From contig JAQUKH010000002.1 in assembly GCA_028719205.1 (NCBI GenBank), forward strand, positions 96,828-160,827: a stretch of DNA of 64,000 nucleotides. Reading direction: 5' to 3'. Made by a program: the position numbers and the translations under genes. This DNA is from a bacterium. Its GTDB lineage: Bacteria; JACRDZ01; JAQUKH01. The notes beneath the pieces were generated by a model, which saw nothing but the letters and a program-made list of their open reading frames with translations, made no database searches and had not been told where the DNA came from. Shown here in pieces: positions 1 to 64,000 of the stretch. Position 1 is the stretch's first letter. Each line of letters opens with the position of its first letter.

Positions 1-953
1 ATTTCTTTTTCAAGAGTCTGATCTGTGAACACACACAGGCTGCCGATGTTCTTTCCTTCATAATCCCTGAGGACGGAATTTTTGATCTCAAGAGGAACAG
101 AATGCCCATTTTCTGTTTGGATAAGCATTTCTTTTTTTGATTCCTTTTCCCCCATTGTAAAAAAAATATCTTCCCCAAGCTTCTTAATAGCAGGAATGGA
201 GAGTATGGGTTTTCCTTCAAGTTTTTGAGAGTCCAATTCCAGGATTTTTTCCGCGGTCTTATTAAATTTTGTAATAATTCCATTATTGTCAATTACAATT
301 AAACCATTTGTAATTGATTGAAGAATGTGGTTGTAATATTCATTTAAGTTTTTTAATTTATCATTAGTTTCATGAAGCGCGTAAGTTGCCTTGTTAATTT
401 CCTTTTCCAGGATTTCTTTGTCATGTTCAGATTGAACAAGCAAAACTTGTTTTTTCCTAATCTCCTGGGATTGAAAACTGCTGGAAAGCGCTATTATATA
501 AAAAAACGGAAAACGAATGAGGAAACCCGGGTTAAGCAGGTATTGGATCGAGCCTTGGCTTTTAAATACCATCATGCCGTAAATCGCGCATGCCACAGTG
601 GCAACGATCAAAGTGGCATATGTGTTTTGTCCGATCGCCGCCATCAGAATTGCCAGAAAATAAATAAGGTAGAAGTCGCTATCCATTCCTCCTGTGTAAT
701 AAATAGCCAGTGAAGCAAATAATGTATCACTGATAAAGATCGAATAGACTACCCAAGGTTTTTCGAATGTCGCATCGTCAATGAAGTTCAGCATAAAGCC
801 GCTTAAACAATAAGCTATGCAAATTATAGCTATAAAAGGCGAATCAAAAATTAACTTCTGGTTTTGGACAAAAAGCAGGAGGACCACAAAGACTATCATC
901 CAGCGAAGGAGAATAAATATGGTTTTCTTAGTGTAGTTTGTGCTGATCTGCAT
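1..953 (-). CDS. Membrane-anchored PAS-domain sensor protein (N-terminal ~317 aa; the C-terminal output domain lies beyond the window start)
   Basis: Own translation of the minus strand: ATG at 953-951 (MQISTNYTKKTIFILLRW...), and the frame stays open to position 1. Several hydrophobic helices are followed by a PAS-like segment (ITNGLIVIDNNGIITKFNKTAEKILELD). It is absent from the ORF track because it runs off the window edge; plus-strand ORF 372..713 is its antisense. Confidence 0.55.
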   Translation of the reverse strand, partial: MQISTNYTKKTIFILLRWMIVFVVLLLFVQNQKLIFDSPFIAIICIAYCLSGFMLNFIDDATFEKPWVVYSIFISDTLFASLAIYYTGGMDSDFYLIYFLAILMAAIGQNTYATLIVATVACAIYGMMVFKSQGSIQYLLNPGFLIRFPFFYIIALSSSFQSQEIRKKQVLLVQSEHDKEILEKEINKATYALHETNDKLKNLNEYYNHILQSITNGLIVIDNNGIITKFNKTAEKILELDSQKLEGKPILSIPAIKKLGEDIFFTMGEKESKKEMLIQTENGHSVPLEIKNSVLRDYEGKNIGSLCVFTDQTLEKE

Positions 954-1004
954 AATTAGCAACTATATCGGCAGTTTGTCGAAAAATATATATATAAAAA
1001 ACAG

Positions 1005-2432
1005 TTATAGATCAAATATTTTTCCCGGATTTAAAATATTTTCAGGGTCAAACGTTTTTTTGATGTTTTTTAAAACATCTAAGACCGGATGGCCTATGTT
1101 TAAAGGCAGATACGGTTTTTTATAAAATCCGATCCCGTGTTCACCAGATATGCTTCCTCCAAGCGATATTACATTCGTGAATATTTCTTTCAATATTTGA
1201 GGATGGATCTCGTTCCATTTTCCGTCTTCCATATTTTTTTTCAGAATATTAAGATGGATATTCCCGTCGCCGGCATGCCCGAAACATACTATTTCTATTT
1301 TATATTTTTTTGATATTTCTTTGACTTTTCTCAACATCTTTGGTATTTCAATTCGCGGCACAACAGTATCTTCAATATCAATAACCGCGCTTTCCGCCTT
1401 AAGGCTGTCGAATAACCGCCTTCTTGCTTCCCATAAACGCTCCTGTTCGGAAGGGCTTTCAGCTACTAAAACATCAACAGCGCCATTTTCAAGGCAAATA
1501 TTCCCAAGGCTTTCGTATTGTGAGGACAGGCCTTCTTTTTTTATCCCGTCTAATTCTATAAGCAAATAAGCCTCAGCCTTTGGATAAGGAAATTTTTTCT
1601 GCAGAAACTTTTCAGAATACAGGAAACCGTCTTTTTCCACGAATTCAATGGCAGAAGGAAGGATTTTTGCCTTTATTATTTCTGAAACACACATAGTTGC
1701 CTTTTCCATGTCGTCAAAGGGAACCATTAACGCGACGCGTTCTTTCGGCAGGGAAAGAAGTTTTAAAGTGATTTTTGTAATAATTCCAAGTGTTCCCTCG
1801 GATCCGGTCAAAAGCCCGATCAAGTCGTATCCCGCGACATTTTTTATAAGTTTACCGCCGAGAGACACGATCACGCCGCTTGGCAGTACGGCCTCAAGCC
1901 CGCATATATAGTCACGGGTAATACCGTATTTGACCGCGCGGGGGCCGCCGGCATTTTCGGCTACATTCCCGCCGATGCTGCAACTGTCAAGGCTTGCAGG
2001 GTCAACCGGGTAAAACAGATCCTCTTTTTGAACCTCTTTATGCAAATTTCCGGTTATAACTCCGGGTTCGGTTGTTACCATAAGATTACCGGAATCTATT
2101 TCAAGGATCCTGTTCATTTTTTCAAGGCTGAGGACAATTCCGCCTTGTACCGGAACCGCGCCGCCGGTTAAACCGGTCCCCAGTCCGCGGGGCGTGACAG
2201 GGAATCTTTTCTCATTGGCTAAAATAAGTATTTTTGAAATTTCTTCCGCAGAGGAAGGCTTAACCACAGCCTCAGGAAAATATTTTTTTTCATGTATCTC
2301 GTCATGGCTGTATTTTTCCAGATCTTCTTTTCCTGATAAAATATTCGCGCTTCCACAAATCTTCTGCAAATCTGTTATTAATTTTTCATTCATGGCTAGA
2401 ATTTTATCATGGATCTTCAAGATTATTATCAA
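1005..2432 (-). CDS. FAD-linked oxidase (GlcD / D-lactate dehydrogenase-like, FAD-binding PCMH fold)
   Basis: Family-typical motifs: PRGLGTGLTGGAVP, GPRAVKYGITRDY, C-terminal GGSISGEHGIGF. The true start may be the internal Met at 2393 (MNEKLITDL). Confidence 0.8.
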   Translation of the reverse strand: MIIILKIHDKILAMNEKLITDLQKICGSANILSGKEDLEKYSHDEIHEKKYFPEAVVKPSSAEEISKILILANEKRFPVTPRGLGTGLTGGAVPVQGGIVLSLEKMNRILEIDSGNLMVTTEPGVITGNLHKEVQKEDLFYPVDPASLDSCSIGGNVAENAGGPRAVKYGITRDYICGLEAVLPSGVIVSLGGKLIKNVAGYDLIGLLTGSEGTLGIITKITLKLLSLPKERVALMVPFDDMEKATMCVSEIIKAKILPSAIEFVEKDGFLYSEKFLQKKFPYPKAEAYLLIELDGIKKEGLSSQYESLGNICLENGAVDVLVAESPSEQERLWEARRRLFDSLKAESAVIDIEDTVVPRIEIPKMLRKVKEISKKYKIEIVCFGHAGDGNIHLNILKKNMEDGKWNEIHPQILKEIFTNVISLGGSISGEHGIGFYKKPYLPLNIGHPVLDVLKNIKKTFDPENILNPGKIFDL

Positions 2433-2461
2433 TAAAAATAAATTTTCATTGGCAGGAATTT

Positions 2462-3490
2462 TTATCCCTCATTTTTTGATAATTTACGCTCAGAGTATTT
2501 TCCCTTTATTTTTGCAAGCGACTCTTTAGCGTAATATTGAACACCTGTATCTTTATCTTTTAATACAGCAAGGAGCGGTTCGATAGCGCGGGGGTCTCCT
2601 ATTTCACCCAGCATTTCCGCCGCTTTTCGTTTGACAATATTATTTTTATCATTCAATGCCGCGATGAGAGGTTCGACCGCGCGTTTATCTCCCAAACTTC
2701 CCAGGGCTTTTACCGCTTTCAACCGGATTCCTGTATCTTCATCCTTTAAGGTGAGCATTAAAGGCTCGAGGGCGTTATTATCACCGATCTTTCCAAGCGC
2801 TTCTATGCACCCTCTTTTTATGCCAAGATCTTCATTGCTGAGAGCGGCAATAAGATTTTTAACAGCTGGTTTGCCTATATCAGCAAGTGCTTTTATCGCG
2901 AGGTTTTGTACGTCAGCATTTTTATCCTTTAACGCGGAGATAAGAGGATCAATGCCGTACATATATTGTATTATTTCAAACAATTTTGACACGAAAGAAT
3001 CCGAAGAGTAAAATGCCCGGCTAAATGGTGCCTGGCAGGGTTTAATGGGCCTATAGGTAATTTCTGTAAGAGAAGGATTATCAATATGTGTTTCAAACTT
3101 CTTATCAATAACCGGGAATTTTTGGGATTCCAAAGATAATTTACCTGCCAGATAAACACCCGTATATAGGTTTCCGCCTGGATAATAGTAAATTCCCTCC
3201 GCGTTTCCTGTGATTTTTATTTTTAGAATAACATCACAATCTTTAGCGTCGGACAGTACAACTTCAGCATCCGCGTATCTAAAAAGGTTTTTTATCAGGG
3301 CCTCTACAGGTAAAGAAATTTCCTCGGGTTTGCAATTATCATAATACTGTTCAATCTCCACCCCGACTTTTTTCAGAGAACTGGCATAATAAATGCTTTT
3401 CTGTTTTTGCCCGGCGGAAACATTTGGAATGCAAAAAAATACAGCCAGGCAAAAAGAAAAACATAAAATCTCACACCGGTATTTTCTCAT
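2462..3490 (-). CDS. Secreted or membrane-anchored protein: N-terminal conserved domain of unknown function plus PBS-lyase-type HEAT repeats (paralog A)
   Basis: Start set at Met12 (ATG 3490) because AGGAGG lies 6-7 nt upstream. A hydrophobic signal/anchor segment is followed by repeated DxNxxVRxxAxxALGxIGDxRAxEPLI HEAT-like units. Paralogous to 7081..8106. Confidence 0.7.
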   Translation of the reverse strand: MRKYRCEILCFSFCLAVFFCIPNVSAGQKQKSIYYASSLKKVGVEIEQYYDNCKPEEISLPVEALIKNLFRYADAEVVLSDAKDCDVILKIKITGNAEGIYYYPGGNLYTGVYLAGKLSLESQKFPVIDKKFETHIDNPSLTEITYRPIKPCQAPFSRAFYSSDSFVSKLFEIIQYMYGIDPLISALKDKNADVQNLAIKALADIGKPAVKNLIAALSNEDLGIKRGCIEALGKIGDNNALEPLMLTLKDEDTGIRLKAVKALGSLGDKRAVEPLIAALNDKNNIVKRKAAEMLGEIGDPRAIEPLLAVLKDKDTGVQYYAKESLAKIKGKYSERKLSKNEG

Positions 3491-3625
3491 TAAAAAACGC
3501 CTCCTACTAAAAATATATGCCAAAATAGATTAGTTGTATAACATAAAAGAATAGATTTGTCGACAAATAAGTAAAAAAGTTATAAAATGAACCTTAATTT
3601 GATATAATTCTGAAAGGATTAAATT

Positions 3626-5350
3626 ATGGAAAACAAATTAATAAAAAATATTTTAGCCTCAGATGTTGTTTGCGTTTCTCCTGATACATATTTATCTGAT
3701 GTAGTTTTACTTATGAGGAAAAAGAACATCAGCTGTGTAGTTATAACCCGGGATAAAAAACCTATAGGGATTTTTACAGAGAGGGATATGGTCAGGATAT
3801 TATGTAAAAATACCGATCTCGGAAAAATAAAAATAGAAAAAATTATGTCAAGATCGTTAGTAGCGATCAAAAAGGATATCAATATTTATGAATTATACGA
3901 CCTTTTAATAAATAATAATATACGGCATCTTGTTGTGGTTGATGATGATAATAACACCGTCGGAATAATAACCCAGACAGATATTATCAGCAATCTGGGG
4001 CTTGAATATTTTTTTGACATTAAGGATATATCAAAAATAATGACAAAAAATTTAACAACTGTTACGGAAAAATGCCTGCTGCCGGATATAATTTCAAATA
4101 TGGCTGATCATTCTTTCAGCTGTATAATTGTGGAAAGGAAAAAGAAGCCTATCGGCATTTTTACCGAACGCGATGTTGTGGACCTTTATAACAGGGGGGT
4201 TGACTTAAAGACCTTAACAGTTGATAAAGTTATGAGTTCTCCGGTAATAACGGTCAACGCCAAAGTTCCGCTTTACAGGGCGGTTAAAACAATGAATAAT
4301 AACAAGATCCGGAGGCTGATAGTAGTTGACGATAAAGGCATTATTACCGGTTTGATTACCCAATATGATATTGTTAAAGGGCTTGAGGCAAAATATATCG
4401 AGTTTTTGAAAGATATTATTAACCAGAAAGAAAAAATACTGGAAGAAACGGAAAATGACCTTATCGAAAAAACAGCATATCTTGAGAATATCCTGTCTTC
4501 TTCAACAAATATGGCCATTATTGCCTCTCATTTAGATTTTAAAATATTATATTGCAATCCAACGGCTGAGAATATTTTCGGTTACAATTTTGAAAATATT
4601 TCTAAAACAAACCTTAAAAAAATTCTCGAAAAAGAAAATTTGGAGAAAGTACGGTTTAACCGCGCGATGAAACTGATCGAAAATAAGGGTGATTATGATT
4701 TTATGATCGAGCAGCAAAGGAAAGATGGCAGCTATTACATAGAATCCAGGCTTTCAGGTATCTGGGACAAAAGGAACAGGCTGATCGGATATGTGCTAAT
4801 ATGCAGGGATATTACCGAGCGCAAGAGGTCGGAACAGCGCCTGGAACATATGGCGCATTTTGACCTGTTGACTGATATTCCTAACCGGGTATTATTTTTT
4901 GACAGGTTAAATCACGCGATTGTCGAAGCGAACCGCGAGAAGGTTATGGTAGGGCTTCTCTTCATAGATCTGGATGGATTTAAAAATATCAATGACAGCA
5001 TGGGGCATCATATAGGAGATATGGTGTTAAAGACCGCGGCAATGCAATTAAAGAAATGTGTACGCAAATCTGATACGGTGGCCAGGATAAGCGGTGATGA
5101 ATTCGCAATTGTTCTTCATAAAATTAAAAGCAAAAAAGATTCGGAATTTGTCGCCAAAAAGATCTTAAATATTTTTTCAAAACCGTTTAATATTGAAAAG
5201 CATAAATTATCTATCAGTGTAAGTATTGGTATCAGCCTGCAGCGCCCTGATGAGGAAGGCTCGGAGAAAAAACTTTTGAATGATGCTGATACAGCTATGT
5301 ATTACGTAAAAGAGCAGGGGAAAAATAGCTTTAAATTTTTTGAGGAGTAA
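3626..5350 (+). CDS. Diguanylate-cyclase-type signalling protein: 4x CBS, PAS, GGDEF (motif reads SGDEF)
   Basis: Two CBS pairs (residues ~1-250), a PAS region and a C-terminal GGDEF domain (FIDLDGFKNINDSMGHHIGD ... RISGDEFAIVL). Confidence 0.8.
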   Translation: MENKLIKNILASDVVCVSPDTYLSDVVLLMRKKNISCVVITRDKKPIGIFTERDMVRILCKNTDLGKIKIEKIMSRSLVAIKKDINIYELYDLLINNNIRHLVVVDDDNNTVGIITQTDIISNLGLEYFFDIKDISKIMTKNLTTVTEKCLLPDIISNMADHSFSCIIVERKKKPIGIFTERDVVDLYNRGVDLKTLTVDKVMSSPVITVNAKVPLYRAVKTMNNNKIRRLIVVDDKGIITGLITQYDIVKGLEAKYIEFLKDIINQKEKILEETENDLIEKTAYLENILSSSTNMAIIASHLDFKILYCNPTAENIFGYNFENISKTNLKKILEKENLEKVRFNRAMKLIENKGDYDFMIEQQRKDGSYYIESRLSGIWDKRNRLIGYVLICRDITERKRSEQRLEHMAHFDLLTDIPNRVLFFDRLNHAIVEANREKVMVGLLFIDLDGFKNINDSMGHHIGDMVLKTAAMQLKKCVRKSDTVARISGDEFAIVLHKIKSKKDSEFVAKKILNIFSKPFNIEKHKLSISVSIGISLQRPDEEGSEKKLLNDADTAMYYVKEQGKNSFKFFEE

Positions 5351-5355
5351 GAACA

Positions 5356-7077
5356 ATGGTAATAAACAGATTAACATCCCCCTTCAGGAATACCGTGCGC
5401 CTGCGGTATATCTTAAAAGTTTTTTTAAGGCATGGATTCAGGGATTTTATCGGTAAACTTAATCTGGAAGGTTATCTTCCGTTAGCTAAAACCATGGAAT
5501 TTTTGAATGTATTCGGGGATGAAGAAAAAAAACTTACCGCCCCCGAGCGTTTCAGGATGGTTTTTGAAGAATTGGGGCCTACCTTCATAAAATTCGGCCA
5601 GTTGTTAAGTACCCGGCCTGATTATATTCCATCAGAATATATACAGGAATTTAAAAAACTGCAGGACAACGTCCCTCCTTTTTCTAAAGAGGAGGTCGAA
5701 AAAATTATAAAAAAGGAATATGGCCCTGATGCCTCTGTTGAACAAATTTTCAAAACTTTTGATTTTAAACCGGTTGCCGCGGCCTCTGTAGCTCAGGTGC
5801 ATATAGGAACTCTTATTTCAGGAGAAGAGGTGGCGGTTAAAATCCAGCGGCCTGATATAGAAGAAGTGATCCATCAGGATATTCGTATTTTATATCGCCT
5901 TGCCGGGCTGATCGAGCGGAATTTTGAAGAGAGCAGGCTTCTGGATCCTGTAGGTATTGTAGATGAATTTGAGAAAACTATTCTTAAAGAGCTGGATTTT
6001 ATAACAGAGGGATCAAGTATTGAAAAATTCAGGGCGAATTTTAAGGATTTTCCGGGTATTTATATCCCTAATGTATTTTGGGATTATACTACCCGCCGTA
6101 TTTTAGTGGTCGAAAGAGTTAATGGCCTTGAGCTGGATGAAGTGAAAAAAATAAAAGAAAAAGGCCACGACCCTAAAAAAATAGCGGACATTGGTTTAAA
6201 TTGTTTTTGTAAACAGATCATGGAAGATGGTTTTTTCCACGCGGACCCGCATCCGGGTAATTCCATGTTAATGGATGACGGCCGCATAGCGTTAATCGAT
6301 TTTGGTATTACAGGCTCTCTTGATAATGAAATGATGGAAAATATTGCCAATGTTTTTATCGGCTACAGCGAACACGATTATGAAAAGTTGGTTAAGACAT
6401 TCAGCAAGATGGGCATTACAAATGAAAACACGGATATTCCTGTTTTTAAACAGGATCTGAAGGATCTGAGCGAGCCTTTTTACGGACGCTCGCTTAAACA
6501 CATAAGTGTAAAGGAAATCTTCGATAAAATCACGCAAACCTGTCTTAAGCATAATATTAAACTTCCAAAGGATCTATTGCTGCTTTTTAAAACTTTTTTG
6601 CAGATAGAAGCTTTGGGCAGAGACCTTGACCCTGACAGCAGTGTTCTGGAAAAAGCAAAACCATACGCTTTACGGCTTTTAGATAGGGGCCATAACCCCA
6701 GGGTAGCAATAAAGAACTTTAAAAAAGACATGGCGGATTTATATTCATTAATGAAGGTAATTCCTGAAAATGTTAAGAACGTGCTTGTTCAATTAAGCAA
6801 AGGGAATCTGCGTTTTGAATTTATGCATCTCGGATTTGAAAAAATTAATATCGATATTGTGCGCGGAATTAACAGGATTACGATGGGTATAGTAATATCA
6901 GCTTCGATTATAGGTTCCGCTCTTGTTATTAGTTCCGGCACGGAAGTTTTACCGGTTACAATAACCGGTTTTGGTAAAGTTTCTCTTACCACTTTGATCG
7001 GCTTATTAGGTTTTACTATATCCACCTTGCTCAGTATTTGGCTGGTAATTTCTATTATCAGGTCTGATAAGCAATAA
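5356..7077 (+). CDS. ubiB: UbiB/ABC1-family atypical protein kinase with C-terminal TM helices
   Basis: FIKFGQLLSTRPDYIPSEYIQEFKKLQDNVPPF, AAASVAQVH, FHADPHPGN and LIDFG motifs typical of the ABC1/UbiB family. Confidence 0.85.
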   Translation: MVINRLTSPFRNTVRLRYILKVFLRHGFRDFIGKLNLEGYLPLAKTMEFLNVFGDEEKKLTAPERFRMVFEELGPTFIKFGQLLSTRPDYIPSEYIQEFKKLQDNVPPFSKEEVEKIIKKEYGPDASVEQIFKTFDFKPVAAASVAQVHIGTLISGEEVAVKIQRPDIEEVIHQDIRILYRLAGLIERNFEESRLLDPVGIVDEFEKTILKELDFITEGSSIEKFRANFKDFPGIYIPNVFWDYTTRRILVVERVNGLELDEVKKIKEKGHDPKKIADIGLNCFCKQIMEDGFFHADPHPGNSMLMDDGRIALIDFGITGSLDNEMMENIANVFIGYSEHDYEKLVKTFSKMGITNENTDIPVFKQDLKDLSEPFYGRSLKHISVKEIFDKITQTCLKHNIKLPKDLLLLFKTFLQIEALGRDLDPDSSVLEKAKPYALRLLDRGHNPRVAIKNFKKDMADLYSLMKVIPENVKNVLVQLSKGNLRFEFMHLGFEKINIDIVRGINRITMGIVISASIIGSALVISSGTEVLPVTITGFGKVSLTTLIGLLGFTISTLLSIWLVISIIRSDKQ

Positions 7078-7080
7078 CTG

Positions 7081-8106
7081 CTATTTTTCTTCAATCTTTG
7101 ACAGCCTGTTAAGTTTTTTACCATTTATCCTTATCAGAGATTCTTTCGCGTAAGACTGGATGCCGGGATCATTATCTTTCATTGCTGCCATAAGCGGTTC
7201 GATCGAACGGGTATCTCCAATTTCGCCTAATGATCTCGCCGCCTGCGATTTGACTATTTTATTCATGTCTTTAAGCGCGGAGATCAGGGGTTCAATCGCG
7301 CGCTTATTCCCTAATTTTCCCAACGCTTTCGCGGCCCTCCACCGTATACCAGGATCATCTTCTTTAAGCGCGAGAATAATATCTTCAATCGCGTAACTAT
7401 CGCCCAGTTTTCCGAGAGCGTCTATGCTGCCTCTCCTGATATAAAGATTTTCATTATACATCGCGGCAATAAGGGGATCAATAGCCGGTTTACCTATATT
7501 AACAAGCGCTTCTATTGCCATGTTTTGTATATCAGTATTTTCATCCTTTAATGCGGATATTATAGGATTAATACCATAGGTATCGTAGATTATTTCCAGT
7601 AATTTAGATACAACTGAGCCTGATAAAAAAAACGCGCGGTCAAAAGGAGCGTCACACGGCCTGAGCGGATTCCAGGTAATACTTACGGGGGAGGGAGAAT
7701 TTATATACACATCAAATTTTTTTTCACTAACAGAGATCTTTTTGGATTCTAAAGAAATTTTACCCCAAAGATACGCGCCGGTGTAAAGGTAACCTTCAGG
7801 ATAATGATAAGCGCCCTCCGCCTTTCCTTCAATTATTATTTTGAGAACGGCATCATAATTTCCGGTGCCGGGCGGGATAGCATCAACTTCCGCGTATTTA
7901 AAAAGTTGTATCGCAATGTCTTCAATGGGTAAACGAATTTCGTCCGCGTATGGTTCGCAATTTTCATAGGACTGATTAACCACAATTTGTACTCTGTTCA
8001 AAGAATTGCCGGGAAAGTCCGGTTTATGATCTTGGGCATAAATAACTTGAATAAAAAAAATTATAAAAATACCACAGCATAACAGGCTATAAATATTTCT
8101 TTTCAT
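7081..8106 (-). CDS. Secreted protein: N-terminal conserved domain of unknown function plus PBS-lyase-type HEAT repeats (paralog B)
   Basis: Signal peptide (MKRNIYSLLCCGIFIIFFIQVIYAQ). Same domain order as 2462..3490: shared motifs YENCxPY, YxYPxGxLYTGxYLxGKxSLES and PCxAPFxRAF, followed by HEAT repeats. Confidence 0.7.
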   Translation of the reverse strand: MKRNIYSLLCCGIFIIFFIQVIYAQDHKPDFPGNSLNRVQIVVNQSYENCEPYADEIRLPIEDIAIQLFKYAEVDAIPPGTGNYDAVLKIIIEGKAEGAYHYPEGYLYTGAYLWGKISLESKKISVSEKKFDVYINSPSPVSITWNPLRPCDAPFDRAFFLSGSVVSKLLEIIYDTYGINPIISALKDENTDIQNMAIEALVNIGKPAIDPLIAAMYNENLYIRRGSIDALGKLGDSYAIEDIILALKEDDPGIRWRAAKALGKLGNKRAIEPLISALKDMNKIVKSQAARSLGEIGDTRSIEPLMAAMKDNDPGIQSYAKESLIRINGKKLNRLSKIEEK

Positions 8107-8257
8107 AATTTATACCCCCTTGTTTAGGGTATATGCCAAAATATTTTGGATGTAATACAAAATAATTAATAAAGGAATTGAAACAAATAGTATTTTATGA
8201 GAGAATATTCCTAATAAACTTACTTTTATTATGGTTTTTGATTTATAATAAAAACAA

Positions 8258-8647
8258 ATGGAACCTTTAATTCCCGGGAAAAAAATAGCTAAAAGGATCA
8301 AAAGATCATTTACCGCAAGGTTTCGGGTCCTTACATCAAACTTTGAAGACTCTACCAAGTGGAATATTGTTTCTATAATAGATTTGAGTTCAAGCGGTGT
8401 TTTTTTTAAACATAATGAGGACATACCCATAGGTTCAGCAATAGAGTTAAATATTTCTCTGCCATTTGTTAACAGGCCGGCCCACTGTCTGGCCCGGGTA
8501 TGCCGGGTAGATGATGACAAGCAATTTAAAGCAGGGCTAAAAAAGATACCTGTTTATGGAATAGCCGCTCCTTTTGAAATAATGGATGAGGATATAAAAG
8601 AGGCTATAGATAATTTCGCGGAAAAACTTACCCTGATGCAAAAGTAA
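8258..8647 (+). CDS. Stand-alone PilZ-domain protein (putative c-di-GMP receptor)
   Basis: 129 aa with an N-terminal Arg-rich segment (KRIKRSFTARFR) and a DxSxxG motif (IDLSSSGVFF), as expected for PilZ. The overlapping minus ORF 8110..8520 looks non-coding. Confidence 0.55.
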   Translation: MEPLIPGKKIAKRIKRSFTARFRVLTSNFEDSTKWNIVSIIDLSSSGVFFKHNEDIPIGSAIELNISLPFVNRPAHCLARVCRVDDDKQFKAGLKKIPVYGIAAPFEIMDEDIKEAIDNFAEKLTLMQK

Positions 8648-8751
8648 AAATGGATAAACTTGAGTTAAGCGATCCTCGCCAAGTCCTTTCTTTATTTTGA
8701 TAACCTCTTTTTATATAATTATAGTACAAAAAATGCAGAGCAGAACAATCT

Positions 8752-9987
8752 ATGGACAGGATTAAGAAACTTGGAAACCGGACCTTTTCATCGCTGAAGA
8801 TACGCAATTATCGCCTGTATTTTATCGGCCAGGCTGTTTCCCTGTCCGGAACATGGATGCAGACTATCGGTCAATCCTGGCTGGTGCTGAAAATTACCCA
8901 TTCAGGTACAGCGCTGGGATTAGTGACCGCGCTTCAATTTTTGCCGCTATTATTCCTGGCTCCATTGGGCGGAGTAATGGCAGACCGGTTTTCTAAACGT
9001 AAATTACTTTTCATTACCCAATCAGTATCAGGGGTATTAGCGTTAATTCTTGGCCTGCTGGTTGCTTTTGACGCGGTACAGCTTTGGATGATATACATGC
9101 TCGCGCTGGCTTTGGGCCTGGTAAATGCCGTTGATAATCCAACCCGCCAGACGTTTATAATGGAAATGGTCGGGAAGGAAGAACTGGTAAACGCAGTCTC
9201 ATTAAATTCCGCTCAGGTGAATTTATCCCGTGTTATCGGGCCGGCCATCGGCGGAATTCTGATCGCGACAATGGGCCTCGCATCCTGTTTCATTATTAAC
9301 GCTGTTTCTTTTGCGGCTGTTTTGTTAGCGTTGTATATGATGAAGCCGGAGCACCTGCATAAAACACAGCGTTCGGAGTATGTCAAAGGCCAGCTTAAAG
9401 AAGGCTTAAGATATGTTATGGCGACACCTGTACTGAGAAATACCTTAATTATGATGGTGATAATCGGTACTCTTTCATATGAATTTATAGTGATCCTTCC
9501 TTTGCTCGCTCAATTTACTTTCCACGGTGATGCCGGCAGTTACGCCGCATTGACCGCGGCAATGGGTGTGGGGTCAGTCGCCGGAGGATTGTTTTCAGCT
9601 AACCGCCGGAATATCGACGCGCACCTTTTGGTTAAGGCCGCGCTTTTGTTTGGTTTGACAATGTTAATAACCGCTGTTATGCCTACTTTTATTCTGGCAA
9701 TGATATCCTTAGTTTTTGTCGGTATTTTTTCGATCAATTTTTTGTCGTTATGCAATGTGATTTTGCAAATGAAAAGTTCTCCAGAAATGCGCGGCAGGGT
9801 CATGGCGTTATGGACCGTGGCGTTTTTGGGAACTACTCCGATCGGCGGCCCGATAATCGGCTGGATCGGCCAGCATGCCGACCCGCGATGGGGCCTTGCG
9901 ACGGGGGGTTGTGCGGCTATTTTTGCCGCGGGGTATGGGCTTGTAACGCTTGGGAAAGAACGCTACCATAAAATTATTAATAAATAA
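8752..9987 (+). CDS. MFS transporter (12 TM)
   Basis: Hydropathy and MFS signatures (GGVMADRFSKRK loop between TM2 and TM3). Confidence 0.8.
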   Translation: MDRIKKLGNRTFSSLKIRNYRLYFIGQAVSLSGTWMQTIGQSWLVLKITHSGTALGLVTALQFLPLLFLAPLGGVMADRFSKRKLLFITQSVSGVLALILGLLVAFDAVQLWMIYMLALALGLVNAVDNPTRQTFIMEMVGKEELVNAVSLNSAQVNLSRVIGPAIGGILIATMGLASCFIINAVSFAAVLLALYMMKPEHLHKTQRSEYVKGQLKEGLRYVMATPVLRNTLIMMVIIGTLSYEFIVILPLLAQFTFHGDAGSYAALTAAMGVGSVAGGLFSANRRNIDAHLLVKAALLFGLTMLITAVMPTFILAMISLVFVGIFSINFLSLCNVILQMKSSPEMRGRVMALWTVAFLGTTPIGGPIIGWIGQHADPRWGLATGGCAAIFAAGYGLVTLGKERYHKIINK

Positions 9988-10070
9988 TATTTGTAGGGGA
10001 ACGGCTTGCTGTGCCCTAATATTTTAAAAATAAATAGAATGTTGAAATAAAATGTAGTAAAATATAAATT

Positions 10071-10883
10071 ATGACAAATAACATTTTTGAACAAATAAAA
10101 AAGATCAACGAATACGGAAAAGAGTTTTGGAGCGCGCGCGATTTGTACAAATTGCTTGGATATACGGAATATGGAAAATTTCTTCCGGCGATTGAGAGAG
10201 CAAAAGAGTCATGTAAAAACAGCGGGCAAAAAATTGATGACCATTTCGCTGGTGTGAGCGATATGGTTTTGATAGGTTCTGGAGCTGAAAGGGCCGTGGA
10301 TGATTACCGTCTTTCCCGCTATGCTTGCTATCTCATCGCTCAAAATGGTGACCCAAGAAAAGAAGAGATTGCTTTGGCTCAAACCTATTTCGCAATTCAA
10401 ACAAGACGGCAGGAAGTACGAGAATTGCAGATTGAAGACAGCAAACGCGTATTTTTGCGCGATGAAATGAAAGAGCATAACAAAAACCTTGTTCAGGCCG
10501 CAAAACAAGCAGGTGTGGTAAATTATGCTAATTTTCAGGACTTCGGGTACATGGGATTGTATGGAGGGATGCGGCAGAGGGATATTCACGCAAAAAAGAA
10601 GCTCCATAAAAATGAAGTAATTTTGGATCATATGGGAAGCGAAGAGCTTGCCGCGAATTTGTTTAGGGCTACACAGGCAGAGGCTAAGTTAAAAAGAGAA
10701 AATATTATGGGTGAACAAAAAGCTAATCAGACCCACTATGATGTTGGTAAAAAAGTCCGCAAAACAATTGCTGAGCTTGGTGGGACCATGCCGGAAAAAT
10801 TGCCGGTTTCAGAAAATGTGAAAGAATCACGGAAGAGAATTAAGGCAGAGCAAAAACTTTTGAAATTTAAAAAGAAAAATTAG
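10071..10883 (+). CDS. dinD: DNA-damage-inducible protein D (DinD) family protein
   Basis: 270 aa and collinear with E. coli DinD from memory: WSARDL.KLLGY.EY..F.P...RAKE.C.NSG..IDDHF, LSRYACYL..QNGDP, QTYFAIQTRRQE, NLFRATQ.E.KLKR, THFDVG.KVR.TI.ELGGTMPE.LP. Confidence 0.75.
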   Translation: MTNNIFEQIKKINEYGKEFWSARDLYKLLGYTEYGKFLPAIERAKESCKNSGQKIDDHFAGVSDMVLIGSGAERAVDDYRLSRYACYLIAQNGDPRKEEIALAQTYFAIQTRRQEVRELQIEDSKRVFLRDEMKEHNKNLVQAAKQAGVVNYANFQDFGYMGLYGGMRQRDIHAKKKLHKNEVILDHMGSEELAANLFRATQAEAKLKRENIMGEQKANQTHYDVGKKVRKTIAELGGTMPEKLPVSENVKESRKRIKAEQKLLKFKKKN

Positions 10884-10939
10884 GTGGAATTCCAAAATTA
10901 AAGACCTGATCCTAAATTATGGGTTGCATTTATTTGTAG

Positions 10940-10967
10940 GGGCGTATAATTATACGCCCTTTTTATT
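10940..10967 (+). terminator. Rho-independent terminator after the dinD-like gene
   Basis: Perfect 20-bp palindrome GGGCGTATAATTATACGCCC (10940-10959) followed by TTTTTATT. Confidence 0.6.
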
Positions 10968-10990
10968 ATTGTTAAATTTAGTTATTTTTA

Positions 10991-11019
10991 TTGACTTAGC
11001 TAAAATACGGGCTTAGAAT
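10991..11019 (+). promoter_or_regulatory. Sigma70-like promoter upstream of the TIR-domain gene
   Basis: TTGACT (10991-10996), 17-bp spacer, TAGAAT (11014-11019). AGGAG RBS at 11092-11096. Confidence 0.4.
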
Positions 11020-11106
11020 TGTTCAGGTAAATTCAAATTTTTACTGCAACTACAAGCTTCGTATATTAACTGATAATAGGTAAATATAAAAAGGAGTTTA
11101 TGCAAA

Positions 11107-12159
11107 ATGGCATCAAGAAAAAAATCTGACAAACACAATAACGAGACAACAACCGAAGAAACCATTGTTTCAAAATCAAAAAATCCTTTAGTTTTTATTA
11201 GCCATGATACTCGAGATACTGAACTTGCAGAAGAATTTAGTGACTTGTTAAAAAGAGCAAGTGCTGGTGCATTAAAATCATTTCGCTCTTCGGATAAAAA
11301 GGGAACACAAGGTATAGAATACGGACAGGAATGGTATCCAGCTATTATGGATAAAATAGATGAGGCTTCGGATGTTGTTTGTCTTTTGACAAAACATAGT
11401 GTTGATAGGCCTTGGATACTTTATGAGGCAGGCGTAGCTAAAGGGAAACTTGATAAGAAAGTTATTGGACTTGCTATTGGAATTCCTCTCAGTGTTGCGA
11501 TAAATGGGCCTTTTGCTCAGTTTCAAAATAATGATGGGAATGTTGATTCAATTACGAAGCTTGTCTTGGATTTGGTGAAAAAAGTTCCGGGGCTTGATCC
11601 AGACCATGCCCTCGTAAAAACACTTGTTGAATCGTTCCATAAAAAGATAACAGAAATAATTGAAAAATTTCAAAAACAAAAAACAATATGTGAAAAGAGT
11701 GAAAAAGTTGATGAAAATTCAGTTGCAAAACTTTTTGAAGAAGTCAAAATTATGTTTGATAATTTGCCTTCAAGAATTGAAAATAGAATTGACCCTGACT
11801 CAAAAAGAAGAAAAAGAAAATTTCATCCAATGATGTTTGACGAACTTATGCATATGGGAATGAAATCAGAAGACCCAAATATAAACTTTTTAATAATGAT
11901 TAGTTTTCTAAAAGATGATTATCCCTGGCTTTATGAAATAGGACTTGAAACATATCGAGGAATTAAGACCACAAAGTCAACAAATGAAAAAAGAAAATTG
12001 GTTTCATCTTTTGAACATGCATTTGAAATACTCGGACATCCAATGATGAGAGAGTTTTATGGTAAATCAGAAGACTTATATATGTTTAGCAAAGAGATAA
12101 GACATTATATGCACCGTTATCTTGACAGATATTTAGCTGATGAGAAAGTAAAAGAATAA
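11107..12159 (+). CDS. TIR-like domain protein (N-terminal ~130 aa) with a ~200-aa C-terminal domain of unknown function
   Basis: LVFISHDTRDTELAEEFSDLLKRA ... GQEWYPAIMDKIDEASDVVCLLTKHSVDRPWILYEAGVAKG resembles bacterial TIR-like domains (FIS[HY] start, acidic helix, W...E core). I do not recognise the C-terminal region. Confidence 0.55.
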   Translation: MASRKKSDKHNNETTTEETIVSKSKNPLVFISHDTRDTELAEEFSDLLKRASAGALKSFRSSDKKGTQGIEYGQEWYPAIMDKIDEASDVVCLLTKHSVDRPWILYEAGVAKGKLDKKVIGLAIGIPLSVAINGPFAQFQNNDGNVDSITKLVLDLVKKVPGLDPDHALVKTLVESFHKKITEIIEKFQKQKTICEKSEKVDENSVAKLFEEVKIMFDNLPSRIENRIDPDSKRRKRKFHPMMFDELMHMGMKSEDPNINFLIMISFLKDDYPWLYEIGLETYRGIKTTKSTNEKRKLVSSFEHAFEILGHPMMREFYGKSEDLYMFSKEIRHYMHRYLDRYLADEKVKE

Positions 12160-12520
12160 CTTATCTATCAGGCGTTGTTCCCTAGATTGAATTATTAAAG
12201 CTGTTTGAAATGGTTGAACCGTTTAATAAAATGCCCCTACAAGAAAAATTTATTTATCTGAATGTTAATTATCTCATCCCGCCCATCATTAAAATTGCCA
12301 AATAAAAAATCTTAAGAGAACAGGGCAAGCCCTGCCCCTACATTAATAATCGGAATTACAATTGTCCAAAAGATATAATATAGAAGGGCAACCACATAGG
12401 GTTGCCCCTACGGGAAAATTTCAATAAATTGAATGGTTGGCAGGATTTTAATTTTAATGTTTTTTCCATATTATGTTATAATAATCATCGAAAATTACAG
12501 GCTTTCAGGGCTGATTTTTG

Positions 12521-12549
12521 TTGACAAAAGAATTCTGGGCAAGTATCAT
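12521..12549 (+). promoter_or_regulatory. Sigma70-like promoter upstream of smc
   Basis: TTGACA (12521-12526), 17-bp spacer, TATCAT (12544-12549). Confidence 0.4.
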
Positions 12550-12614
12550 TTATTCCCACACAAAATCAGCTGTTGCGTATAGCGGGCTTTATAAAATTTT
12601 CAAAGGAGATCCAA

Positions 12615-15600
12615 TTGTTATTTAAGAAATTAGAGGTTTGTGGGTTTAAATCATTTCCGGAACTGGTGGAACTGAAGTTTGATAAAGGGGTTACTGTCAT
12701 TGTGGGGCCGAACGGTTGCGGGAAGACGAATATCCTGGATTCCATACGCTGGGTTTTGGGGGAACAGAGTTCAAGGATGATGCGCGGGAAGGAAATGCTG
12801 GACCTTATTTTTAACGGGGGATCCAATAAAAAACCAAAAGGAATGGCGGAGGTTTCTCTTACGCTTCTGGATACCGAAGGGGTTTTGCCGACGGAATACA
12901 GCGAAGTGACCATAACCCGCAGGCTTTTCAGGTCGGGAGAAAGCGAGTATTTATTGAACCGCAACACCTGCAGGCTGAAGGATATACAGGAGTTGTTCAT
13001 GGATACTGGCTTGGGCGCGGACGCGTATTCGATCATTGAACAATCCCAGACGGACCTGATACTGAGCAATAATCCGTCAATGCGCCGGAGCCTTTTTGAA
13101 GAGGCCGCGGGTATTACCAAATATAAGGCAAGAAAAAGGGAAACGCTTCGCAAGCTTGAAACGACCGAGCAGAATTTACTCCGTATTTATGATATTGTTG
13201 CTGAGATCAAACGGCAGATGAATTCACTGAAAAGGCAGGCCGGCCGTGCGGAACGCTATAAAAAATTTCTTGATGAGTGCCAGGGGCTGGAACTGAAACT
13301 GGACAGTTTTTATTTTTATGATATGGATGAAAAACGGAGCAAATACAAACAGGATCTGACTGTCTGCCAGGATGAACGCGAAGGAGTGCTTGCGCATATC
13401 TCAACATATGAGGCGGAGATAGAAAAACTGGACCTGCAGGCTATGCAGTTAGGGGATAAATTAAGCTCGATCCATGAGTCGCGGAAAAATTTCTATGAAA
13501 ATGTCGAGAACCTGACAAAAGAAATAGCGGAAATGGAAGAAAGGCTGAAAGGAAAAGATTTCAGGGGGAAAATGTTAGCAAAAGAGGTTGAAGAAGATGA
13601 GCTAAGATTAAAAGACCTGGAACGGGATCTCCTTGAAAAACAAGATGAGATCTCCGCGCTGGATGACTTGATGATCGTGTGGGAAGAAGAATTTGAGGTT
13701 TTGGCCAAAGATAGAGAGGATGTCGAAATAAAAAGCAAAGAGGCAGAATCTTTTTTAAAAGAAAAAGAAAGTAATCTTGATAATGTTGAGACGAGGATTT
13801 GGGAAAAAAATAAGCTTAAGCAGGATCTGGAAAAGAGACAGCAGGAAGCGGCCGCTTCAAAAGAAAATCTGATAAATTTAATAGAAGGCACAAAGGTAAA
13901 GGTAGAAAATCTTCAAAAGGATCTGGATGAGAAAAAAGAGATATTGAAAGCCTCGAGAAACAATATAGAATCACTACGGAATAAACTGGAAGAATTAAGG
14001 CAGGAACTTATTAAAAATCAGGAACTGCTGCAGAAGGTTATGCCTTCTATTAATGATACTTATAATGAAGTTGCCAAGCTTGATTATAAGATTAAGATGC
14101 TGGAGCAGCTTGAAAAAGAGGCGATCGGCTACAGCCGCGGCGTAAAAGAATTAATGCAGGCGGAGAAAGACGGGAAGATCAAAAAAGACGGTGTTTTCGC
14201 GCCGCTTGTAAGCAAAATAAATATTTCCGAAGAATATAAAACTGCCTTGGAATCCGCGTTAGGAGAAGGGATCAATTATTTTTTAGCTGAAACCGTTGAT
14301 AAAATAAATGAGTGCATAAATTATTTATATAATGAGGGTAAAGGAAAAGCAGCTTTTTTAAATATGGATAATTTCAAAAAAATGGAATATCCAAACTCCG
14401 GCCTGCCTGCCCCTGAAAACTCCAGGTTATTGTTGGACCTTGTAGACGTCGATGAAAATTTAAGGCCTATAGTTTCATATCTTTTAAAGGGTGTTTTTAT
14501 TGTGGATTCAGATATTTCTATTGAAATGCTCGAAAAACTTCCGCCTGAAGTTAAGATTGTTGCCAAAAACGGAAAAATATTCTCAAGGGAATTGATCGCG
14601 GGAGGAAAAGATTCAGCGGAATCCGTAAGTATTATAGGCCGTGAAAAAAATATTAATATCCTTAAGGAAAAGATCGGTGAATTAAGAAAACATCTGGAAA
14701 TTAAAACACAGGAAAAAGAGAATATTGATAAAAGACAACTTGAGATCCAGTCGCTTATTAATGAATTGAATGATGAGATCAAGGCAAAGGAATATAATTT
14801 CATTGAAAATGAAAGACTGGTGATGAAACTGGAGTTAGAATCAAACCAGCTTATAACAGAAAACATCGGCCGTGAAACAAGCGTGAAAGAGATAGAAAGC
14901 CGTTTAGAGTCGGTAATAAAAGAATTTGAGGATATAAAGTTTGATATAGAAAGCCTGCTCGAAGAAAAAGAGAAGAGGTCCTCAGATCTTGAAGAAATGA
15001 GGGGCCAATATAGAATTCTCGAACAGAAAAAAGACAGTCTGATGTCTCTGGGTAATGAAAAAAAAGTGAACCTTGCTTCTGTTAAAGAGAAAAAAACGGC
15101 TTGCCTTGACCTGGAAAAAAGGATAAATGATATTATCGCTGACAGTAAGGATAAAATACTGACAAAATCAAGCGAAATAGCTTTAATAAAAAAGACAACA
15201 TATGAAGAAACAGTATATTTTGAAGAAAAGAGAAAAACTCTTGAGCATGCAAAAAATGAAAATAACAAGGAGAGTTTTGACAGGGACGGGATAGAAAAAC
15301 TTGAAAAGGAATTGAGGCTGAACGCGAAACAGCTTGAGGAAAGAGTTAAAGAGGAAAGGCATAAGCTAAGGACTCTGGAGGAAAATATCGCGGGCTTGCA
15401 GATCAAAGAGACGGAACTGCGCGTGCAGGAGGATAATTTACGGCAGAAGATGCAGAATGTTTACAAATTTTCCTTCCAGGATGATTCCCGCCCTCCTAAA
15501 GAGGAAATAGAAAATCTGGAAGAGGTAACATTGCGCATAGAAAACCTGCATAGCGAAATGAACCAGATGGGATTAGTTAATATGATGGCGCTGGAGGAGT

Positions 15601-16286
15601 ATAAGGAAATCGAAGAGAGATATAATTTTTTATCCAATCAGCAAAAAGATCTGGAAGACGCGAAGAATAATTTAAATGACACTATTTCAAAGATCAACAA
15701 AGAAAGCATTGAAAGGTTTAGGGCTACATTTGATAAAATAAGAGAGAATTTCGCTCAGGTTTTTGCGAAGTTTTTTAAAGGTGGCAGGGCGGATATAGTT
15801 TTAACGGAAAATGATATTCTTGAGTCCAATATTGAAATAATCGCTCAGCCTCCGGGAAAGAAACCCGAGAGTATCCAGCTGCTTTCCGGAGGGGAGAGGG
15901 CGCTGACCGCTATCGGGCTTTTGCTTTCTATTTTTATGGTTAAACCAAGTCCCTTCCTGATCTTGGATGAAGTAGATGCCCCATTGGATGATCCGAATGT
16001 CAGGCGGTTTACCGAGGTTATCAGGGAATTCGCGAAGAATACCCAGTTTATCGTTATTACACACAATAAAAGAACCATGGAAATGGCCGATTGTTTATAC
16101 GGTGTTACAATGGAAGAGCCGGGTGTTTCAAAGCTTGTCTCAGTTAATTTTAAAAAGGAAGAACGCACACCGGACCCTATTATTGTAAAAGATGGGACGG
16201 GGGAAAATTCAGGAGCTGAAGAAAATGCAAAAGATAATATCGCAGCCGCTGTCGAGGCTGGCGCGGTGGAAACAAAGGCTTCTTAA
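12615..16286 (+). CDS. smc: Chromosome segregation protein SMC
   Basis: Walker A GPNGCGKTN. A long EK-rich coiled coil and a hinge. C-terminal signature LSGGERALTAIGLLLSIF plus Walker B LILDEVDAPLD. Start moved to the in-frame TTG at 12615 (protein LLFKKLEVCGFKSF...), which has AAAGGAG 6 nt upstream; the ORF-track ATG at 12573 has no RBS. Confidence 0.9.
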   Translation: MLFKKLEVCGFKSFPELVELKFDKGVTVIVGPNGCGKTNILDSIRWVLGEQSSRMMRGKEMLDLIFNGGSNKKPKGMAEVSLTLLDTEGVLPTEYSEVTITRRLFRSGESEYLLNRNTCRLKDIQELFMDTGLGADAYSIIEQSQTDLILSNNPSMRRSLFEEAAGITKYKARKRETLRKLETTEQNLLRIYDIVAEIKRQMNSLKRQAGRAERYKKFLDECQGLELKLDSFYFYDMDEKRSKYKQDLTVCQDEREGVLAHISTYEAEIEKLDLQAMQLGDKLSSIHESRKNFYENVENLTKEIAEMEERLKGKDFRGKMLAKEVEEDELRLKDLERDLLEKQDEISALDDLMIVWEEEFEVLAKDREDVEIKSKEAESFLKEKESNLDNVETRIWEKNKLKQDLEKRQQEAAASKENLINLIEGTKVKVENLQKDLDEKKEILKASRNNIESLRNKLEELRQELIKNQELLQKVMPSINDTYNEVAKLDYKIKMLEQLEKEAIGYSRGVKELMQAEKDGKIKKDGVFAPLVSKINISEEYKTALESALGEGINYFLAETVDKINECINYLYNEGKGKAAFLNMDNFKKMEYPNSGLPAPENSRLLLDLVDVDENLRPIVSYLLKGVFIVDSDISIEMLEKLPPEVKIVAKNGKIFSRELIAGGKDSAESVSIIGREKNINILKEKIGELRKHLEIKTQEKENIDKRQLEIQSLINELNDEIKAKEYNFIENERLVMKLELESNQLITENIGRETSVKEIESRLESVIKEFEDIKFDIESLLEEKEKRSSDLEEMRGQYRILEQKKDSLMSLGNEKKVNLASVKEKKTACLDLEKRINDIIADSKDKILTKSSEIALIKKTTYEETVYFEEKRKTLEHAKNENNKESFDRDGIEKLEKELRLNAKQLEERVKEERHKLRTLEENIAGLQIKETELRVQEDNLRQKMQNVYKFSFQDDSRPPKEEIENLEEVTLRIENLHSEMNQMGLVNMMALEEYKEIEERYNFLSNQQKDLEDAKNNLNDTISKINKESIERFRATFDKIRENFAQVFAKFFKGGRADIVLTENDILESNIEIIAQPPGKKPESIQLLSGGERALTAIGLLLSIFMVKPSPFLILDEVDAPLDDPNVRRFTEVIREFAKNTQFIVITHNKRTMEMADCLYGVTMEEPGVSKLVSVNFKKEERTPDPIIVKDGTGENSGAEENAKDNIAAAVEAGAVETKAS

Positions 16287-17157
16287 ATCCCGCCAGTTGA
16301 TCTTAGGCCCGTTAGAGAGATTAATTACAGGAAAAGAAAATGTTTCAGAGGAACTGCTGTCCGAGCTTGAGGAAATTCTGGTGCGTTCTGATATCGGAGT
16401 GCATATAAGTGACCGGATCATATTGGATCTTAAATATACGAATTTTAAACCGGGTGAAGACAGGATACTGAAAATAAAAGAGATCATTGAAAAAAGGATC
16501 TTAGGTATAATCGGGGAAGATAATGTCCCTCTTAGCGGGTCATTCCCTTTAGTTATTTTAATGATCGGTGTTAACGGCAGCGGAAAAACTTCCACTGTTG
16601 GGAAATTGGCATTTAAGTACCATAAAGAAAATAAAAAGGTATTAGTTGCCGCATGCGACACATTCCGCGCGGCTGCCGTAGAACAGCTTGAAATATGGAA
16701 GACGAGAGCCGGTGTGGATATTATTAAAGGTAAGGAAGGAACAGATCCTGCGGCATTGGTTTATGACGCGGGAAAATTAGTTTCTGAAAAAGGATATCAG
16801 GTTTTAATAATAGATACGGCGGGGCGCCTGCATAATAAATCAAATTTGATGGAGGAGTTAAAAAAGATAAAGCGGACCGTCGGTAAGGTGCTGCCGGGTA
16901 TTTCCCTGGAAATACTTCTCGTCATGGATGCTACCTGCGGCCAGAATGGTATCCAGCAGGCAAAATTATTTAAGGAAGCGATAGGTGTTACAGGTATAGT
17001 GCTTACTAAATTGGACGGGACCAGTAAGGGCGGGATAGCGGTGTCTATTAAAGAAAGCTTGGGAGTTCCCGTAAAATTGATAGGGCTGGGAGAAGGGGTA
17101 GAGGATCTTGAAGATTTTTCTCCGGGGGATTTTGTCAGGGCTTTACTGGAAGAATAG
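16225..17157 (+). CDS. ftsY: Signal recognition particle receptor FtsY (short form, NG domain)
   Basis: GVNGSGKTST, DTFRAAA, DTAGR and TKLDGTSKGG motifs. Start chosen at the Met with AGGAG 9 nt upstream; it overlaps the smc 3' end by ~60 nt. Confidence 0.85.
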   Translation: MQKIISQPLSRLARWKQRLLKSRQLILGPLERLITGKENVSEELLSELEEILVRSDIGVHISDRIILDLKYTNFKPGEDRILKIKEIIEKRILGIIGEDNVPLSGSFPLVILMIGVNGSGKTSTVGKLAFKYHKENKKVLVAACDTFRAAAVEQLEIWKTRAGVDIIKGKEGTDPAALVYDAGKLVSEKGYQVLIIDTAGRLHNKSNLMEELKKIKRTVGKVLPGISLEILLVMDATCGQNGIQQAKLFKEAIGVTGIVLTKLDGTSKGGIAVSIKESLGVPVKLIGLGEGVEDLEDFSPGDFVRALLEE

Positions 17158-17214
17158 AAGATTGTTTTAAAATATATAAATAATTAAGAAAATTTTTAAA
17201 GGAGGATTTGAAAC

Positions 17215-17361
17215 ATGGAGTGTTGTGACAGTTGTTCCAGGTATGAGCTTTGCCCGCAGCCGGAAGAATGCTGCCCAAAATGTGAAAGTTATGATGATTG
17301 TAATCATGGGGATGATTCTATTAAGGAAGATTCAGACGATGATGATGAAGAATGGGGATAG
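17215..17361 (+). CDS. Small Cys-rich acidic protein (48 aa): MECCDSCSRYELCPQPEECCPKCESYDDCNHGDDSIKEDSDDDDEEWG
   Basis: Not in the ORF track (below its size cut-off). Strong RBS AAAGGAGG 6 nt upstream. 10 Cys in 48 aa, arranged CCxxC...C...CCxxC...C, with a poly-Asp/Glu tail. Ends 24 nt before the rtcB start. Confidence 0.45.
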   Translation: MECCDSCSRYELCPQPEECCPKCESYDDCNHGDDSIKEDSDDDDEEWG

Positions 17362-17385
17362 AGTCTCAATAAACTAAGGAGTGAT

Positions 17386-18843
17386 ATGTCCGGATCATGG
17401 ACTGGGCCGTTGGAAAAGATCGATGAATACCGCTGGCTGATCCCTAAAAGCTTCCAGGACGGTATGCGTGTGCCGGGGCTGATTTATACCACAGAACAAT
17501 TGATCAAAGATCTTCGTATGGACCAGACACCGGTACAGGTGGCAAATGTAGCCTGCCTTCCGGGAATCCTTAAATATTCTATGGCAATGCCTGATATCCA
17601 CTGGGGGTATGGGTTCCCGATCGGTGGAGTAGCCGCGTGCGGGCTTAAAGACGGAGTTATTTCCCCCGGCGGCGTAGGTTATGATATTAATTGCGGTGTG
17701 CGTTTGATGCGCACTGATTTGTGCGCGGATGAAATTGAAAATAAAATGGAGGAATTGTTAAATAAGCTGTTTAATAATATTCCTTCAGGGCTCGGGACAA
17801 AAGGAAAGATCCGTTTATCAAATAAGGAACTTAGGGAAGTTCTTGTAAAAGGTTCCGCATGGGCGGTAAAAAAAGGTTACGGGTGGCCCGAAGATATTGA
17901 ATTGACTGAAGGCAATGGATGCCTGCCCGGGGCGGATCCGGATAAGGTAAGTGAACGAGCGATGGAAAGAGGAAGACCTCAGTCCGGCACGCTTGGTTCA
18001 GGCAATCATTTTCTGGAGGTTCAGGAAGTTGTAGAAATTTACAACCCTGAAATTGCCGATGTTTTCGGCCTGCGAAAAGGGCAGGTAATGGTAATGATGC
18101 ACTCCGGTTCACGCGGGTTAGGGTACCAGGTTTGCGATGATTATTTAAAGGTAATGGGACGGGCTGTTTCCAAATATAATTTTTCACTGCCTGACAGGCA
18201 GTTAGCATGCGCGCCGATAAATTCGCCTGAAGGTAAAGATTATTTTTCCGCTATGGCCGCGGCCGCGAATTACGCGTGGGCTAACCGGCAGTGGCTTATG
18301 CACTGGACGCGGGAGGTCTTTTCTGATGTTTTTGCCGCAAGCCCGGAAAAATTAGGAATGTCTTTAGTCTATGATGTTACCCACAATATTGCAAAATTCG
18401 AAGATCACGAAATAGAGGGGAAAATACAAAAGGTTTGTGTCCACCGTAAAGGCGCGACACGTTCTTTCTGCCCGGGGCATCCCGACCTGCCGGAAAAATA
18501 TAAAATTTCCGGCCAGCCTGTAATTATTCCCGGTGATATGGGCAGGAATTCATATGTTATGGTGGGAACAAAAAAAGCGATGGAAGAAACATTCGGTTCA
18601 ACCTGCCACGGAGCCGGAAGGTTGATGAGCAGGACAAGCGCCATGAAAGCCGCCTCAGGGAAACAGATCTACGACGAATTATCCAACCGGAACATCCTTG
18701 TAAGAACCGGCAATATAAGAACACTTTCCGAAGAAGCCCCTGCCGCGTATAAAAATGTAAATGAAATAGTCGATATAGTCCACGGCGCAGGCCTTTCCCT
18801 GAAAGTCGCCAAACTCCGCCCGCTTGGAGTGATCAAAGGTTAA
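17386..18843 (+). CDS. rtcB: RNA-splicing ligase RtcB
   Basis: Full-length RtcB family protein (GYDINCGVR, GSGNHF, CHGAGR motifs). Confidence 0.9.
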   Translation: MSGSWTGPLEKIDEYRWLIPKSFQDGMRVPGLIYTTEQLIKDLRMDQTPVQVANVACLPGILKYSMAMPDIHWGYGFPIGGVAACGLKDGVISPGGVGYDINCGVRLMRTDLCADEIENKMEELLNKLFNNIPSGLGTKGKIRLSNKELREVLVKGSAWAVKKGYGWPEDIELTEGNGCLPGADPDKVSERAMERGRPQSGTLGSGNHFLEVQEVVEIYNPEIADVFGLRKGQVMVMMHSGSRGLGYQVCDDYLKVMGRAVSKYNFSLPDRQLACAPINSPEGKDYFSAMAAAANYAWANRQWLMHWTREVFSDVFAASPEKLGMSLVYDVTHNIAKFEDHEIEGKIQKVCVHRKGATRSFCPGHPDLPEKYKISGQPVIIPGDMGRNSYVMVGTKKAMEETFGSTCHGAGRLMSRTSAMKAASGKQIYDELSNRNILVRTGNIRTLSEEAPAAYKNVNEIVDIVHGAGLSLKVAKLRPLGVIKG

Positions 18844-18918
18844 GATTTTATTTCATCGACAAACAAAAGAAAAAGATATAAAATGTTTTCCATATAGTTT
18901 TTAAAAAGGAGACGGTAA

Positions 18919-19242
18919 ATGAGAAAAGGGATCATCCGTATATTTTTGGTTATGTCCTTATTTTTAGTGTTTTTTCCGTTTGGCTGCGCGACTGTCGGAC
19001 GCGACTTTGCTGTTTCTGAAGTAAATAAAATACAAACAGGCAAAACCACGCTAAGTGAAGTTCGTTCTATGTTCGGTTCTCCATGGCGGGTTGGGATAGA
19101 AAACGGTAAAAAAATATGGACATATGGGAAATATCATTACAGATTATTTGGTGAAACAAGCACTAAAGACCTCGTGATTGTTTTTGATGATAAAGGGACA
19201 GTTGAATCATACACATTTAACACAACTGAACATCAGGAATAG
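18919..19242 (+). CDS. Small lipoprotein, BamE/SmpA-OmlA-like
   Basis: Signal peptide with Cys (FPFGC), followed by an ~80-aa domain with GKTTLSEVRSMFGSP resembling the SmpA/OmlA fold. Confidence 0.45.
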   Translation: MRKGIIRIFLVMSLFLVFFPFGCATVGRDFAVSEVNKIQTGKTTLSEVRSMFGSPWRVGIENGKKIWTYGKYHYRLFGETSTKDLVIVFDDKGTVESYTFNTTEHQE

Positions 19243-19250
19243 GTGAAAAA

Positions 19251-20708
19251 ATGATAATGAAACGATATATTATTTGTTTTATATTAATTTTTTTCTTTTC
19301 AGTTCCATGTTTTGCGCAGACCTCAGATAGCACGCAAACGACGAGAAACGAATTAAAAATAAATAAAGCTGAATATGAAGACGTAATTACTTTATTTAAG
19401 AAGATGAAGGTTGAAAAGTTTGTTAAACCGGATGTGTGCGGCGGATGCCATGCTGAAATATATAAACAGTGGCAGGGTTCAATGCACAGCAAGGCATTTA
19501 TTGACCCGGTTTGGCGTGCCGCTACTAAATTATTTAATGGTGAAGCTAAGACATTAGGGCAAATACTTGAAATGAAAACATGCGTGAAATGCCATACTCC
19601 GCTTGGATTCCGTTCCAAACTTATTCAGTCCCCGGCAGATAATTATGATGAGCTGGAGGATATTCCCGCGCAGGGTATTTTCTGCAACTGGTGCCATAAT
19701 ATTAATGAGGCAATCCAGATCGGAGACGCGGGATATGAGGTAAAATCAGGTGAAGGAGAAGAATACGCGTCGACCATGATAGGCCCGCGCGAAGACGCGA
19801 GATGGAATGATTCAACTAAACTCAAACAATCTGATTTCCATCCGTCGGAATATTCAAAATTTTATACTAAATCCGAGTTTTGCGGCTTATGCCACAATGT
19901 GTCCCATATTGAGAACAAACTTCCGATCGAGCAGACTTATAATGAGTGGAAAGATGGGCCGTACAATAATGGGGATGATACGACGACTGTTCATTGTCAG
20001 GATTGCCATATGAGGCAGAAATCAGGGATCCCTTCCACGGGAAATACTGATAAGCCGGATAATCCCGGGCGGGCGGCGGATCAAGGCCCGGACAGAGGCC
20101 ACGTATGGACTCATTATTTTGCCGGCGGGAATTCAATCGTGCCGAAACTGCTGGGGAGCGATATTCATTCATATTTAGCAATTGACAGGCTTACGCACTC
20201 GGCTTCATTGGAGATAATACCTGATGATTCCTATGTGAAAGGCGCTGTTTCAAAAATAAAAATTAAGGTTACAAATTCCGGCGCGGGGCATTATCTTCCT
20301 ACAGGTGTTACCGCGATAAGGCAGATGTGGCTTGATATTAAGATCACCGATAAAAACGGGGCAGAAATTTATAGATCAGGCGGAATGGATACAGAAGGAA
20401 ACCTTGAGAAAAATACGGTTTTATTTAATACAATACTTGGGGATAAGGACGGAAATCCTGTTATAAATGTGGCTCTCGCTGACAGGATACTTTATGATCA
20501 TAGAATTCTTCCCAAAGGTTATATGGTCGAAAATTACAGTTTTATTATACCCGAAAACGCGGTTTCTCCGCTTCAGATTGAAACCGTTTTAAAATACCGC
20601 AGTGTCGCGCCTTCGCTATTAAAAACACTTTTAGGCGGGAAAACATTAGGAGAGCCTGTTCCGGTAATTGATATGGCTATTTTATCGAAAAAAATAGATT
20701 TTGAATAA
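19251..20708 (+). CDS. Multihaem c-type cytochrome (5 CxxCH motifs), secreted
   Basis: Signal peptide. CGGCH, CVKCH, CNWCH, CGLCH and CQDCH haem-binding motifs. Confidence 0.8.
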   Translation: MIMKRYIICFILIFFFSVPCFAQTSDSTQTTRNELKINKAEYEDVITLFKKMKVEKFVKPDVCGGCHAEIYKQWQGSMHSKAFIDPVWRAATKLFNGEAKTLGQILEMKTCVKCHTPLGFRSKLIQSPADNYDELEDIPAQGIFCNWCHNINEAIQIGDAGYEVKSGEGEEYASTMIGPREDARWNDSTKLKQSDFHPSEYSKFYTKSEFCGLCHNVSHIENKLPIEQTYNEWKDGPYNNGDDTTTVHCQDCHMRQKSGIPSTGNTDKPDNPGRAADQGPDRGHVWTHYFAGGNSIVPKLLGSDIHSYLAIDRLTHSASLEIIPDDSYVKGAVSKIKIKVTNSGAGHYLPTGVTAIRQMWLDIKITDKNGAEIYRSGGMDTEGNLEKNTVLFNTILGDKDGNPVINVALADRILYDHRILPKGYMVENYSFIIPENAVSPLQIETVLKYRSVAPSLLKTLLGGKTLGEPVPVIDMAILSKKIDFE

Positions 20709-20735
20709 AACTTAAAAATAAAGGAGTTTATATTA

Positions 20736-21062
20736 ATGGAAACAATTGATATCAATCATTTTATGAAAGTAAAATTAAAAACCGGTGAGATACTGGAAGC
20801 CGCGGCTCATCCTGACGCGGATAAATTATATGTTTTGAAGGTAAATCTTGGAGACAGGATCGTCCAGATAGTCGCGGGTATCAGATTGTCTTATAAACCG
20901 GAAGAATTGATCGGGAAAAAAGTTGTTGTTGTCGAAAATCTTGAACCCAAGCCTTTGAGGGGAGTCCTTTCAGAAGGAATGATCCTTGCTGCTTCATCTC
21001 CGAACGGCCCTGTCATTGTAAGCCCTGAAAAAGTTGTTGAAAATGGAGCCACAGTAAAATAA
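20736..21062 (+). CDS. tRNA-binding protein (Trbp111/CsaA-like OB-fold, MetRS C-terminal-domain-like)
   Basis: 108 aa. FxKVxLKxGxIxxAxxHPDADKLYVLKVNLG...VVVxNLxPxxLRGVxSEGMIL pattern. RBS AAAGGAG. Confidence 0.7.
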   Translation: METIDINHFMKVKLKTGEILEAAAHPDADKLYVLKVNLGDRIVQIVAGIRLSYKPEELIGKKVVVVENLEPKPLRGVLSEGMILAASSPNGPVIVSPEKVVENGATVK

Positions 21063-21114
21063 ATCCATCCTTAAATAAAAACTAATAAAAAATTAAAAAA
21101 AACCGAAAAAATAC

Positions 21115-21142
21115 TTGACAAATATAATAAATATTATATAAT
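21115..21142 (+). promoter_or_regulatory. Near-consensus sigma70 promoter for the polyamine-operon regulator
   Basis: TTGACA (21115-21120), 16-bp spacer, TATAAT (21137-21142). Confidence 0.55.
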
Positions 21143-21149
21143 ATTTCCT

Positions 21150-21169
21150 AAGTTTAGTTTACTAAACTT
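21150..21169. promoter_or_regulatory. Putative operator: 9-bp inverted repeat AAGTTTAGT-tt-ACTAAACTT immediately downstream of the -10
   Basis: Perfect palindrome overlapping the predicted transcription start; the typical position for autoregulation by the adjacent HTH regulator. Confidence 0.4.
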
Positions 21170-21200
21170 TTTGTTTTGTATAACAGACCTTGGGAATTTG

Positions 21201-21737
21201 ATGAAAATCGGGAAAAGAATTAAAGAATTGCGGCAGGCAAGCGGTTTAACACAGGAAGAGCTGGCCTTAAGGTCGAATTTAACAAAAGGGTTTATTTCTC
21301 AGGTTGAGCATGATTTGACTTCTTTGTCGGTTGACAGTTTAGTCCAGATCCTGGCGGCGTTAGATGAATCGCCCGCTGATTTTTTTCGTGAAGCGCTTCA
21401 GGAAAAGGTTGTTTTTGGGAAAGATGACAGGGTAAAGGTTGAAAAGCGCGGGGTGAAAAGATTCGAACTTTTGGTTCCGGCGGCCCAGAACAGGGAAATG
21501 GAGCCGGCCATAGTTATTTTATCCCAGGGTGAAAAAACGCCACGTGAGGATTCTCATGAAGGCGAGGAGTTCGGATATGTGGTTGAAGGAAAGATCGCGA
21601 TCCGTTTAGGCGCTAAGTTTTTTTACGCTAAAGAAGAAGATTGTTTTTATTTTACAGCTAATACCGTCCATTATTTGCAAAATGCCGGACGAAAGACAGC
21701 TGTTGTTGTATGGGTTTCATCGCCCCCTATGTTTTAA
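21201..21737 (+). CDS. XRE-family HTH plus cupin transcriptional regulator (PuuR-like)
   Basis: N-terminal HTH (IGKRIKELRQASGLTQEELALRSNLTKGFISQVE) and C-terminal cupin barrel. It sits directly upstream of the polyamine biosynthesis genes, as PuuR-type regulators do. Confidence 0.7.
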   Translation: MKIGKRIKELRQASGLTQEELALRSNLTKGFISQVEHDLTSLSVDSLVQILAALDESPADFFREALQEKVVFGKDDRVKVEKRGVKRFELLVPAAQNREMEPAIVILSQGEKTPREDSHEGEEFGYVVEGKIAIRLGAKFFYAKEEDCFYFTANTVHYLQNAGRKTAVVVWVSSPPMF

Positions 21738-21789
21738 ATGGCGGTGTAAATAGCCGGCGGTATAAACCGGTTAGAAGGAGGATGAAAAA

Positions 21790-22215
21790 TTGAAAGCATT
21801 AGGACGTCATATTTTGGTAGAATACTTTGGGTGTGACCGTAAAGTCTTAAATAATTTGGATTCGATCAAAAGATTTATGGATGAGGCCGCGATTCGAAGT
21901 GGGGCTACTATTGTTGACAATGTTTTTCATCTTTTCAATCCGCATGGAGTCAGTGGAGTTGTGGTTATTGCTGAATCGCATCTTGCGATCCATACATGGC
22001 CGGAGTATGGTTACGCGGCTGTTGACCTGTTTACCTGCGGGGAGACTGTTGACCCGTGGAAGGCATTTGAATTTTTAAAAGAAAAATTGGGTTCAAATCA
22101 TTCTACTACAATGGAAATGAAACGCGGGCAGATAGAGGGAGTAAAGGTTCTGCGTCATAAACCGGAGATAGTGGTTGATGAACTGTCAGAACTGGAAGTT
22201 CCTGTGGAAGTTTAG
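21790..22215 (+). CDS. speH: S-adenosylmethionine decarboxylase proenzyme (small SpeH/class 1 type)
   Basis: [12 protein letters not shown], [31 protein letters not shown] start with GAAGGAGG upstream. Confidence 0.85.
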
Positions 22216-22236
22216 GAAAATTTTGTAGATGGGAAA

Positions 22237-23199
22237 ATGCCTAATAAAAGTGAAAGATATATAGTAGAAAAGCTCAATCCGAATTTCGGATATTTTTATA
22301 AAGTTAGAAAAACTTTAATCTCGAAAAGAACAAAGTTCCAAAAGATAGAGCTTGTAGAAACGCCTGAGTTTGGGAATGTTTTATTGCTTGATAATGTTAC
22401 CCAGGTAGGCGAGAAGAATGAATTTTTATATCATGAACCAATGGTTCATCCTGCCTTGTGTTCTCATCCTAATCCTCAAAATATTTTAATTATCGGTGCC
22501 GGCGATGGAGGTATTTTAAGGGAAGTCCTAAAGCATAATACCGTTAAAAAAGTTATAATGGTAGAGCTTGACGGCGAGGTTGTGGAATTCTCTAAAAAAT
22601 ATCTAACGAACGTCAATAAAAATTGCTTTAAAGATAAAAGAGTAAAAGTTATTGTCGGCGACGGAAGATTTTACCTGGAAACCACAAAAGATAAATTTGA
22701 TGTAGTGATAATGGATATGACGGACCCATTCGGGCCATCAATAATGCTTTATACTAAAGAGTTTTTCCAACATGTGAAAAAGGCGTTCAAAGATAAAAGA
22801 GGCATTTTAACAATGCACACCGAGTCCCCTATTTCAAGGCCTCAAATATTTAATTCAATAATAAAAACCCTCGAAGGTGTGTTCAAAAATGTGAATATTT
22901 TTTATTTATATATTCAAATGTATGCTACACTATGGTCCATAGGCATATGTTCTGATACAGTAGATACATCAAAACTTAAACATGACAGGATCTCGGATAT
23001 ATTAAAAAAACGGAAAGTGGGTAAACTCTACGCGTATTCAGGTTTGATCCATGAATCGATGCAGGCGGAGTTTCCGTTCATAAGTGATATAAAAAAACAA
23101 AAAGCTCCTGTACTTACAGATAAAAAACACGAGTTTTCGGAAAAAATCGATTGTAATTTACATTCTCATTTTGGGATAGTTGAATTAAAAATAAAATGA
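22237..23199 (+). CDS. speE: Polyamine aminopropyltransferase (spermidine synthase)
   Basis: KIELVETPEFGNVLLLDNVTQ, IIGAGDGGILREV, MVELDGEVV, MDMTDPFGP. Confidence 0.85.
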   Translation: MPNKSERYIVEKLNPNFGYFYKVRKTLISKRTKFQKIELVETPEFGNVLLLDNVTQVGEKNEFLYHEPMVHPALCSHPNPQNILIIGAGDGGILREVLKHNTVKKVIMVELDGEVVEFSKKYLTNVNKNCFKDKRVKVIVGDGRFYLETTKDKFDVVIMDMTDPFGPSIMLYTKEFFQHVKKAFKDKRGILTMHTESPISRPQIFNSIIKTLEGVFKNVNIFYLYIQMYATLWSIGICSDTVDTSKLKHDRISDILKKRKVGKLYAYSGLIHESMQAEFPFISDIKKQKAPVLTDKKHEFSEKIDCNLHSHFGIVELKIK

Positions 23200-24296
23200 T
23201 TTCGTTTAAAAAAGCTAAAACTTATATTGAAAAATTCGGTTCTCCGCTTTTACTGCTTTCAAAAGACCAGGTTAAAGAAAATTACAGCGTTCTTAAAAAA
23301 TGCCTGCCTTCAGTTGATCTTTACTACGCGGTTAAATCAAATCCGAATATTGAGCTTTTAAGGGCGGTCAAGGAAGTTGACGGTTTTTTTGATCTGGCAT
23401 CCGCCGGTGAAATAAAGATCCTCAAAGAGCTTAATATCCCCGCGTCAAAATGTATTTACACACACCCGATAAAAAAGAGAGAAGATATTAAATACGCGCT
23501 TGATTACGGCGTGAAATTATTTATTATTGATAATGAATATGAGATCCCCAAGCTTATTGAGTTCAAAAAAGATCTGGATGTGCTGGTCAGGATCTCAATA
23601 TCAAATCCAGATTGTCCTGTGGATCTGTCACTGAAGTTTGGAGCTGAGCCGAAGGACGCGCTGGATCTGATTAAAAAGGCCCATAAAGAAGGGATTTCAG
23701 TCAAAGGTATCAGTTTTCATGTGGGTTCGCAGAATGTAAATGCTTACAAATATATCGAGGCGCTGGAATTTTGTAAGGATATATTTAAACTGGCCGCGCT
23801 TGAAGAAATATATTTTGATACTCTGGATATTGGCGGCGGTTTTCCCGTAAGCTATACTAAAAATATTATGCCTATTGATTATTCATGTTCCATAATAAAC
23901 AATTATCTGGAGAAAAATTTCCAAAATTGCCGTGTTATAGCGGAGCCTGGCAGGTTTATTTCCGCGACCAGTATGACGCTGATCGCGAGTGTTGTAGGAA
24001 AGTCGAAAAGGAAGGGTATTTACTGGTACTATCTTGATGACGGGCTTTATTCGACTTTTACCGGCAAGGTATTTGATGCCTGTGATTATAAGATCCTTAC
24101 TGAAAAGTCCGGTGAACCTAAAGCATGTGTAATCGCGGGGCCTACCTGCGATTCTTTTGATATTATATATAAAAATATATTGCTTCCGGAACTGGATATT
24201 GGTGATATACTGATATTTCCGAATATGGGCTCGTATACGAACGCAAGCGCGACTAATTTTAATTGTATTGAACCTACAAAGATAATAGTAGTATAA
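23196..24296 (+). CDS. PLP-dependent decarboxylase, Orn/Lys/Arg/DAP decarboxylase family (fold III)
   Basis: YAVKSNPN...LGTGFD-like block, HVGSQ, GGGFPV. The context suggests ornithine decarboxylase or carboxy(nor)spermidine decarboxylase. ATGA overlap with speE. Confidence 0.7.
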   Translation: MISFKKAKTYIEKFGSPLLLLSKDQVKENYSVLKKCLPSVDLYYAVKSNPNIELLRAVKEVDGFFDLASAGEIKILKELNIPASKCIYTHPIKKREDIKYALDYGVKLFIIDNEYEIPKLIEFKKDLDVLVRISISNPDCPVDLSLKFGAEPKDALDLIKKAHKEGISVKGISFHVGSQNVNAYKYIEALEFCKDIFKLAALEEIYFDTLDIGGGFPVSYTKNIMPIDYSCSIINNYLEKNFQNCRVIAEPGRFISATSMTLIASVVGKSKRKGIYWYYLDDGLYSTFTGKVFDACDYKILTEKSGEPKACVIAGPTCDSFDIIYKNILLPELDIGDILIFPNMGSYTNASATNFNCIEPTKIIVV

Positions 24297-24325
24297 TAAA
24301 AATATAAGTACAAGGAGGCTTGGAT

Positions 24326-25198
24326 ATGAAAGAGGAAATATTTCAATCTAATTCATGCCATTTTTGGATAACAGACGATAGATTTGATAAGATAAGGCTT
24401 GAGATAAAGGTTAAGGAAATATGTTTTAGCGGGAAAAGTCCTTTTCAGAAAATAGAGGTATTTAATACCTATGAATTCGGCAGGGTATTGGTTTTGGGCG
24501 GCGTTATAGTTCTCGCGGAAAAGGATGAATACATTTACCATGAAATGATCACGCATGTTCCCTTATTCAGCCATCCGAAACCTGAGAATGTTTTAGTGAT
24601 AGGAGGTGGAGACGGCGGTGTTGTCAGGGAAGTAATTAAACATAAGGATGTTAAGCAGGTAACTGTCATTGAAATTGATAAAATGGTAGTTGATATCAGC
24701 AAAAAGTATTTTTCCGACTTAAGCGCTGGATTAAACGATAAACGGATAAAAATTATTTATAATGACGGTTCTAAGTATATCAATGAGATCAAAGAAAAAT
24801 TTGATATAATTTTAGTTGATTCTTATGATCCTATAGGTACAATGCAGCATTTGACCGGTAAGGATTTTTTTGAAGACCTGTTCGACCATTTAACTGATGA
24901 CGGGATCATGGTAACTCCATCCCAATCCCCGATAACTAATTATAATCTTGTGAAAAAAACTTTTAAAAGCCTTTCAAATATTTTTCCAATAAGCAAATTA
25001 TATCTTTCCTATCTTCCGAGCAGCCCTTTTGGAATGATGAGTTTCATTATTTGCTCGAAAAAATATGATCCGGAAAAAGATATAACCGTAACTGGACTTG
25101 ATAATTTTGACGCGAAATATTATAATATTGATATTCATAAAGCATCTTTTTCTTTACCTACTTTTATTAAAGAAATGAAACAAAAAGGAGATAAATAA
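24326..25198 (+). CDS. Second polyamine aminopropyltransferase (spermidine-synthase family paralog)
   Basis: KIEVFNTYEFGRVLVLGGVIV, VIGGGDGGVVREV, IEIDKMVV, VDSYDPIG. Start at the ATG with AGGAGG 6 nt upstream. Confidence 0.8.
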   Translation: MKEEIFQSNSCHFWITDDRFDKIRLEIKVKEICFSGKSPFQKIEVFNTYEFGRVLVLGGVIVLAEKDEYIYHEMITHVPLFSHPKPENVLVIGGGDGGVVREVIKHKDVKQVTVIEIDKMVVDISKKYFSDLSAGLNDKRIKIIYNDGSKYINEIKEKFDIILVDSYDPIGTMQHLTGKDFFEDLFDHLTDDGIMVTPSQSPITNYNLVKKTFKSLSNIFPISKLYLSYLPSSPFGMMSFIICSKKYDPEKDITVTGLDNFDAKYYNIDIHKASFSLPTFIKEMKQKGDK

Positions 25199-25776
25199 TG
25201 GGCAAGAAAATATTAAATCCTTCGGCTTCTCTTTTGCCTTGTCCTATTGGCTTGATCACAACCCAGAGCATAGGCGGCAAACCAAATATAATTACATTAG
25301 CATGGATGGGTATGATCTCGTCTGATCCGCCAATGGTAAGTATTTCAGTAAGGAGTACAAGATTCAGCCATAAACTTTTAAAAGAAAACGGGGATTTTGT
25401 AATTAATATTCCGGACGCTAAGGATCTTGAAAGAATAGATTTTTGCGGGACGGTAAGTGGAAAGAATACTGATAAATTTAAAGAGGCAAATTTTACATTT
25501 GGAAAAGCAGAACAGGTAAAGGCTCCGATAATACTTGAATGCCCTGTTAATATTGAGTGCCGCACAAAAGATTTTCTGAGCTATGCGACTCACGACGCGT
25601 TTATAGCTGAAATTTTGACCATTCAGGTTGATGAAGAGATTGTAGAGAAAGAAGGCGGTAAATGGAATATAGAGAAAATTAATCCTCTTGTTTATTGTCC
25701 GCCAAGCCAGGAATATTGGACGCTTGGGAAAAAAGTCGGAAATTACGGATTTACCAAAGGGAAGATAAATAAGTGA
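25198..25776 (+). CDS. Flavin reductase-like FMN-binding protein
   Basis: Flavin reductase (split-barrel) family pattern. TAATG overlap with the upstream gene. Confidence 0.65.
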   Translation: MGKKILNPSASLLPCPIGLITTQSIGGKPNIITLAWMGMISSDPPMVSISVRSTRFSHKLLKENGDFVINIPDAKDLERIDFCGTVSGKNTDKFKEANFTFGKAEQVKAPIILECPVNIECRTKDFLSYATHDAFIAEILTIQVDEEIVEKEGGKWNIEKINPLVYCPPSQEYWTLGKKVGNYGFTKGKINK

Positions 25777-25912
25777 GGGGGCGTTAATTTCGACCCCTCG
25801 TCCTGAGGAACGAAGAAACGAAGGATCTCTAAAGAATAGAAAAACCAGATCCTTCATTCGCTAAAGCTCATTCAGGATGAGCCTCGAGGAATAAAAACTC
25901 CCCCGGGCTCAA

Positions 25913-26689
25913 TTATTTTAATGCTTTGGCTGCTAATAATGCCGCGCCCAATGCTCCCACTAGTTGCGGGTCAAAATCAAATTCAGCGAATTTTTGGCCC
26001 AATTCTTTTTCTAACGCTGTCCGCATTGCCTCGTTTTTAGCTACTCCGCCTGTAAAAGCAATGTAAGGTTTTATTTTCAGGCCTTTAGCAGAATTCACTA
26101 TTCGTTTTGCCATGGTCTGGATCAATCCCGCCACAATATCTTTTCTTTTGTATTTTTCGGAAAGCAGCGAAATAATTTCTGTTTCGGCAAATACTGTACA
26201 GGTAGAATTTATCGAGCACGGTGCCTTTGATCGGCAATAAAGCGCGGATAGATCGTGAAGTTTCAGTCCCAGCGCGTGGGCGGTAACCTCGAAAAATTTC
26301 CCCGTGCCCGCGGAACAGCGGTCATTCATATTAAAATCCAGAACAATCCCGTCATTATCTAATATTATTATTTTGCAATCCTGTCCGCCTATGTCGATTA
26401 TTGTCCGGATCTTGGGTAAAAGATGATACATTCCTTTTGCGTGGCATGTTATTTCCGTAACGGTTTTATCGGCAAAAGGCACGTTTACCCGGCCGTATCC
26501 GGTGGCAACGATATAATTGATATCTTTTTTCTTTAGAGAGGAAAGCTTGAAGAGCTTTTGGAGCACGAGCTTGCCGCGGTCTGTTTCTTTGAAAGCGGTA
26601 TGAAAAATAGTTTCAGCAACGATTTTACCGTCCCTTAAAATTATGCCCTTGCTTGTATTTGAACCGATATCAATTCCGATTGTGATCAT
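25913..26689 (-). CDS. BadF/BadG/BcrA/BcrD-type ATPase (CoA-substrate-specific enzyme activase, HgdC-like)
   Basis: ITIGIDIGSNTSKGII and DIGGQD motifs, with C-terminal cluster-binding Cys residues. Confidence 0.7.
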   Translation of the reverse strand: MITIGIDIGSNTSKGIILRDGKIVAETIFHTAFKETDRGKLVLQKLFKLSSLKKKDINYIVATGYGRVNVPFADKTVTEITCHAKGMYHLLPKIRTIIDIGGQDCKIIILDNDGIVLDFNMNDRCSAGTGKFFEVTAHALGLKLHDLSALYCRSKAPCSINSTCTVFAETEIISLLSEKYKRKDIVAGLIQTMAKRIVNSAKGLKIKPYIAFTGGVAKNEAMRTALEKELGQKFAEFDFDPQLVGALGAALLAAKALK

Positions 26690-26698
26690 AAAATTTTT

Positions 26699-28000
26699 TT
26701 AAAGTACCACCTTTAACATGTTCCTGCCGTTATTTTTAGACCAGTAAAGGCCTTCATCGGCTCTTTTTAGTAATTTGTTAATGGTATCATCATTTTTAAA
26801 TTGTGTTATTCCAAAAGAACAAGTGACGTTCTTATTAAAAGTAAAATTATATTTTTCGATTATCATTCTCAGCTTTTCAATGAATTGCCCCGCGGTTTCC
26901 CAACTGTGACCAGGCATTAAGATCAAAAATTCATCGCCGCCCAACCGGGCGAAAAAATCGGTTGAACGGATATTTTTATTAACAAGCCCGGCGATTTCCT
27001 GAAGCAAATTGTCACCCATATTATGCCCGTACTGGTCGTTAATATTTTTAAAATAATCGATATCAAAAATTATTATAGTTAAAGGGAGATTATACCGCTG
27101 CGCTCTTTTGATCTCTAATCCCAGTACCTCGTAAAGCCAGCGCCTGTTATGTACACCTGTCAGATCGTCTGTTGTTGCCTGAGTTTTAAGTAATTGATTC
27201 GCGTGTTTTAATTCTTTTTCAGTTTGTTTTAAGTCATTAAATAAAAGGCTGTATGGTTCTGTAATGCCGGTTTCAATAATAACTTTATATAACAGATAAA
27301 ATGCCAAAATTTCGGAAAAATGGCCCACCATATCGCAAAAATCCTGAATACTGATACAGAAGATAAAGGCTACTTCGGAAATGATCATAAATATCATAGA
27401 TAAAATCAATAATTTTAAAGTTTTTTTATCAAAATTATCACGATGTTTGAGAGTAAAAACAATAGCTAATAAAAAAATAAAAATGATAATATACTCACTT
27501 ATTATTTTAAATAAAGTCAGCCCATAGCCTTCGATGTAACAGGTTGGGAAGATATTCCAATAAAAAATGGATAATAGAATTAAAAAAAACACTGCAATAT
27601 AAGTCCCAATTATTATATTAAAATTTAAATTTCGTTTAAATAGTAATGGGGCGAAGCAGAAGGAAATACTTTGAATATATCTTGCGGATATCCAAAGCTG
27701 GATAAATAGGTTAGTGCCATGTCCCCTGAATATATTCATTTCCGGGAAAGCAAAGGCATGAAACAAGTCTAAAGTTCCGATAAAAAAGTATGCTGTGCCT
27801 ATAAATAAAATATATTTGTTTGCAATGGAATCACGCACATTCCACACAACCATAAAAGTGGAAAACGCGACGATAATGCTGAAAACTTCCGCGAAACTGT
27901 GGAAAAGAATGTAACTGTATAAACTTGTAAGGAATAATATTAAAAGAGCGGGGAAAAAAAACAAATCGGATAAAGGCAGGTTAAGGTTTTTCTTTTTCAT
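26699..28000 (-). CDS. Membrane-bound diguanylate cyclase (multi-TM sensor plus GGDEF)
   Basis: ~7 TM helices, then a GGDEF domain with an intact RLGGDEFLIL motif. Confidence 0.85.
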   Translation of the reverse strand: MKKKNLNLPLSDLFFFPALLILFLTSLYSYILFHSFAEVFSIIVAFSTFMVVWNVRDSIANKYILFIGTAYFFIGTLDLFHAFAFPEMNIFRGHGTNLFIQLWISARYIQSISFCFAPLLFKRNLNFNIIIGTYIAVFFLILLSIFYWNIFPTCYIEGYGLTLFKIISEYIIIFIFLLAIVFTLKHRDNFDKKTLKLLILSMIFMIISEVAFIFCISIQDFCDMVGHFSEILAFYLLYKVIIETGITEPYSLLFNDLKQTEKELKHANQLLKTQATTDDLTGVHNRRWLYEVLGLEIKRAQRYNLPLTIIIFDIDYFKNINDQYGHNMGDNLLQEIAGLVNKNIRSTDFFARLGGDEFLILMPGHSWETAGQFIEKLRMIIEKYNFTFNKNVTCSFGITQFKNDDTINKLLKRADEGLYWSKNNGRNMLKVVL

Positions 28001-28057
28001 AATTAGTTGTAAAATTATAAGTTTTTTAGAAATAGAAAAAGACCTATATGTTTAAGT

Positions 28058-29548
28058 TTAATCATTGTGCAGCTGAATGTCAATTGTTTTTTGATTTGGA
28101 AACGCGGACGAAAATGCCTCGATCCTTTTTCTTGTGATATCTTTGCCTAAAAGGAAGATGGTTTCAAAAAGTCCGGGTGTGACAGTCTTGCCTGTGAGGA
28201 TAATTCTTAATGCCTGGATGGTTTCTTTAGGTTTTACATTATGTTTTTCAGATATATCCCTGATTGTTTTTTCAATAGTTTCAAGGTTAAAAGGTTCCAA
28301 CTGTAAAAGCGCATCTTTTGTATCAGGGATAATAGTCAATCCGTTTTTAGATTTTTCCAGAACCTTTAATATATCTTCAGAGTATTCGATTCTGTCCTTA
28401 AAAAAGAAATCCGTATAAGGGACAATATCGCCTAACAATTTTAATCTATCACCTACGATCTCAACGATTTTTTGAAGGAACTCTGTTCTGTCTTCATTTT
28501 TAGCTAATAAACCGGCTTTCTGTAAGAAGGGGATAACTAATTTTGTTCTTTCAGGCAGCGGTGCATTTTTAATATATTCACCGTTTAACCAGATAAGTTT
28601 TTCGGTGTTAAAAACCGCGGCATTTTTTCCTATACGTTCCAGCGAAAATTTCTCGATCAGCTCTTCGCGTGAAAATATTTCCTGTTTTTCATCAAAAGAC
28701 CAGCCGAGCCTCGCAAGAAAATTTATCAGCGCGTCCGGAAGGTAGCCTTTTTCCGCGTATTCATCCACTGCGGTTGCCCCGTGCCTTTTTGATAAACGGG
28801 TATGGTCTGATCCCAGTATCATAGGGAGATGCCCGAATTGAGGGAGCGCGGCGTTCAGTGCATGGTACAAAAGGATCTGCCTCGGGGTATTTGAAATATG
28901 ATCGTCCCCGCGCAGGACATGCGTAATCTTCATTGTAATATCATCAATGACAACCGCGAAATTATAGGTTGGTATCTGGTCATTGGATTTCAGGATTACA
29001 AAATCATCCAAGTCCTCATTTTTGAATTTTATCTCACCCCGGATAAGATCTATAAAAGAAGTTTCTCCTGAAGGGATCTTAAACCTTATAGCGGGTGTCT
29101 GTCCATTTTTCCGGAGCTCATCCTTTTTTTCTTTGCTGAGCGCAAGGCATCTGCGGTCATAGACAAAAGGAACGCCTTTTTTTTGAGCCTCTTCTCTTCT
29201 CGCCTGAAGTTCTTCCGCCTTGCAGAAACAAAAATAAGCTTTTTCTTCACAAAGCAGTTTATCAATGAATTTCGCGTAAATATCTTTTCTTTCAAATTGG
29301 TAATACGGGCCGTAATCGCCGCCAACTTCAGGGCCTTCATCCCAATTGAGCCCCAGAAATTTCATAGCGTCAATTATTTCCTTTGCGGATGCTTCCGAAG
29401 ACCGTGCCACATCGGTATCTTCAATCCTCAAAATAAATTTCCCGCCGACATGCCTCGCGAAAAGCCAGTTAAAAAGGGCAGTGCGGGCTCCGCCAAGATG
29501 TAAATGCCCTGTCGGGCTTGGGGCAAATCGGACTCGAATATTATTCAT
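28058..29548 (-). CDS. gltX: Glutamyl-tRNA synthetase
   Basis: VRFAPSPTGHLHLGGARTALFNWLFARH, KLSKRHG. Confidence 0.9.
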   Translation of the reverse strand: MNNIRVRFAPSPTGHLHLGGARTALFNWLFARHVGGKFILRIEDTDVARSSEASAKEIIDAMKFLGLNWDEGPEVGGDYGPYYQFERKDIYAKFIDKLLCEEKAYFCFCKAEELQARREEAQKKGVPFVYDRRCLALSKEKKDELRKNGQTPAIRFKIPSGETSFIDLIRGEIKFKNEDLDDFVILKSNDQIPTYNFAVVIDDITMKITHVLRGDDHISNTPRQILLYHALNAALPQFGHLPMILGSDHTRLSKRHGATAVDEYAEKGYLPDALINFLARLGWSFDEKQEIFSREELIEKFSLERIGKNAAVFNTEKLIWLNGEYIKNAPLPERTKLVIPFLQKAGLLAKNEDRTEFLQKIVEIVGDRLKLLGDIVPYTDFFFKDRIEYSEDILKVLEKSKNGLTIIPDTKDALLQLEPFNLETIEKTIRDISEKHNVKPKETIQALRIILTGKTVTPGLFETIFLLGKDITRKRIEAFSSAFPNQKTIDIQLHND

Positions 29549-29627
29549 ATTAATAAGATTTCCTTTTTCAATATTTAAAGCGTAAATGATAAACTAAATT
29601 TTACGAAATGGCAAGCGCAATCATCTA

Positions 29628-30107
29628 TTAAAGGGTTTTACTTAAAATTAACCTGCACTTACTGTTCCCATCACCGATCCTGTGCGTAAATTCGATATTC
29701 AACCCGCAGGCTTGAAATGTGCCCAAGTCGATTTGATAGGCAATATCGCATAATGCTTTGATTTTCTCATCTGAAAAATTGTTTTCCTTCCATGCCTCGA
29801 CAAGGGGGCAGGCTTTCATGATCAGGACGCATTCATTTTCATTCACTTTTTCTATTCCCGGATTGAAAATTTTGCCGTTTAGCGGGGAGGATTTCACGAA
29901 TTCTTTCGCGAGGGCTTTCAGTCCGCCTTTTTTCAATGCCTTTTTATATTTTCCGCACTTTGATTCTCCTAATTTGTAGATGCTTTCGGAAAAAATTTTG
30001 CCGGCTTTTTTTGCTCCCAGTTTTTCTTTCATTTCTTCATAGATAAACGCGTAGGCCATGGCCCTGCTTTTAATAGCGTCTTTGAGCTCTTTTCCTGTTT
30101 TAACCAT
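29628..30107 (-). CDS. Hypothetical protein (possibly ATC-hydrolase-like family)
   Basis: 159 aa, Lys-rich, with conserved Cys (CPLVEAW, LCDIAYQ, ACGLNIEF). The assignment is tentative and from memory. Confidence 0.3.
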   Translation of the reverse strand: MVKTGKELKDAIKSRAMAYAFIYEEMKEKLGAKKAGKIFSESIYKLGESKCGKYKKALKKGGLKALAKEFVKSSPLNGKIFNPGIEKVNENECVLIMKACPLVEAWKENNFSDEKIKALCDIAYQIDLGTFQACGLNIEFTHRIGDGNSKCRLILSKTL

Positions 30108-30182
30108 TTTAAGTTCCTCCTTGACTTTATCTCCCTTGTCTAATATTATACACGGAAAGCAAAGTATTAAGAAGGGGATTGC

Positions 30183-30986
30183 ATGAGTGATATTATTAAA
30201 GCAATTATTTTGGGAGTAGTCGAAGGTGTTACGGAATTTCTGCCTATTTCCTCAACTGGGCATCTGATCCTTGTAAACCAGTATATTTCTTTCAGCGAGC
30301 AGTTTACAAAGATGTTTGATATTGTGATACAACTTGGGGCAATTATATCCGTGGTGGTGTTTTTCAGAAGTAAGATCCTGCCGTTCAATAAAGATAACGC
30401 GACTGAAAAAAATCAGATATATGATATATGGAAAAAAACAATAATTGGAGTAATTCCGGCATTGTTTATCGGGGCGTTATTAAAAAAGCATATAGAGGAA
30501 TTATTATTTAATCCGTTAACTGTTTCTATCGCTCTTGTGATTGGCGGAATAGTGTTAATCTTTTTAGAAAACCTTAAAAAGGATCATAAAATCCAAACAA
30601 TCGCGGAATTAAGTTATAAAACAGCATTCATTATAGGCTTGATTCAGTGCCTTGCTATGATCCCGGGAACATCCAGGTCTGCCGCGACAATAATTGGCGC
30701 TATGATTTTAGGATGTTCACGTATTGTTGCTGTGGAATTTTCATTCTATTTAGCCATTCCTACAATTGCAGCGGCATCCGCTTATTCATTTTTAAAGGCT
30801 GGTATGATATTATCTTCGAGTGAACTTATGGCTTTAGCGATTGGTTTTATTGTTTCTTTTCTTGTAGCGTGGATAGTTATTGCAGGTTTTATGAATTTTA
30901 TAAGCAAAAGGGATTTTAAACTGTTTGGATATTACAGGATAATTCTTGGGGGAATTGTTTTGTTGATGTTTCTGCTGAAGAGATAA
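30183..30986 (+). CDS. uppP: Undecaprenyl-diphosphate phosphatase
   Basis: GVVEGVTEFLPISSTGHLIL and SRSAATIIGA motifs. 8 TM. Confidence 0.9.
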   Translation: MSDIIKAIILGVVEGVTEFLPISSTGHLILVNQYISFSEQFTKMFDIVIQLGAIISVVVFFRSKILPFNKDNATEKNQIYDIWKKTIIGVIPALFIGALLKKHIEELLFNPLTVSIALVIGGIVLIFLENLKKDHKIQTIAELSYKTAFIIGLIQCLAMIPGTSRSAATIIGAMILGCSRIVAVEFSFYLAIPTIAAASAYSFLKAGMILSSSELMALAIGFIVSFLVAWIVIAGFMNFISKRDFKLFGYYRIILGGIVLLMFLLKR

Positions 30987-31065
30987 TATTTATTAATTTC
31001 TAATTGAGGTAGATTATTTAAATAAAAAAACTACAATTGGGAATTGGAAATTAGTAATTAGAAAT

Positions 31066-31515
31066 TTATTTTCCTGTGTGCCCGAACCCGCCGTCATTTC
31101 TTTTTGTCTTTGATAAAACTGATGTTATTTTAAATTCGGCTCTTGTTATTTTGGAGATAACCATCTGCGCGATACGATCCCCGCGGTTTATTACAAAAGG
31201 TTTTTTACCTAAATTTATAATTATTATCCCTATTTCACCGCGATAATCTGCGTCTATTGTGCCGGGGCTGTTAAGGATCCCGATCCCGTGTTTTAACGCA
31301 AGGCCGCTTCTGGGCCTTATTTGGGCTTCAAAATTACTTGGAAGCGCGATCTGCAATCCGGTTGGAACAAGTTCTATTTTACCGGGTTTTATCACTAATT
31401 TTTTTGTTACTGCGGCTGAAATATCTACACCCGCAGCATGCTTACTCATGTAAACAGGCTGCGGGATATCTTCATTTCCCGGTAATCTTCGAATATCTAC
31501 TTTAACCTTGCTCAT
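31066..31515 (-). CDS. dut: dUTP diphosphatase
   Basis: [36 protein letters not shown] motifs. Confidence 0.9.
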
Positions 31516-31733
31516 GCAGGTTTCTGGACTTCTTCCGCTTTTTTATATTTCTTATTGAATTTTTCAATTCGTCCGGCAGTGTCAATTAGTTTGTGTTTGC
31601 CTGTGAAAAACGGATGGCACTGTGAGCAAATTTCCAGTTTTAATTCACTCTTTGTGGACCGGGTTACGAATTTATTGCCGCAGGCGCAGCTTACTGTAAC
31701 CTCTTCGTATTTTGGATGAATACCTTCTTTCAT
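31512..31733 (-). CDS. rpmE: 50S ribosomal protein L31
   Basis: MKEGIHPKY...CACGN...[11 protein letters not shown]. Confidence 0.9.
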
Positions 31734-31799
31734 TTCTAAACCCCTTTCTATGTACCACCCCTTTATCCCCTCCTTGCGAAGGAGGGGATGGGGGAGGTT

Positions 31800-33056
31800 T
31801 TATTTTTCAGTGCTATTAATTGATTCAAGAAAATCTTTATTAGTTTTTGTTTTTGCCATTTTTTCCAGCAATAATTCCATTATTTCCGTTTCACTTAACT
31901 GATGTAGAACGCGTAAAAGAAGCCATACACGGCTGAGCTCATCTTTGTCCATTAAAAGCTCTTCATGTCTCGTTCCTGAACGGCCTACATTAATGGCAGG
32001 GAATATTCGTTTTTCTATAAGGCCCCTGTCAAGATGCAGTTCCATGTTGCCGGTTCCTTTAAATTCTTCAAAAATTACATCGTCCATCCTGCTTCCTGTA
32101 TCAACTAAAGCAGTCGCGAGAATTGTTAAACTTCCGCCTTCTTCAATATTTCTGGCGGACCCGAAAAAGCGTTTCGGGCGCTGCAGGGCATTAGAATCAA
32201 TACCTCCCGATAGTACTTTGCCGCTTGAAGGAATAATAGAATTGTAAGCGCGTGCCAGACGGGTGATACTGTCTAACAAAATTACAACATCTTTTTGATG
32301 TTCCACAAGCCGTTTTGCCTTTTCTAAAACCATTTCCGCGACCTGGACGTGCCTTGTAGGCGGCTCGTCAAATGTGGAGCTGATTACCTCACCTTTAACT
32401 GAGCGCTGCATATCTGTTACTTCTTCGGGCCGTTCGTCAATTAAAAGAACAATTAAAGCTACTTCCGGATGGTTAGTAGTAATGCTGTTTGCTATAGCCT
32501 GAAGAAGCATGGTTTTACCGGTTCTTGGCGGGGCAACGATCAAACCTCTTTGTCCCTTTCCAATAGGGGTGATTATATCCATGACCCGCATCGATAAATT
32601 ACTTCTTGTTGTTTCGAGTTTTATCCTTTTTTGGGGGTAAAGCGGGGTTAAGTTGTCAAAAAGTATCTTGTTTTTCGCGATTTCAGGATTTTCAAAATTT
32701 ATTGCTTCAACATGCAAAAGAGCAAAATATCTTTCGCCTTCTTTTGGCGGACGAATTTGCCCTGAAACAGCATCACCTGTCCGCAAAGAAAATTTTCTGA
32801 TCTGTGACGGTGAAACATATATATCGTCAGGCCCGGGCAAATAATTGTATTTTTCAGAACGGAGAAAACCGTATCCATCCTGCAGTGTTTCCAAAACTCC
32901 CTGCCCGAATATAAGGCCGTTTTTTTCAGTTTGCCCCCTTAATATCTTGAAAATAAGTTCTTGTTTTCTTAAGTTACTAATGCCGTCTATCTTTAGATCC
33001 AGAGCGATCGTGGTCAGCTCAGAGATAGTTTTGCCTTGCAGCGCGCCTATATCCAT
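31800..33056 (-). CDS. rho: Transcription termination factor Rho
   Basis: Full-length Rho: N-terminal OB/CSD, Walker [17 protein letters not shown] and R loops. It has a ~240-bp leader (33057-33297). Confidence 0.95.
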
Positions 33057-33297
33057 TTATTTCTCCTTTTGAAACTTTTAAACACATCAGATTTATAATA
33101 TATTTCCATTTAGATTGAGAATAGAAAGCAGACAAAGATTCAGCATTTTTTTAACAGGATAAACGGAAAAGTTTGATTTGATAAAAAAAATACAACATAC
33201 TCAACATTTATTTAATCCATTAACTGGAAGAGAACTACAACCTGAAGTGAAATTGATTTTATGGTTGGTTTTCAATTATTTCAGATTACAGTATATA

Positions 33298-33939
33298 TTA
33301 TTCTAAAAATTTGTCAAGTGATTTTTGTAATAAATTTTTTAAATTATTTTTCAGCTCTATCTTGGATAAATTATTTTTTATATGAAAATCGGCAAATTTC
33401 ACCTTTTCTTTCAAACGCATTTGGGCCGCGATGATCTTTTGAGCCAGTATTTTCCTGTTTTTATCTTTACCTGCGAACCGCCCGATCTGAAGGCTTTTCG
33501 ATGAGGAGACAACGATTAATTTATCCGTTAAACGCAATAAACCGGTTTCGATCAGAAGCGGGGCGTCGAGTATAACCATTTTGCAGCCCGATCTTTTGCA
33601 GTTTTTTATTTGTTTTATTATCTCTGATATTATCGCCGGATGGAGTATGTTTTCCAGTCTTTTTAATTCTACGGCAGAGCAGAAGACAATTTTCCCGAGT
33701 ATTTTCCTGTCAATAGAACCATCTTTTTTTAATATATCCTTACCGAAGGCTTTTATTATTTTCCTAATGCAGACTGATCCCGGTTTCATAAGGCCATGCC
33801 CGATCTTATCCGCGTCAATTATCGGAGCGCCGGTTAACTCATGTAAAATGTCTGCAACGGTTGATTTCCCTGTGGCAAGGCCGCCAGTAATGCCTATGAC
33901 TAAAGTTTTTAGTTTTAAGTTTTTAGTTTTAAGTTTCAT
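33298..33939 (-). CDS. coaE: Dephospho-CoA kinase
   Basis: IGITGGLATGKST, IIDADKIGH. Confidence 0.85.
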   Translation of the reverse strand: MKLKTKNLKLKTLVIGITGGLATGKSTVADILHELTGAPIIDADKIGHGLMKPGSVCIRKIIKAFGKDILKKDGSIDRKILGKIVFCSAVELKRLENILHPAIISEIIKQIKNCKRSGCKMVILDAPLLIETGLLRLTDKLIVVSSSKSLQIGRFAGKDKNRKILAQKIIAAQMRLKEKVKFADFHIKNNLSKIELKNNLKNLLQKSLDKFLE

Positions 33940-33948
33940 TTATGACTT

Positions 33949-34827
33949 CTAAATTTTATTAATAAGATTATTGAATTCCAGTTCCTTAAACAATTGTTCC
34001 AGTTTTTCCCGGTTAAATTCTTTTATCCTGCAATTATGTATATCAATATCGAACGGCACGTCGGTTTTTATTACGGCGAGGCGTTTGCTTAATATGGCGG
34101 TATCTTTATTTTTTATAATGGATCTTCTGTGCTTTTCGTTTTTTATTTCGTTAACATTCTCAATGAGGTTTTCTATGGTGTTAAAGCGGTTGATGAGGCT
34201 CAGCGCGCCTTTCTGGCCGATACCGTCAACACCGGGGATATTGTCGGAACTGTCGCCGCACAGCGCGAGGAAATCCGGAATATTTTCAGGGGGGACGCCC
34301 ATTTTTTCTATGACAGCGTTACGGTCATAATATATTTTTTCCCCGCGGTCATTCAGGACTTTTATTTTACCGTTTACCAATTGAAGAATATCTTTGTCGG
34401 AGGACACGATCGTGACTTCCAGGGACTCGTTTGTAACATGTTTTGCTATCGTCCCGATAAGGTCGTCTGCCTCAAACCCGGGCATTTCGAAAATAGGGAT
34501 ATTGAATCCGTTAACCACCTCTTTGATATAAGGCATCTGGCTTTTCAGGTCATCCGGCATGGGTTTGCGGTGGATCTTATAATCTGTAAATTCTTCCGCC
34601 CTCCATGTGGTTTTAGGATGGTCAAAGGCGCAGGCGATATAATCCGGTTTTTCTTCCTTTAGGATCTTTAAGAGCATATTTGTAAATCCATATACGGCGT
34701 TAGTCATTTGCCCCTTGGAATTTTTAAGGTCGCGGATCGCGTAGAATGCCCGGTAGATGTAGGAATGGGAGTCTATTAAATAAAACCTTCCTTTTATCTC
34801 AGAAAAAAGATCTATAGTATCTTTCAT
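33949..34827 (-). CDS. 5'-3' exonuclease (stand-alone Pol I N-terminal/FEN-like domain)
   Basis: LIDSHSYIYRAFYA, GFTNMLLK, ACAFD, GFEADDLIG, GDSSDNIPGVDGIGQK. Confidence 0.85.
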   Translation of the reverse strand: MKDTIDLFSEIKGRFYLIDSHSYIYRAFYAIRDLKNSKGQMTNAVYGFTNMLLKILKEEKPDYIACAFDHPKTTWRAEEFTDYKIHRKPMPDDLKSQMPYIKEVVNGFNIPIFEMPGFEADDLIGTIAKHVTNESLEVTIVSSDKDILQLVNGKIKVLNDRGEKIYYDRNAVIEKMGVPPENIPDFLALCGDSSDNIPGVDGIGQKGALSLINRFNTIENLIENVNEIKNEKHRRSIIKNKDTAILSKRLAVIKTDVPFDIDIHNCRIKEFNREKLEQLFKELEFNNLINKI

Positions 34828-35893
34828 ATTCGGCTCCGATTTTTTCTATTGAATATTTTTTTATCGCAATCTTCCGGGCGAGGGCGCCCATTTTTTTTGT
34901 TTTTTCGGGATGTTCCAGAAGTTCAATTGCTTTTTTAGCCATTCCCTTTATATCGCCGACAGGCAGAAGATAACCCGTTATACAATTTTTTATGACCTCC
35001 GGAAGGCCTCCCGCGTTTGAGGCGATGACAGGGACCTCGCATGCCATAGCTTCAAGCGCGGTCAGCCCGAAACTTTCATTCTCCGAGGGCAGGATGAAGA
35101 TATCCGATTTTGAGAAGATCTCAGTTATATTTTTCTGGTTGCCTAAAAATGTAATATGGCGCGTCAGCTTTAACTTACGCGCAAGCTCGATACATTTATT
35201 TTTTTCAGGGCCGTCACCGGCCATTAAGAGATGGGCATTCGTTTTCTGCCGGACAATATTAAAAATTTTTATTACGTCTAACGTTCTTTTTATAGGCCGG
35301 AAATTTGAAATATGCGTGATAACTTTCTTATGTTCTCTTTTTACTGATTTTCTCTTAAGATATTCAGGATTGATAAAGTTTGGAATTAATTTGATTTCGC
35401 AATCCGCGCAAAATTTTTCTTCGGTTATTCTCTTTAAATAACGGGAAACCGCTGTTACCCCGTCGCTTACTTCAAGGCCGAATTTAACCAGCGGGAAATA
35501 TCCCGGGTCAAGCCCGATCAGATGAATATCCGTTCCATGAAGCGTGGTAATGATTTTAGGTTTTCTTGATGAAATTAATTGCGCGAGATACGCGGAAATA
35601 GTGTGTGGGAGCGCGTAATGGACATGAAAAAGGTCGAGCTTATATTTTTCAGCCACTTCTTTCATTTCACTTGCTAAAGCAAAAGCGTATAGGGGGTAAG
35701 AAAATACGGGATAGGGTTTTGTTTTTACCGGATGGAAGTACACATTTTTCAATCCGCTTTTCAGCCTGAAAGGTTTTTGTGAGGAAATAAAATGGACCTC
35801 ATGCCCCTTCCGGGCCATATACATTCCCAATTCAGTCGCTATCGCGCCGCTTCCGCCATAAGTTGGAAAACATGCAATTCCGATTTTTAACAT
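34799..35893 (-). CDS. bshA: GT4 glycosyltransferase, BshA-like (N-acetylglucosaminyl-L-malate synthase)
   Basis: LKIGIACFPTYGGSGAIATELGMYMARKGHEVHFISS closely resembles the BshA N-terminus. GT4 EX7E region. Adjacent to a BshB-like gene. Confidence 0.7.
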   Translation of the reverse strand: MLKIGIACFPTYGGSGAIATELGMYMARKGHEVHFISSQKPFRLKSGLKNVYFHPVKTKPYPVFSYPLYAFALASEMKEVAEKYKLDLFHVHYALPHTISAYLAQLISSRKPKIITTLHGTDIHLIGLDPGYFPLVKFGLEVSDGVTAVSRYLKRITEEKFCADCEIKLIPNFINPEYLKRKSVKREHKKVITHISNFRPIKRTLDVIKIFNIVRQKTNAHLLMAGDGPEKNKCIELARKLKLTRHITFLGNQKNITEIFSKSDIFILPSENESFGLTALEAMACEVPVIASNAGGLPEVIKNCITGYLLPVGDIKGMAKKAIELLEHPEKTKKMGALARKIAIKKYSIEKIGAEYERYYRSFF

Positions 35894-36564
35894 AGGATTT
35901 TAAATGGATCTGAAATTTTTAAGGGAACTTTGGAAATAAACGGTTCTCCAAACCGGGTTTTGACAAGTGAACCGCAAAATTTAGCTTTGGTTTCCAGCCT
36001 TTCCAGAAAGTCTTTCCGCTCTTTCATCCCGAATTGTGAATGATATGCCTTTATAGCCTTCATTTTTATCGCGAATTCGTCTGAAATATCAACAATAAAA
36101 CTTGGAAATACAAATTCATGCAATTGATAAAAAAATACAGTTTTAATTTTATGCGAGGCAAGAGGTATCTTTAAATTTTTCAAACCGGCGTAGAAAGCGC
36201 CTTTTTCCCCCAAAATTGAAGCTGTGACATGATCGGGATGCTGGTCCTGCCAGTATGGTAAAAGCAAAAGGGTTGGCTTGTAAAACCGTATTTTTTCCGC
36301 GAGAATGATACGGTTCTCTTCATTGTCCGCAACTTTAGCGTCGCCCATATCCAGCGTTTCTCTCGCGCTTAATTTCAAAATAGCGGAGGCCTTGATAGAT
36401 TCTTTTTTCCTTTGTTCAGGTGTTCCGAAAGTTCCGTTTTCACCTCTGGTGAGGTCAATGACGCCTGTTTTATATCCTAATTTTTCCATTTTGGATAAAA
36501 AACCGCCCGCGCAAATCTCAACATCATCAGGATGTGCCCCAAACGCTAAAATATCAAGTTTCAT
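35887..36564 (-). CDS. bshB: PIG-L/LmbE-family deacetylase, BshB-like
   Basis: LDILAFGAHPDDVEICAGG ... HPDH motifs. Immediately upstream of, and overlapping, the bshA-like gene. Confidence 0.7.
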   Translation of the reverse strand: MKLDILAFGAHPDDVEICAGGFLSKMEKLGYKTGVIDLTRGENGTFGTPEQRKKESIKASAILKLSARETLDMGDAKVADNEENRIILAEKIRFYKPTLLLLPYWQDQHPDHVTASILGEKGAFYAGLKNLKIPLASHKIKTVFFYQLHEFVFPSFIVDISDEFAIKMKAIKAYHSQFGMKERKDFLERLETKAKFCGSLVKTRFGEPFISKVPLKISDPFKILC

Positions 36565-36732
36565 ATTTTACTCCATAATATTATTAAACCATTATAGTCA
36601 TTTTAATCAATAAAATCAAGAACGATTCAATAAAAATGATGTGACTAAATCCTTCCAATAGTTTATTGACTTTACCTGTTTTCTGTGATTAAATAAATTC
36701 TAAAGTAATTCTATTTTACAGGAGATTATGTT

Positions 36733-38481
36733 TTGAAAATGAGATTGGCAAAAACAGCCGGATTTTGTATGGGAGTTCGGCTTGCGTTAAATAAGGTGTT
36801 AGAAGTTATAAATGAGAAAAAGGGGACAGATGAACTTATTTTTACTTTTGGGCCCATTATTCATAATAATCAGGTAATAGAATTATTAAATTCCAGAGGG
36901 GTGGAGGTTATAAATGATATCTCCCAACTTGAAAAATATAAAGGCAAACCCATTACGGTTGTTATCCGGTCACACGGGATTTCCCCTCAGGTTCGTAAAC
37001 AAATCATTGAAACCGGAGCAAACATATGCGACGCGACCTGTCCGCGTGTTGCTAAGGTGCAGTCTATAATCAAGAAATATTATAATGATGGCTATGATAT
37101 TATAATAATAGGCGACAAGGGACATGCTGAAGTTATAGGGCTTTTAGGATTCGCGGAAAATAAAGGCTATGTAATAAGCTCAATCCATGATATAGAAAAT
37201 CTTCCTCCATTGACAAAGAAAATATGTGTTATAGGCCAAACTACGCAGGATGAAAAATTTTTTTCAGAAATAACGGAAAATCTAAAACGGAAGTTCAAAA
37301 ATGTGGAAATATTTGACACTATTTGCGATTCAACTTCCATGCGTCAGAGCGAACTCAAAGAATTAGCCGCGACCTCCGAGGTTGTTATTGTAGTAGGCGG
37401 AAAAAACAGCGCGAATACGGCGCGCCTGGCGTCTCTCGCCAGCGAGCAGGGGACACCTACATTCCATGTGGAAACTTCTCTTGAGATACAACCGGATATG
37501 ATACAGAATTTCAGTTCGATCAGTATAACCGCAGGCGCTTCTACTCCCAACTGGATATTTCTTGATGTAGCGGAAAAAGTATTGGAGGTTAAAAAGCATA
37601 ATCTATTCTTTTTTAATAGATTTTTATTGACTCTTGGGCAGAATATATTAAAAACAAATATATTTATTTCTTTAGGCGCGGCGAGTTTAACTTATGCCAG
37701 CTGTGTTATTCAGCAAATAGAACCCAGATTTATTTATTTCCTGCTTTCCTTTTTATATATATTTTCAATGTATATATTAAACCAATTTACCGAACAGGTG
37801 AGTGTTGGATTTAATTACCCCGGTAAAAAACATTTTTATGACCGGCACCGCGGTGTTTTGATAACGGCGGGTATTTTAAGCGGCATAGCTTCGCTTGTTG
37901 TTTCCTTAAATCTGGGAATAACAATTTTTTCCCTTTTATTTATAGCGGTTTTAATGGGAATAATATATCAGGTTAAGGTTATACCTGAAAACTGGGGGAA
38001 AATATTCAAATATCAAAGGCTGAAAGACATTCCGGCATCAAAAGATATTTTTCTTGCTTTAGGATGGGTTGTTGTAATTGTGCTTTTTCCTTTGCTGGGA
38101 AGCGGCAAAGCGTTTACATCCGGTACAATACTGCTTTTGGTTTATGTTTTTACAGTAGTATTTATTCACTCTTTGATATACGGGATAAGAGACCTGCAGG
38201 GAGATATAATGATAGGTAAAGAAACGCTGCCTATCTTATTAGGAGAGAGAAAATCAATAAAATTCATTAAAAAACTTTGTGTTTTTTTGATCGGACTATT
38301 TCTAATATTTTTGTTAAAAGGATGGATACCTTCTTATAGTTTTTCCATATTTCTAATGCCTGTGTATATTTTAATATATATAAATATCTATAAAAATTTC
38401 AATTTTAACCGAGATCTATTTGAGCTGATCATAGATGCTCCTTTTTTACTATCAGGCCTGTTTAGTTTCTTCAGGATCTAA
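36733..38481 (+). CDS. ispH: IspH (4-hydroxy-3-methylbut-2-enyl diphosphate reductase) fused to a C-terminal ~300-aa polytopic membrane domain resembling UbiA-superfamily prenyltransferases
   Basis: Residues 1-285 are a typical IspH/LytB: GFCMGV, three conserved Cys, HN, ASTPN. Residues ~290-582 have ~8 TM helices and a YGIRDLQGDIMIGKETLPILLG block matching the second Asp-rich motif of UbiA/ChlG-type enzymes (YxxxDxxxD...G..TLP...G). The first motif is degenerate (NQFTE). An ATG at 36739 is an alternative start. Confidence 0.75.
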   Translation: MKMRLAKTAGFCMGVRLALNKVLEVINEKKGTDELIFTFGPIIHNNQVIELLNSRGVEVINDISQLEKYKGKPITVVIRSHGISPQVRKQIIETGANICDATCPRVAKVQSIIKKYYNDGYDIIIIGDKGHAEVIGLLGFAENKGYVISSIHDIENLPPLTKKICVIGQTTQDEKFFSEITENLKRKFKNVEIFDTICDSTSMRQSELKELAATSEVVIVVGGKNSANTARLASLASEQGTPTFHVETSLEIQPDMIQNFSSISITAGASTPNWIFLDVAEKVLEVKKHNLFFFNRFLLTLGQNILKTNIFISLGAASLTYASCVIQQIEPRFIYFLLSFLYIFSMYILNQFTEQVSVGFNYPGKKHFYDRHRGVLITAGILSGIASLVVSLNLGITIFSLLFIAVLMGIIYQVKVIPENWGKIFKYQRLKDIPASKDIFLALGWVVVIVLFPLLGSGKAFTSGTILLLVYVFTVVFIHSLIYGIRDLQGDIMIGKETLPILLGERKSIKFIKKLCVFLIGLFLIFLLKGWIPSYSFSIFLMPVYILIYINIYKNFNFNRDLFELIIDAPFLLSGLFSFFRI

Positions 38482-38492
38482 AACGATCTCCT

Positions 38493-39917
38493 TTACAAAT
38501 AGATAAAGTAATGCCTTGCCATTAAAGATTGAAGTTCTGCCTGGTTTTTTGGAGAGAAAACTTCAAAAAGTTCATCTATAAATTCGAATCCGTATTTTGT
38601 CAAAAACTGTATGATATTCAATCTTCTTTCCTGTAAAACCTGTTGAGGGAATAAATAATTGAATATCTGTTTCAATTCAGGATTTTGTCTTAAAGGCTGC
38701 TGTATTTTTTTATCAAGCCGGTTTTGAAAATCCATTATGGAAAGACCTGACCGGGATAAAAGGCCTGATATGAAATCAGGAATTATTGTCGCCCCGTACC
38801 GAGGGTAAATTAAAGGCATAGAAATGTTATGATAGTAATATAATTCTTTCAGCTGGGCAAAATAAGCGGTTTCATTAGGCCCAGCGACATAAACAGATGT
38901 TTTCAAAAGCCAGTCCTGAAGAACAGGCCGTAAAGCCACATTCGGACTGAATAATTCGGGCCTTGCGTCTAAAAGGGAAGTGATTTGATCTCTTGAAAAT
39001 TTAGAACCGTCTGTCTGAAAATAAGGTTCAAAGAATTTCAGTTTTTTTCTTTGATCATTTTCTTCTAAAAAAATATGGGTATTATTCGGAAAAGCTGAAA
39101 GCGCGGGGGGGTAGCCTTTTTCTTTTAAAAGGTTTTCTGATTTTTGAATAAACTGACAAGGCTTAAGAGGATCTTCCAACTCCTTTTTAAATACAGGTTT
39201 TGAAAGTTTCTGGACCTCAGTCTGCCGGGGGTCGATGAGCACAAGGCCGCGGGAGGAAAATAATTGAGTAAGGCAGGACGCGAACCAATCTATAAGGTTA
39301 AGGTCTTGCCCCGATCTTATATTCCCGAAATTTAATATAACTTCGTTATTTTCTCCGGCTATATCATCCTTAAATTTCAGGATAAAATTGTAAATATCCT
39401 GATAATTGAGCGTAATTTTAGAAAAAGATGCTCCTGTTTTTTCTTTCGGAAAAGGGAAGATAAGATCTTTTAATTTGTTCTCTTTGTTTACGTAAAAAAA
39501 AGAGGAGATATTCGCTATGTTACTGTCTGACGATTCGATCCAGAATACAGGCACGTATTTTTTGCCTGTTTTTTTTGTAAGAGTATCGGCCAATATTATC
39601 GCGGTAATAGTTTTATAAATGGTATAGAGCGGGCCTGAAAAAAGGCCCGGCTGCTGCCCTGTAGCAATTACACATGTTTTGGGATCTTTTAATGAGAGGA
39701 TATTGCTTAATGTTTTCTCTGTGCAGTTAAAATTATTATTATATTTAAAAAGATGTTCAATAAGGTTATTATCGCGGGGGATATGGTTTTCAGGCACAGT
39801 TTCCAGAGAAGGATCGAAATTAAAGAAATCTTTCAGTTCTGGAAAATTGCGGATGTAGTCAATAAAAATCTTAGTCTTATAAATATTTTCAGGATCTATT
39901 AATTCGAATCTTTTCAT
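38493..39917 (-). CDS. bshC: Bacillithiol biosynthesis cysteine-adding enzyme BshC-like
   Basis: ATGQQPGLFSGPLYTIYKTITAIILA matches the BshC signature GQQxGLxxGPLYTxxK. Length ~475 aa. Confidence 0.65.
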   Translation of the reverse strand: MKRFELIDPENIYKTKIFIDYIRNFPELKDFFNFDPSLETVPENHIPRDNNLIEHLFKYNNNFNCTEKTLSNILSLKDPKTCVIATGQQPGLFSGPLYTIYKTITAIILADTLTKKTGKKYVPVFWIESSDSNIANISSFFYVNKENKLKDLIFPFPKEKTGASFSKITLNYQDIYNFILKFKDDIAGENNEVILNFGNIRSGQDLNLIDWFASCLTQLFSSRGLVLIDPRQTEVQKLSKPVFKKELEDPLKPCQFIQKSENLLKEKGYPPALSAFPNNTHIFLEENDQRKKLKFFEPYFQTDGSKFSRDQITSLLDARPELFSPNVALRPVLQDWLLKTSVYVAGPNETAYFAQLKELYYYHNISMPLIYPRYGATIIPDFISGLLSRSGLSIMDFQNRLDKKIQQPLRQNPELKQIFNYLFPQQVLQERRLNIIQFLTKYGFEFIDELFEVFSPKNQAELQSLMARHYFIYL

Positions 39918-40634
39918 TTATGCTATCTTAAAAAAAGAACCAATTCGAAGTTTCCATACTAAAAAAAGCGCCTCCCACATGATCTTTCGTGACATTTTGG
40001 ATGTTCCCGAATGCCGGTCCGCGAATATAATAGGAATTTCACCGATATGGTATCCAAGCTCTTGCGCGCGGAAATTCATTTCTATCTGAAAAGCATAACC
40101 GTCAGAAGTAATTCTATCCAGATTTATATTTTCCAATACTTCACGGCGGAAACATTTAAAACCGCCGGTACAATCATGTATCTTAAGCCCGGTAATTAAT
40201 CTTGTATAATTATTGGCTACAAGGCTAATGATAAGCCTTTTTATAGGCCAGTTGATAACACTGACCATGCCGTTAAGATACCGGGAGCCAATTACCAGAT
40301 CATAATTTTCAATCTGTTTTAAGAACTCCGGTATTTTTTCGGGGTTATGGGAGAAATCCGCGTCCATTTCTATTATATAATCAGGTTTTTGTTTTATTGC
40401 CCAATGGAATCCTTCTATATATGCCCGTCCAAGGCCTTGTTTTTTCGGACGATGAATAACGGACACCTGCGGATATTCTTTGGAGAGGCCATCGGCTATC
40501 TTTCCAGTCCCATCAGGAGAATTATCATCTACAATTAAAATGCCAATATTAAGATTAAAACCAAGAATTATTTTTATTAGAGGTGTTATATTGGTTGCTT
40601 CGTTATAAGTAGGAATAACAACGATTGCTGTCAT
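39918..40634 (-). CDS. GT2 polyprenyl-phosphate sugar synthase (Dpm1-like dolichyl/undecaprenyl-phosphate mannosyltransferase)
   Basis: VVIPTYNE, DDNSPDGT, EMDADFSH and GSRY motifs. Confidence 0.8.
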   Translation of the reverse strand: MTAIVVIPTYNEATNITPLIKIILGFNLNIGILIVDDNSPDGTGKIADGLSKEYPQVSVIHRPKKQGLGRAYIEGFHWAIKQKPDYIIEMDADFSHNPEKIPEFLKQIENYDLVIGSRYLNGMVSVINWPIKRLIISLVANNYTRLITGLKIHDCTGGFKCFRREVLENINLDRITSDGYAFQIEMNFRAQELGYHIGEIPIIFADRHSGTSKMSRKIMWEALFLVWKLRIGSFFKIA

Positions 40635-40789
40635 TTATCAGTTTTTTTACTTTTTATTGCCTGGATTATTTGTAATACAATAGCGATAAATAATGTTATT
40701 GTAGAAGCCACTAGAAACAACCAGTTAAAAATACCATTCCACGAGATTGGAACTCCTAAAAGAGAAATTGCAGTTTTTGTTAAATCCAT
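40631..40789 (-). CDS. Small hydrophobic protein (52 aa, 1-2 TM): MDLTKTAISLLGVPISWNGIFNWLFLVASTITLFIAIVLQIIQAIKSKKTDK
   Basis: Not in the ORF track. AGGAG 6 nt upstream. Its TGA stop overlaps the ATG of the Dpm1-like GT2 (ATGA), suggesting translational coupling. Confidence 0.45.
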   Translation of the reverse strand: MDLTKTAISLLGVPISWNGIFNWLFLVASTITLFIAIVLQIIQAIKSKKTDK

Positions 40790-40852
40790 TTTCGACTCCT
40801 AATTTCATTCCCTGAATTATATCCAACATTAAAATAAATGTCAATTATATTA

Positions 40853-42214
40853 CTACCATTTAGATTTTAGAAAATACAATACATCGTAAAGCAAATCGCC
40901 GTTTTTTAAACTGCGTAAAAAACGATGCCAAAAATAAGAAGGACGCAAATAGTATTCGCGGAAAGCTCTTTTGTAATAAAGGCTGATTGTCGGCCAATCC
41001 AAATTTTCGTGTTGAAAGATAGGTTTTTCAATTTGATGAACAATATAAGACGGCCAATCCTGGTGTAATATTTTCCCTTTAGCTAATAGCTCTTGATAAT
41101 AATCTGTTCCCGGATACGGAATACAAATATCAAATTTAGCGATAGAAAGAGGAAGGCTTTTGGAAAATTGGATTGTTTTTTCCATTGATTCCTCTGTTTC
41201 TCCCGAAAGTCCGAAAATAAAAAAGCCAAAAGTGTCGATACCGGCATTGTTGGCGGCGGTTACCGCCCGTTTAATTTGCTCCAGTGTTGTTTTTTTACTG
41301 ATTTTTTCCAAAACTTTTTGATCGCCTGTTTCAATTCCGAACCCTGTTTGCCACAACCCTGCTTTTTTTGCGATCCGGAAAAATTCCTCATCTACTAAAT
41401 TAACCCGGACTCCATTGATAAGAGACCATGGAAATTTAAGGCCACGCCGGACTATTTCATTGCAAATCGCTTTCGCCCGTTTAATATCCTGGGTAAAGCT
41501 GTCATCGGCGATATGGATTTCTTTAAAGCCGCATTTAAGCATATATTCCATTTCGTCAACTACTCTATTTGTTGATTTCATGCGATAATCGGTCCCAAAA
41601 GTTAATTTACTGCAGAAATTACAACTGTATGCGCAGCCACGGCTTGTTTCAATATGTCCTACAGGATTAGCACGTGAAGATATCCGGGAATTTTTGTATT
41701 TTGTTAAGTCAAATAATTGCCATGCGGGAAATGGCAGACTGTCAAGATCAACTATTAATGGGCGTGCCGGAATAACACGCGGTGCAGATGATAACGGGCT
41801 TTTAAGTAAATCCGGTAAAACTAAGTCACCTTCGCCCAGTATGATAATATCAAAACATCCGGCTGCGGCAGCTTCTTCAGGCATTGCCGTGATATGAACC
41901 CCTCCGGCAATTGTTTTAACGGCCGGATATTTTTTCTTAACATTAGCCATTAAATCCCGAGTAATATTGTAAACAGGAGTTTTAATTGAGGCTGCCACAA
42001 TATCAGGCTGGAAACTGTCAATTTCTTCTGACAAAGATTGCCATGGGTCATTTACAAAATCCAGATCAATAATCCGTACGCTGTGATCCTTAATCAAATG
42101 TCCGGCAAGTGTGGCCAACGTCAAATTAGGATAACTTGGGGCAGCTATACGGACATTGGTTTTTAAATAAGTGATATTACGTGAAGGGGCATTAAAAAAT
42201 AGGATTTTAAACAT
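40853..42214 (-). CDS. B12-binding radical SAM enzyme (class B)
   Basis: N-terminal cobalamin-binding Rossmann segment (IAGGVHITAMPEE), CAYSCNFC CxxxCxxC motif. Start set at Met24 (MFKILFF), 1 nt after the stop of the upstream GT2. Confidence 0.8.
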   Translation of the reverse strand: MFKILFFNAPSRNITYLKTNVRIAAPSYPNLTLATLAGHLIKDHSVRIIDLDFVNDPWQSLSEEIDSFQPDIVAASIKTPVYNITRDLMANVKKKYPAVKTIAGGVHITAMPEEAAAAGCFDIIILGEGDLVLPDLLKSPLSSAPRVIPARPLIVDLDSLPFPAWQLFDLTKYKNSRISSRANPVGHIETSRGCAYSCNFCSKLTFGTDYRMKSTNRVVDEMEYMLKCGFKEIHIADDSFTQDIKRAKAICNEIVRRGLKFPWSLINGVRVNLVDEEFFRIAKKAGLWQTGFGIETGDQKVLEKISKKTTLEQIKRAVTAANNAGIDTFGFFIFGLSGETEESMEKTIQFSKSLPLSIAKFDICIPYPGTDYYQELLAKGKILHQDWPSYIVHQIEKPIFQHENLDWPTISLYYKRAFREYYLRPSYFWHRFLRSLKNGDLLYDVLYFLKSKW

Positions 42215-42215
42215 A

Positions 42216-42956
42216 TTAATTTTTTCTAAAAATAGCTGACTTATAGAACGATTTTGCCAGGATAAATAAAAATAATGTCCCAAAAGTTCCGAAGGAATAC
42301 TTTAAACAATTTTTTAAACTGGCGCCGCGTTTTTTCCCGGAATAGCAGGTTTCTACCGGAACCTGAGCGATCTTTATGTGGTTATAAACAGCTTGAACTA
42401 TGATTTCAAAACTAAAAAGATAATCATTTGAATTTGCTTCAAAATTTGATTTTTCCAGCAGTTCTTTTGTATATACCCGAAATCCCTGATGAAGGTCGTC
42501 AATTTTAATACCGAGCACTACTTCATCAATTTTGTTTAATATCCTGATAGGCAGGATCTTCCACGGGTACATTCCGTTTTTTCCAGGATTATCTCCGTTT
42601 GAAAAGCGGCTACCCAGCACAAGCCCGGCTCCCTTTTCAACTTCTCTTATTGCCGCCGGTATACTGGAAGGTTTGTATTCACCGTCAGGATGGATATCAA
42701 CAATAATTTCGGCTCCTTTTCCGAGAGCGATCTTGACTGCTTCTTTTATATTGCCCCCGTACCCCAGATTGACGGGATTTTGGTATGATTCAATACCTAA
42801 TTTTTTGGATAATTCAAAAGTATTATCATGAGAAAAATCATCAACCAGTATGATATCATCCACAAAATGTTTAGGAAATTCAGTATAAAACTTTTCCAGG
42901 GTTTTAGAAGCGTTATATGCTATAAAAATAGCAATTATTTTTTTTTTCTTTTCCAT
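42216..42956 (-). CDS. GT2-family glycosyltransferase
   Basis: IFIAYNASKTL, LVDDFSHDNT and a DxD-like VDIHPDGE. Start chosen at MEKKKKIIAIF. Confidence 0.7.
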   Translation of the reverse strand: MEKKKKIIAIFIAYNASKTLEKFYTEFPKHFVDDIILVDDFSHDNTFELSKKLGIESYQNPVNLGYGGNIKEAVKIALGKGAEIIVDIHPDGEYKPSSIPAAIREVEKGAGLVLGSRFSNGDNPGKNGMYPWKILPIRILNKIDEVVLGIKIDDLHQGFRVYTKELLEKSNFEANSNDYLFSFEIIVQAVYNHIKIAQVPVETCYSGKKRGASLKNCLKYSFGTFGTLFLFILAKSFYKSAIFRKN

Positions 42957-43089
42957 AAGGGGGAAGTTTATCATATTTACTAAACTTATGCAAATGTTTT
43001 ATTTGTGGTGAAAATCCGGATTACTTGCTATAAATTCAGTAATTATTTTTTTTCTTCCATGGAAGCGGTATATCATATATAATTAGCTA

Positions 43090-44025
43090 ATGCGATGTTT
43101 TATTTGTAGCAGTGAAAATCCTGATTACCTGTTTTCTACGAAAGATTATATTACAGGAGATACATTTTCGATTTTTAAATGTTCTAAATGCGGGAATTCT
43201 TTTACGGACCCTAAGCCGGAGGATATTGAGAAGTATTATTCAAAAAACTATTATGGAAAGCGCAAATCTTTTGCCGAGAATTTAATTAATTATTCAAGGC
43301 TGCAAAAAATTAATAGTTTGTTTGGAAGTAATACCAGGCCATTACCGTTGATCTTGGATGTTGGTTGTGGAAACGGCAGTTTTTTATCTCTTTTATCAAA
43401 AAGGGGATGGCCGGTTTGTGGAACTGAAGTCGCGCCCGAAAATAATTTCGCGTGTGAAGAACTAAATTCAAAAGTATTTAATAAAGATTTAATCAAATGT
43501 GAGCTTGAGGACAAAAAATTTGATATAATTACAATGTGGCACACTTTCGAGCATTTTTCTGAACCCGTGGATTATTTATTAGAGGCGGGAAGGATTTTAA
43601 AAGATGAAGGTGTTTTAATAATTGAAGTACCTAATTTCAAATCCTGGCAGGCAAGGTTGACCCGCGGTAACTGGTTTCACCTGGACGCGCCGAGGCATTT
43701 GGCGCATTATAACCCGGAGGGCGTCAGTTTCCTTCTGAATTCAACAGGATTTGAGGCGTTTAAAATTTCTCATATTTCTTTTATATATAGTTTGTTTGGA
43801 TTTATTCAAAGCATTATTAATATTTTTACAAAAAGAAATAATTTATTGTTTGATTTAATAAATAAAAAGATCAAAATAACCCGTATTAATATTAAAGACA
43901 TAATTATTACCTCTTTTTTAATTATCCCTGTATCATGCGTAAGTATTTTTGCTGTATTTTTGGAATCAATTTATAAAAGAGGGGGAATTGTTATTATATA
44001 CGCGCGCAAAAAGGAGCAAAATTAA
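43090..44025 (+). CDS. Class I SAM-dependent methyltransferase with N-terminal Zn-ribbon
   Basis: CFICSS...CSKCGNSF ribbon. LDVGCGNGSF SAM motif I. Confidence 0.75.
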   Translation: MRCFICSSENPDYLFSTKDYITGDTFSIFKCSKCGNSFTDPKPEDIEKYYSKNYYGKRKSFAENLINYSRLQKINSLFGSNTRPLPLILDVGCGNGSFLSLLSKRGWPVCGTEVAPENNFACEELNSKVFNKDLIKCELEDKKFDIITMWHTFEHFSEPVDYLLEAGRILKDEGVLIIEVPNFKSWQARLTRGNWFHLDAPRHLAHYNPEGVSFLLNSTGFEAFKISHISFIYSLFGFIQSIINIFTKRNNLLFDLINKKIKITRINIKDIIITSFLIIPVSCVSIFAVFLESIYKRGGIVIIYARKKEQN

Positions 44026-45245
44026 TGAAATCGTTAACAAGAGAAGAAAAAATAAGTTATATAAGTACAATAATCTTAATCGGATTTATGTGTACTTATA
44101 TTTATGATTACTGGATGGGGGCATATTTGGGTAAAAGCTATCCTTTTAATACCTTTTTATTCAAACCTTGGGATAGATTTAATGATTTTTTTACTCCTAT
44201 GAACATAGTTCTACGGGGTAATGGTAATCCTTATAATTTTATATCACCTGATTCCATCAATTCTCCTTTATATCATCTTATGGCAATTGGTTTTATGTAT
44301 ATAAACCCATTTTTATCTTTTATAGTATGTATTTTCGCTTTCATCATATTTTTTGTTTATGTAATCAGCAAAAATTTAGTTTTGGCAACTAGAATGGAAA
44401 CTTTTAAAAATGCGATCATTTTTTCATTTTTTACCGCTATTTTCCTTTTTTCTTTAGAAAGGAGCAATTATGAAATAATAATTTTTGTTTTGATATATTT
44501 TTTCCTTGAATTTTACAGAAAAAAAAATCTTATTACATGCGTAATAATCTTATCAGTTGCAATTGCACTTAAGGCCGCACCAGGAGTTCTTATTTTACTT
44601 TTTTTGGATGCGAAGCAGTATAAAGAAGCATTACTGACATTAGTAATTACATTAGCTTTAAATCTCCTCAGTTACTCGGTATTTACGGGAGGATTATGGC
44701 ATAATTTTCAAAATAATTTAATAAGTATGAAGCTTTATAGTAAAGCCTATGCCATGTCTATGGGAGGGGGCGTAGGTACGAATTCCTTATGGGGGGCCGT
44801 AAAAATATTAAGAGAATATTTTTTCAACTATATAAATATAGAAACTCTGTATTATGTGCATTATATTATTGCGTTTACAATTTTTGTTTCAGTTTCAGCT
44901 TATATATTAAAGATCGAGAAAGTATTTTGGAAAAAATTGTCTTTGATGATAATTATGATGAGTCTTTTACCTCATCATTCAGGATATCCTAAATTAATGC
45001 ATCTTTATTTCCCTATGTTTTTATTTATTAACAGCGGGGAGAAAGATAAATATGATCTGATATATACAGTTTTATTCGCGTTAATATTAATACCAAAAGC
45101 TTACTATCACTTTCCCTTTTTGCCGGAATTAAATGAAAGCGCTATTTTACTTCCGCTGTTTATGGTTTTATTTATGGGTTTTATTATATATGACGGATTC
45201 AGAACGTATAAAATAAAAGAAAAAACAAAAACTTGCATTGCGTAA
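44025..45245 (+). CDS. Polytopic integral membrane protein, putative GT-C-type glycosyltransferase (DUF2029/GT87-like)
   Basis: ~11 TM helices. Located in the glycan cluster next to the polyprenyl-P-sugar synthase. No soluble domain. Confidence 0.35.
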   Translation: MKSLTREEKISYISTIILIGFMCTYIYDYWMGAYLGKSYPFNTFLFKPWDRFNDFFTPMNIVLRGNGNPYNFISPDSINSPLYHLMAIGFMYINPFLSFIVCIFAFIIFFVYVISKNLVLATRMETFKNAIIFSFFTAIFLFSLERSNYEIIIFVLIYFFLEFYRKKNLITCVIILSVAIALKAAPGVLILLFLDAKQYKEALLTLVITLALNLLSYSVFTGGLWHNFQNNLISMKLYSKAYAMSMGGGVGTNSLWGAVKILREYFFNYINIETLYYVHYIIAFTIFVSVSAYILKIEKVFWKKLSLMIIMMSLLPHHSGYPKLMHLYFPMFLFINSGEKDKYDLIYTVLFALILIPKAYYHFPFLPELNESAILLPLFMVLFMGFIIYDGFRTYKIKEKTKTCIA

Positions 45246-45311
45246 GATACAAAACAGGGATTTTAAAAATTAATGGTAAAATAATGATTAACAAAAATGG
45301 AGATAAATAAA

Positions 45312-46088
45312 ATGAAGGTTGTTATTCTTTGCGGAGGAAAAGGGACAAGAATGAAGGAAGAAACTGAGTTTCGTCCCAAGCCTTTGGTAAATATTGGCGG
45401 GTATCCGATTATTTGGCATATTATGAAGATATACGCGCATTATGGATTTAAAGATTTTGTTCTTTGTCTTGGGTATAAAGGAAATATGATCAAGGAATAT
45501 TTTTTGAATTATGAAGCAATGAATAATGATTTTACCGTTTGTCTGGGCGCAAAAAATAAAATAAAATTTCATAGCAAACACGAAGAACACAATTGGAATG
45601 TAACGTTAGTTGATACCGGTGAAGAAGCAATGACAGGTGCAAGAGTGAAAAAAGTCGAAAAATATATTGATACTGATCTGTTTATGGTAACTTATGGTGA
45701 TGGAGTAGCTGACATTGATATAAGAAAATTGGTTAATTTCCATAATTCACACGGAAAAATCGGGACGATCACCGGAGTTCATCCCTCTTCACGTTTTGGA
45801 GAATTAATTATCAAAGAAAATAAAGTCAGTAAATTTTATGAAAAACCTCAGGTGAGCCAGGGCCTTATAAATGGAGGTTTTTTTGTTTTCAAAAAAGAAA
45901 TTTTTAAATATATTAAAGAAGATGAAAGCTGTCTTTTAGAAAAAGAACCATTAGAAACACTTGCCAAAGAAAGCAACTTAATGGCTTATCTTCATCTTGG
46001 ATTCTGGCAGTGCGTTGATACTTATCGGGAATTAGAGGTATTAAATGATTTATGGAAAACGCCTCATCCTCCATGGAAGGTTTGGTAA
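45312..46088 (+). CDS. rfbF: Glucose-1-phosphate cytidylyltransferase
   Basis: MKVVILCGGKGTRMKEETEFRPKPLVNIGGYPIIWHIMKIY is the canonical RfbF/DdhA N-terminus. Confidence 0.85.
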   Translation: MKVVILCGGKGTRMKEETEFRPKPLVNIGGYPIIWHIMKIYAHYGFKDFVLCLGYKGNMIKEYFLNYEAMNNDFTVCLGAKNKIKFHSKHEEHNWNVTLVDTGEEAMTGARVKKVEKYIDTDLFMVTYGDGVADIDIRKLVNFHNSHGKIGTITGVHPSSRFGELIIKENKVSKFYEKPQVSQGLINGGFFVFKKEIFKYIKEDESCLLEKEPLETLAKESNLMAYLHLGFWQCVDTYRELEVLNDLWKTPHPPWKVW

Positions 46089-46093
46089 AAAAT

Positions 46094-47086
46094 ATGGGAA
46101 GCAGCTTTTGGTTGAAAAAAAAGGTTCTTATTACAGGTTATGAAGGTTTTTTAGGTTCTAATTTAACACAGAATTTATTAAATCAAGGCGCGAAAATATG
46201 GGGCTTGGATATTAAAACCCGCCGAAAAGAAACTATCCTGTCAAAAAAAGAATTAAATAAAATTAAAATAATAAAAGGCAGTGTTGAAAATTTATCGCTT
46301 GTTTCTAAAATTATTAAAGAAAATAAAATTGAAATAGTTTTTCATTTAGCCGCCAGCGCTCTTGTCGGGAATTGTTTAAAAAATCCAGTCGAGGCATTTT
46401 CCACTAATATAGAAGGAACGTGGAATATCCTTGAGTCCTGTAGAAATAACAAACATATTAAAGCTATTATTATTGCTTCCAGTGATAAGGCGTATGGGAG
46501 TCAAAAGAAATTACCTTACCTGGAAAATACCCCGTTAGCAGGAGAACATCCCTATGATGTTTCAAAAAGCTGCGCGGATCTGATTGCTTATGCCTATTAT
46601 CACACATATGATATGCCGGTTGCGGTAACGCGCTGCGGCAACATTTATGGGCCGGGAGATTTTAATTTTTCCAGAATAATCCCCGAAACCGTAAAATGCG
46701 CGCTTTCGGGCAACAAACTTATGATTAGAAGTGACGGGAAGTTTGTACGGGATTATGTTTATGTCGGAGATATTGTCAATGGTTATATAATGCTCGCGGA
46801 ACAATTAGAAAAGAAAGATTTAAGGGGAGAGGCATTTAATTTCAGCGATGAAAATCCCATAAACGTAATAGAATTAGTTAAAAATATCTATAAGCAAGTG
46901 GGCGCGAAAACGAATTATATAATTCTTAACAAAGCAAAATATGAGATAAAGAATCAATATTTGGCATCCGCGAAGGCAAGAAAAATCCTTGGTTGGAAGC
47001 CGGAATACACTTTGAAAGATGGGATCGAGAGAACTATTGATTGGCATAAAAATAATTATGGATATTCAAAAAAATGTCCCTTATGA
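46094..47086 (+). CDS. rfbG: CDP-glucose 4,6-dehydratase
   Basis: KKVLITGYEGFLGSNL, SSDKAYG, YDVSKSC (SDR Yx3K) and overall RfbG/DdhB length. Confidence 0.8.
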   Translation: MGSSFWLKKKVLITGYEGFLGSNLTQNLLNQGAKIWGLDIKTRRKETILSKKELNKIKIIKGSVENLSLVSKIIKENKIEIVFHLAASALVGNCLKNPVEAFSTNIEGTWNILESCRNNKHIKAIIIASSDKAYGSQKKLPYLENTPLAGEHPYDVSKSCADLIAYAYYHTYDMPVAVTRCGNIYGPGDFNFSRIIPETVKCALSGNKLMIRSDGKFVRDYVYVGDIVNGYIMLAEQLEKKDLRGEAFNFSDENPINVIELVKNIYKQVGAKTNYIILNKAKYEIKNQYLASAKARKILGWKPEYTLKDGIERTIDWHKNNYGYSKKCPL

Positions 47087-47583
47087 ATGAAAATAAGAAA
47101 ACAATTGATCTATTGGAATCTTTAGTAAAAGACCCCTCTAAAGGCCTCCCCGAAGAAGTATTCCTTTTTTTAACCAGAATTACCCCCATGGTTAACGTTG
47201 ATTTGCTTATAAAAAATGAACAAAATCATACGCTTCTTACATGGAGAGATGATGCCTTTCACTCCGCCGGCTGGCATGTTCCGGGAGGTATTATAAGATA
47301 TAAAGAAACATTTTCTGACAGAATTAATGCTGTTGCCATGACCGAGCTTGGAGTCCGTGTAAAGTTCAAGAAGGCTCCATTGGTGCTGAATGAAGTTATT
47401 CATCCGACAATAAAAGTCCGGGGCCACTTTATTTCTTTGTTGTATGAGTGCGTATTAATAAGCCCCCTTAATAAAAATCTTGAATTTAAGGGAGGAACTC
47501 CCAAGCCGGGAGAATGGGCGTGGCACAGCAAATGTCCGGACAATATAATCTCAGCCCATGAAATGTATAGGAGTTTTATATGA
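47074..47583 (+). CDS. Nudix hydrolase, GDP-mannose mannosyl hydrolase (WcaH/NudD)-like
   Basis: Collinear with E. coli NudD from memory: TPMVNVDLLIKN vs TPLVSLDFIVEN, and GWHVPGGIIRYKETFSDRINAVAMTELGV vs [30 protein letters not shown]. Confidence 0.6.
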   Translation: MSLMNENKKTIDLLESLVKDPSKGLPEEVFLFLTRITPMVNVDLLIKNEQNHTLLTWRDDAFHSAGWHVPGGIIRYKETFSDRINAVAMTELGVRVKFKKAPLVLNEVIHPTIKVRGHFISLLYECVLISPLNKNLEFKGGTPKPGEWAWHSKCPDNIISAHEMYRSFI

Positions 47584-48491
47584 CGGATAGCGCCATGAAA
47601 ACTGCCATCGTTACCGGTCCTACCAGCCTGGTTGGCTATTGGCTTATTAAAGAATTAATCGATAATAATGTTATTGTTTACGCGCTCTGCCGGAAAAATT
47701 CTAAAAGGCGCAAAAATCTTGATATATTTGATAAATTAAAAATTATAGAACTAGATATTGAAGAAATAGATAAATTACCATTATTAGTTGATAATATAGA
47801 TGTTTTTTATCATCTGGCCTGGGAAGGCGAAAGAAATGATTATGCTGCGCAAAGCAAAAATATTACAAATTCCATCAAAGCAATGGAAACCGCAAAGAAA
47901 GTTGGAGCATATAATTTTATTGTGACCGGTTCTCAGGCAGAATACGGCAGTCAAAATTTTATAGCTACCGAGGAATCTACTCCAAAACCCGATACGGCTT
48001 ATGGAATTTGTAAGTTATCCACTTTTAACATTTTATGTGTGTTAGCTGAAAAAATAAATATTAACTTAATTTGGGCGAGATTATTCAGTGTATATGGATT
48101 ATATGATCACCCAAATAAATTAATTCCGTATATATTAAATTGTTTTAAAAAAAATATTTCACCCGAACTTACTAAAGCTGAGCAATATTGGGATTTTTTG
48201 CATGCAACAGACGCGGCGAAAGCTCTTTATTCAATAAGTAAGATCAAATCCGTAAATATTTATAACATTGCTTACGGCAGTGGTAAGCCGTTAAAGGAAT
48301 ACATTGTTGAAGCCAGAAATTTATGCAATCCCAATGTAACGCTCAAATTCGGAACAGTGCCGGAAAATATAAAAAAAGCCGTATCCTTGAGAGCTGACAT
48401 TAATAAAATAAAAAAAGATACACAATGGGAACCTAAAATTTCATTTGCCGAAGGTATTAAAACGATGTATAATGAAAAAATAAATTTTTAA
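47580..48491 (+). CDS. NAD-dependent epimerase/dehydratase-family reductase (CDP-abequose/paratose synthase-like)
   Basis: TAIVTGPTSLVGYWL Rossmann motif, YGICK (Yx3K). ~300 aa, in a CDP-dideoxyhexose context. Confidence 0.65.
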   Translation: MTDSAMKTAIVTGPTSLVGYWLIKELIDNNVIVYALCRKNSKRRKNLDIFDKLKIIELDIEEIDKLPLLVDNIDVFYHLAWEGERNDYAAQSKNITNSIKAMETAKKVGAYNFIVTGSQAEYGSQNFIATEESTPKPDTAYGICKLSTFNILCVLAEKININLIWARLFSVYGLYDHPNKLIPYILNCFKKNISPELTKAEQYWDFLHATDAAKALYSISKIKSVNIYNIAYGSGKPLKEYIVEARNLCNPNVTLKFGTVPENIKKAVSLRADINKIKKDTQWEPKISFAEGIKTMYNEKINF

Positions 48492-48516
48492 AAAGATCTA
48501 AATAAATATTCCAAAA

Positions 48517-49449
48517 ATGCAAAAACTTATATCTATTTTTACTCCTTGTTATAACGAAGAGGAGAATATCAAATTAATTTATTCACGGGTTAAATCTGTA
48601 ATGAACGGGTTTAATAATTACAGTTATGAACATGTTTTTATTGATAATTGTTCAAAAGACAAAACATTAAATATTTTAAGAGATATTGCTTCAAAAGATA
48701 AAAATGTCAAGATAATAGTGAATGCAAAGAATTTTGGAATAATTCGGTCAGGTTTTCATGGAATAATTCAATGTAAGGGGGACGCTGTAATACCTATAGC
48801 CGCTGACCTGCAGGATCCGCCGGAGATGATCAGAGATTTTATTCTCAAATGGGAAGAAGGTTATAAACTGGTTATTGGGGTGAAAACAAATAGCAAAGAG
48901 AACCCGGTAATGTATTTAATTCGTAAAATATTTTACGATATTATTTCTCGAATAGCTGAGACTGAACAAATCAAAAATTTTAACGGTTATGCTCTTTATG
49001 ACAAATCGTTTATTGAAGTAATTTCTAAAATTGATGATCCTTACCCGTATTTTAGAGGAATGGTTTCTGATTTCGGATTTGATCGTTACGAAATCCCTTA
49101 TAATCAGCCAAAGCGTGAACGCGGAAAATCGAGTTACAGTTTTTATTCTCTTTACGACACCGCTATGCAGGGATTTGTTAATCATTCAAAAGTACCGTTA
49201 CGATTGGCTAGTTTCATCGGTTTTGGCGTAGCTATAATAAGTTTTATGGTCGCAATAGGTTATTTTATATATAAACTATTTTATTGGGACAATTTTCAGG
49301 TTGGTGTCGCGCCTTTGGTGACAGGTATTTTCTTCTTTAGCGGAGTCCAATTGTTTTTTTTGGGAATAATTGGTGAATATATCGGCGCAATTTTTACTCA
49401 AGTTAAGAAGCGTCCATTAGTTATAGAAAAAGAGAGAATTAATTTTTGA
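48517..49449 (+). CDS. GT2 polyisoprenyl-phosphate glycosyltransferase (GtrB-like, two C-terminal TM helices)
   Basis: ISIFTPCYNEEENI, IDNCSKDKT, ADLQDPPE, followed by two TM helices. Confidence 0.8.
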   Translation: MQKLISIFTPCYNEEENIKLIYSRVKSVMNGFNNYSYEHVFIDNCSKDKTLNILRDIASKDKNVKIIVNAKNFGIIRSGFHGIIQCKGDAVIPIAADLQDPPEMIRDFILKWEEGYKLVIGVKTNSKENPVMYLIRKIFYDIISRIAETEQIKNFNGYALYDKSFIEVISKIDDPYPYFRGMVSDFGFDRYEIPYNQPKRERGKSSYSFYSLYDTAMQGFVNHSKVPLRLASFIGFGVAIISFMVAIGYFIYKLFYWDNFQVGVAPLVTGIFFFSGVQLFFLGIIGEYIGAIFTQVKKRPLVIEKERINF

Positions 49450-49451
49450 TT

Positions 49452-50318
49452 CTATCCCTTGCGTCTCAATTTCTTGATTATCGGCATTTCGCGCTGAGTT
49501 ACTTTTTTGATCCCATCTCCCATGGCTATCTCCATTACGCGTATTCCTGAAACCATCTTGATCACTCCTCCCGGCCCGAGTGATGCCGCCTGATCTGATC
49601 CCCACATAGCCCTATCCAAAGTTATATGACGTTCCACTACACAGGCACCCAGAGCTATCACGGATACTGATGTCGGTATACCGGTTTCATGGCCGGAATA
49701 GCCGGTAGGAACCCCATATCGCTGCCGCAAGACGGGAATAACGGACAGGTTCAATTCATCATAGTTAGCCGGATAAGTACTGGTCGCGTGCAGGATAACC
49801 ATATCTTTCTTCCCGAGAACTTCTACCGCGTGATCAATCTGTTCTATGGTGCTCATTCCCGTAGATAAGATAATCGGTTTACCCTTCGCCCTTGTGTATC
49901 TCAGTAGGTCGTCATCGGTCAAACTGGCCGAGGCTATCTTATAACAAGGTACATCAAACTGGTCGATAAAATCGACCGAACCTTCATCCCAGCACGAGGC
50001 GAACCAGGTTATCCCTTTTTCCCGGCAGTACCGGTTGATCTCCTGGTATTCCTCTATCTCAAACTCCAAGCCGTATTTCAGGTCACCATTGGTCTTTCCA
50101 AAAGGACTTTCGCGGGGAGCCGCCAGTTCTTCGGGTTTATATACCACCTCTATGTTTCGCTTCTGAAACTTGACAGCATCGCATCCGGCCAATTTAGCCA
50201 GGTCTATAAGTTTTTTTGCTATATCTATATCACCGTTATGGTTGATGCCGATTTCCGCAATTATATAACATGGATGGCCTTCCCCGATTTTCCTGTTGCC
50301 TATTTGAACCGATATCAT
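49452..50318 (-). CDS. NeuB-family PEP-condensing sugar synthase (N-acetylneuraminate synthase-like TIM barrel, no C-terminal SAF domain)
   Basis: IIAEIGINHNGD, AVKFQK, YKIASA, GYSGHE motifs. 288 aa. Confidence 0.75.
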   Translation of the reverse strand: MISVQIGNRKIGEGHPCYIIAEIGINHNGDIDIAKKLIDLAKLAGCDAVKFQKRNIEVVYKPEELAAPRESPFGKTNGDLKYGLEFEIEEYQEINRYCREKGITWFASCWDEGSVDFIDQFDVPCYKIASASLTDDDLLRYTRAKGKPIILSTGMSTIEQIDHAVEVLGKKDMVILHATSTYPANYDELNLSVIPVLRQRYGVPTGYSGHETGIPTSVSVIALGACVVERHITLDRAMWGSDQAASLGPGGVIKMVSGIRVMEIAMGDGIKKVTQREMPIIKKLRRKG

Positions 50319-50409
50319 TTCCAGTCCTCCCTTTTATTTTTTTTGGCGTTTCATTTCCCGCCGCCTATTATTCAATTATACATCATTTTAACTTTTTAAA
50401 CCTAAATAT

Positions 50410-51459
50410 TTATTTTTTTAAATTTTTTGGATCAAGCTTTTCAATAGGAAATCCGTCAACTTTATCTTCAACAGGGAACAAGCGAAACCAATCGCAATTT
50501 TTACAAAGCCTGTTTTGATGCTTATTGCCGGACAACAGCATTTTCCTAAAATTAAAAAGATCTTCGCCTTCCCAAATTTCTTTTAATGTATGCAATTTAA
50601 CATTGTCTATTCGAGTTGCCCGGGGAGCATCGTGTGTACACATAACGACATCGCCGTTAGAACAGATAACCATTCCAATAAAAGGCCTTGGGCATGTTTT
50701 TAGATCATGAAGGCTTTTATCATAGTCTTCACGCGTTCGTTTTGCGTCTTCAGGATTCGTATAATAAGAACCAATTAAATCCGCATTATTATATTTTGAC
50801 GCGTCAAAAACTTTTTCGAAACCAATTTCGTCTGCAATATCTTTATATAAATTTATAAAAACTTCATTTTCACTGGTATAAGTGTCAAACATTTTAACAA
50901 AAATATATGGTTTTGAACTTCCTTTTTTATCGCGGATCCTTTTTAACGCTGCTATGTTATCCCTGATCTTGTGTATATCAATGCTGTTATTGGTTACACT
51001 TTTATGGTGGTCATTAATCACGGAATAAATGGAAAAACGAATAGCATCTAATTGGTATTCTACAAGTTTTTCGCTTATAGCTTCAGTAAGCAAAGAGCCA
51101 TTGCTAAACATATCCAGACGTTCAGCAATATCCGCATCCTTTGCCATTTTGATCATTTCACACATTTTTGGATGTAAAAAAGGTTCTCCCAGGGCTGTCA
51201 ACCTGAGTAATTTTAATTTTGGGCCGGGCCATGTTCGCAATTCATCAATCATTTTTTTATATAGATCGAAATCCAAATGAATAAATGGCTTCAAATCTTC
51301 CCGATTTTTTTCCTGTCCATGCGCGCAGGGCTTACATTTAAAATTGCAGAAATTTGTAGGCTCAATAAAAATAGAGAAAGGTTTCTTAAGCGGCAGTAAA
51401 TCACGCAATAGCCTTCTGTTTGACTTATTGATTATTGTAAAATCGTTACTTTTTTCCAT
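50410..51459 (-). CDS. Radical SAM enzyme with C-terminal Cys-rich (SPASM/twitch-like) extension
   Basis: CNFKCKPC CxxxCxxC motif. C-terminal CSNGDVVMC...CKNC. Confidence 0.75.
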   Translation of the reverse strand: MEKSNDFTIINKSNRRLLRDLLPLKKPFSIFIEPTNFCNFKCKPCAHGQEKNREDLKPFIHLDFDLYKKMIDELRTWPGPKLKLLRLTALGEPFLHPKMCEMIKMAKDADIAERLDMFSNGSLLTEAISEKLVEYQLDAIRFSIYSVINDHHKSVTNNSIDIHKIRDNIAALKRIRDKKGSSKPYIFVKMFDTYTSENEVFINLYKDIADEIGFEKVFDASKYNNADLIGSYYTNPEDAKRTREDYDKSLHDLKTCPRPFIGMVICSNGDVVMCTHDAPRATRIDNVKLHTLKEIWEGEDLFNFRKMLLSGNKHQNRLCKNCDWFRLFPVEDKVDGFPIEKLDPKNLKK

Positions 51460-51484
51460 ATAATACCCCCCCCTCTATTACTTT

Positions 51485-52549
51485 TTATTTTATAAAATCA
51501 TCTGCTGAAAAAGCCTCTTTCCAGCTTATCGGAAGCGGTTTCCCATAAAATTTAGACATATAATTTTTAATGAAATTCCTGTCCAAACCTGCAAGACAAA
51601 CAGGATTCCGTTTGTGAAAGAACTTGATTTTAAATGACCTCTCAATAATATCCTTAAGAGGTTCTTCAAAAATATTTCCCATGGAAATATGTATAAATCC
51701 GCAGGGTAAAAAATCACCATATTTTGTTATATGGGAATTCTTTATGATGCATGCGCATCCGCCGCGCTCTTCGCCGTATGAAGGCAGCATATCCCATTGA
51801 AGCATTGGATATTCTTTTTTCAATTCAATCAAATAGTTAACGTCCTGTTCATCAAGTAAAACTTCTTCCTTGCCTTCCCATCTTCCTACCGCCTTTGCTA
51901 TCATAATATCAAAGTTAAATAAATTTTTTTGACAAAATTCCGCGATTTGTTTCGTAGCGGGAGTTCGACAAGTCTGGTGCGAGATTACTGTTTGAATATT
52001 GACCTGTAAACCCGCTTCTCTTGCGATAAAAAGGGCCTCAATCGCTTTTTTATATCCTTCATTTTTGCCCCTTGTCTGTTGATATATTTTTTCATCGATG
52101 CTGTCCAGGCTGATCTTGACTTTATCCAAACCGATTTTTTTTAAGTGCTCCGCGCGGCTTTTGTCTAAAAGCAAGCCATTTGTACTCATCGCGAGGTGAA
52201 ACTTCTCAGGATTCAAGGCGGAAATAACATCATCTATATCAGGGAAAGTCAGCGGTTCGCCGCCGGAAATTGTGAATTGAGCGAGGCCCATTTCATCTGC
52301 CTGACGGGAAAGATCTTTTAGTGATTCTATTGTTAAGACTTTTTTCTTTTTCGCCAGGCTAAGATTTGAGCAATGCGCGCAGTGCATATTGCATCTATAA
52401 TCATAACACAAATCTATCATTGTGACTGATTCGCCCCGGGCTACTTTTTCAGGAAATCTCATGATTTTTTCAAAAACAAGAGGTTTTTCCCGTTTTAGTT
52501 TTTCCCGCCTTAAATTTTCAACTTCTTTTCTGCTTTTTTCAATTATCAT
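51485..52549 (-). CDS. Radical SAM enzyme with C-terminal Cys-rich extension
   Basis: CNMHCAHC motif, GGEPL. C-terminal GGCACII...CGF. Confidence 0.75.
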   Translation of the reverse strand: MIIEKSRKEVENLRREKLKREKPLVFEKIMRFPEKVARGESVTMIDLCYDYRCNMHCAHCSNLSLAKKKKVLTIESLKDLSRQADEMGLAQFTISGGEPLTFPDIDDVISALNPEKFHLAMSTNGLLLDKSRAEHLKKIGLDKVKISLDSIDEKIYQQTRGKNEGYKKAIEALFIAREAGLQVNIQTVISHQTCRTPATKQIAEFCQKNLFNFDIMIAKAVGRWEGKEEVLLDEQDVNYLIELKKEYPMLQWDMLPSYGEERGGCACIIKNSHITKYGDFLPCGFIHISMGNIFEEPLKDIIERSFKIKFFHKRNPVCLAGLDRNFIKNYMSKFYGKPLPISWKEAFSADDFIK

Positions 52550-52580
52550 AAGTAATGCCCTTTATAATTCTATAATTGTT

Positions 52581-53702
52581 TCATATTGCAAAGCATACAG
52601 TCTCTCTCAAATCATCACTATAATGCCGTAAATAAATTTTATAATCAGGAACTAACGTTTTTAAATAAAATGGTATCTTCCAAAAATGGTCCGGAGAATG
52701 ATAGACGCATATGGCAAGTTTAGGTTTATATTTTTTTATTATTTTTTCAGCTCCTATCAGCGCCTCCATCTCCGCTCCTTCAATATCCATTTTGATATAA
52801 GTCGGAATTATATCTTTCAAATGTTCAGAAAGAGCGACGACATGCCCGGTTATCCCGGATGAATTATTAATGCATGTGGATGAAGTATTTGAATGATATT
52901 TAATCGTCATATTCTTGTTAAAAAGGCCTAAGTTATTGCAAATGATTTTCCCCTGGATATCCGGCTTCAATTTCTGAATATTTTTTTGCAATCTTAAATA
53001 ATTGTTGTAATCTAGTTCATAGGAAATAATTTTATTAAATTTATTATTTGTTTTTATTAAAAAATCTTGAATTGTGTCTCCGTCATATGTCCCGACATCA
53101 ACAAATACTTCATTATCTGTAAGATTAAGTATATTTTCCGGGAAATACTGAATTCCATCTTTTTTAATACCAACTTTAGTATCGTAAGAAGAAATCGGGC
53201 TGTACCAGTTTTTTAATATAGTAATAAAGCTGTCAATTGATTCTTTATCCGATAAAATATCAGCTAAATTGCACATATTCTCTTTTAAGCTATTGGCGTC
53301 GCTTTTTAATAAGTAATCCTTTATCCCTAATAATAGAAATTTTGGGAATATAATATAATTATTGAAATTAAGTGTTTTTAATTGCTTAATAATTTCTTCG
53401 TAATAACTTGAGGTAATAATAATTAATAGATTACCCTTATAATTATCAAGCTGAAGGGGGGCTTTGCAGGGAATGTTCAGACAAATTTCTTTGTCCCATA
53501 AATCAGGTTTATTATCGAAAAAGAAATCTATTTTAATATTTTTTGAATTCAGGAAAAGCGCCAGATCAATTCCTCTGATATTCGCGCCGAATAAGCATAA
53601 ATGTTCAGCCTTATTTAATCGGGCATACAATTCTTTCACTTCACTGCCTGATGACTTGTTATATAAATCTATCAAACTGCAAATTTCTTGTTTATAATCC
53701 AT
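52581..53702 (-). CDS. FkbM-family methyltransferase with N-terminal Rossmann-like domain
   Basis: VDVGTYDGD and C-terminal YIKMDIEGAEMEAL as in the FkbM family. Confidence 0.7.
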   Translation of the reverse strand: MDYKQEICSLIDLYNKSSGSEVKELYARLNKAEHLCLFGANIRGIDLALFLNSKNIKIDFFFDNKPDLWDKEICLNIPCKAPLQLDNYKGNLLIIITSSYYEEIIKQLKTLNFNNYIIFPKFLLLGIKDYLLKSDANSLKENMCNLADILSDKESIDSFITILKNWYSPISSYDTKVGIKKDGIQYFPENILNLTDNEVFVDVGTYDGDTIQDFLIKTNNKFNKIISYELDYNNYLRLQKNIQKLKPDIQGKIICNNLGLFNKNMTIKYHSNTSSTCINNSSGITGHVVALSEHLKDIIPTYIKMDIEGAEMEALIGAEKIIKKYKPKLAICVYHSPDHFWKIPFYLKTLVPDYKIYLRHYSDDLRETVCFAI

Positions 53703-53713
53703 AATGATCCTCG

Positions 53714-54712
53714 CTAAAATCCGATCTTTTTCTTTATTTCAAGGGCTATTTTTAGGACATCGATTCCTGCATTTAAAGGAATCATGGAATCCTTTACACC
53801 ATTTATCAGCATAATAAAATCCTTTATTTCATCAATAAACATATCATTTCTATCAAAATTTTCAGATATATTTATAACAGTAGGAGCAATTTCTTTATCT
53901 CTATATAAAATTGTCAAATTTTTTGCGTAATAGTCCCAAAACATCTTACCCTTGGTGCCGATTATTTCGAATGATCTTGTTGGAGGATATTGCCAATAAT
54001 CGAGGTGCAGCGAAACAATAAAATTATTCTTATATTCTAGTATAGATTTTACCATATCTTCAGCATCACCGTCAAGAGGTGTTATTTTCCCGCCGATAGA
54101 ATAAATATTTTCCGGCATACCAAAGAACCAGTAAAGGTAATCAATATCGTGACTGAAACATAAGACCGCCCCGCCTCCGCCGCTTTTATAAGCAGCGTAT
54201 GTAGTCCGGTAATCTTCCCATGGATGCCAATCCTCAATATTTTCTCCCATAACTATATTTGCTGATATCGGTTTTCCGATCTCTCCGCTTTCCACCATGG
54301 TTTTCATTTTTTTCAGCAAGGGATGCCATCGTAAATTATACCCGATCATGATTTTTAGCTTTTTTTGTTCAGCAAGGGATTTTAACTCATCAAGGCCATC
54401 CAAATTGTTTGAAAGGGGTTTTTCTATGAAAAGATGTTTACCTGATCTTGCGGCCCGCAATGAAATATCAATGTGCCTGCTGTTTGGGTTTGTCACAAAA
54501 ACGGCATCGGGATTAAAATCATTGATCGCTTCTTCAAAATTATAATAAGATTTGACCTTTAGGCCGGATTTTGCCTGTTCCTGAAAAAATTTTTCTACAA
54601 ATGGAGTATTTGTTCTGCTAAATCGAAATGCCGCCACCTCATGTCCAAGAGATTTGAGGTTCTTATAATGTCTTTGTCCTATTGATCCGATTCCACAAAT
54701 TAAGAATTTCAT
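53714..54712 (-). CDS. Gfo/Idh/MocA-family NAD(P)-dependent oxidoreductase
   Basis: MKFLICGIGSIGQRH N-terminal Rossmann. EKP motif. Confidence 0.8.
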   Translation of the reverse strand: MKFLICGIGSIGQRHYKNLKSLGHEVAAFRFSRTNTPFVEKFFQEQAKSGLKVKSYYNFEEAINDFNPDAVFVTNPNSRHIDISLRAARSGKHLFIEKPLSNNLDGLDELKSLAEQKKLKIMIGYNLRWHPLLKKMKTMVESGEIGKPISANIVMGENIEDWHPWEDYRTTYAAYKSGGGGAVLCFSHDIDYLYWFFGMPENIYSIGGKITPLDGDAEDMVKSILEYKNNFIVSLHLDYWQYPPTRSFEIIGTKGKMFWDYYAKNLTILYRDKEIAPTVINISENFDRNDMFIDEIKDFIMLINGVKDSMIPLNAGIDVLKIALEIKKKIGF

Positions 54713-55458
54713 TATAAAGCTGTTCTTCCGCCGTCGATTACTAACGAAGCGCCTGTCATATAAGAAGATGCCTCAGACAGCAAAAAATGTATTACTCCAT
54801 TGTATTCATCTTTTTTTGCCATTCTTCCCAGCATATTCAAATTGCTGTTTCTCTTAACAAAATCTTCAGGCTGATTGTTAAACATACCTCCCGGCACGGC
54901 GGCATTTACCCTGATATTATATCTGCCAAGATATGACGCCCACGACCTCATTAATCCCAAAATGCCGGTTTTTGAAGTGACATAAGCTATATCCTTAAAT
55001 TTACCCTGGTCATAAATGCTGTTATTAGGAGCGATCATAGCAAGATCTGAGGACACATAAATAATAGAACCGCTGCGTTGTTTCATCATATGAGGTGCTG
55101 CAGCCTGAGTAATAATATGAGCTGCCGTCAGATTAACTTCTAACTCTTTCTTCCAAAGTTCCAACGGGAAATCCTCATAAGGTTTCCAGAAGTCTTTCGC
55201 GGTTTCACTTCCCGGAGAAGCATTAATAGCAGCTACATTTACAAGGCCATCGATCCGGCCGTATTTTTTGATTATTTCCTCAACATTTTTTATTACTTCC
55301 TTTTGATTTGTGATATCAACAGGATTTTCACCCGTTTTATCAAAATTAACCGTGGTAGCCCCGCATTGATCTAAATATTTTTTAAACTGGGAACCTAAAA
55401 AACCATTTCCGCCTGTAATAATTATTACTTTGTCAGCGATCGAAAAAATATTTTTCAT
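54712..55458 (-). CDS. SDR-family oxidoreductase
   Basis: ITGGNGFLG. Yx3K (YVTSK). Confidence 0.8.
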   Translation of the reverse strand: MKNIFSIADKVIIITGGNGFLGSQFKKYLDQCGATTVNFDKTGENPVDITNQKEVIKNVEEIIKKYGRIDGLVNVAAINASPGSETAKDFWKPYEDFPLELWKKELEVNLTAAHIITQAAAPHMMKQRSGSIIYVSSDLAMIAPNNSIYDQGKFKDIAYVTSKTGILGLMRSWASYLGRYNIRVNAAVPGGMFNNQPEDFVKRNSNLNMLGRMAKKDEYNGVIHFLLSEASSYMTGASLVIDGGRTAL

Positions 55459-55461
55459 AAT

Positions 55462-57279
55462 TTAGTTTTCTTCTTCTATCAAGGGGATATACATATTGGA
55501 CAAAAGCTCATCTCGATCCAAAAAAGGCCATTGATCTTCCAATGGTTTGGATACCATTGTTCCGTCTTTCTTTCGTTTTGAAGAAACCTTTGGGGATACC
55601 TTAAAATCAGGTATGACAAGAACATCACAGATGACCGGCCCGTCATAATCGAATACATCTTTGATTTTTGTTTCCAGTTCACTCGTATCATTAATTCTGA
55701 CTGCCTTTATTTTATAAGCTTCCGCGATAGAAATGATATCAGGCAATGTCAATCCTGAAGACGGGCCATTGCCTAAAAAATTACCATTAAAATGAGTTTC
55801 TTGCATTGTCCTGATTGATGAGTATCCGTTATTGTTCATTACAAAAATTTTAACAGGCAAATTTAATCTATGGAGTGTTTCCAGTTCCTGGATGTTCAAC
55901 TGGATGCCTCCATCACCCGCGATACAGATGGTTCTTTTTCCGCCATTCGCGATTGACGCGCTTATGCTTAAAGGAAGTTCAAAACCCATTGGGCCTAATC
56001 CATGATTAGTAAGGAACTTCTGATTTTTTTTGATCTTAAATGCCTGGAATGTATATTCCGCGGTGGTTCCGGCGCAACATGGAGAAATTATATCATCACT
56101 ATCAGCAATATGAGATATTAAATCTATTAATTGGTAAGGATTGACCAGGCCGGATTTTGTAAAATAATCTTTTCTGATAATAGGATATTTATTACGCCAT
56201 TCTTTTATTTTATCCTTCCATTTTGATATATCCCTGATCTTGATTTTATCAGATCTCTCTAATAATTCTTCCATTATCAATTTTGCGTCCGCGGCGATCT
56301 TTAAATCAACTTTAAAATTAAGTTTCTTTATTTCATTAGGGTCAATATCTATAACGATTTTTTTCGCGGCTCTTGCAAAAGATTTTGTATCAAATCCTGT
56401 TTGCGTGAAATCCAGCCTTGAACCGATCGATATCAAGAGATCAGAATTTTGAACCGCAAAATTCGCGGCACGTTCGCCCAATAACCCGCCTCTTCCCGCG
56501 TACAAGGGATGTTCTTCAGGAAATAAATCCATTGCTTTCCACGTTGGAATTACAGGGATACCTAATTTTATTATTAAATCAAAAAATATTTTTTTTGATT
56601 TTGAAATTTTTATCCCGTCTCCCGCGATTATTACAGGCCTTTCAGAATTATTTAACAATTTAATAATTTTATTTATTTTGTTATCGAATATTGAAATATC
56701 GGCCTTCTTTCCATTTAATTCCAATGGATCAAAACTTTTTAGATCCGTTTCTTCGATGATGCTTCCTTGTACATCCAATGGGATATCAAGCCATACAGGC
56801 CCGGGCCTTCCGCTCAATGCCAGATATAAAGCTTTTTCCAAATGGTATTTAATCATATCCGGCTCCATTACAGTAACAGAATATTTTGTAATTGATTGAA
56901 CCATTGATATGATATCAACTTCCTGGATCCCTAATTGGCGTATTTTTTTGCCTTTCATTATATCCGGCCTTTTAACCTGGCCCGAAAAAAACATACAAGG
57001 GATCGAGTCGATCCATGCCGCGCAAACTCCGGTGATCGCATTAGTGCCTCCGGGGCCGGTCGTAACCAAACCGACTCCGATATGCTCTGTATGCATCGCA
57101 TACGCTTCGGCAGCAATGGCAACAGATTGTTCATGAAGCATGCAAACAGGTTCAATATCTTTACATCTGGCAAGAGAATCAACTAAATGCATCGCGCCCC
57201 CGCCCGGCAAATAAAAAACATGCTTTACTTTCTGCCTGGTAATGAATTTTATAATATAATCTGATAACTTAATTTTCAT
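55462..57279 (-). CDS. Thiamine-diphosphate-dependent enzyme of the acetolactate-synthase large-subunit family (YerE-like candidate)
   Basis: N-terminal Pyr domain (FYLPGGGAMHL), central domain, C-terminal PP domain (GDGG...NN TPP-binding motif). Confidence 0.8.
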   Translation of the reverse strand: MKIKLSDYIIKFITRQKVKHVFYLPGGGAMHLVDSLARCKDIEPVCMLHEQSVAIAAEAYAMHTEHIGVGLVTTGPGGTNAITGVCAAWIDSIPCMFFSGQVKRPDIMKGKKIRQLGIQEVDIISMVQSITKYSVTVMEPDMIKYHLEKALYLALSGRPGPVWLDIPLDVQGSIIEETDLKSFDPLELNGKKADISIFDNKINKIIKLLNNSERPVIIAGDGIKISKSKKIFFDLIIKLGIPVIPTWKAMDLFPEEHPLYAGRGGLLGERAANFAVQNSDLLISIGSRLDFTQTGFDTKSFARAAKKIVIDIDPNEIKKLNFKVDLKIAADAKLIMEELLERSDKIKIRDISKWKDKIKEWRNKYPIIRKDYFTKSGLVNPYQLIDLISHIADSDDIISPCCAGTTAEYTFQAFKIKKNQKFLTNHGLGPMGFELPLSISASIANGGKRTICIAGDGGIQLNIQELETLHRLNLPVKIFVMNNNGYSSIRTMQETHFNGNFLGNGPSSGLTLPDIISIAEAYKIKAVRINDTSELETKIKDVFDYDGPVICDVLVIPDFKVSPKVSSKRKKDGTMVSKPLEDQWPFLDRDELLSNMYIPLIEEEN

Positions 57280-57466
57280 TTTTGCTTTTCATCTTTCTAT
57301 TTCAATATTTTTATAATATTAAAAGATTATAATACAATAAAAAATAGTTGTCAATAAAGTATTGTTGGTGACAGTACATGTATGTTATAATTGAAAAACC
57401 ATTAATATTTAGAGATATAATTTTATCGGAAATATTTTCGCTTATTAAGGAAATCATAGAGCAAAA

Positions 57467-58780
57467 ATGGGAACTAAATTACGAAAAGAAATATTATCAA
57501 AGGTTAAAGAATTTTATAAAATAAAAGATAAGGAAAAATTTGTCCCGGGTAAAACTTTAATTAATTACGCGGGTCGCGTATATGATGAAAAAGAATTAAT
57601 TAATTTAATTGACGCTTCATTGGATTTCTGGCTGACAACCGGCAGATACGCACTGGAATTTGAAAAGAAACTTGCCTATTTTCTCAAAATAAAATATTGT
57701 TTATTAACAAACTCCGGTTCATCAGCCAATCTTTTAGCGGTTTCCGCTTTAACCTCGCCTCTGTTGAAAGAGAAGCGGTTAAAACCGGGAGATGAGGTTA
57801 TTACTACGGCTTGCGGTTTCCCGACAACTCTTAACCCGATATTACAGAATAATTTAGTTCCTGTTTTTATTGATATAAATTTGGGTACATATGATATTCA
57901 GGTTGATAAAATTGAGAAAGCGATCACTAAAAAAACAAAGGCGATTTTTGTTGCCCATACACTTGGTAATCCATTTAATTTAGATAAAATATTAAAACTG
58001 GCTGATAAATACGGTTTATGGCTTCTCGAGGATAATTGTGATGCTCTGGGCTCAAGGTATAAGGGAAAATATACGGGAACATTCGGGCATATTTCTACCG
58101 CCAGTTTTTATCCCGCGCATCATATTACAATGGGGGAGGGTGGGGCAGTTTTAACAAATGACCCGTTGCTGAAAAAAATAATTCTTTCTTTTCGTGATTG
58201 GGGAAGGGATTGTTTCTGTGAACCCGGGCACGATAATACCTGCGGGAAAAGATTCTCTCAGCAATTTGGGGAATTGCCGCCTGGTTATGATCATAAATAT
58301 GTTTATTCGCATATAGGTTATAATTTGAAAGTAACTGATATGCAGGCGGCTATAGGATGCGCCCAATTAGAAAAGCTGCCGGGATTTATTGAAGCACGTA
58401 AAAATAATTTCACGGCTTTGTATAATCACTTGAGAAAATATAATAAATTTTTAGTTCTTCCGGAAGCAACAGAAAATTCTGAACCGAGCTGGTTCGGGTT
58501 TCCTATTCTTGTTAAACAGGGTGTGCCGTTCAGCCGTTCGGATATTGTTAATTATCTTGAAAAAAATAGAATAGCTACAAGGATGCTTTTCGGCGGCAAC
58601 CTGACAAAGCAGCCTGCTTACCTTAAATCGAAATATCGCGTTTCCGGCGGGTTGAAAAATACAGATTTAGTGATGAATAACCTGTTTTGGATCGGGGTGT
58701 ATCCGGGTTTAACTGAAGAAAAAATAGATTACATTGAAAAAATATTTAAACAATTTTTTAATCTACAGGAAAAACGGTAA
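57467..58780 (+). CDS. rfbH: CDP-6-deoxy-D-xylo-4-hexulose-3-dehydrase (E1, RfbH/DdhC), DegT family
   Basis: 437 aa. The usual Lys is replaced by His in the DegT active-site block (FYPAHHITMGEGG). Cys cluster RDWGRDCFCEPGHDNTCGKRF typical of the E1 [2Fe-2S] site. Confidence 0.8.
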   Translation: MGTKLRKEILSKVKEFYKIKDKEKFVPGKTLINYAGRVYDEKELINLIDASLDFWLTTGRYALEFEKKLAYFLKIKYCLLTNSGSSANLLAVSALTSPLLKEKRLKPGDEVITTACGFPTTLNPILQNNLVPVFIDINLGTYDIQVDKIEKAITKKTKAIFVAHTLGNPFNLDKILKLADKYGLWLLEDNCDALGSRYKGKYTGTFGHISTASFYPAHHITMGEGGAVLTNDPLLKKIILSFRDWGRDCFCEPGHDNTCGKRFSQQFGELPPGYDHKYVYSHIGYNLKVTDMQAAIGCAQLEKLPGFIEARKNNFTALYNHLRKYNKFLVLPEATENSEPSWFGFPILVKQGVPFSRSDIVNYLEKNRIATRMLFGGNLTKQPAYLKSKYRVSGGLKNTDLVMNNLFWIGVYPGLTEEKIDYIEKIFKQFFNLQEKR

Positions 58781-61071
58781 TGGAAAATAATATAACTGAT
58801 AAAACAGCTGGTTTTGAAAAATGGATTCCTTTTATTTTGTATATAATTGTTACAATTATATATGCTTTCCGGTTTTTTAAACCGGGACAAATGATTTTTG
58901 GGCATGACATAATTTTGGGTAATCAATATGGCGATGTTTTTGTAAATGGACTATTAAAAACAGGTGAGATTCCTTTCTGGAATCCGTATAGTTACAGCGG
59001 TACGCCTTGTTTTGGCGCTTTAGGCCCGTTTTTTTATCCAACAAATATTATTTATTCTTTGTCTGGCATTTCCCTGCCTTTGTATTATTTATGTGAATAT
59101 ATGCTATGTATCTTTTTGAGCGGGTCTTTTATGTATTTATACGCTAAAAACATAGGGCTATCAAAAACAAGCAGTTTCCTGGCAGGTATATTTTTTATGT
59201 TTTCAGGAAATATTATTACTTTAATGAATGCGGGGCATATGCTCAATATTCAAGCTATTACATACATACCGATTATATTGTATTTTTTTGATAAAGGGAT
59301 CCAGAAAGATACAATATTTTATTTTCTTCTCACGGCCTGTTTTTTAGGTATCCAAAGCTACACTGCAGGATTTCAAATAGTGGCTTATACGGCCGTGTTT
59401 TTGTTTTTATATCTGCTTTTGAAAATTGTTTTTGAAAAAAAATCTTATAATTTAATCGGATATTTTATGCTTATAGCGGTACTTGTTCCTTTAATTGCCG
59501 CGGTATACGTTATCCCTTCTAATTATTTTTTTAAGTTTTCTTATCGCGCGGCCCCAACTTATGAATATTTCACTTCATGGTCTTTTCCTCCAATGGAAGC
59601 TATTACTTTTTTACTGCCCAGATTTTTTGGTTTTATGGAAGCAACCTATTGGGGAATTTATCAATTCAGGATAACAAGTGATTATTTTGGGATTCTTCCT
59701 ATTATTTTAGCTTTTCTATCAGTATTTTTTCTGATAAAAGACAAAAGGGTATTATGTTTTACAATATTATCTATTATTAGTTTATTACTCTCCCTCGGAG
59801 GGTATACCCCGCTTTACAAAATACTCTATCATTTTCCAATTATTTCATCATTCCGCAATCCAAGCCGGTGGTTGGTATTTTTTACATTTTTTACAGTATT
59901 ATTAGCCGGTTTTGGTATTGATTTTATTATAAACTTTGCTGACAAAAAATACAAAAAAGAAAAATTTATACAATTTAACGCCTTTAAAATAATATTAATC
60001 ATTTTGTCTGCATGTTTTTTAATGATCTGGGTCTGGTTTTCATTAAATAATAAAATAATAATTCCAAATATGCAGACTTGGGAACTAATAAGAAAAAAGA
60101 CTAATTATCTAAATATATATGTACTCTATAAAATGATTGCCGGAGACCTGTTCAGGTTAGCGATGCTTTTTACAGCCAGTACGGTTTTTATTTTGCTGGC
60201 TTTTTATGGTAAGATCAGCAAATACGTTTTAACCGGATGTTTGCTGGTTTTATTTTTAGCAGATATGTGGTATATCGGCTTGTTGTCAGTCAGAACTGTG
60301 CCGATTCCTAAGCCGGATATCAGGCAGGAAGAAACAATTGATTTTTTAAAACAGGATAGTTCCTTGTATCGAGTACTTCCCGTTGATGGTTTTAGTTCTG
60401 AAAATTGGTTTATGGGCTCCAAAATTCAAAGCGTGAAGGGTTATTTAATTAGTTTAAAGAATTATCATGACGCGATGGACAATGGGGTATTTAATAATAT
60501 AAATTTTTTAAATTTACTAAATGTAAAATATATTTTAACTACAAGAAATATAGATTATCCGGTATTTAAATTAGTTTATAACCAGAATATAAATATCTAT
60601 CAAAATCTGGCAGTGTCGCCCCGGGCTTCTTTATTTAATAAAATAGAAGTTAATAAAGACAGATCAGATTATATGAGTAAACTTATGTCCCCTGATTTTA
60701 ATATAAAGGAAAAGCTGATTATTAACGAAGATTTTGAAGAAAAATTAGATACTGTATCGTTTAACGGGGACGAGATAAATATAACGGCATATCATCCTAA
60801 CTATATTACCCTTGATGTTAATAATCCGGGTAATTCTGTTCTTCTCATGAGTGAAATTTATTATCCTGAATGGAAGGCTACAGTTGATGGTAAGGAATCT
60901 AAGATATATCAGGCAGATGAGTTATTCCGGGCTGTATATTTAACAAAAGGATCCCATCATGTGGAATTTCACTATAGCCCTAAATTGCTTTATATCGGAA
61001 CAGTTATATCTATTATAACTATTTTTTCTATTTTAATATTTTTGATCAGATATAAGATCAACTTAAAATAA
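58780..61071 (+). CDS. YfhO-family polytopic membrane protein (putative glycan/glycopolymer glycosyltransferase) with C-terminal extracytoplasmic domain
   Basis: ~13 TM helices, then a ~250-aa soluble domain and a terminal TM. YfhO-like architecture. Confidence 0.55.
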   Translation: MENNITDKTAGFEKWIPFILYIIVTIIYAFRFFKPGQMIFGHDIILGNQYGDVFVNGLLKTGEIPFWNPYSYSGTPCFGALGPFFYPTNIIYSLSGISLPLYYLCEYMLCIFLSGSFMYLYAKNIGLSKTSSFLAGIFFMFSGNIITLMNAGHMLNIQAITYIPIILYFFDKGIQKDTIFYFLLTACFLGIQSYTAGFQIVAYTAVFLFLYLLLKIVFEKKSYNLIGYFMLIAVLVPLIAAVYVIPSNYFFKFSYRAAPTYEYFTSWSFPPMEAITFLLPRFFGFMEATYWGIYQFRITSDYFGILPIILAFLSVFFLIKDKRVLCFTILSIISLLLSLGGYTPLYKILYHFPIISSFRNPSRWLVFFTFFTVLLAGFGIDFIINFADKKYKKEKFIQFNAFKIILIILSACFLMIWVWFSLNNKIIIPNMQTWELIRKKTNYLNIYVLYKMIAGDLFRLAMLFTASTVFILLAFYGKISKYVLTGCLLVLFLADMWYIGLLSVRTVPIPKPDIRQEETIDFLKQDSSLYRVLPVDGFSSENWFMGSKIQSVKGYLISLKNYHDAMDNGVFNNINFLNLLNVKYILTTRNIDYPVFKLVYNQNINIYQNLAVSPRASLFNKIEVNKDRSDYMSKLMSPDFNIKEKLIINEDFEEKLDTVSFNGDEINITAYHPNYITLDVNNPGNSVLLMSEIYYPEWKATVDGKESKIYQADELFRAVYLTKGSHHVEFHYSPKLLYIGTVISIITIFSILIFLIRYKINLK

Positions 61072-62479
61072 GGTCTTTTATTACTACAAAGGCTATTTTT
61101 ATTTTATTTTGGAGATTAAAATAAGTACTAAGGTCAAAAATCCGCTGGATAATATACTTTGGAGATAAATAGAATCGTCTGAATGCTTTCTTTTGGAAAT
61201 TTTCCAGTATTTCTTTAGAAAGCCCGTGTGGAATATATACCGGCAGGGGTTTTCGGCTGTACATATAATCCTCCCAGGCGGCATTTGATACTAATCCCTC
61301 TTTTTGCGCGTAAGCGAATAAGGGTGAACCGGGGAGTATATACGTGATATTAAAGAGCGCGTAAGTAGGGGATAGTTCACACGCGAAACTTATGGTTCTT
61401 TCCAGATCATCAAGAGTTTCCGTAGGATGCCCGAACATAAAAAAAGATGTGGTTTCGATACCTATTTTGCGGCACCACTTGAAGGCCTGACGGAAGGCAT
61501 CATCATGGATCTTTTTATTCAGGACGTAACGAACCCTTTCCGAACCCGCTTCTACCCCAAAAGAAATTTTGATACAACCGGACTTATGCATTAATTTTAG
61601 CAATTTCTCGTCTACCAGATTAGCCCTGGTTTGGCAGCCCCATTTTATTTTTATACCTTTTTCTATTATCAGGTTGCACAGCTTGGTTACATTTTCTTTA
61701 CGCATCGTAAAAGTATCATCTTCAAAATTTATATATTTTACTTTAAATTTATTTTTTACTTCAATAATTTCTTCGATAATATTTTCAGCACTGCGGAAAC
61801 GGCAAATTTTTCCTACTGAAGGGCGGGAGCAATATATACAATTAAACGGACAGCCGCGTGATGTGACCATGGAGGTGATAAGCCCATTAATAACCGGGCT
61901 GAAATATTTTTCATTAGGTAATAAATGCCTGGCAGGAAACGTGATCGCATCAAGGTTTGGAGTAGCATCCCGCTCATTAACAACAAGTTCTCCATCTTTC
62001 AGGTAGATTAATCCTTTTATTTGGCTCAGGTCCTGTTTTTCCCGGAGGATGTGTTTACAAAGCTGAACCAAACCATGATCAGCTTCACCTATAAAACCGA
62101 ACTGCAAACCAAGTTTTTTTATTAATTCGGGTTCTACAGAGATATGGGCTCCTCCAAGGATAATAATAATTTTGGGAAATTCCTGTTTTATTTTTTGTAT
62201 CAAAGCGTAAACAGCCCTTAGCGTCATGGTTGTTACAGTTATTCCTACTAAAGGAGGCGCTTCTTCTTTTATTTGTTGCATTATTTCATCTTCAGTTAAG
62301 AAGGAGGCTGAAGCTTCAATGATCTTTGCAGAAAAGCCGTTTTTCTCAAGAGACGCGGCTAAATAAGCCAATCCCAAATGGGGATAATTTACATAAAAAC
62401 CTTCATTTCTTTTTTTAGTTTTGGTTTTTATATTATCTGTATAACTATATGGAGGATTGATAAAAACAAAATCTGTCAT
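61058..62479 (-). CDS. B12-binding radical SAM enzyme (class B)
   Basis: B12-binding segment (ILGGAHISVEPE). CPFNCIYC motif. Confidence 0.8.
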   Translation of the reverse strand: MTDFVFINPPYSYTDNIKTKTKKRNEGFYVNYPHLGLAYLAASLEKNGFSAKIIEASASFLTEDEIMQQIKEEAPPLVGITVTTMTLRAVYALIQKIKQEFPKIIIILGGAHISVEPELIKKLGLQFGFIGEADHGLVQLCKHILREKQDLSQIKGLIYLKDGELVVNERDATPNLDAITFPARHLLPNEKYFSPVINGLITSMVTSRGCPFNCIYCSRPSVGKICRFRSAENIIEEIIEVKNKFKVKYINFEDDTFTMRKENVTKLCNLIIEKGIKIKWGCQTRANLVDEKLLKLMHKSGCIKISFGVEAGSERVRYVLNKKIHDDAFRQAFKWCRKIGIETTSFFMFGHPTETLDDLERTISFACELSPTYALFNITYILPGSPLFAYAQKEGLVSNAAWEDYMYSRKPLPVYIPHGLSKEILENFQKKAFRRFYLSPKYIIQRIFDLSTYFNLQNKIKIAFVVIKDLILS

Positions 62480-63958
62480 TTATTTTACCTTTTTGTTAGT
62501 TTCTTTTCCAAGCGTCTTATTTCTTATAATAAAAAAAATGTACTTAAAAAATCCTGTCATAAAAACAGGATTTTTAATAAAAAACCAGATATACCGTTTA
62601 AAAAAAACTTTCGGGTTACGGAATAAAATATTAAAATGGTATGTGACATATTTACGGGAAACCATTTTATCTATTTCCGCGGAAGTAAAGTCTTTAGTGT
62701 TTATATAACAGGCGGCGTACTCAATATTATTATAATCATAATCATTGGTAAGATACTTTTTTTCTTTGCAGATATCATATAGCTCTGTGCCGGGGAGAGG
62801 GGTAGCGATCAAAAACATAGCATGATCAAGTTTGAGCTCATCAGCGAGAGCAAATGTTTTCTTTATATCTTCTTTTGTTTCTCCCGGAAATCCGCTTACA
62901 AAGAAAGCGCTGGTTGCTATCTTCAGTTTCTTCATGATTTTAACTATATTTTTAATATGTTCAATATTACACGGCTTGCGAATTATATTTTTCAGTACAT
63001 TTTCATCCCCGCTTTCAACCGCGAGGGTTAGTTCGTAACAGCCGCTTTCTTTTAAAACGGTAAGCAGTTCTTCATCAAGCGTCCATGCCGCGACTCCCTG
63101 CGGCGTGCACCATTTTATATCTAAATTCAGTTCCTTTAGTTTTGAAAATATACTCATGGCTCTTTTTTTATTTAAAGTTAAATTATCGTCCAGAAAATGA
63201 AGTTCTTTGATATTATAGGTATCTTTAAGGAATTTTATTTCTTCTATAACATTTTCAGGGGAACGGGTCCTGTATCTGTTTCCCCAGTGTTTGGTTGTAG
63301 CGCAAAAAACACAGTGGCCGCTGCAGCCCCTCGATGTGATCATAGAAGTATTCGGTTTTCTCAAGGGAGTGGTTGCCTGGGGGAGATTGATCTCCAGATA
63401 TTTTTTCATATTTAAGAGGTGCCGTGCCGGGAAAGGAATGGAATCCAGGTCCAGAATAAAACTATTTTTTGGGTTGACTCCCACTTGTCCGTTCTGACGA
63501 AAAGCCAAACCGTCCAGAGTTGAGTAATCCCTGCCGGATTCAATGCACTTAATCAATTCCAAAACAGTATTTTCTCCCTCTCCAATAACGATAAAATCAA
63601 TATTTTTATCCTGTTCCAGTATTTCTTTTGAAAAAACAGAAGGATGTTCCCCTCCGGCCATAGTAATTATATCCGGGTTATATTCTTTTGCCGCTTTGCA
63701 TACAAATTGCAGATTTTGGTACTGGGGAGAAAAAAGACAGCTTACACCGACAATATCGGGCTTAAATTGCTGCATATGCTGGATTAACTCTGAATAGGTT
63801 AACCCATAGCGGTAATGATTTTTATTAATTTGCTCCTCGGCGTAAAATCCTTCTAAAGCGGCATCAATAATTTTAACCGTGTATCCGTTTTTTTCAAGAA
63901 CAGCCGCGATATATGCTAAACCTAAAGGAGGCACAGCCCGCTTAATTCTTCCTTTCAT
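62480..63958 (-). CDS. B12-binding radical SAM enzyme (class B)
   Basis: B12-binding segment (TMAGGEHPSVF). CSGHCVFC motif. Its start abuts another minus-strand reading frame that continues past the window end (TAATG overlap at 63956-63960). Confidence 0.8.
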   Translation of the reverse strand: MKGRIKRAVPPLGLAYIAAVLEKNGYTVKIIDAALEGFYAEEQINKNHYRYGLTYSELIQHMQQFKPDIVGVSCLFSPQYQNLQFVCKAAKEYNPDIITMAGGEHPSVFSKEILEQDKNIDFIVIGEGENTVLELIKCIESGRDYSTLDGLAFRQNGQVGVNPKNSFILDLDSIPFPARHLLNMKKYLEINLPQATTPLRKPNTSMITSRGCSGHCVFCATTKHWGNRYRTRSPENVIEEIKFLKDTYNIKELHFLDDNLTLNKKRAMSIFSKLKELNLDIKWCTPQGVAAWTLDEELLTVLKESGCYELTLAVESGDENVLKNIIRKPCNIEHIKNIVKIMKKLKIATSAFFVSGFPGETKEDIKKTFALADELKLDHAMFLIATPLPGTELYDICKEKKYLTNDYDYNNIEYAACYINTKDFTSAEIDKMVSRKYVTYHFNILFRNPKVFFKRYIWFFIKNPVFMTGFFKYIFFIIRNKTLGKETNKKVK

Positions 63959-64000
63959 TAAAGTGTAAGGAGGAGAAATAAGTAATATTTTGTTGATCTT

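Follow-up and report, generated by a model that had tools for sequence, protein, structure and literature searches.

Branched 3,6-dideoxyhexoses and the extent of the locus

Yersiniose A of Yersinia pseudotuberculosis O:VI is made by AscA/B/C/D together with YerE and YerF, and its C2 branch comes from pyruvate. For erwiniose, caryophyllose and gastriose, an aldolase-made 4-hydroxy-2-keto acid is used by a YerE-like enzyme and a YerF-like reductase; these long-branch enzymes act on CDP-4-keto-3,6-dideoxyglucose, the same acceptor that we propose here (Steitz et al. 2022, PMC9306805). With the scheme for these sugars and the R. palustris 'ropiose' (PMC9306805), the locus analysed here shares the acceptor-sugar genes leading from CDP-glucose to the 4-keto-3,6-dideoxy sugar via E1, a YerE-like ThDP enzyme with an adjacent NAD(P)H reductase, SAM methyltransferase(s) and a dedicated enzyme proposed to make the 4-hydroxy-2-keto acid donor. 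In the long-branch pathways the donor comes from a class II pyruvate aldolase (BphI- or HpcH-type). Here it would come from a PEP-dependent NeuB-family synthase, which in relatives of the cluster has a GmhA-like isomerase and a KdsC-like phosphatase beside it. The ThDP enzymes of our cluster type are also a clade to themselves, with about 34% identity to JanthE, and, unlike the long-branch pathways, the locus has no E3, but predicted radical SAM and B12-radical-SAM tailoring and predicted export by a polyprenyl-phosphate GT2 plus GT-C.

Common to the yersiniose A pathway and our cluster are RfbF, the 4,6-dehydratase, E1, a carboligase of the ThDP flavoenzyme family and the reductase. In contrast, Yersinia encodes an E3 (AscD), and its pathway has no NeuB, methyltransferase or radical SAM genes. 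The initial annotation had described a pathway similar to, but more elaborate than, that of yersiniose, which we consider the right wording. More than 200 YerE-like clusters have reportedly been mined by Krug et al. in 2024, and this type may already be among them.

Within the window, that is, the whole analysed stretch of 64,000 nucleotides, all genes named by the initial annotation are intact ORFs at or close to their given coordinates. The cluster exceeds the span 45312-58780 given there: related glycosyltransferase, methyltransferase and B12-radical-SAM genes begin at about 39.9 kb and continue until the window ends at 64 kb. The start of that span, 45312, is codon 6 of the intact rfbF ORF (45297-46088). 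A GT2 gene (39918..40634) is the probable left edge of the glycan cluster; its neighbours to the left are bacillithiol genes. The ThDP, SDR, Gfo/Idh/MocA and FkbM genes previously listed for the opposite strand were found by Pfam, all on the minus strand; overlooked in that list was a NeuB-like synthase (49452-50318). The features are:

39918..40634, (-): GT2 glycosyltransferase, 238 aa (Pfam Glycos_transf_2, 124 bits)
40853..42283, (-): B12-binding radical SAM enzyme, 476 aa (Pfam B12-binding and Radical_SAM; CxxxCxxC at residue 217)
42216..42974, (-): GT2, polyprenyl-phosphate sugar synthase-like, 252 aa (Pfam GT2)
43090..44025, (+): class I SAM methyltransferase, 311 aa (Pfam Methyltransf_23/11/12/25)
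44025..45245, (+): GT87-like polytopic membrane protein, 406 aa (Pfam GT87, 29 bits versus cut-off 25)
45297..46088, (+): RfbF, glucose-1-phosphate cytidylyltransferase, product CDP-glucose (TIGR02623 equivalog)
46052..47086, (+): NDP-glucose 4,6-dehydratase ('RfbG'), SDR-type (CDP_4_6_dhtase, PDB matches, motifs)
47074..47583, (+): Nudix-fold protein, 169 aa, degenerate Nudix box (Pfam NUDIX, 21.7 bits)
47580..48491, (+): extended SDR, 303 aa (Pfam Epimerase, 101 bits)
48517..49449, (+): GT2 polyprenyl-phosphate glycosyltransferase, PgfS/ArnC/GtrB-like (NCBIfam PgfS 193, ArnC 129 bits)
49452..50318, (-): short NeuB-family PEP-dependent synthase, 288 aa, no SAF domain (Pfam NeuB, 259 bits)
50410..51459, (-): radical SAM/SPASM enzyme, 349 aa (Pfam Radical_SAM and SPASM; CNFKCKPC at residue 38)
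51485..52549, (-): radical SAM enzyme, MoaA-like core, partial SPASM, 354 aa (Radical_SAM 93 bits, SPASM 24 bits)
52581..53702, (-): FkbM-family SAM methyltransferase, 373 aa (Pfam Methyltransf_21, TIGR01444)
53714..54712, (-): Gfo/Idh/MocA NAD(P) oxidoreductase, 332 aa (Pfam GFO_IDH_MocA N- and C-terminal domains)
54712..55458, (-): classical SDR, 248 aa, directly downstream of the ThDP gene (adh_short_C2, 123 bits; YxxxK at residue 159)
55462..57279, (-): YerE-like ThDP-dependent carboligase, 605 aa (three TPP_enzyme domains; JanthE best PDB match)
57326..57354, (-): putative sigma-70 consensus promoter, TTGACA-17-TATAAT (pattern match only)
57467..58780, (+): E1/RfbH, CDP-6-deoxy-L-threo-D-glycero-4-hexulose 3-dehydrase, PMP and [2Fe-2S] (NF011936, PDB 3bcx)
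58780..61071, (+): YfhO-like GT-C membrane glycosyltransferase, 763 aa (Pfam YfhO, 77 bits versus cut-off 28.5)
61058..62479, (-): B12-binding radical SAM enzyme, 473 aa (Pfam B12-binding and Radical_SAM; CxxxCxxC at residue 210)
62480..63958, (-): B12-binding radical SAM enzyme, 492 aa (NF038361, 344 bits; CxxxCxxC at residue 212)

The putative promoter is the sole 12/12 match within 44.8-61.3 kb. It precedes the ThDP operon, 47 nt upstream of the ThDP start, within the divergent intergenic region.

The acceptor-sugar arm

The rfbF identity was borne out by the curated TIGR02623 model (346 bits versus a cut-off of 300). For 'RfbG', which has a Rossmann motif at residue 29 and a YxxxK motif, the assignment as NDP-glucose 4,6-dehydratase stands, but homology does not establish its CDP specificity: the CDP_4_6_dhtase score of 230 bits stays below the cut-off of 278 (dTDP-glucose dehydratase, 199 bits). 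Its best solved relative is the dTDP-glucose 4,6-dehydratase 6bi4 (171 bits), ahead of the CDP-glucose 4,6-dehydratase 1rkx (144 bits). Both the rfbG name and the presumed use of CDP are therefore owed to the gene context and not to the family assignment, and the score below the CDP-specific cut-off counts against the product proposed below.

The DegT-family protein was confirmed as E1/RfbH. It scores 736 bits against NF011936 RfbH (cut-off 423) and 570 bits against Yersinia E1 (3bcx), and both AHHITMGEGG and CFCEPGHDNTCGKRF are literally present. In the alignment, His218 coincides with His220 of E1, replacing the PLP lysine, and C191/C249/C251/C259 match the complete [2Fe-2S] motif of E1 (C193-X57-C251-X1-C253-X7-C261). 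The active-site histidine and the complete iron-sulfur motif rule out an ordinary aminotransferase. The observation that the window holds no E3 gene was also upheld: Pfam revealed no Fer2 + FAD_binding_6 + NAD_binding_1 architecture among the ORFs put through (33 of the larger non-nested ones of 1-40.7 kb and the 20 cluster genes), and no ORF of the window or of 86 related loci contained an E3-type motif combination. The E1-type enzyme SpnQ works without an E3, being served by general ferredoxin or flavodoxin reductase pairs (PMC8987622).

Among 48 well-flanked related loci (at least 8 kb on each side, more than 15 phyla), homologues of E1/RfbH were present in 38, of RfbF in 36 and of the dehydratase in 36. 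E1 is missing nearby in the other 10, so the acceptor sugar is not universal, which counts against the long-branched product proposed below.

Carboligase, NeuB-like synthase and accessory genes

The ThDP enzyme, which on sequence grounds we propose to attach the branch, has a canonical GDG-X24-NN motif (455-483) and the activating Glu50 within LHEQ. Its top NCBIfam match by name is acolac_lg (TIGR00118), but with 412 versus 538 bits, and it remains below every NCBIfam AHAS cut-off. The best solved relative is JanthE (8rph, 410 bits; true AHAS at most 276), a crystallised YerE-like carboligase that accepts ketones (PMC12188165). A neighbour-joining tree with JanthE and PpYerE as characterised YerE-like references placed the three in one clade in all 100 bootstraps, and E. 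coli IlvB and IlvI outside it; identity to JanthE is only 34%, however. A search for an IlvH/IlvN-like small subunit gave nothing, neither in the window, the neighbourhood of the gene included, nor in any of 90 related loci. The enzyme is YerE-like and not IlvB, as the initial annotation had suspected. GTDB species genomes contain at least 558 relatives, and in the JGI annotation homologues are labelled acetolactate synthase.

The NeuB-like synthase scores below both the NeuB and PseI equivalog cut-offs. Two of its histidines align with conserved histidines of SpsE (1vli), which we take to be the metal ligands of NeuB enzymes. Its homologues are the most conserved neighbour of the ThDP gene (47 of 48 well-flanked loci), at most 1.6 kb away in 65 of 70 loci, and ThDP subclade and NeuB type track each other across relatives. 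The usual order is (GmhA-like isomerase)-NeuB-(KdsC-like phosphatase)-ThDP enzyme beside rfbF/G/H, RfbF-RfbG-RfbH-NeuB-ThDP being a fixed order in most loci. Between NeuB and ThDP gene lies either a KdsC-family phosphatase (136 bits versus cut-off 107), whose stop in locus L002 overlaps the ThDP start, or, where NeuB is of a second, cupin-fused type, an HAD-IA-like protein (34 and 26 loci, respectively, by clustering at 1e-5; 23 and 30 in a stricter census). The GmhA-like isomerase (201 bits versus cut-off 209; 14 loci) is mostly directly upstream of NeuB.

This order is also that of KDO and KDN modules (KdsD-KdsA-KdsC-KdsB; Bacteroides KDN-9-P synthase and phosphatase), where a sugar-phosphate isomerase, a PEP-dependent synthase and a KdsC-family phosphatase yield a free 3-deoxy-2-ulosonic acid, as is predicted for the relatives. 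Here, in contrast, the synthase is of the NeuB family, not KdsA, and a ThDP enzyme takes the place of CMP-activation (KdsB or NeuA). We found no KdsB-type CMP-ulosonate synthetase in the window or 90 loci, which argues against activation of the NeuB product as a separate sugar. The window keeps the synthase only: the phosphatase and isomerase are absent, and NeuB, at the operon's far end, does not adjoin the ThDP gene. Both points count against a long branch. Of the yersiniose-like pathway originally suggested, a YerE-like enzyme acting on a keto-dideoxy sugar remains supported, but the conservation of NeuB beside the ThDP gene makes a two-carbon branch unlikely and a long, ulosonic-acid-derived branch likely.

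The classical SDR, a candidate YerF-like reductase of the branch carbonyl, occurs in 18 of 48 related loci, mostly right behind the ThDP gene; the Gfo/Idh/MocA protein, whose nearest structures are inositol dehydrogenases, occurs with it downstream of that gene. The FkbM methyltransferase (found in 23 of 48 loci) is probably responsible for O-methylation, and the class I methyltransferase is distantly related (24-28% identity) to a C-methyltransferase-like family of 38 related loci. The radical SAM/SPASM enzyme is found in 9 of 81 loci. Its 354-aa neighbour, with CNMHCAHC at residue 53, is found in 20 of 81 together with the Nudix-fold protein, which accompanies it in NeuB-ThDP clusters. The family of the latter (65-76% identity across phyla) matches the GDP-mannose mannosyl hydrolase GDPMH by profile (1rya/2i8t, E=1e-6), and its AlphaFold model shows a Nudix fold (pLDDT 78). 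B12-radical-SAM paralogues occur in 13 of 81 loci; the enzyme at 40853..42283 is a candidate C-methylase or other tailoring enzyme, and that at 62480..63958 is related to P- and C-methyltransferases, its NF038361 score being below the cut-off of 575. The extended SDR (4 of 81 loci), which MoeE5 and GDP-6-deoxy-4-hexulose reductase match weakly in the PDB, is a candidate NDP-sugar epimerase or ketoreductase.

GT2 plus YfhO-type GT-C is shared with three-component extracytoplasmic glycosylation systems (S. mutans PgfS/PgfM1, B. subtilis CsbB/YfhO, Gtr, ArnC/ArnT). The PgfS/ArnC-like GT2 has a homologue in 26 of 48 loci, and relatives of the cluster also carry a GtrA flippase, as these systems do, often right behind that homologue. 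In contrast to these systems, the window has no GtrA, and all matches, including PgfS and ArnC, are below equivalog cut-offs; the same holds for the weak PpgS and dolichyl-P hexose transferase matches of the GT2 at 42216..42974. The YfhO-like protein, whose start overlaps the rfbH stop, is covered by the Pfam match in its C-terminal part only, and its PgfM1 match is weak. The GT87-like protein is a weak candidate for a GT-C transferase using a lipid-linked sugar. While three-component systems use UDP-sugars, the donor here would be a CDP-sugar; we know of no precedent for its use by an ArnC-like GT2, which again counts against the proposed product.

Proposed pathway and alternatives

We consider it moderately probable that the cluster makes a CDP-activated 3,6-dideoxyhexose with a long C-4 side chain, which then decorates an extracytoplasmic glycan or protein. 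All chemistry in this scheme is predicted from homology and synteny. CDP-glucose, the product expected of RfbF from its family membership, would be converted by the 4,6-dehydratase, clear in class and presumably CDP-specific, to CDP-4-keto-6-deoxyglucose. E1/RfbH, whose identity is firm, would remove the 3-OH to give CDP-4-keto-3,6-dideoxyglucose; since no E3 is encoded nearby, a general ferredoxin or flavodoxin system would supply its electrons. In parallel, the NeuB-type synthase may join PEP and an aldose, or the phosphate of an aldose, in a condensation that yields the branch donor, a 3-deoxy-2-ulosonic (alpha-keto) acid instead of the pyruvate of yersiniose; the isomerase and phosphatase that complete this module in relatives follow KDO-pathway logic. 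The ThDP enzyme would decarboxylate the keto acid and add the acyl carbanion to the C-4 ketone, so that C-4 becomes a tertiary alcohol bearing a long polyhydroxy-acyl branch, whose length would be set by the aldose substrate of NeuB. Reduction of the branch carbonyl by the adjacent SDR would yield a long polyhydroxyalkyl, caryophyllose- or gastriose-like branch, with the 2'-deoxy-polyhydroxy pattern of these two sugars. Further tailoring may involve the Gfo/Idh/MocA protein, the FkbM and class I methyltransferases, two radical SAM/SPASM and three B12-radical-SAM enzymes. Finally, the PgfS/ArnC-like GT2 could load the sugar onto polyprenyl phosphate and a GT-C enzyme (YfhO-like or GT87-like) transfer it to the final acceptor outside the membrane.

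A plain yersiniose-type route, in which a pyruvate-derived C2 acetyl branch is placed on CDP-4-keto-3,6-dideoxyglucose and reduced by the SDR while the NeuB product enters the same glycan separately, seems unlikely. YpYerE uses pyruvate and JanthE accepts it too (PMC12247030), and the separated NeuB gene of the window, with neither phosphatase nor isomerase, would fit. However, ErwE, a long-branch enzyme that has been characterised, does not accept pyruvate (PMC9306805), no CMP-ulosonate synthetase was found in the window or the 90 loci to activate a separate NeuB product, and a near-obligate NeuB-ThDP adjacency over more than 15 phyla would be odd between independent pathways. We see likewise only a small chance that the cluster makes two sugars, one abequose- or paratose-type by 4-keto reduction through the 303-aa SDR, a possible 4-ketoreductase in the rfbF operon, and another by a NeuB-ThDP pathway in which the ulosonic acid is decarboxylated to a 2-deoxy-aldose or ligated to a different acceptor. 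In its favour are this SDR and the loci that have both NeuB and the ThDP gene but no E1; but RfbF, RfbG and RfbH accompany the pair in most loci, the SDR is rare, and the ThDP enzyme falls within the YerE-like clade of ketone acceptors and not among simple decarboxylases.

A nonulosonic acid pathway of the legionaminic or pseudaminic type is highly improbable. Nucleotidyltransferase, 4,6-dehydratase, DegT protein (as aminotransferase) and NeuB would act in series with a Nudix hydrolase, and these gene types do match superficially: the dehydratase matches LegB (163 bits), the DegT protein PseC and LegC weakly, the synthase NeuB/PseI, and the relatives of the Nudix protein include an NDP-sugar hydrolase. 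The E1 hallmarks of the DegT protein largely refute this pathway; furthermore, NeuB lacks the SAF domain and clears neither equivalog cut-off, and we saw no N-acetyltransferase, hydrolysing 2-epimerase or CMP-NulO synthetase. That the ThDP enzyme acts as an acetolactate synthase, biosynthetic or catabolic, and is present in a glycan locus by chance has a next to negligible probability: the names given by NCBIfam and JGI favour it, but it is refuted by the tree position and the lack of a small subunit in the window and 90 loci, and the scores below all AHAS cut-offs and an invariant glycan-gene context also oppose it.

The cluster is real and most likely builds an unusual cell-surface sugar with a long carbon side-branch. 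Its family comprises hundreds of similar but unstudied clusters from bacteria and archaea not yet cultured, and in this family the side-branch appears to be supplied by a sialic-acid-synthase-like enzyme.

Gene content and layout of the cluster

All genes that the initial annotation had placed at 45312-58780 were found there, but the feature is larger, beginning near 39.9 kb and reaching the window end. Three transcription units of closely packed ORFs make up the region.

Transcription units of the region and the promoter-like match between two of them
45297-49449, plus strand: unit 1, with rfbF, a 4,6-dehydratase gene and the genes for a 169-aa Nudix-fold protein, a 303-aa extended SDR and a GT2
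57279 down to 49452, minus strand: unit 2, with the genes for the ThDP enzyme, a classical SDR, a Gfo/Idh/MocA oxidoreductase, an FkbM methyltransferase, two radical SAM/SPASM enzymes and a NeuB-like synthase
57467-61071, plus strand: unit 3, with rfbH and the gene for a YfhO-like membrane protein
57326-57354, minus strand: perfect match to the sigma-70 consensus (TTGACA-17-TATAAT), a pattern match only

Within the minus-strand unit, from the ThDP enzyme gene to the NeuB-like gene, the gaps between genes measure -1 to 91 nt, and on the plus strand the start of the YfhO-like gene overlaps the stop of rfbH. Together, rfbF, the dehydratase gene and rfbH are located inside 12 kb of the window. The sole true intergenic space of the region (57280-57466) contains the TTGACA-17-TATAAT match, which faces the ThDP operon, is located 47 nt upstream of the ThDP start and is the only 12/12 match across the 16.5 kb scanned. 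Total counts in the promoter and terminator scan were not above those in shuffled controls. Related genes flank the three units and encode GT2s, a class I methyltransferase, a GT87-like membrane protein and three B12-radical-SAM enzymes.

Several accessory proteins were analysed further. PDB searches with the two SDRs, the Gfo/Idh/MocA enzyme and one radical SAM enzyme returned generic relatives only. The GT2 scored 193 bits against PgfS (cut-off 500) and 129 bits against ArnC, and the YfhO Pfam match exceeded its cut-off, but covered the C-terminal part only. For the Nudix protein, PDB profile search, AlphaFold model and Foldseek pointed to a Nudix fold, with GDP-mannose mannosyl hydrolase as the closest relative, and yielded no specific function; its canonical REUxEE box is degenerate. 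Members of this Nudix family (window 47074-47583; loci L087, L089 and L090) are 65-76% identical across phyla including Patescibacteria, far above their neighbours, and accompany a MoaA-like radical SAM/SPASM enzyme within clusters of NeuB and ThDP enzyme genes. A search seeded with the Nudix protein returned the same kind of cluster, for example a Patescibacteria locus with four B12-radical-SAM genes.

Other parts of the window carry gene groups of separate interest. Just left of the glycan cluster, three bacillithiol-type genes (34799-36564 and 38493-39917) encode a BshA-like GT4, a BshB-like PIG-L deacetylase and BshC (288 bits to the BshC Rossmann-like domain), which suggests that the organism makes bacillithiol or a related thiol. 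In a 582-aa ORF (36733-38481, plus strand), a complete LytB/IspH domain (299 bits) is joined to a UbiA prenyltransferase domain (55 bits) at the C-terminus; such a fusion would couple the final isoprenoid-precursor step to a prenyltransferase. The polyamine operon at 21790-25198 comprises genes for AdoMet decarboxylase, two paralogous spermidine/spermine synthases and an Orn/Arg/DAP-type decarboxylase, followed by a flavin-reductase-domain gene, and its two aminopropyltransferases suggest that the polyamine produced is longer or branched. Between an MFS transporter gene and smc, a Bro-N domain protein is encoded beside a TIR-domain protein (10071-12159), and this pair may represent a small mobile or defence-related insertion. 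Finally, two paralogous PBS-lyase-type HEAT-repeat proteins (2462-3523 and 7081-8106) are encoded on either side of the genes for a CBS-PAS-GGDEF diguanylate cyclase and an ABC1/UbiB-type kinase.

The CDP-sugar arm and the ThDP enzyme

The assignments of rfbF and rfbH were borne out by equivalog models, with 346 bits for RfbF against TIGR02623 (cut-off 300) and 736 bits for the DegT-family protein against the RfbH model NF011936 (cut-off 423). The latter also scored 570 bits against Yersinia E1 (3bcx), and both motifs quoted in the initial annotation were found in it verbatim. His218, within AHHITMGEGG, aligns with E1 His220 and replaces the PLP-binding lysine, as had been claimed. C191, C249, C251 and C259 form the [2Fe-2S] motif C-X57-C-X1-C-X7-C with exact spacing and align with E1 C193, C251, C253 and C261. 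An active-site histidine together with a four-cysteine motif separates E1 and SpnQ from aminotransferases (PMC8987622). With His218 and the complete four-cysteine motif, the DegT protein is not an ordinary aminotransferase with an active-site lysine.

The product of the gene labelled rfbG is clearly a 4,6-dehydratase-type extended SDR, but it missed the CDP-specific equivalog TIGR02622 (230 versus 278 bits), and its best structural match is a dTDP-glucose dehydratase (171 bits, versus 144 bits for CDP-glucose dehydratase). We infer its CDP specificity from the presence of RfbF and E1 in the cluster.

No E3 gene had been visible in the initial annotation, and this observation held. Pfam analysis of the window ORFs (33 larger non-nested ORFs of 1-40.7 kb plus 20 cluster genes) revealed no Fer2 plus FNR-type architecture, and a screen of the window and 86 related loci for the plant-type 2Fe-2S motif combined with RxY[ST] and G[GTS]GxxP returned no candidate ORF. 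In the window and these loci (L001-L086), E1/RfbH homologues occur frequently, but an AscD/DdhD-type E3 was found in none. E1 lacking a dedicated E3 seems to be usual for clusters of this family and not a gap peculiar to one window. For SpnQ, a dedicated E3 partner is dispensable, since a general ferredoxin/flavodoxin system reduces the enzyme (PMC8987622), and E1 would be reduced through a general ferredoxin or flavodoxin system in the same way. With E3 consistently absent, these clusters provide a natural test case for the reduction of E1-type 3-dehydrases in anaerobes.

The ThDP enzyme (55462-57279, minus strand, 605 aa) possesses the TPP_enzyme_N, M and C domains, the cofactor motif GDG-X24-NN at residues 455-483 and the activating Glu50 in LHEQ. 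Its best solved relative is, by a wide margin, JanthE (8rph, 410 bits); 5ahk, which we take to be PpYerE, came second (287 bits), and true AHAS structures reached at most 276 bits. Sequence identity was 33.8% to JanthE, 33.3% to PpYerE, 30.4% to IlvI and 28.1% to IlvB. JanthE is a YerE-like enzyme that joins keto acids to ketones (PMC12188165). In a neighbour-joining tree of the window protein, 15 relatives, JanthE, PpYerE and E. coli IlvI and IlvB, rooted with E. coli Gcl, the window protein, the 15 relatives, JanthE and PpYerE formed a single clade in all 100 bootstraps; IlvI and IlvB stood apart as a pair (97/100). The JanthE and PpYerE sequences in this tree were copied from printed alignments, and comparison with YerE proper is indirect, via these two proteins, with YpYerE, ErwE, MMAR_2332 and YerF outside it.

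The alternative that the protein is a biosynthetic acetolactate synthase is ruled out by model cut-offs, tree and the absence of a small subunit. It did score 412 bits against TIGR00118, but the cut-off is 538, every NCBIfam AHAS model failed and the PRK AHAS models remained far under all cut-offs. The ThDP gene is flanked by the SDR gene and rfbH, not by ilvH or ilvN, and a tblastn search of the window and 90 related loci with E. coli IlvH and IlvN detected no small subunit. Since the enzyme groups apart from acetolactate synthases, has no adjacent small subunit and is accompanied by a genuine E1, the proposed YerE-like identity stands. The ThDP enzyme is predicted to add a decarboxylated 2-keto acid to a ketone, giving a tertiary alcohol. 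Genes for a suitable acceptor pathway, rfbF, the dehydratase gene and rfbH, accompany it in the window, and all three do so in 33 of 48 well-flanked relatives.

Conserved neighbourhood of the NeuB-like and ThDP enzyme genes

When GTDB was scanned with one genome for each species, at least 558 relatives of the ThDP enzyme were found, the best 80 of which are 45-73% identical to it. They occur in Acidobacteriota, Chloroflexota, Omnitrophota, Verrucomicrobiota, Planctomycetota, Bacillota, Bacteroidota, Elusimicrobiota, Margulisiibacteriota, Desulfobacterota and other bacteria, and among archaea in Altiarchaeota, Woesearchaeota and one more uncultured archaeon. The cluster family as a whole is spread over bacteria of more than 15 phyla and occurs also in Patescibacteria and in several lineages of archaea. 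By its Rho sequence, the source organism of the window is close only to unclassified bacterial MAGs (96-97%), whereas identity to named phyla is about 78% at most. For synteny analysis, all window proteins were searched against the related loci (81 non-redundant), 48 of which are well-flanked, with 8 kb or more of sequence to either side of the ThDP gene.

Window genes with homologues in the 48 well-flanked related loci
NeuB-like synthase: 47
E1 (RfbH): 38
RfbF: 36
Dehydratase: 36
RfbF, dehydratase and E1 together: 33
PgfS-like GT2: 26
FkbM: 23
Classical SDR: 18

The commonest gene order among relatives is RfbF-RfbG-RfbH-NeuB-x-ThDP, where x is a variable gene, and the distance between the NeuB and ThDP genes was at most 1.6 kb in 65 of 70 loci. 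As 10 of the 48 well-flanked relatives have no E1 nearby, the acceptor sugar is not universal. Unbiased clustering of all ORFs of 84 loci, with a linkage stricter than that of the 1e-5 clustering, additionally revealed a xylose-isomerase-like TIM-barrel protein after the ThDP gene in 11 loci, GtrA next to GT2 in 10 and Wzx-like flippases in 8; no GtrA-type flippase was found in the window.

The NeuB-like synthase (49452-50318, minus strand), encoded at the distal end of the ThDP operon, comprises 288 aa, matches the Pfam NeuB TIM barrel with 259 bits and stops after the barrel, without a C-terminal SAF domain. The histidines in its YSGHET and VERHIT motifs align with those of SpsE and are, by the N. 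meningitidis NeuB structure, presumably metal ligands. It scored below the equivalogs for Neu5Ac synthase (258 versus 400 bits) and pseudaminic acid synthase (208 versus 340 bits). An assignment of the cluster to a nonulosonic-acid pathway is rejected, because the DegT protein is E1 and a CMP-synthetase is absent: no KdsB-type CMP-ulosonate synthetase was found in the window or in 90 loci.

Gene x between NeuB and ThDP takes two forms. The first encodes a KdsC-family phosphatase (TIGR01670, 136 bits versus a cut-off of 107), detected in 34 loci at 1e-5 clustering and in 23 in the stricter unbiased clustering; in locus L002, its stop overlaps the ThDP start. The second encodes a HAD-IA-like protein (26 loci at 1e-5 clustering, 30 in the unbiased clustering), and the loci concerned carry a second NeuB type with a fused C-terminal cupin domain, which may be the sugar-phosphate isomerase of this version of the module. 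This second type (L004-L006, L008-L013, L087, L089 and others) is about 505 aa long and about 28% identical to the window NeuB, and the HAD-IA-like protein behind the fusion has 190 aa. In the ThDP tree, the two NeuB types fall into separate subclades, so that NeuB and the ThDP enzyme are inherited together.

A GmhA-like sugar-phosphate isomerase (TIGR00441, 201 bits versus a cut-off of 209) was found in 14 loci by unbiased clustering (L037, L049, L057, L059, L061, L064, L065, L078, L083, L085 and four more). In most of these, from Acidobacteriota and some other lineages, the gene is located directly upstream of NeuB-KdsC-ThDP. As GmhA is of the sedoheptulose-7-phosphate isomerase type, this hints that the branch donor could derive from a heptose phosphate. 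Using tblastn with every ORF located between NeuB and the ThDP gene in relatives, we detected no phosphatase or isomerase partner of NeuB in the window. The window NeuB is 72% identical to that of L002, a locus with a complete module. The Nudix protein as a substitute for the phosphatase is unsupported, since it co-occurs with a HAD phosphatase in other loci.

A proposed route to long-branched sugars

NeuB-family synthases yield a 3-deoxy-2-keto acid bearing a 4-hydroxyl from PEP and an aldose, and the enzyme encoded here would make such a compound from these substrates. In erwiniose, caryophyllose and gastriose, which are long-branched, three components act on CDP-4-keto-3,6-dideoxyglucose: an aldolase makes a 4-hydroxy-2-keto acid, a YerE-like enzyme decarboxylates and ligates it and a YerF-like reductase follows; the YerE-like ErwE rejects pyruvate (Steitz et al. 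2022, PMC9306805). Since NeuB makes the same class of compound as these aldolase donors, and the series of isomerase, NeuB, phosphatase and ThDP genes is conserved, the NeuB product would serve as branch donor and the ThDP enzyme would link it to the CDP-sugar. In relatives, the succession of isomerase, NeuB and KdsC-like phosphatase copies the KDO pathway (KdsD, KdsA, KdsC), but where the latter proceeds to CMP activation by KdsB, the relatives have the predicted ThDP ligation.

The suggestion of a yersiniose-like branched-sugar pathway is supported, but whereas yersiniose has a two-carbon branch, the branch predicted here is probably long and NeuB-derived. The analysis establishes the identities of RfbF and E1, the enzyme classes, the position of the ThDP enzyme in the tree and the synteny counts, whereas substrates, products and step order are inferred, as follows. 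The product would be a sugar with a 2'-deoxy-polyhydroxyalkyl chain at C-4, of the caryophyllose/gastriose type, with a length set by the aldose. Should the GmhA-like isomerase have retained its specificity for heptoses, a branch of as many as nine carbons would be possible, in a sugar of about fifteen carbons altogether. A natural candidate for the YerF-like reduction would be the SDR encoded after the ThDP enzyme, and tailoring may involve the Gfo/Idh/MocA enzyme, FkbM, the class I methyltransferase, the two SPASM radical SAM and the three B12-radical-SAM enzymes. The PgfS/ArnC-like GT2 and the YfhO-like or GT87-like GT-C proteins would provide polyprenyl-phosphate delivery to an extracytoplasmic acceptor.

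Branched higher sugars are rare and known in Yersinia, Pectobacterium, Mycobacterium marinum and Burkholderia, where they affect antigenicity and host interaction. Literature text searches, with Krug et al. 2024 and Lanza et al. 2024 (JanthE) outside their scope, returned no connection between NeuB, ThDP enzymes and branched sugars. According to the mention of Krug et al. 2024 in PMC12247030, more than 200 YerE-like clusters were reportedly mined there, and the NeuB-linked type may be among them.

More broadly, the clusters might belong to a widespread class of branched monosaccharides of very large size that has so far escaped notice, a tentative reading to which we give slightly less than an even chance. 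It combines a ulosonic-acid side chain from a NeuB module, a YerE-like graft onto a CDP-4-keto-3,6-dideoxyhexose, E1 without E3 and anaerobic radical SAM tailoring. A decarboxylated ulosonic acid of KDO, KDN or heptose origin would serve as the side chain, the ThDP graft enzymes would form a distinct YerE-like clade and the synthase module would consist of isomerase, synthase and phosphatase. If true, two modules known from textbooks would be newly paired here, namely synthesis of the KDO/sialic-acid type and ThDP ligation of the YerE type. For biocatalysis, it would provide a big and diverse pool of ThDP carboligases predicted to take keto acids and ketone acceptors that are sugar-like and highly functionalised; reactions of this type are actively sought for chiral tertiary alcohols. 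A family of such sugars would then exist on abundant uncultured lineages of soil, sediment and gut, among them Acidobacteriota, Chloroflexota, Omnitrophota, Verrucomicrobiota, Patescibacteria and archaea.
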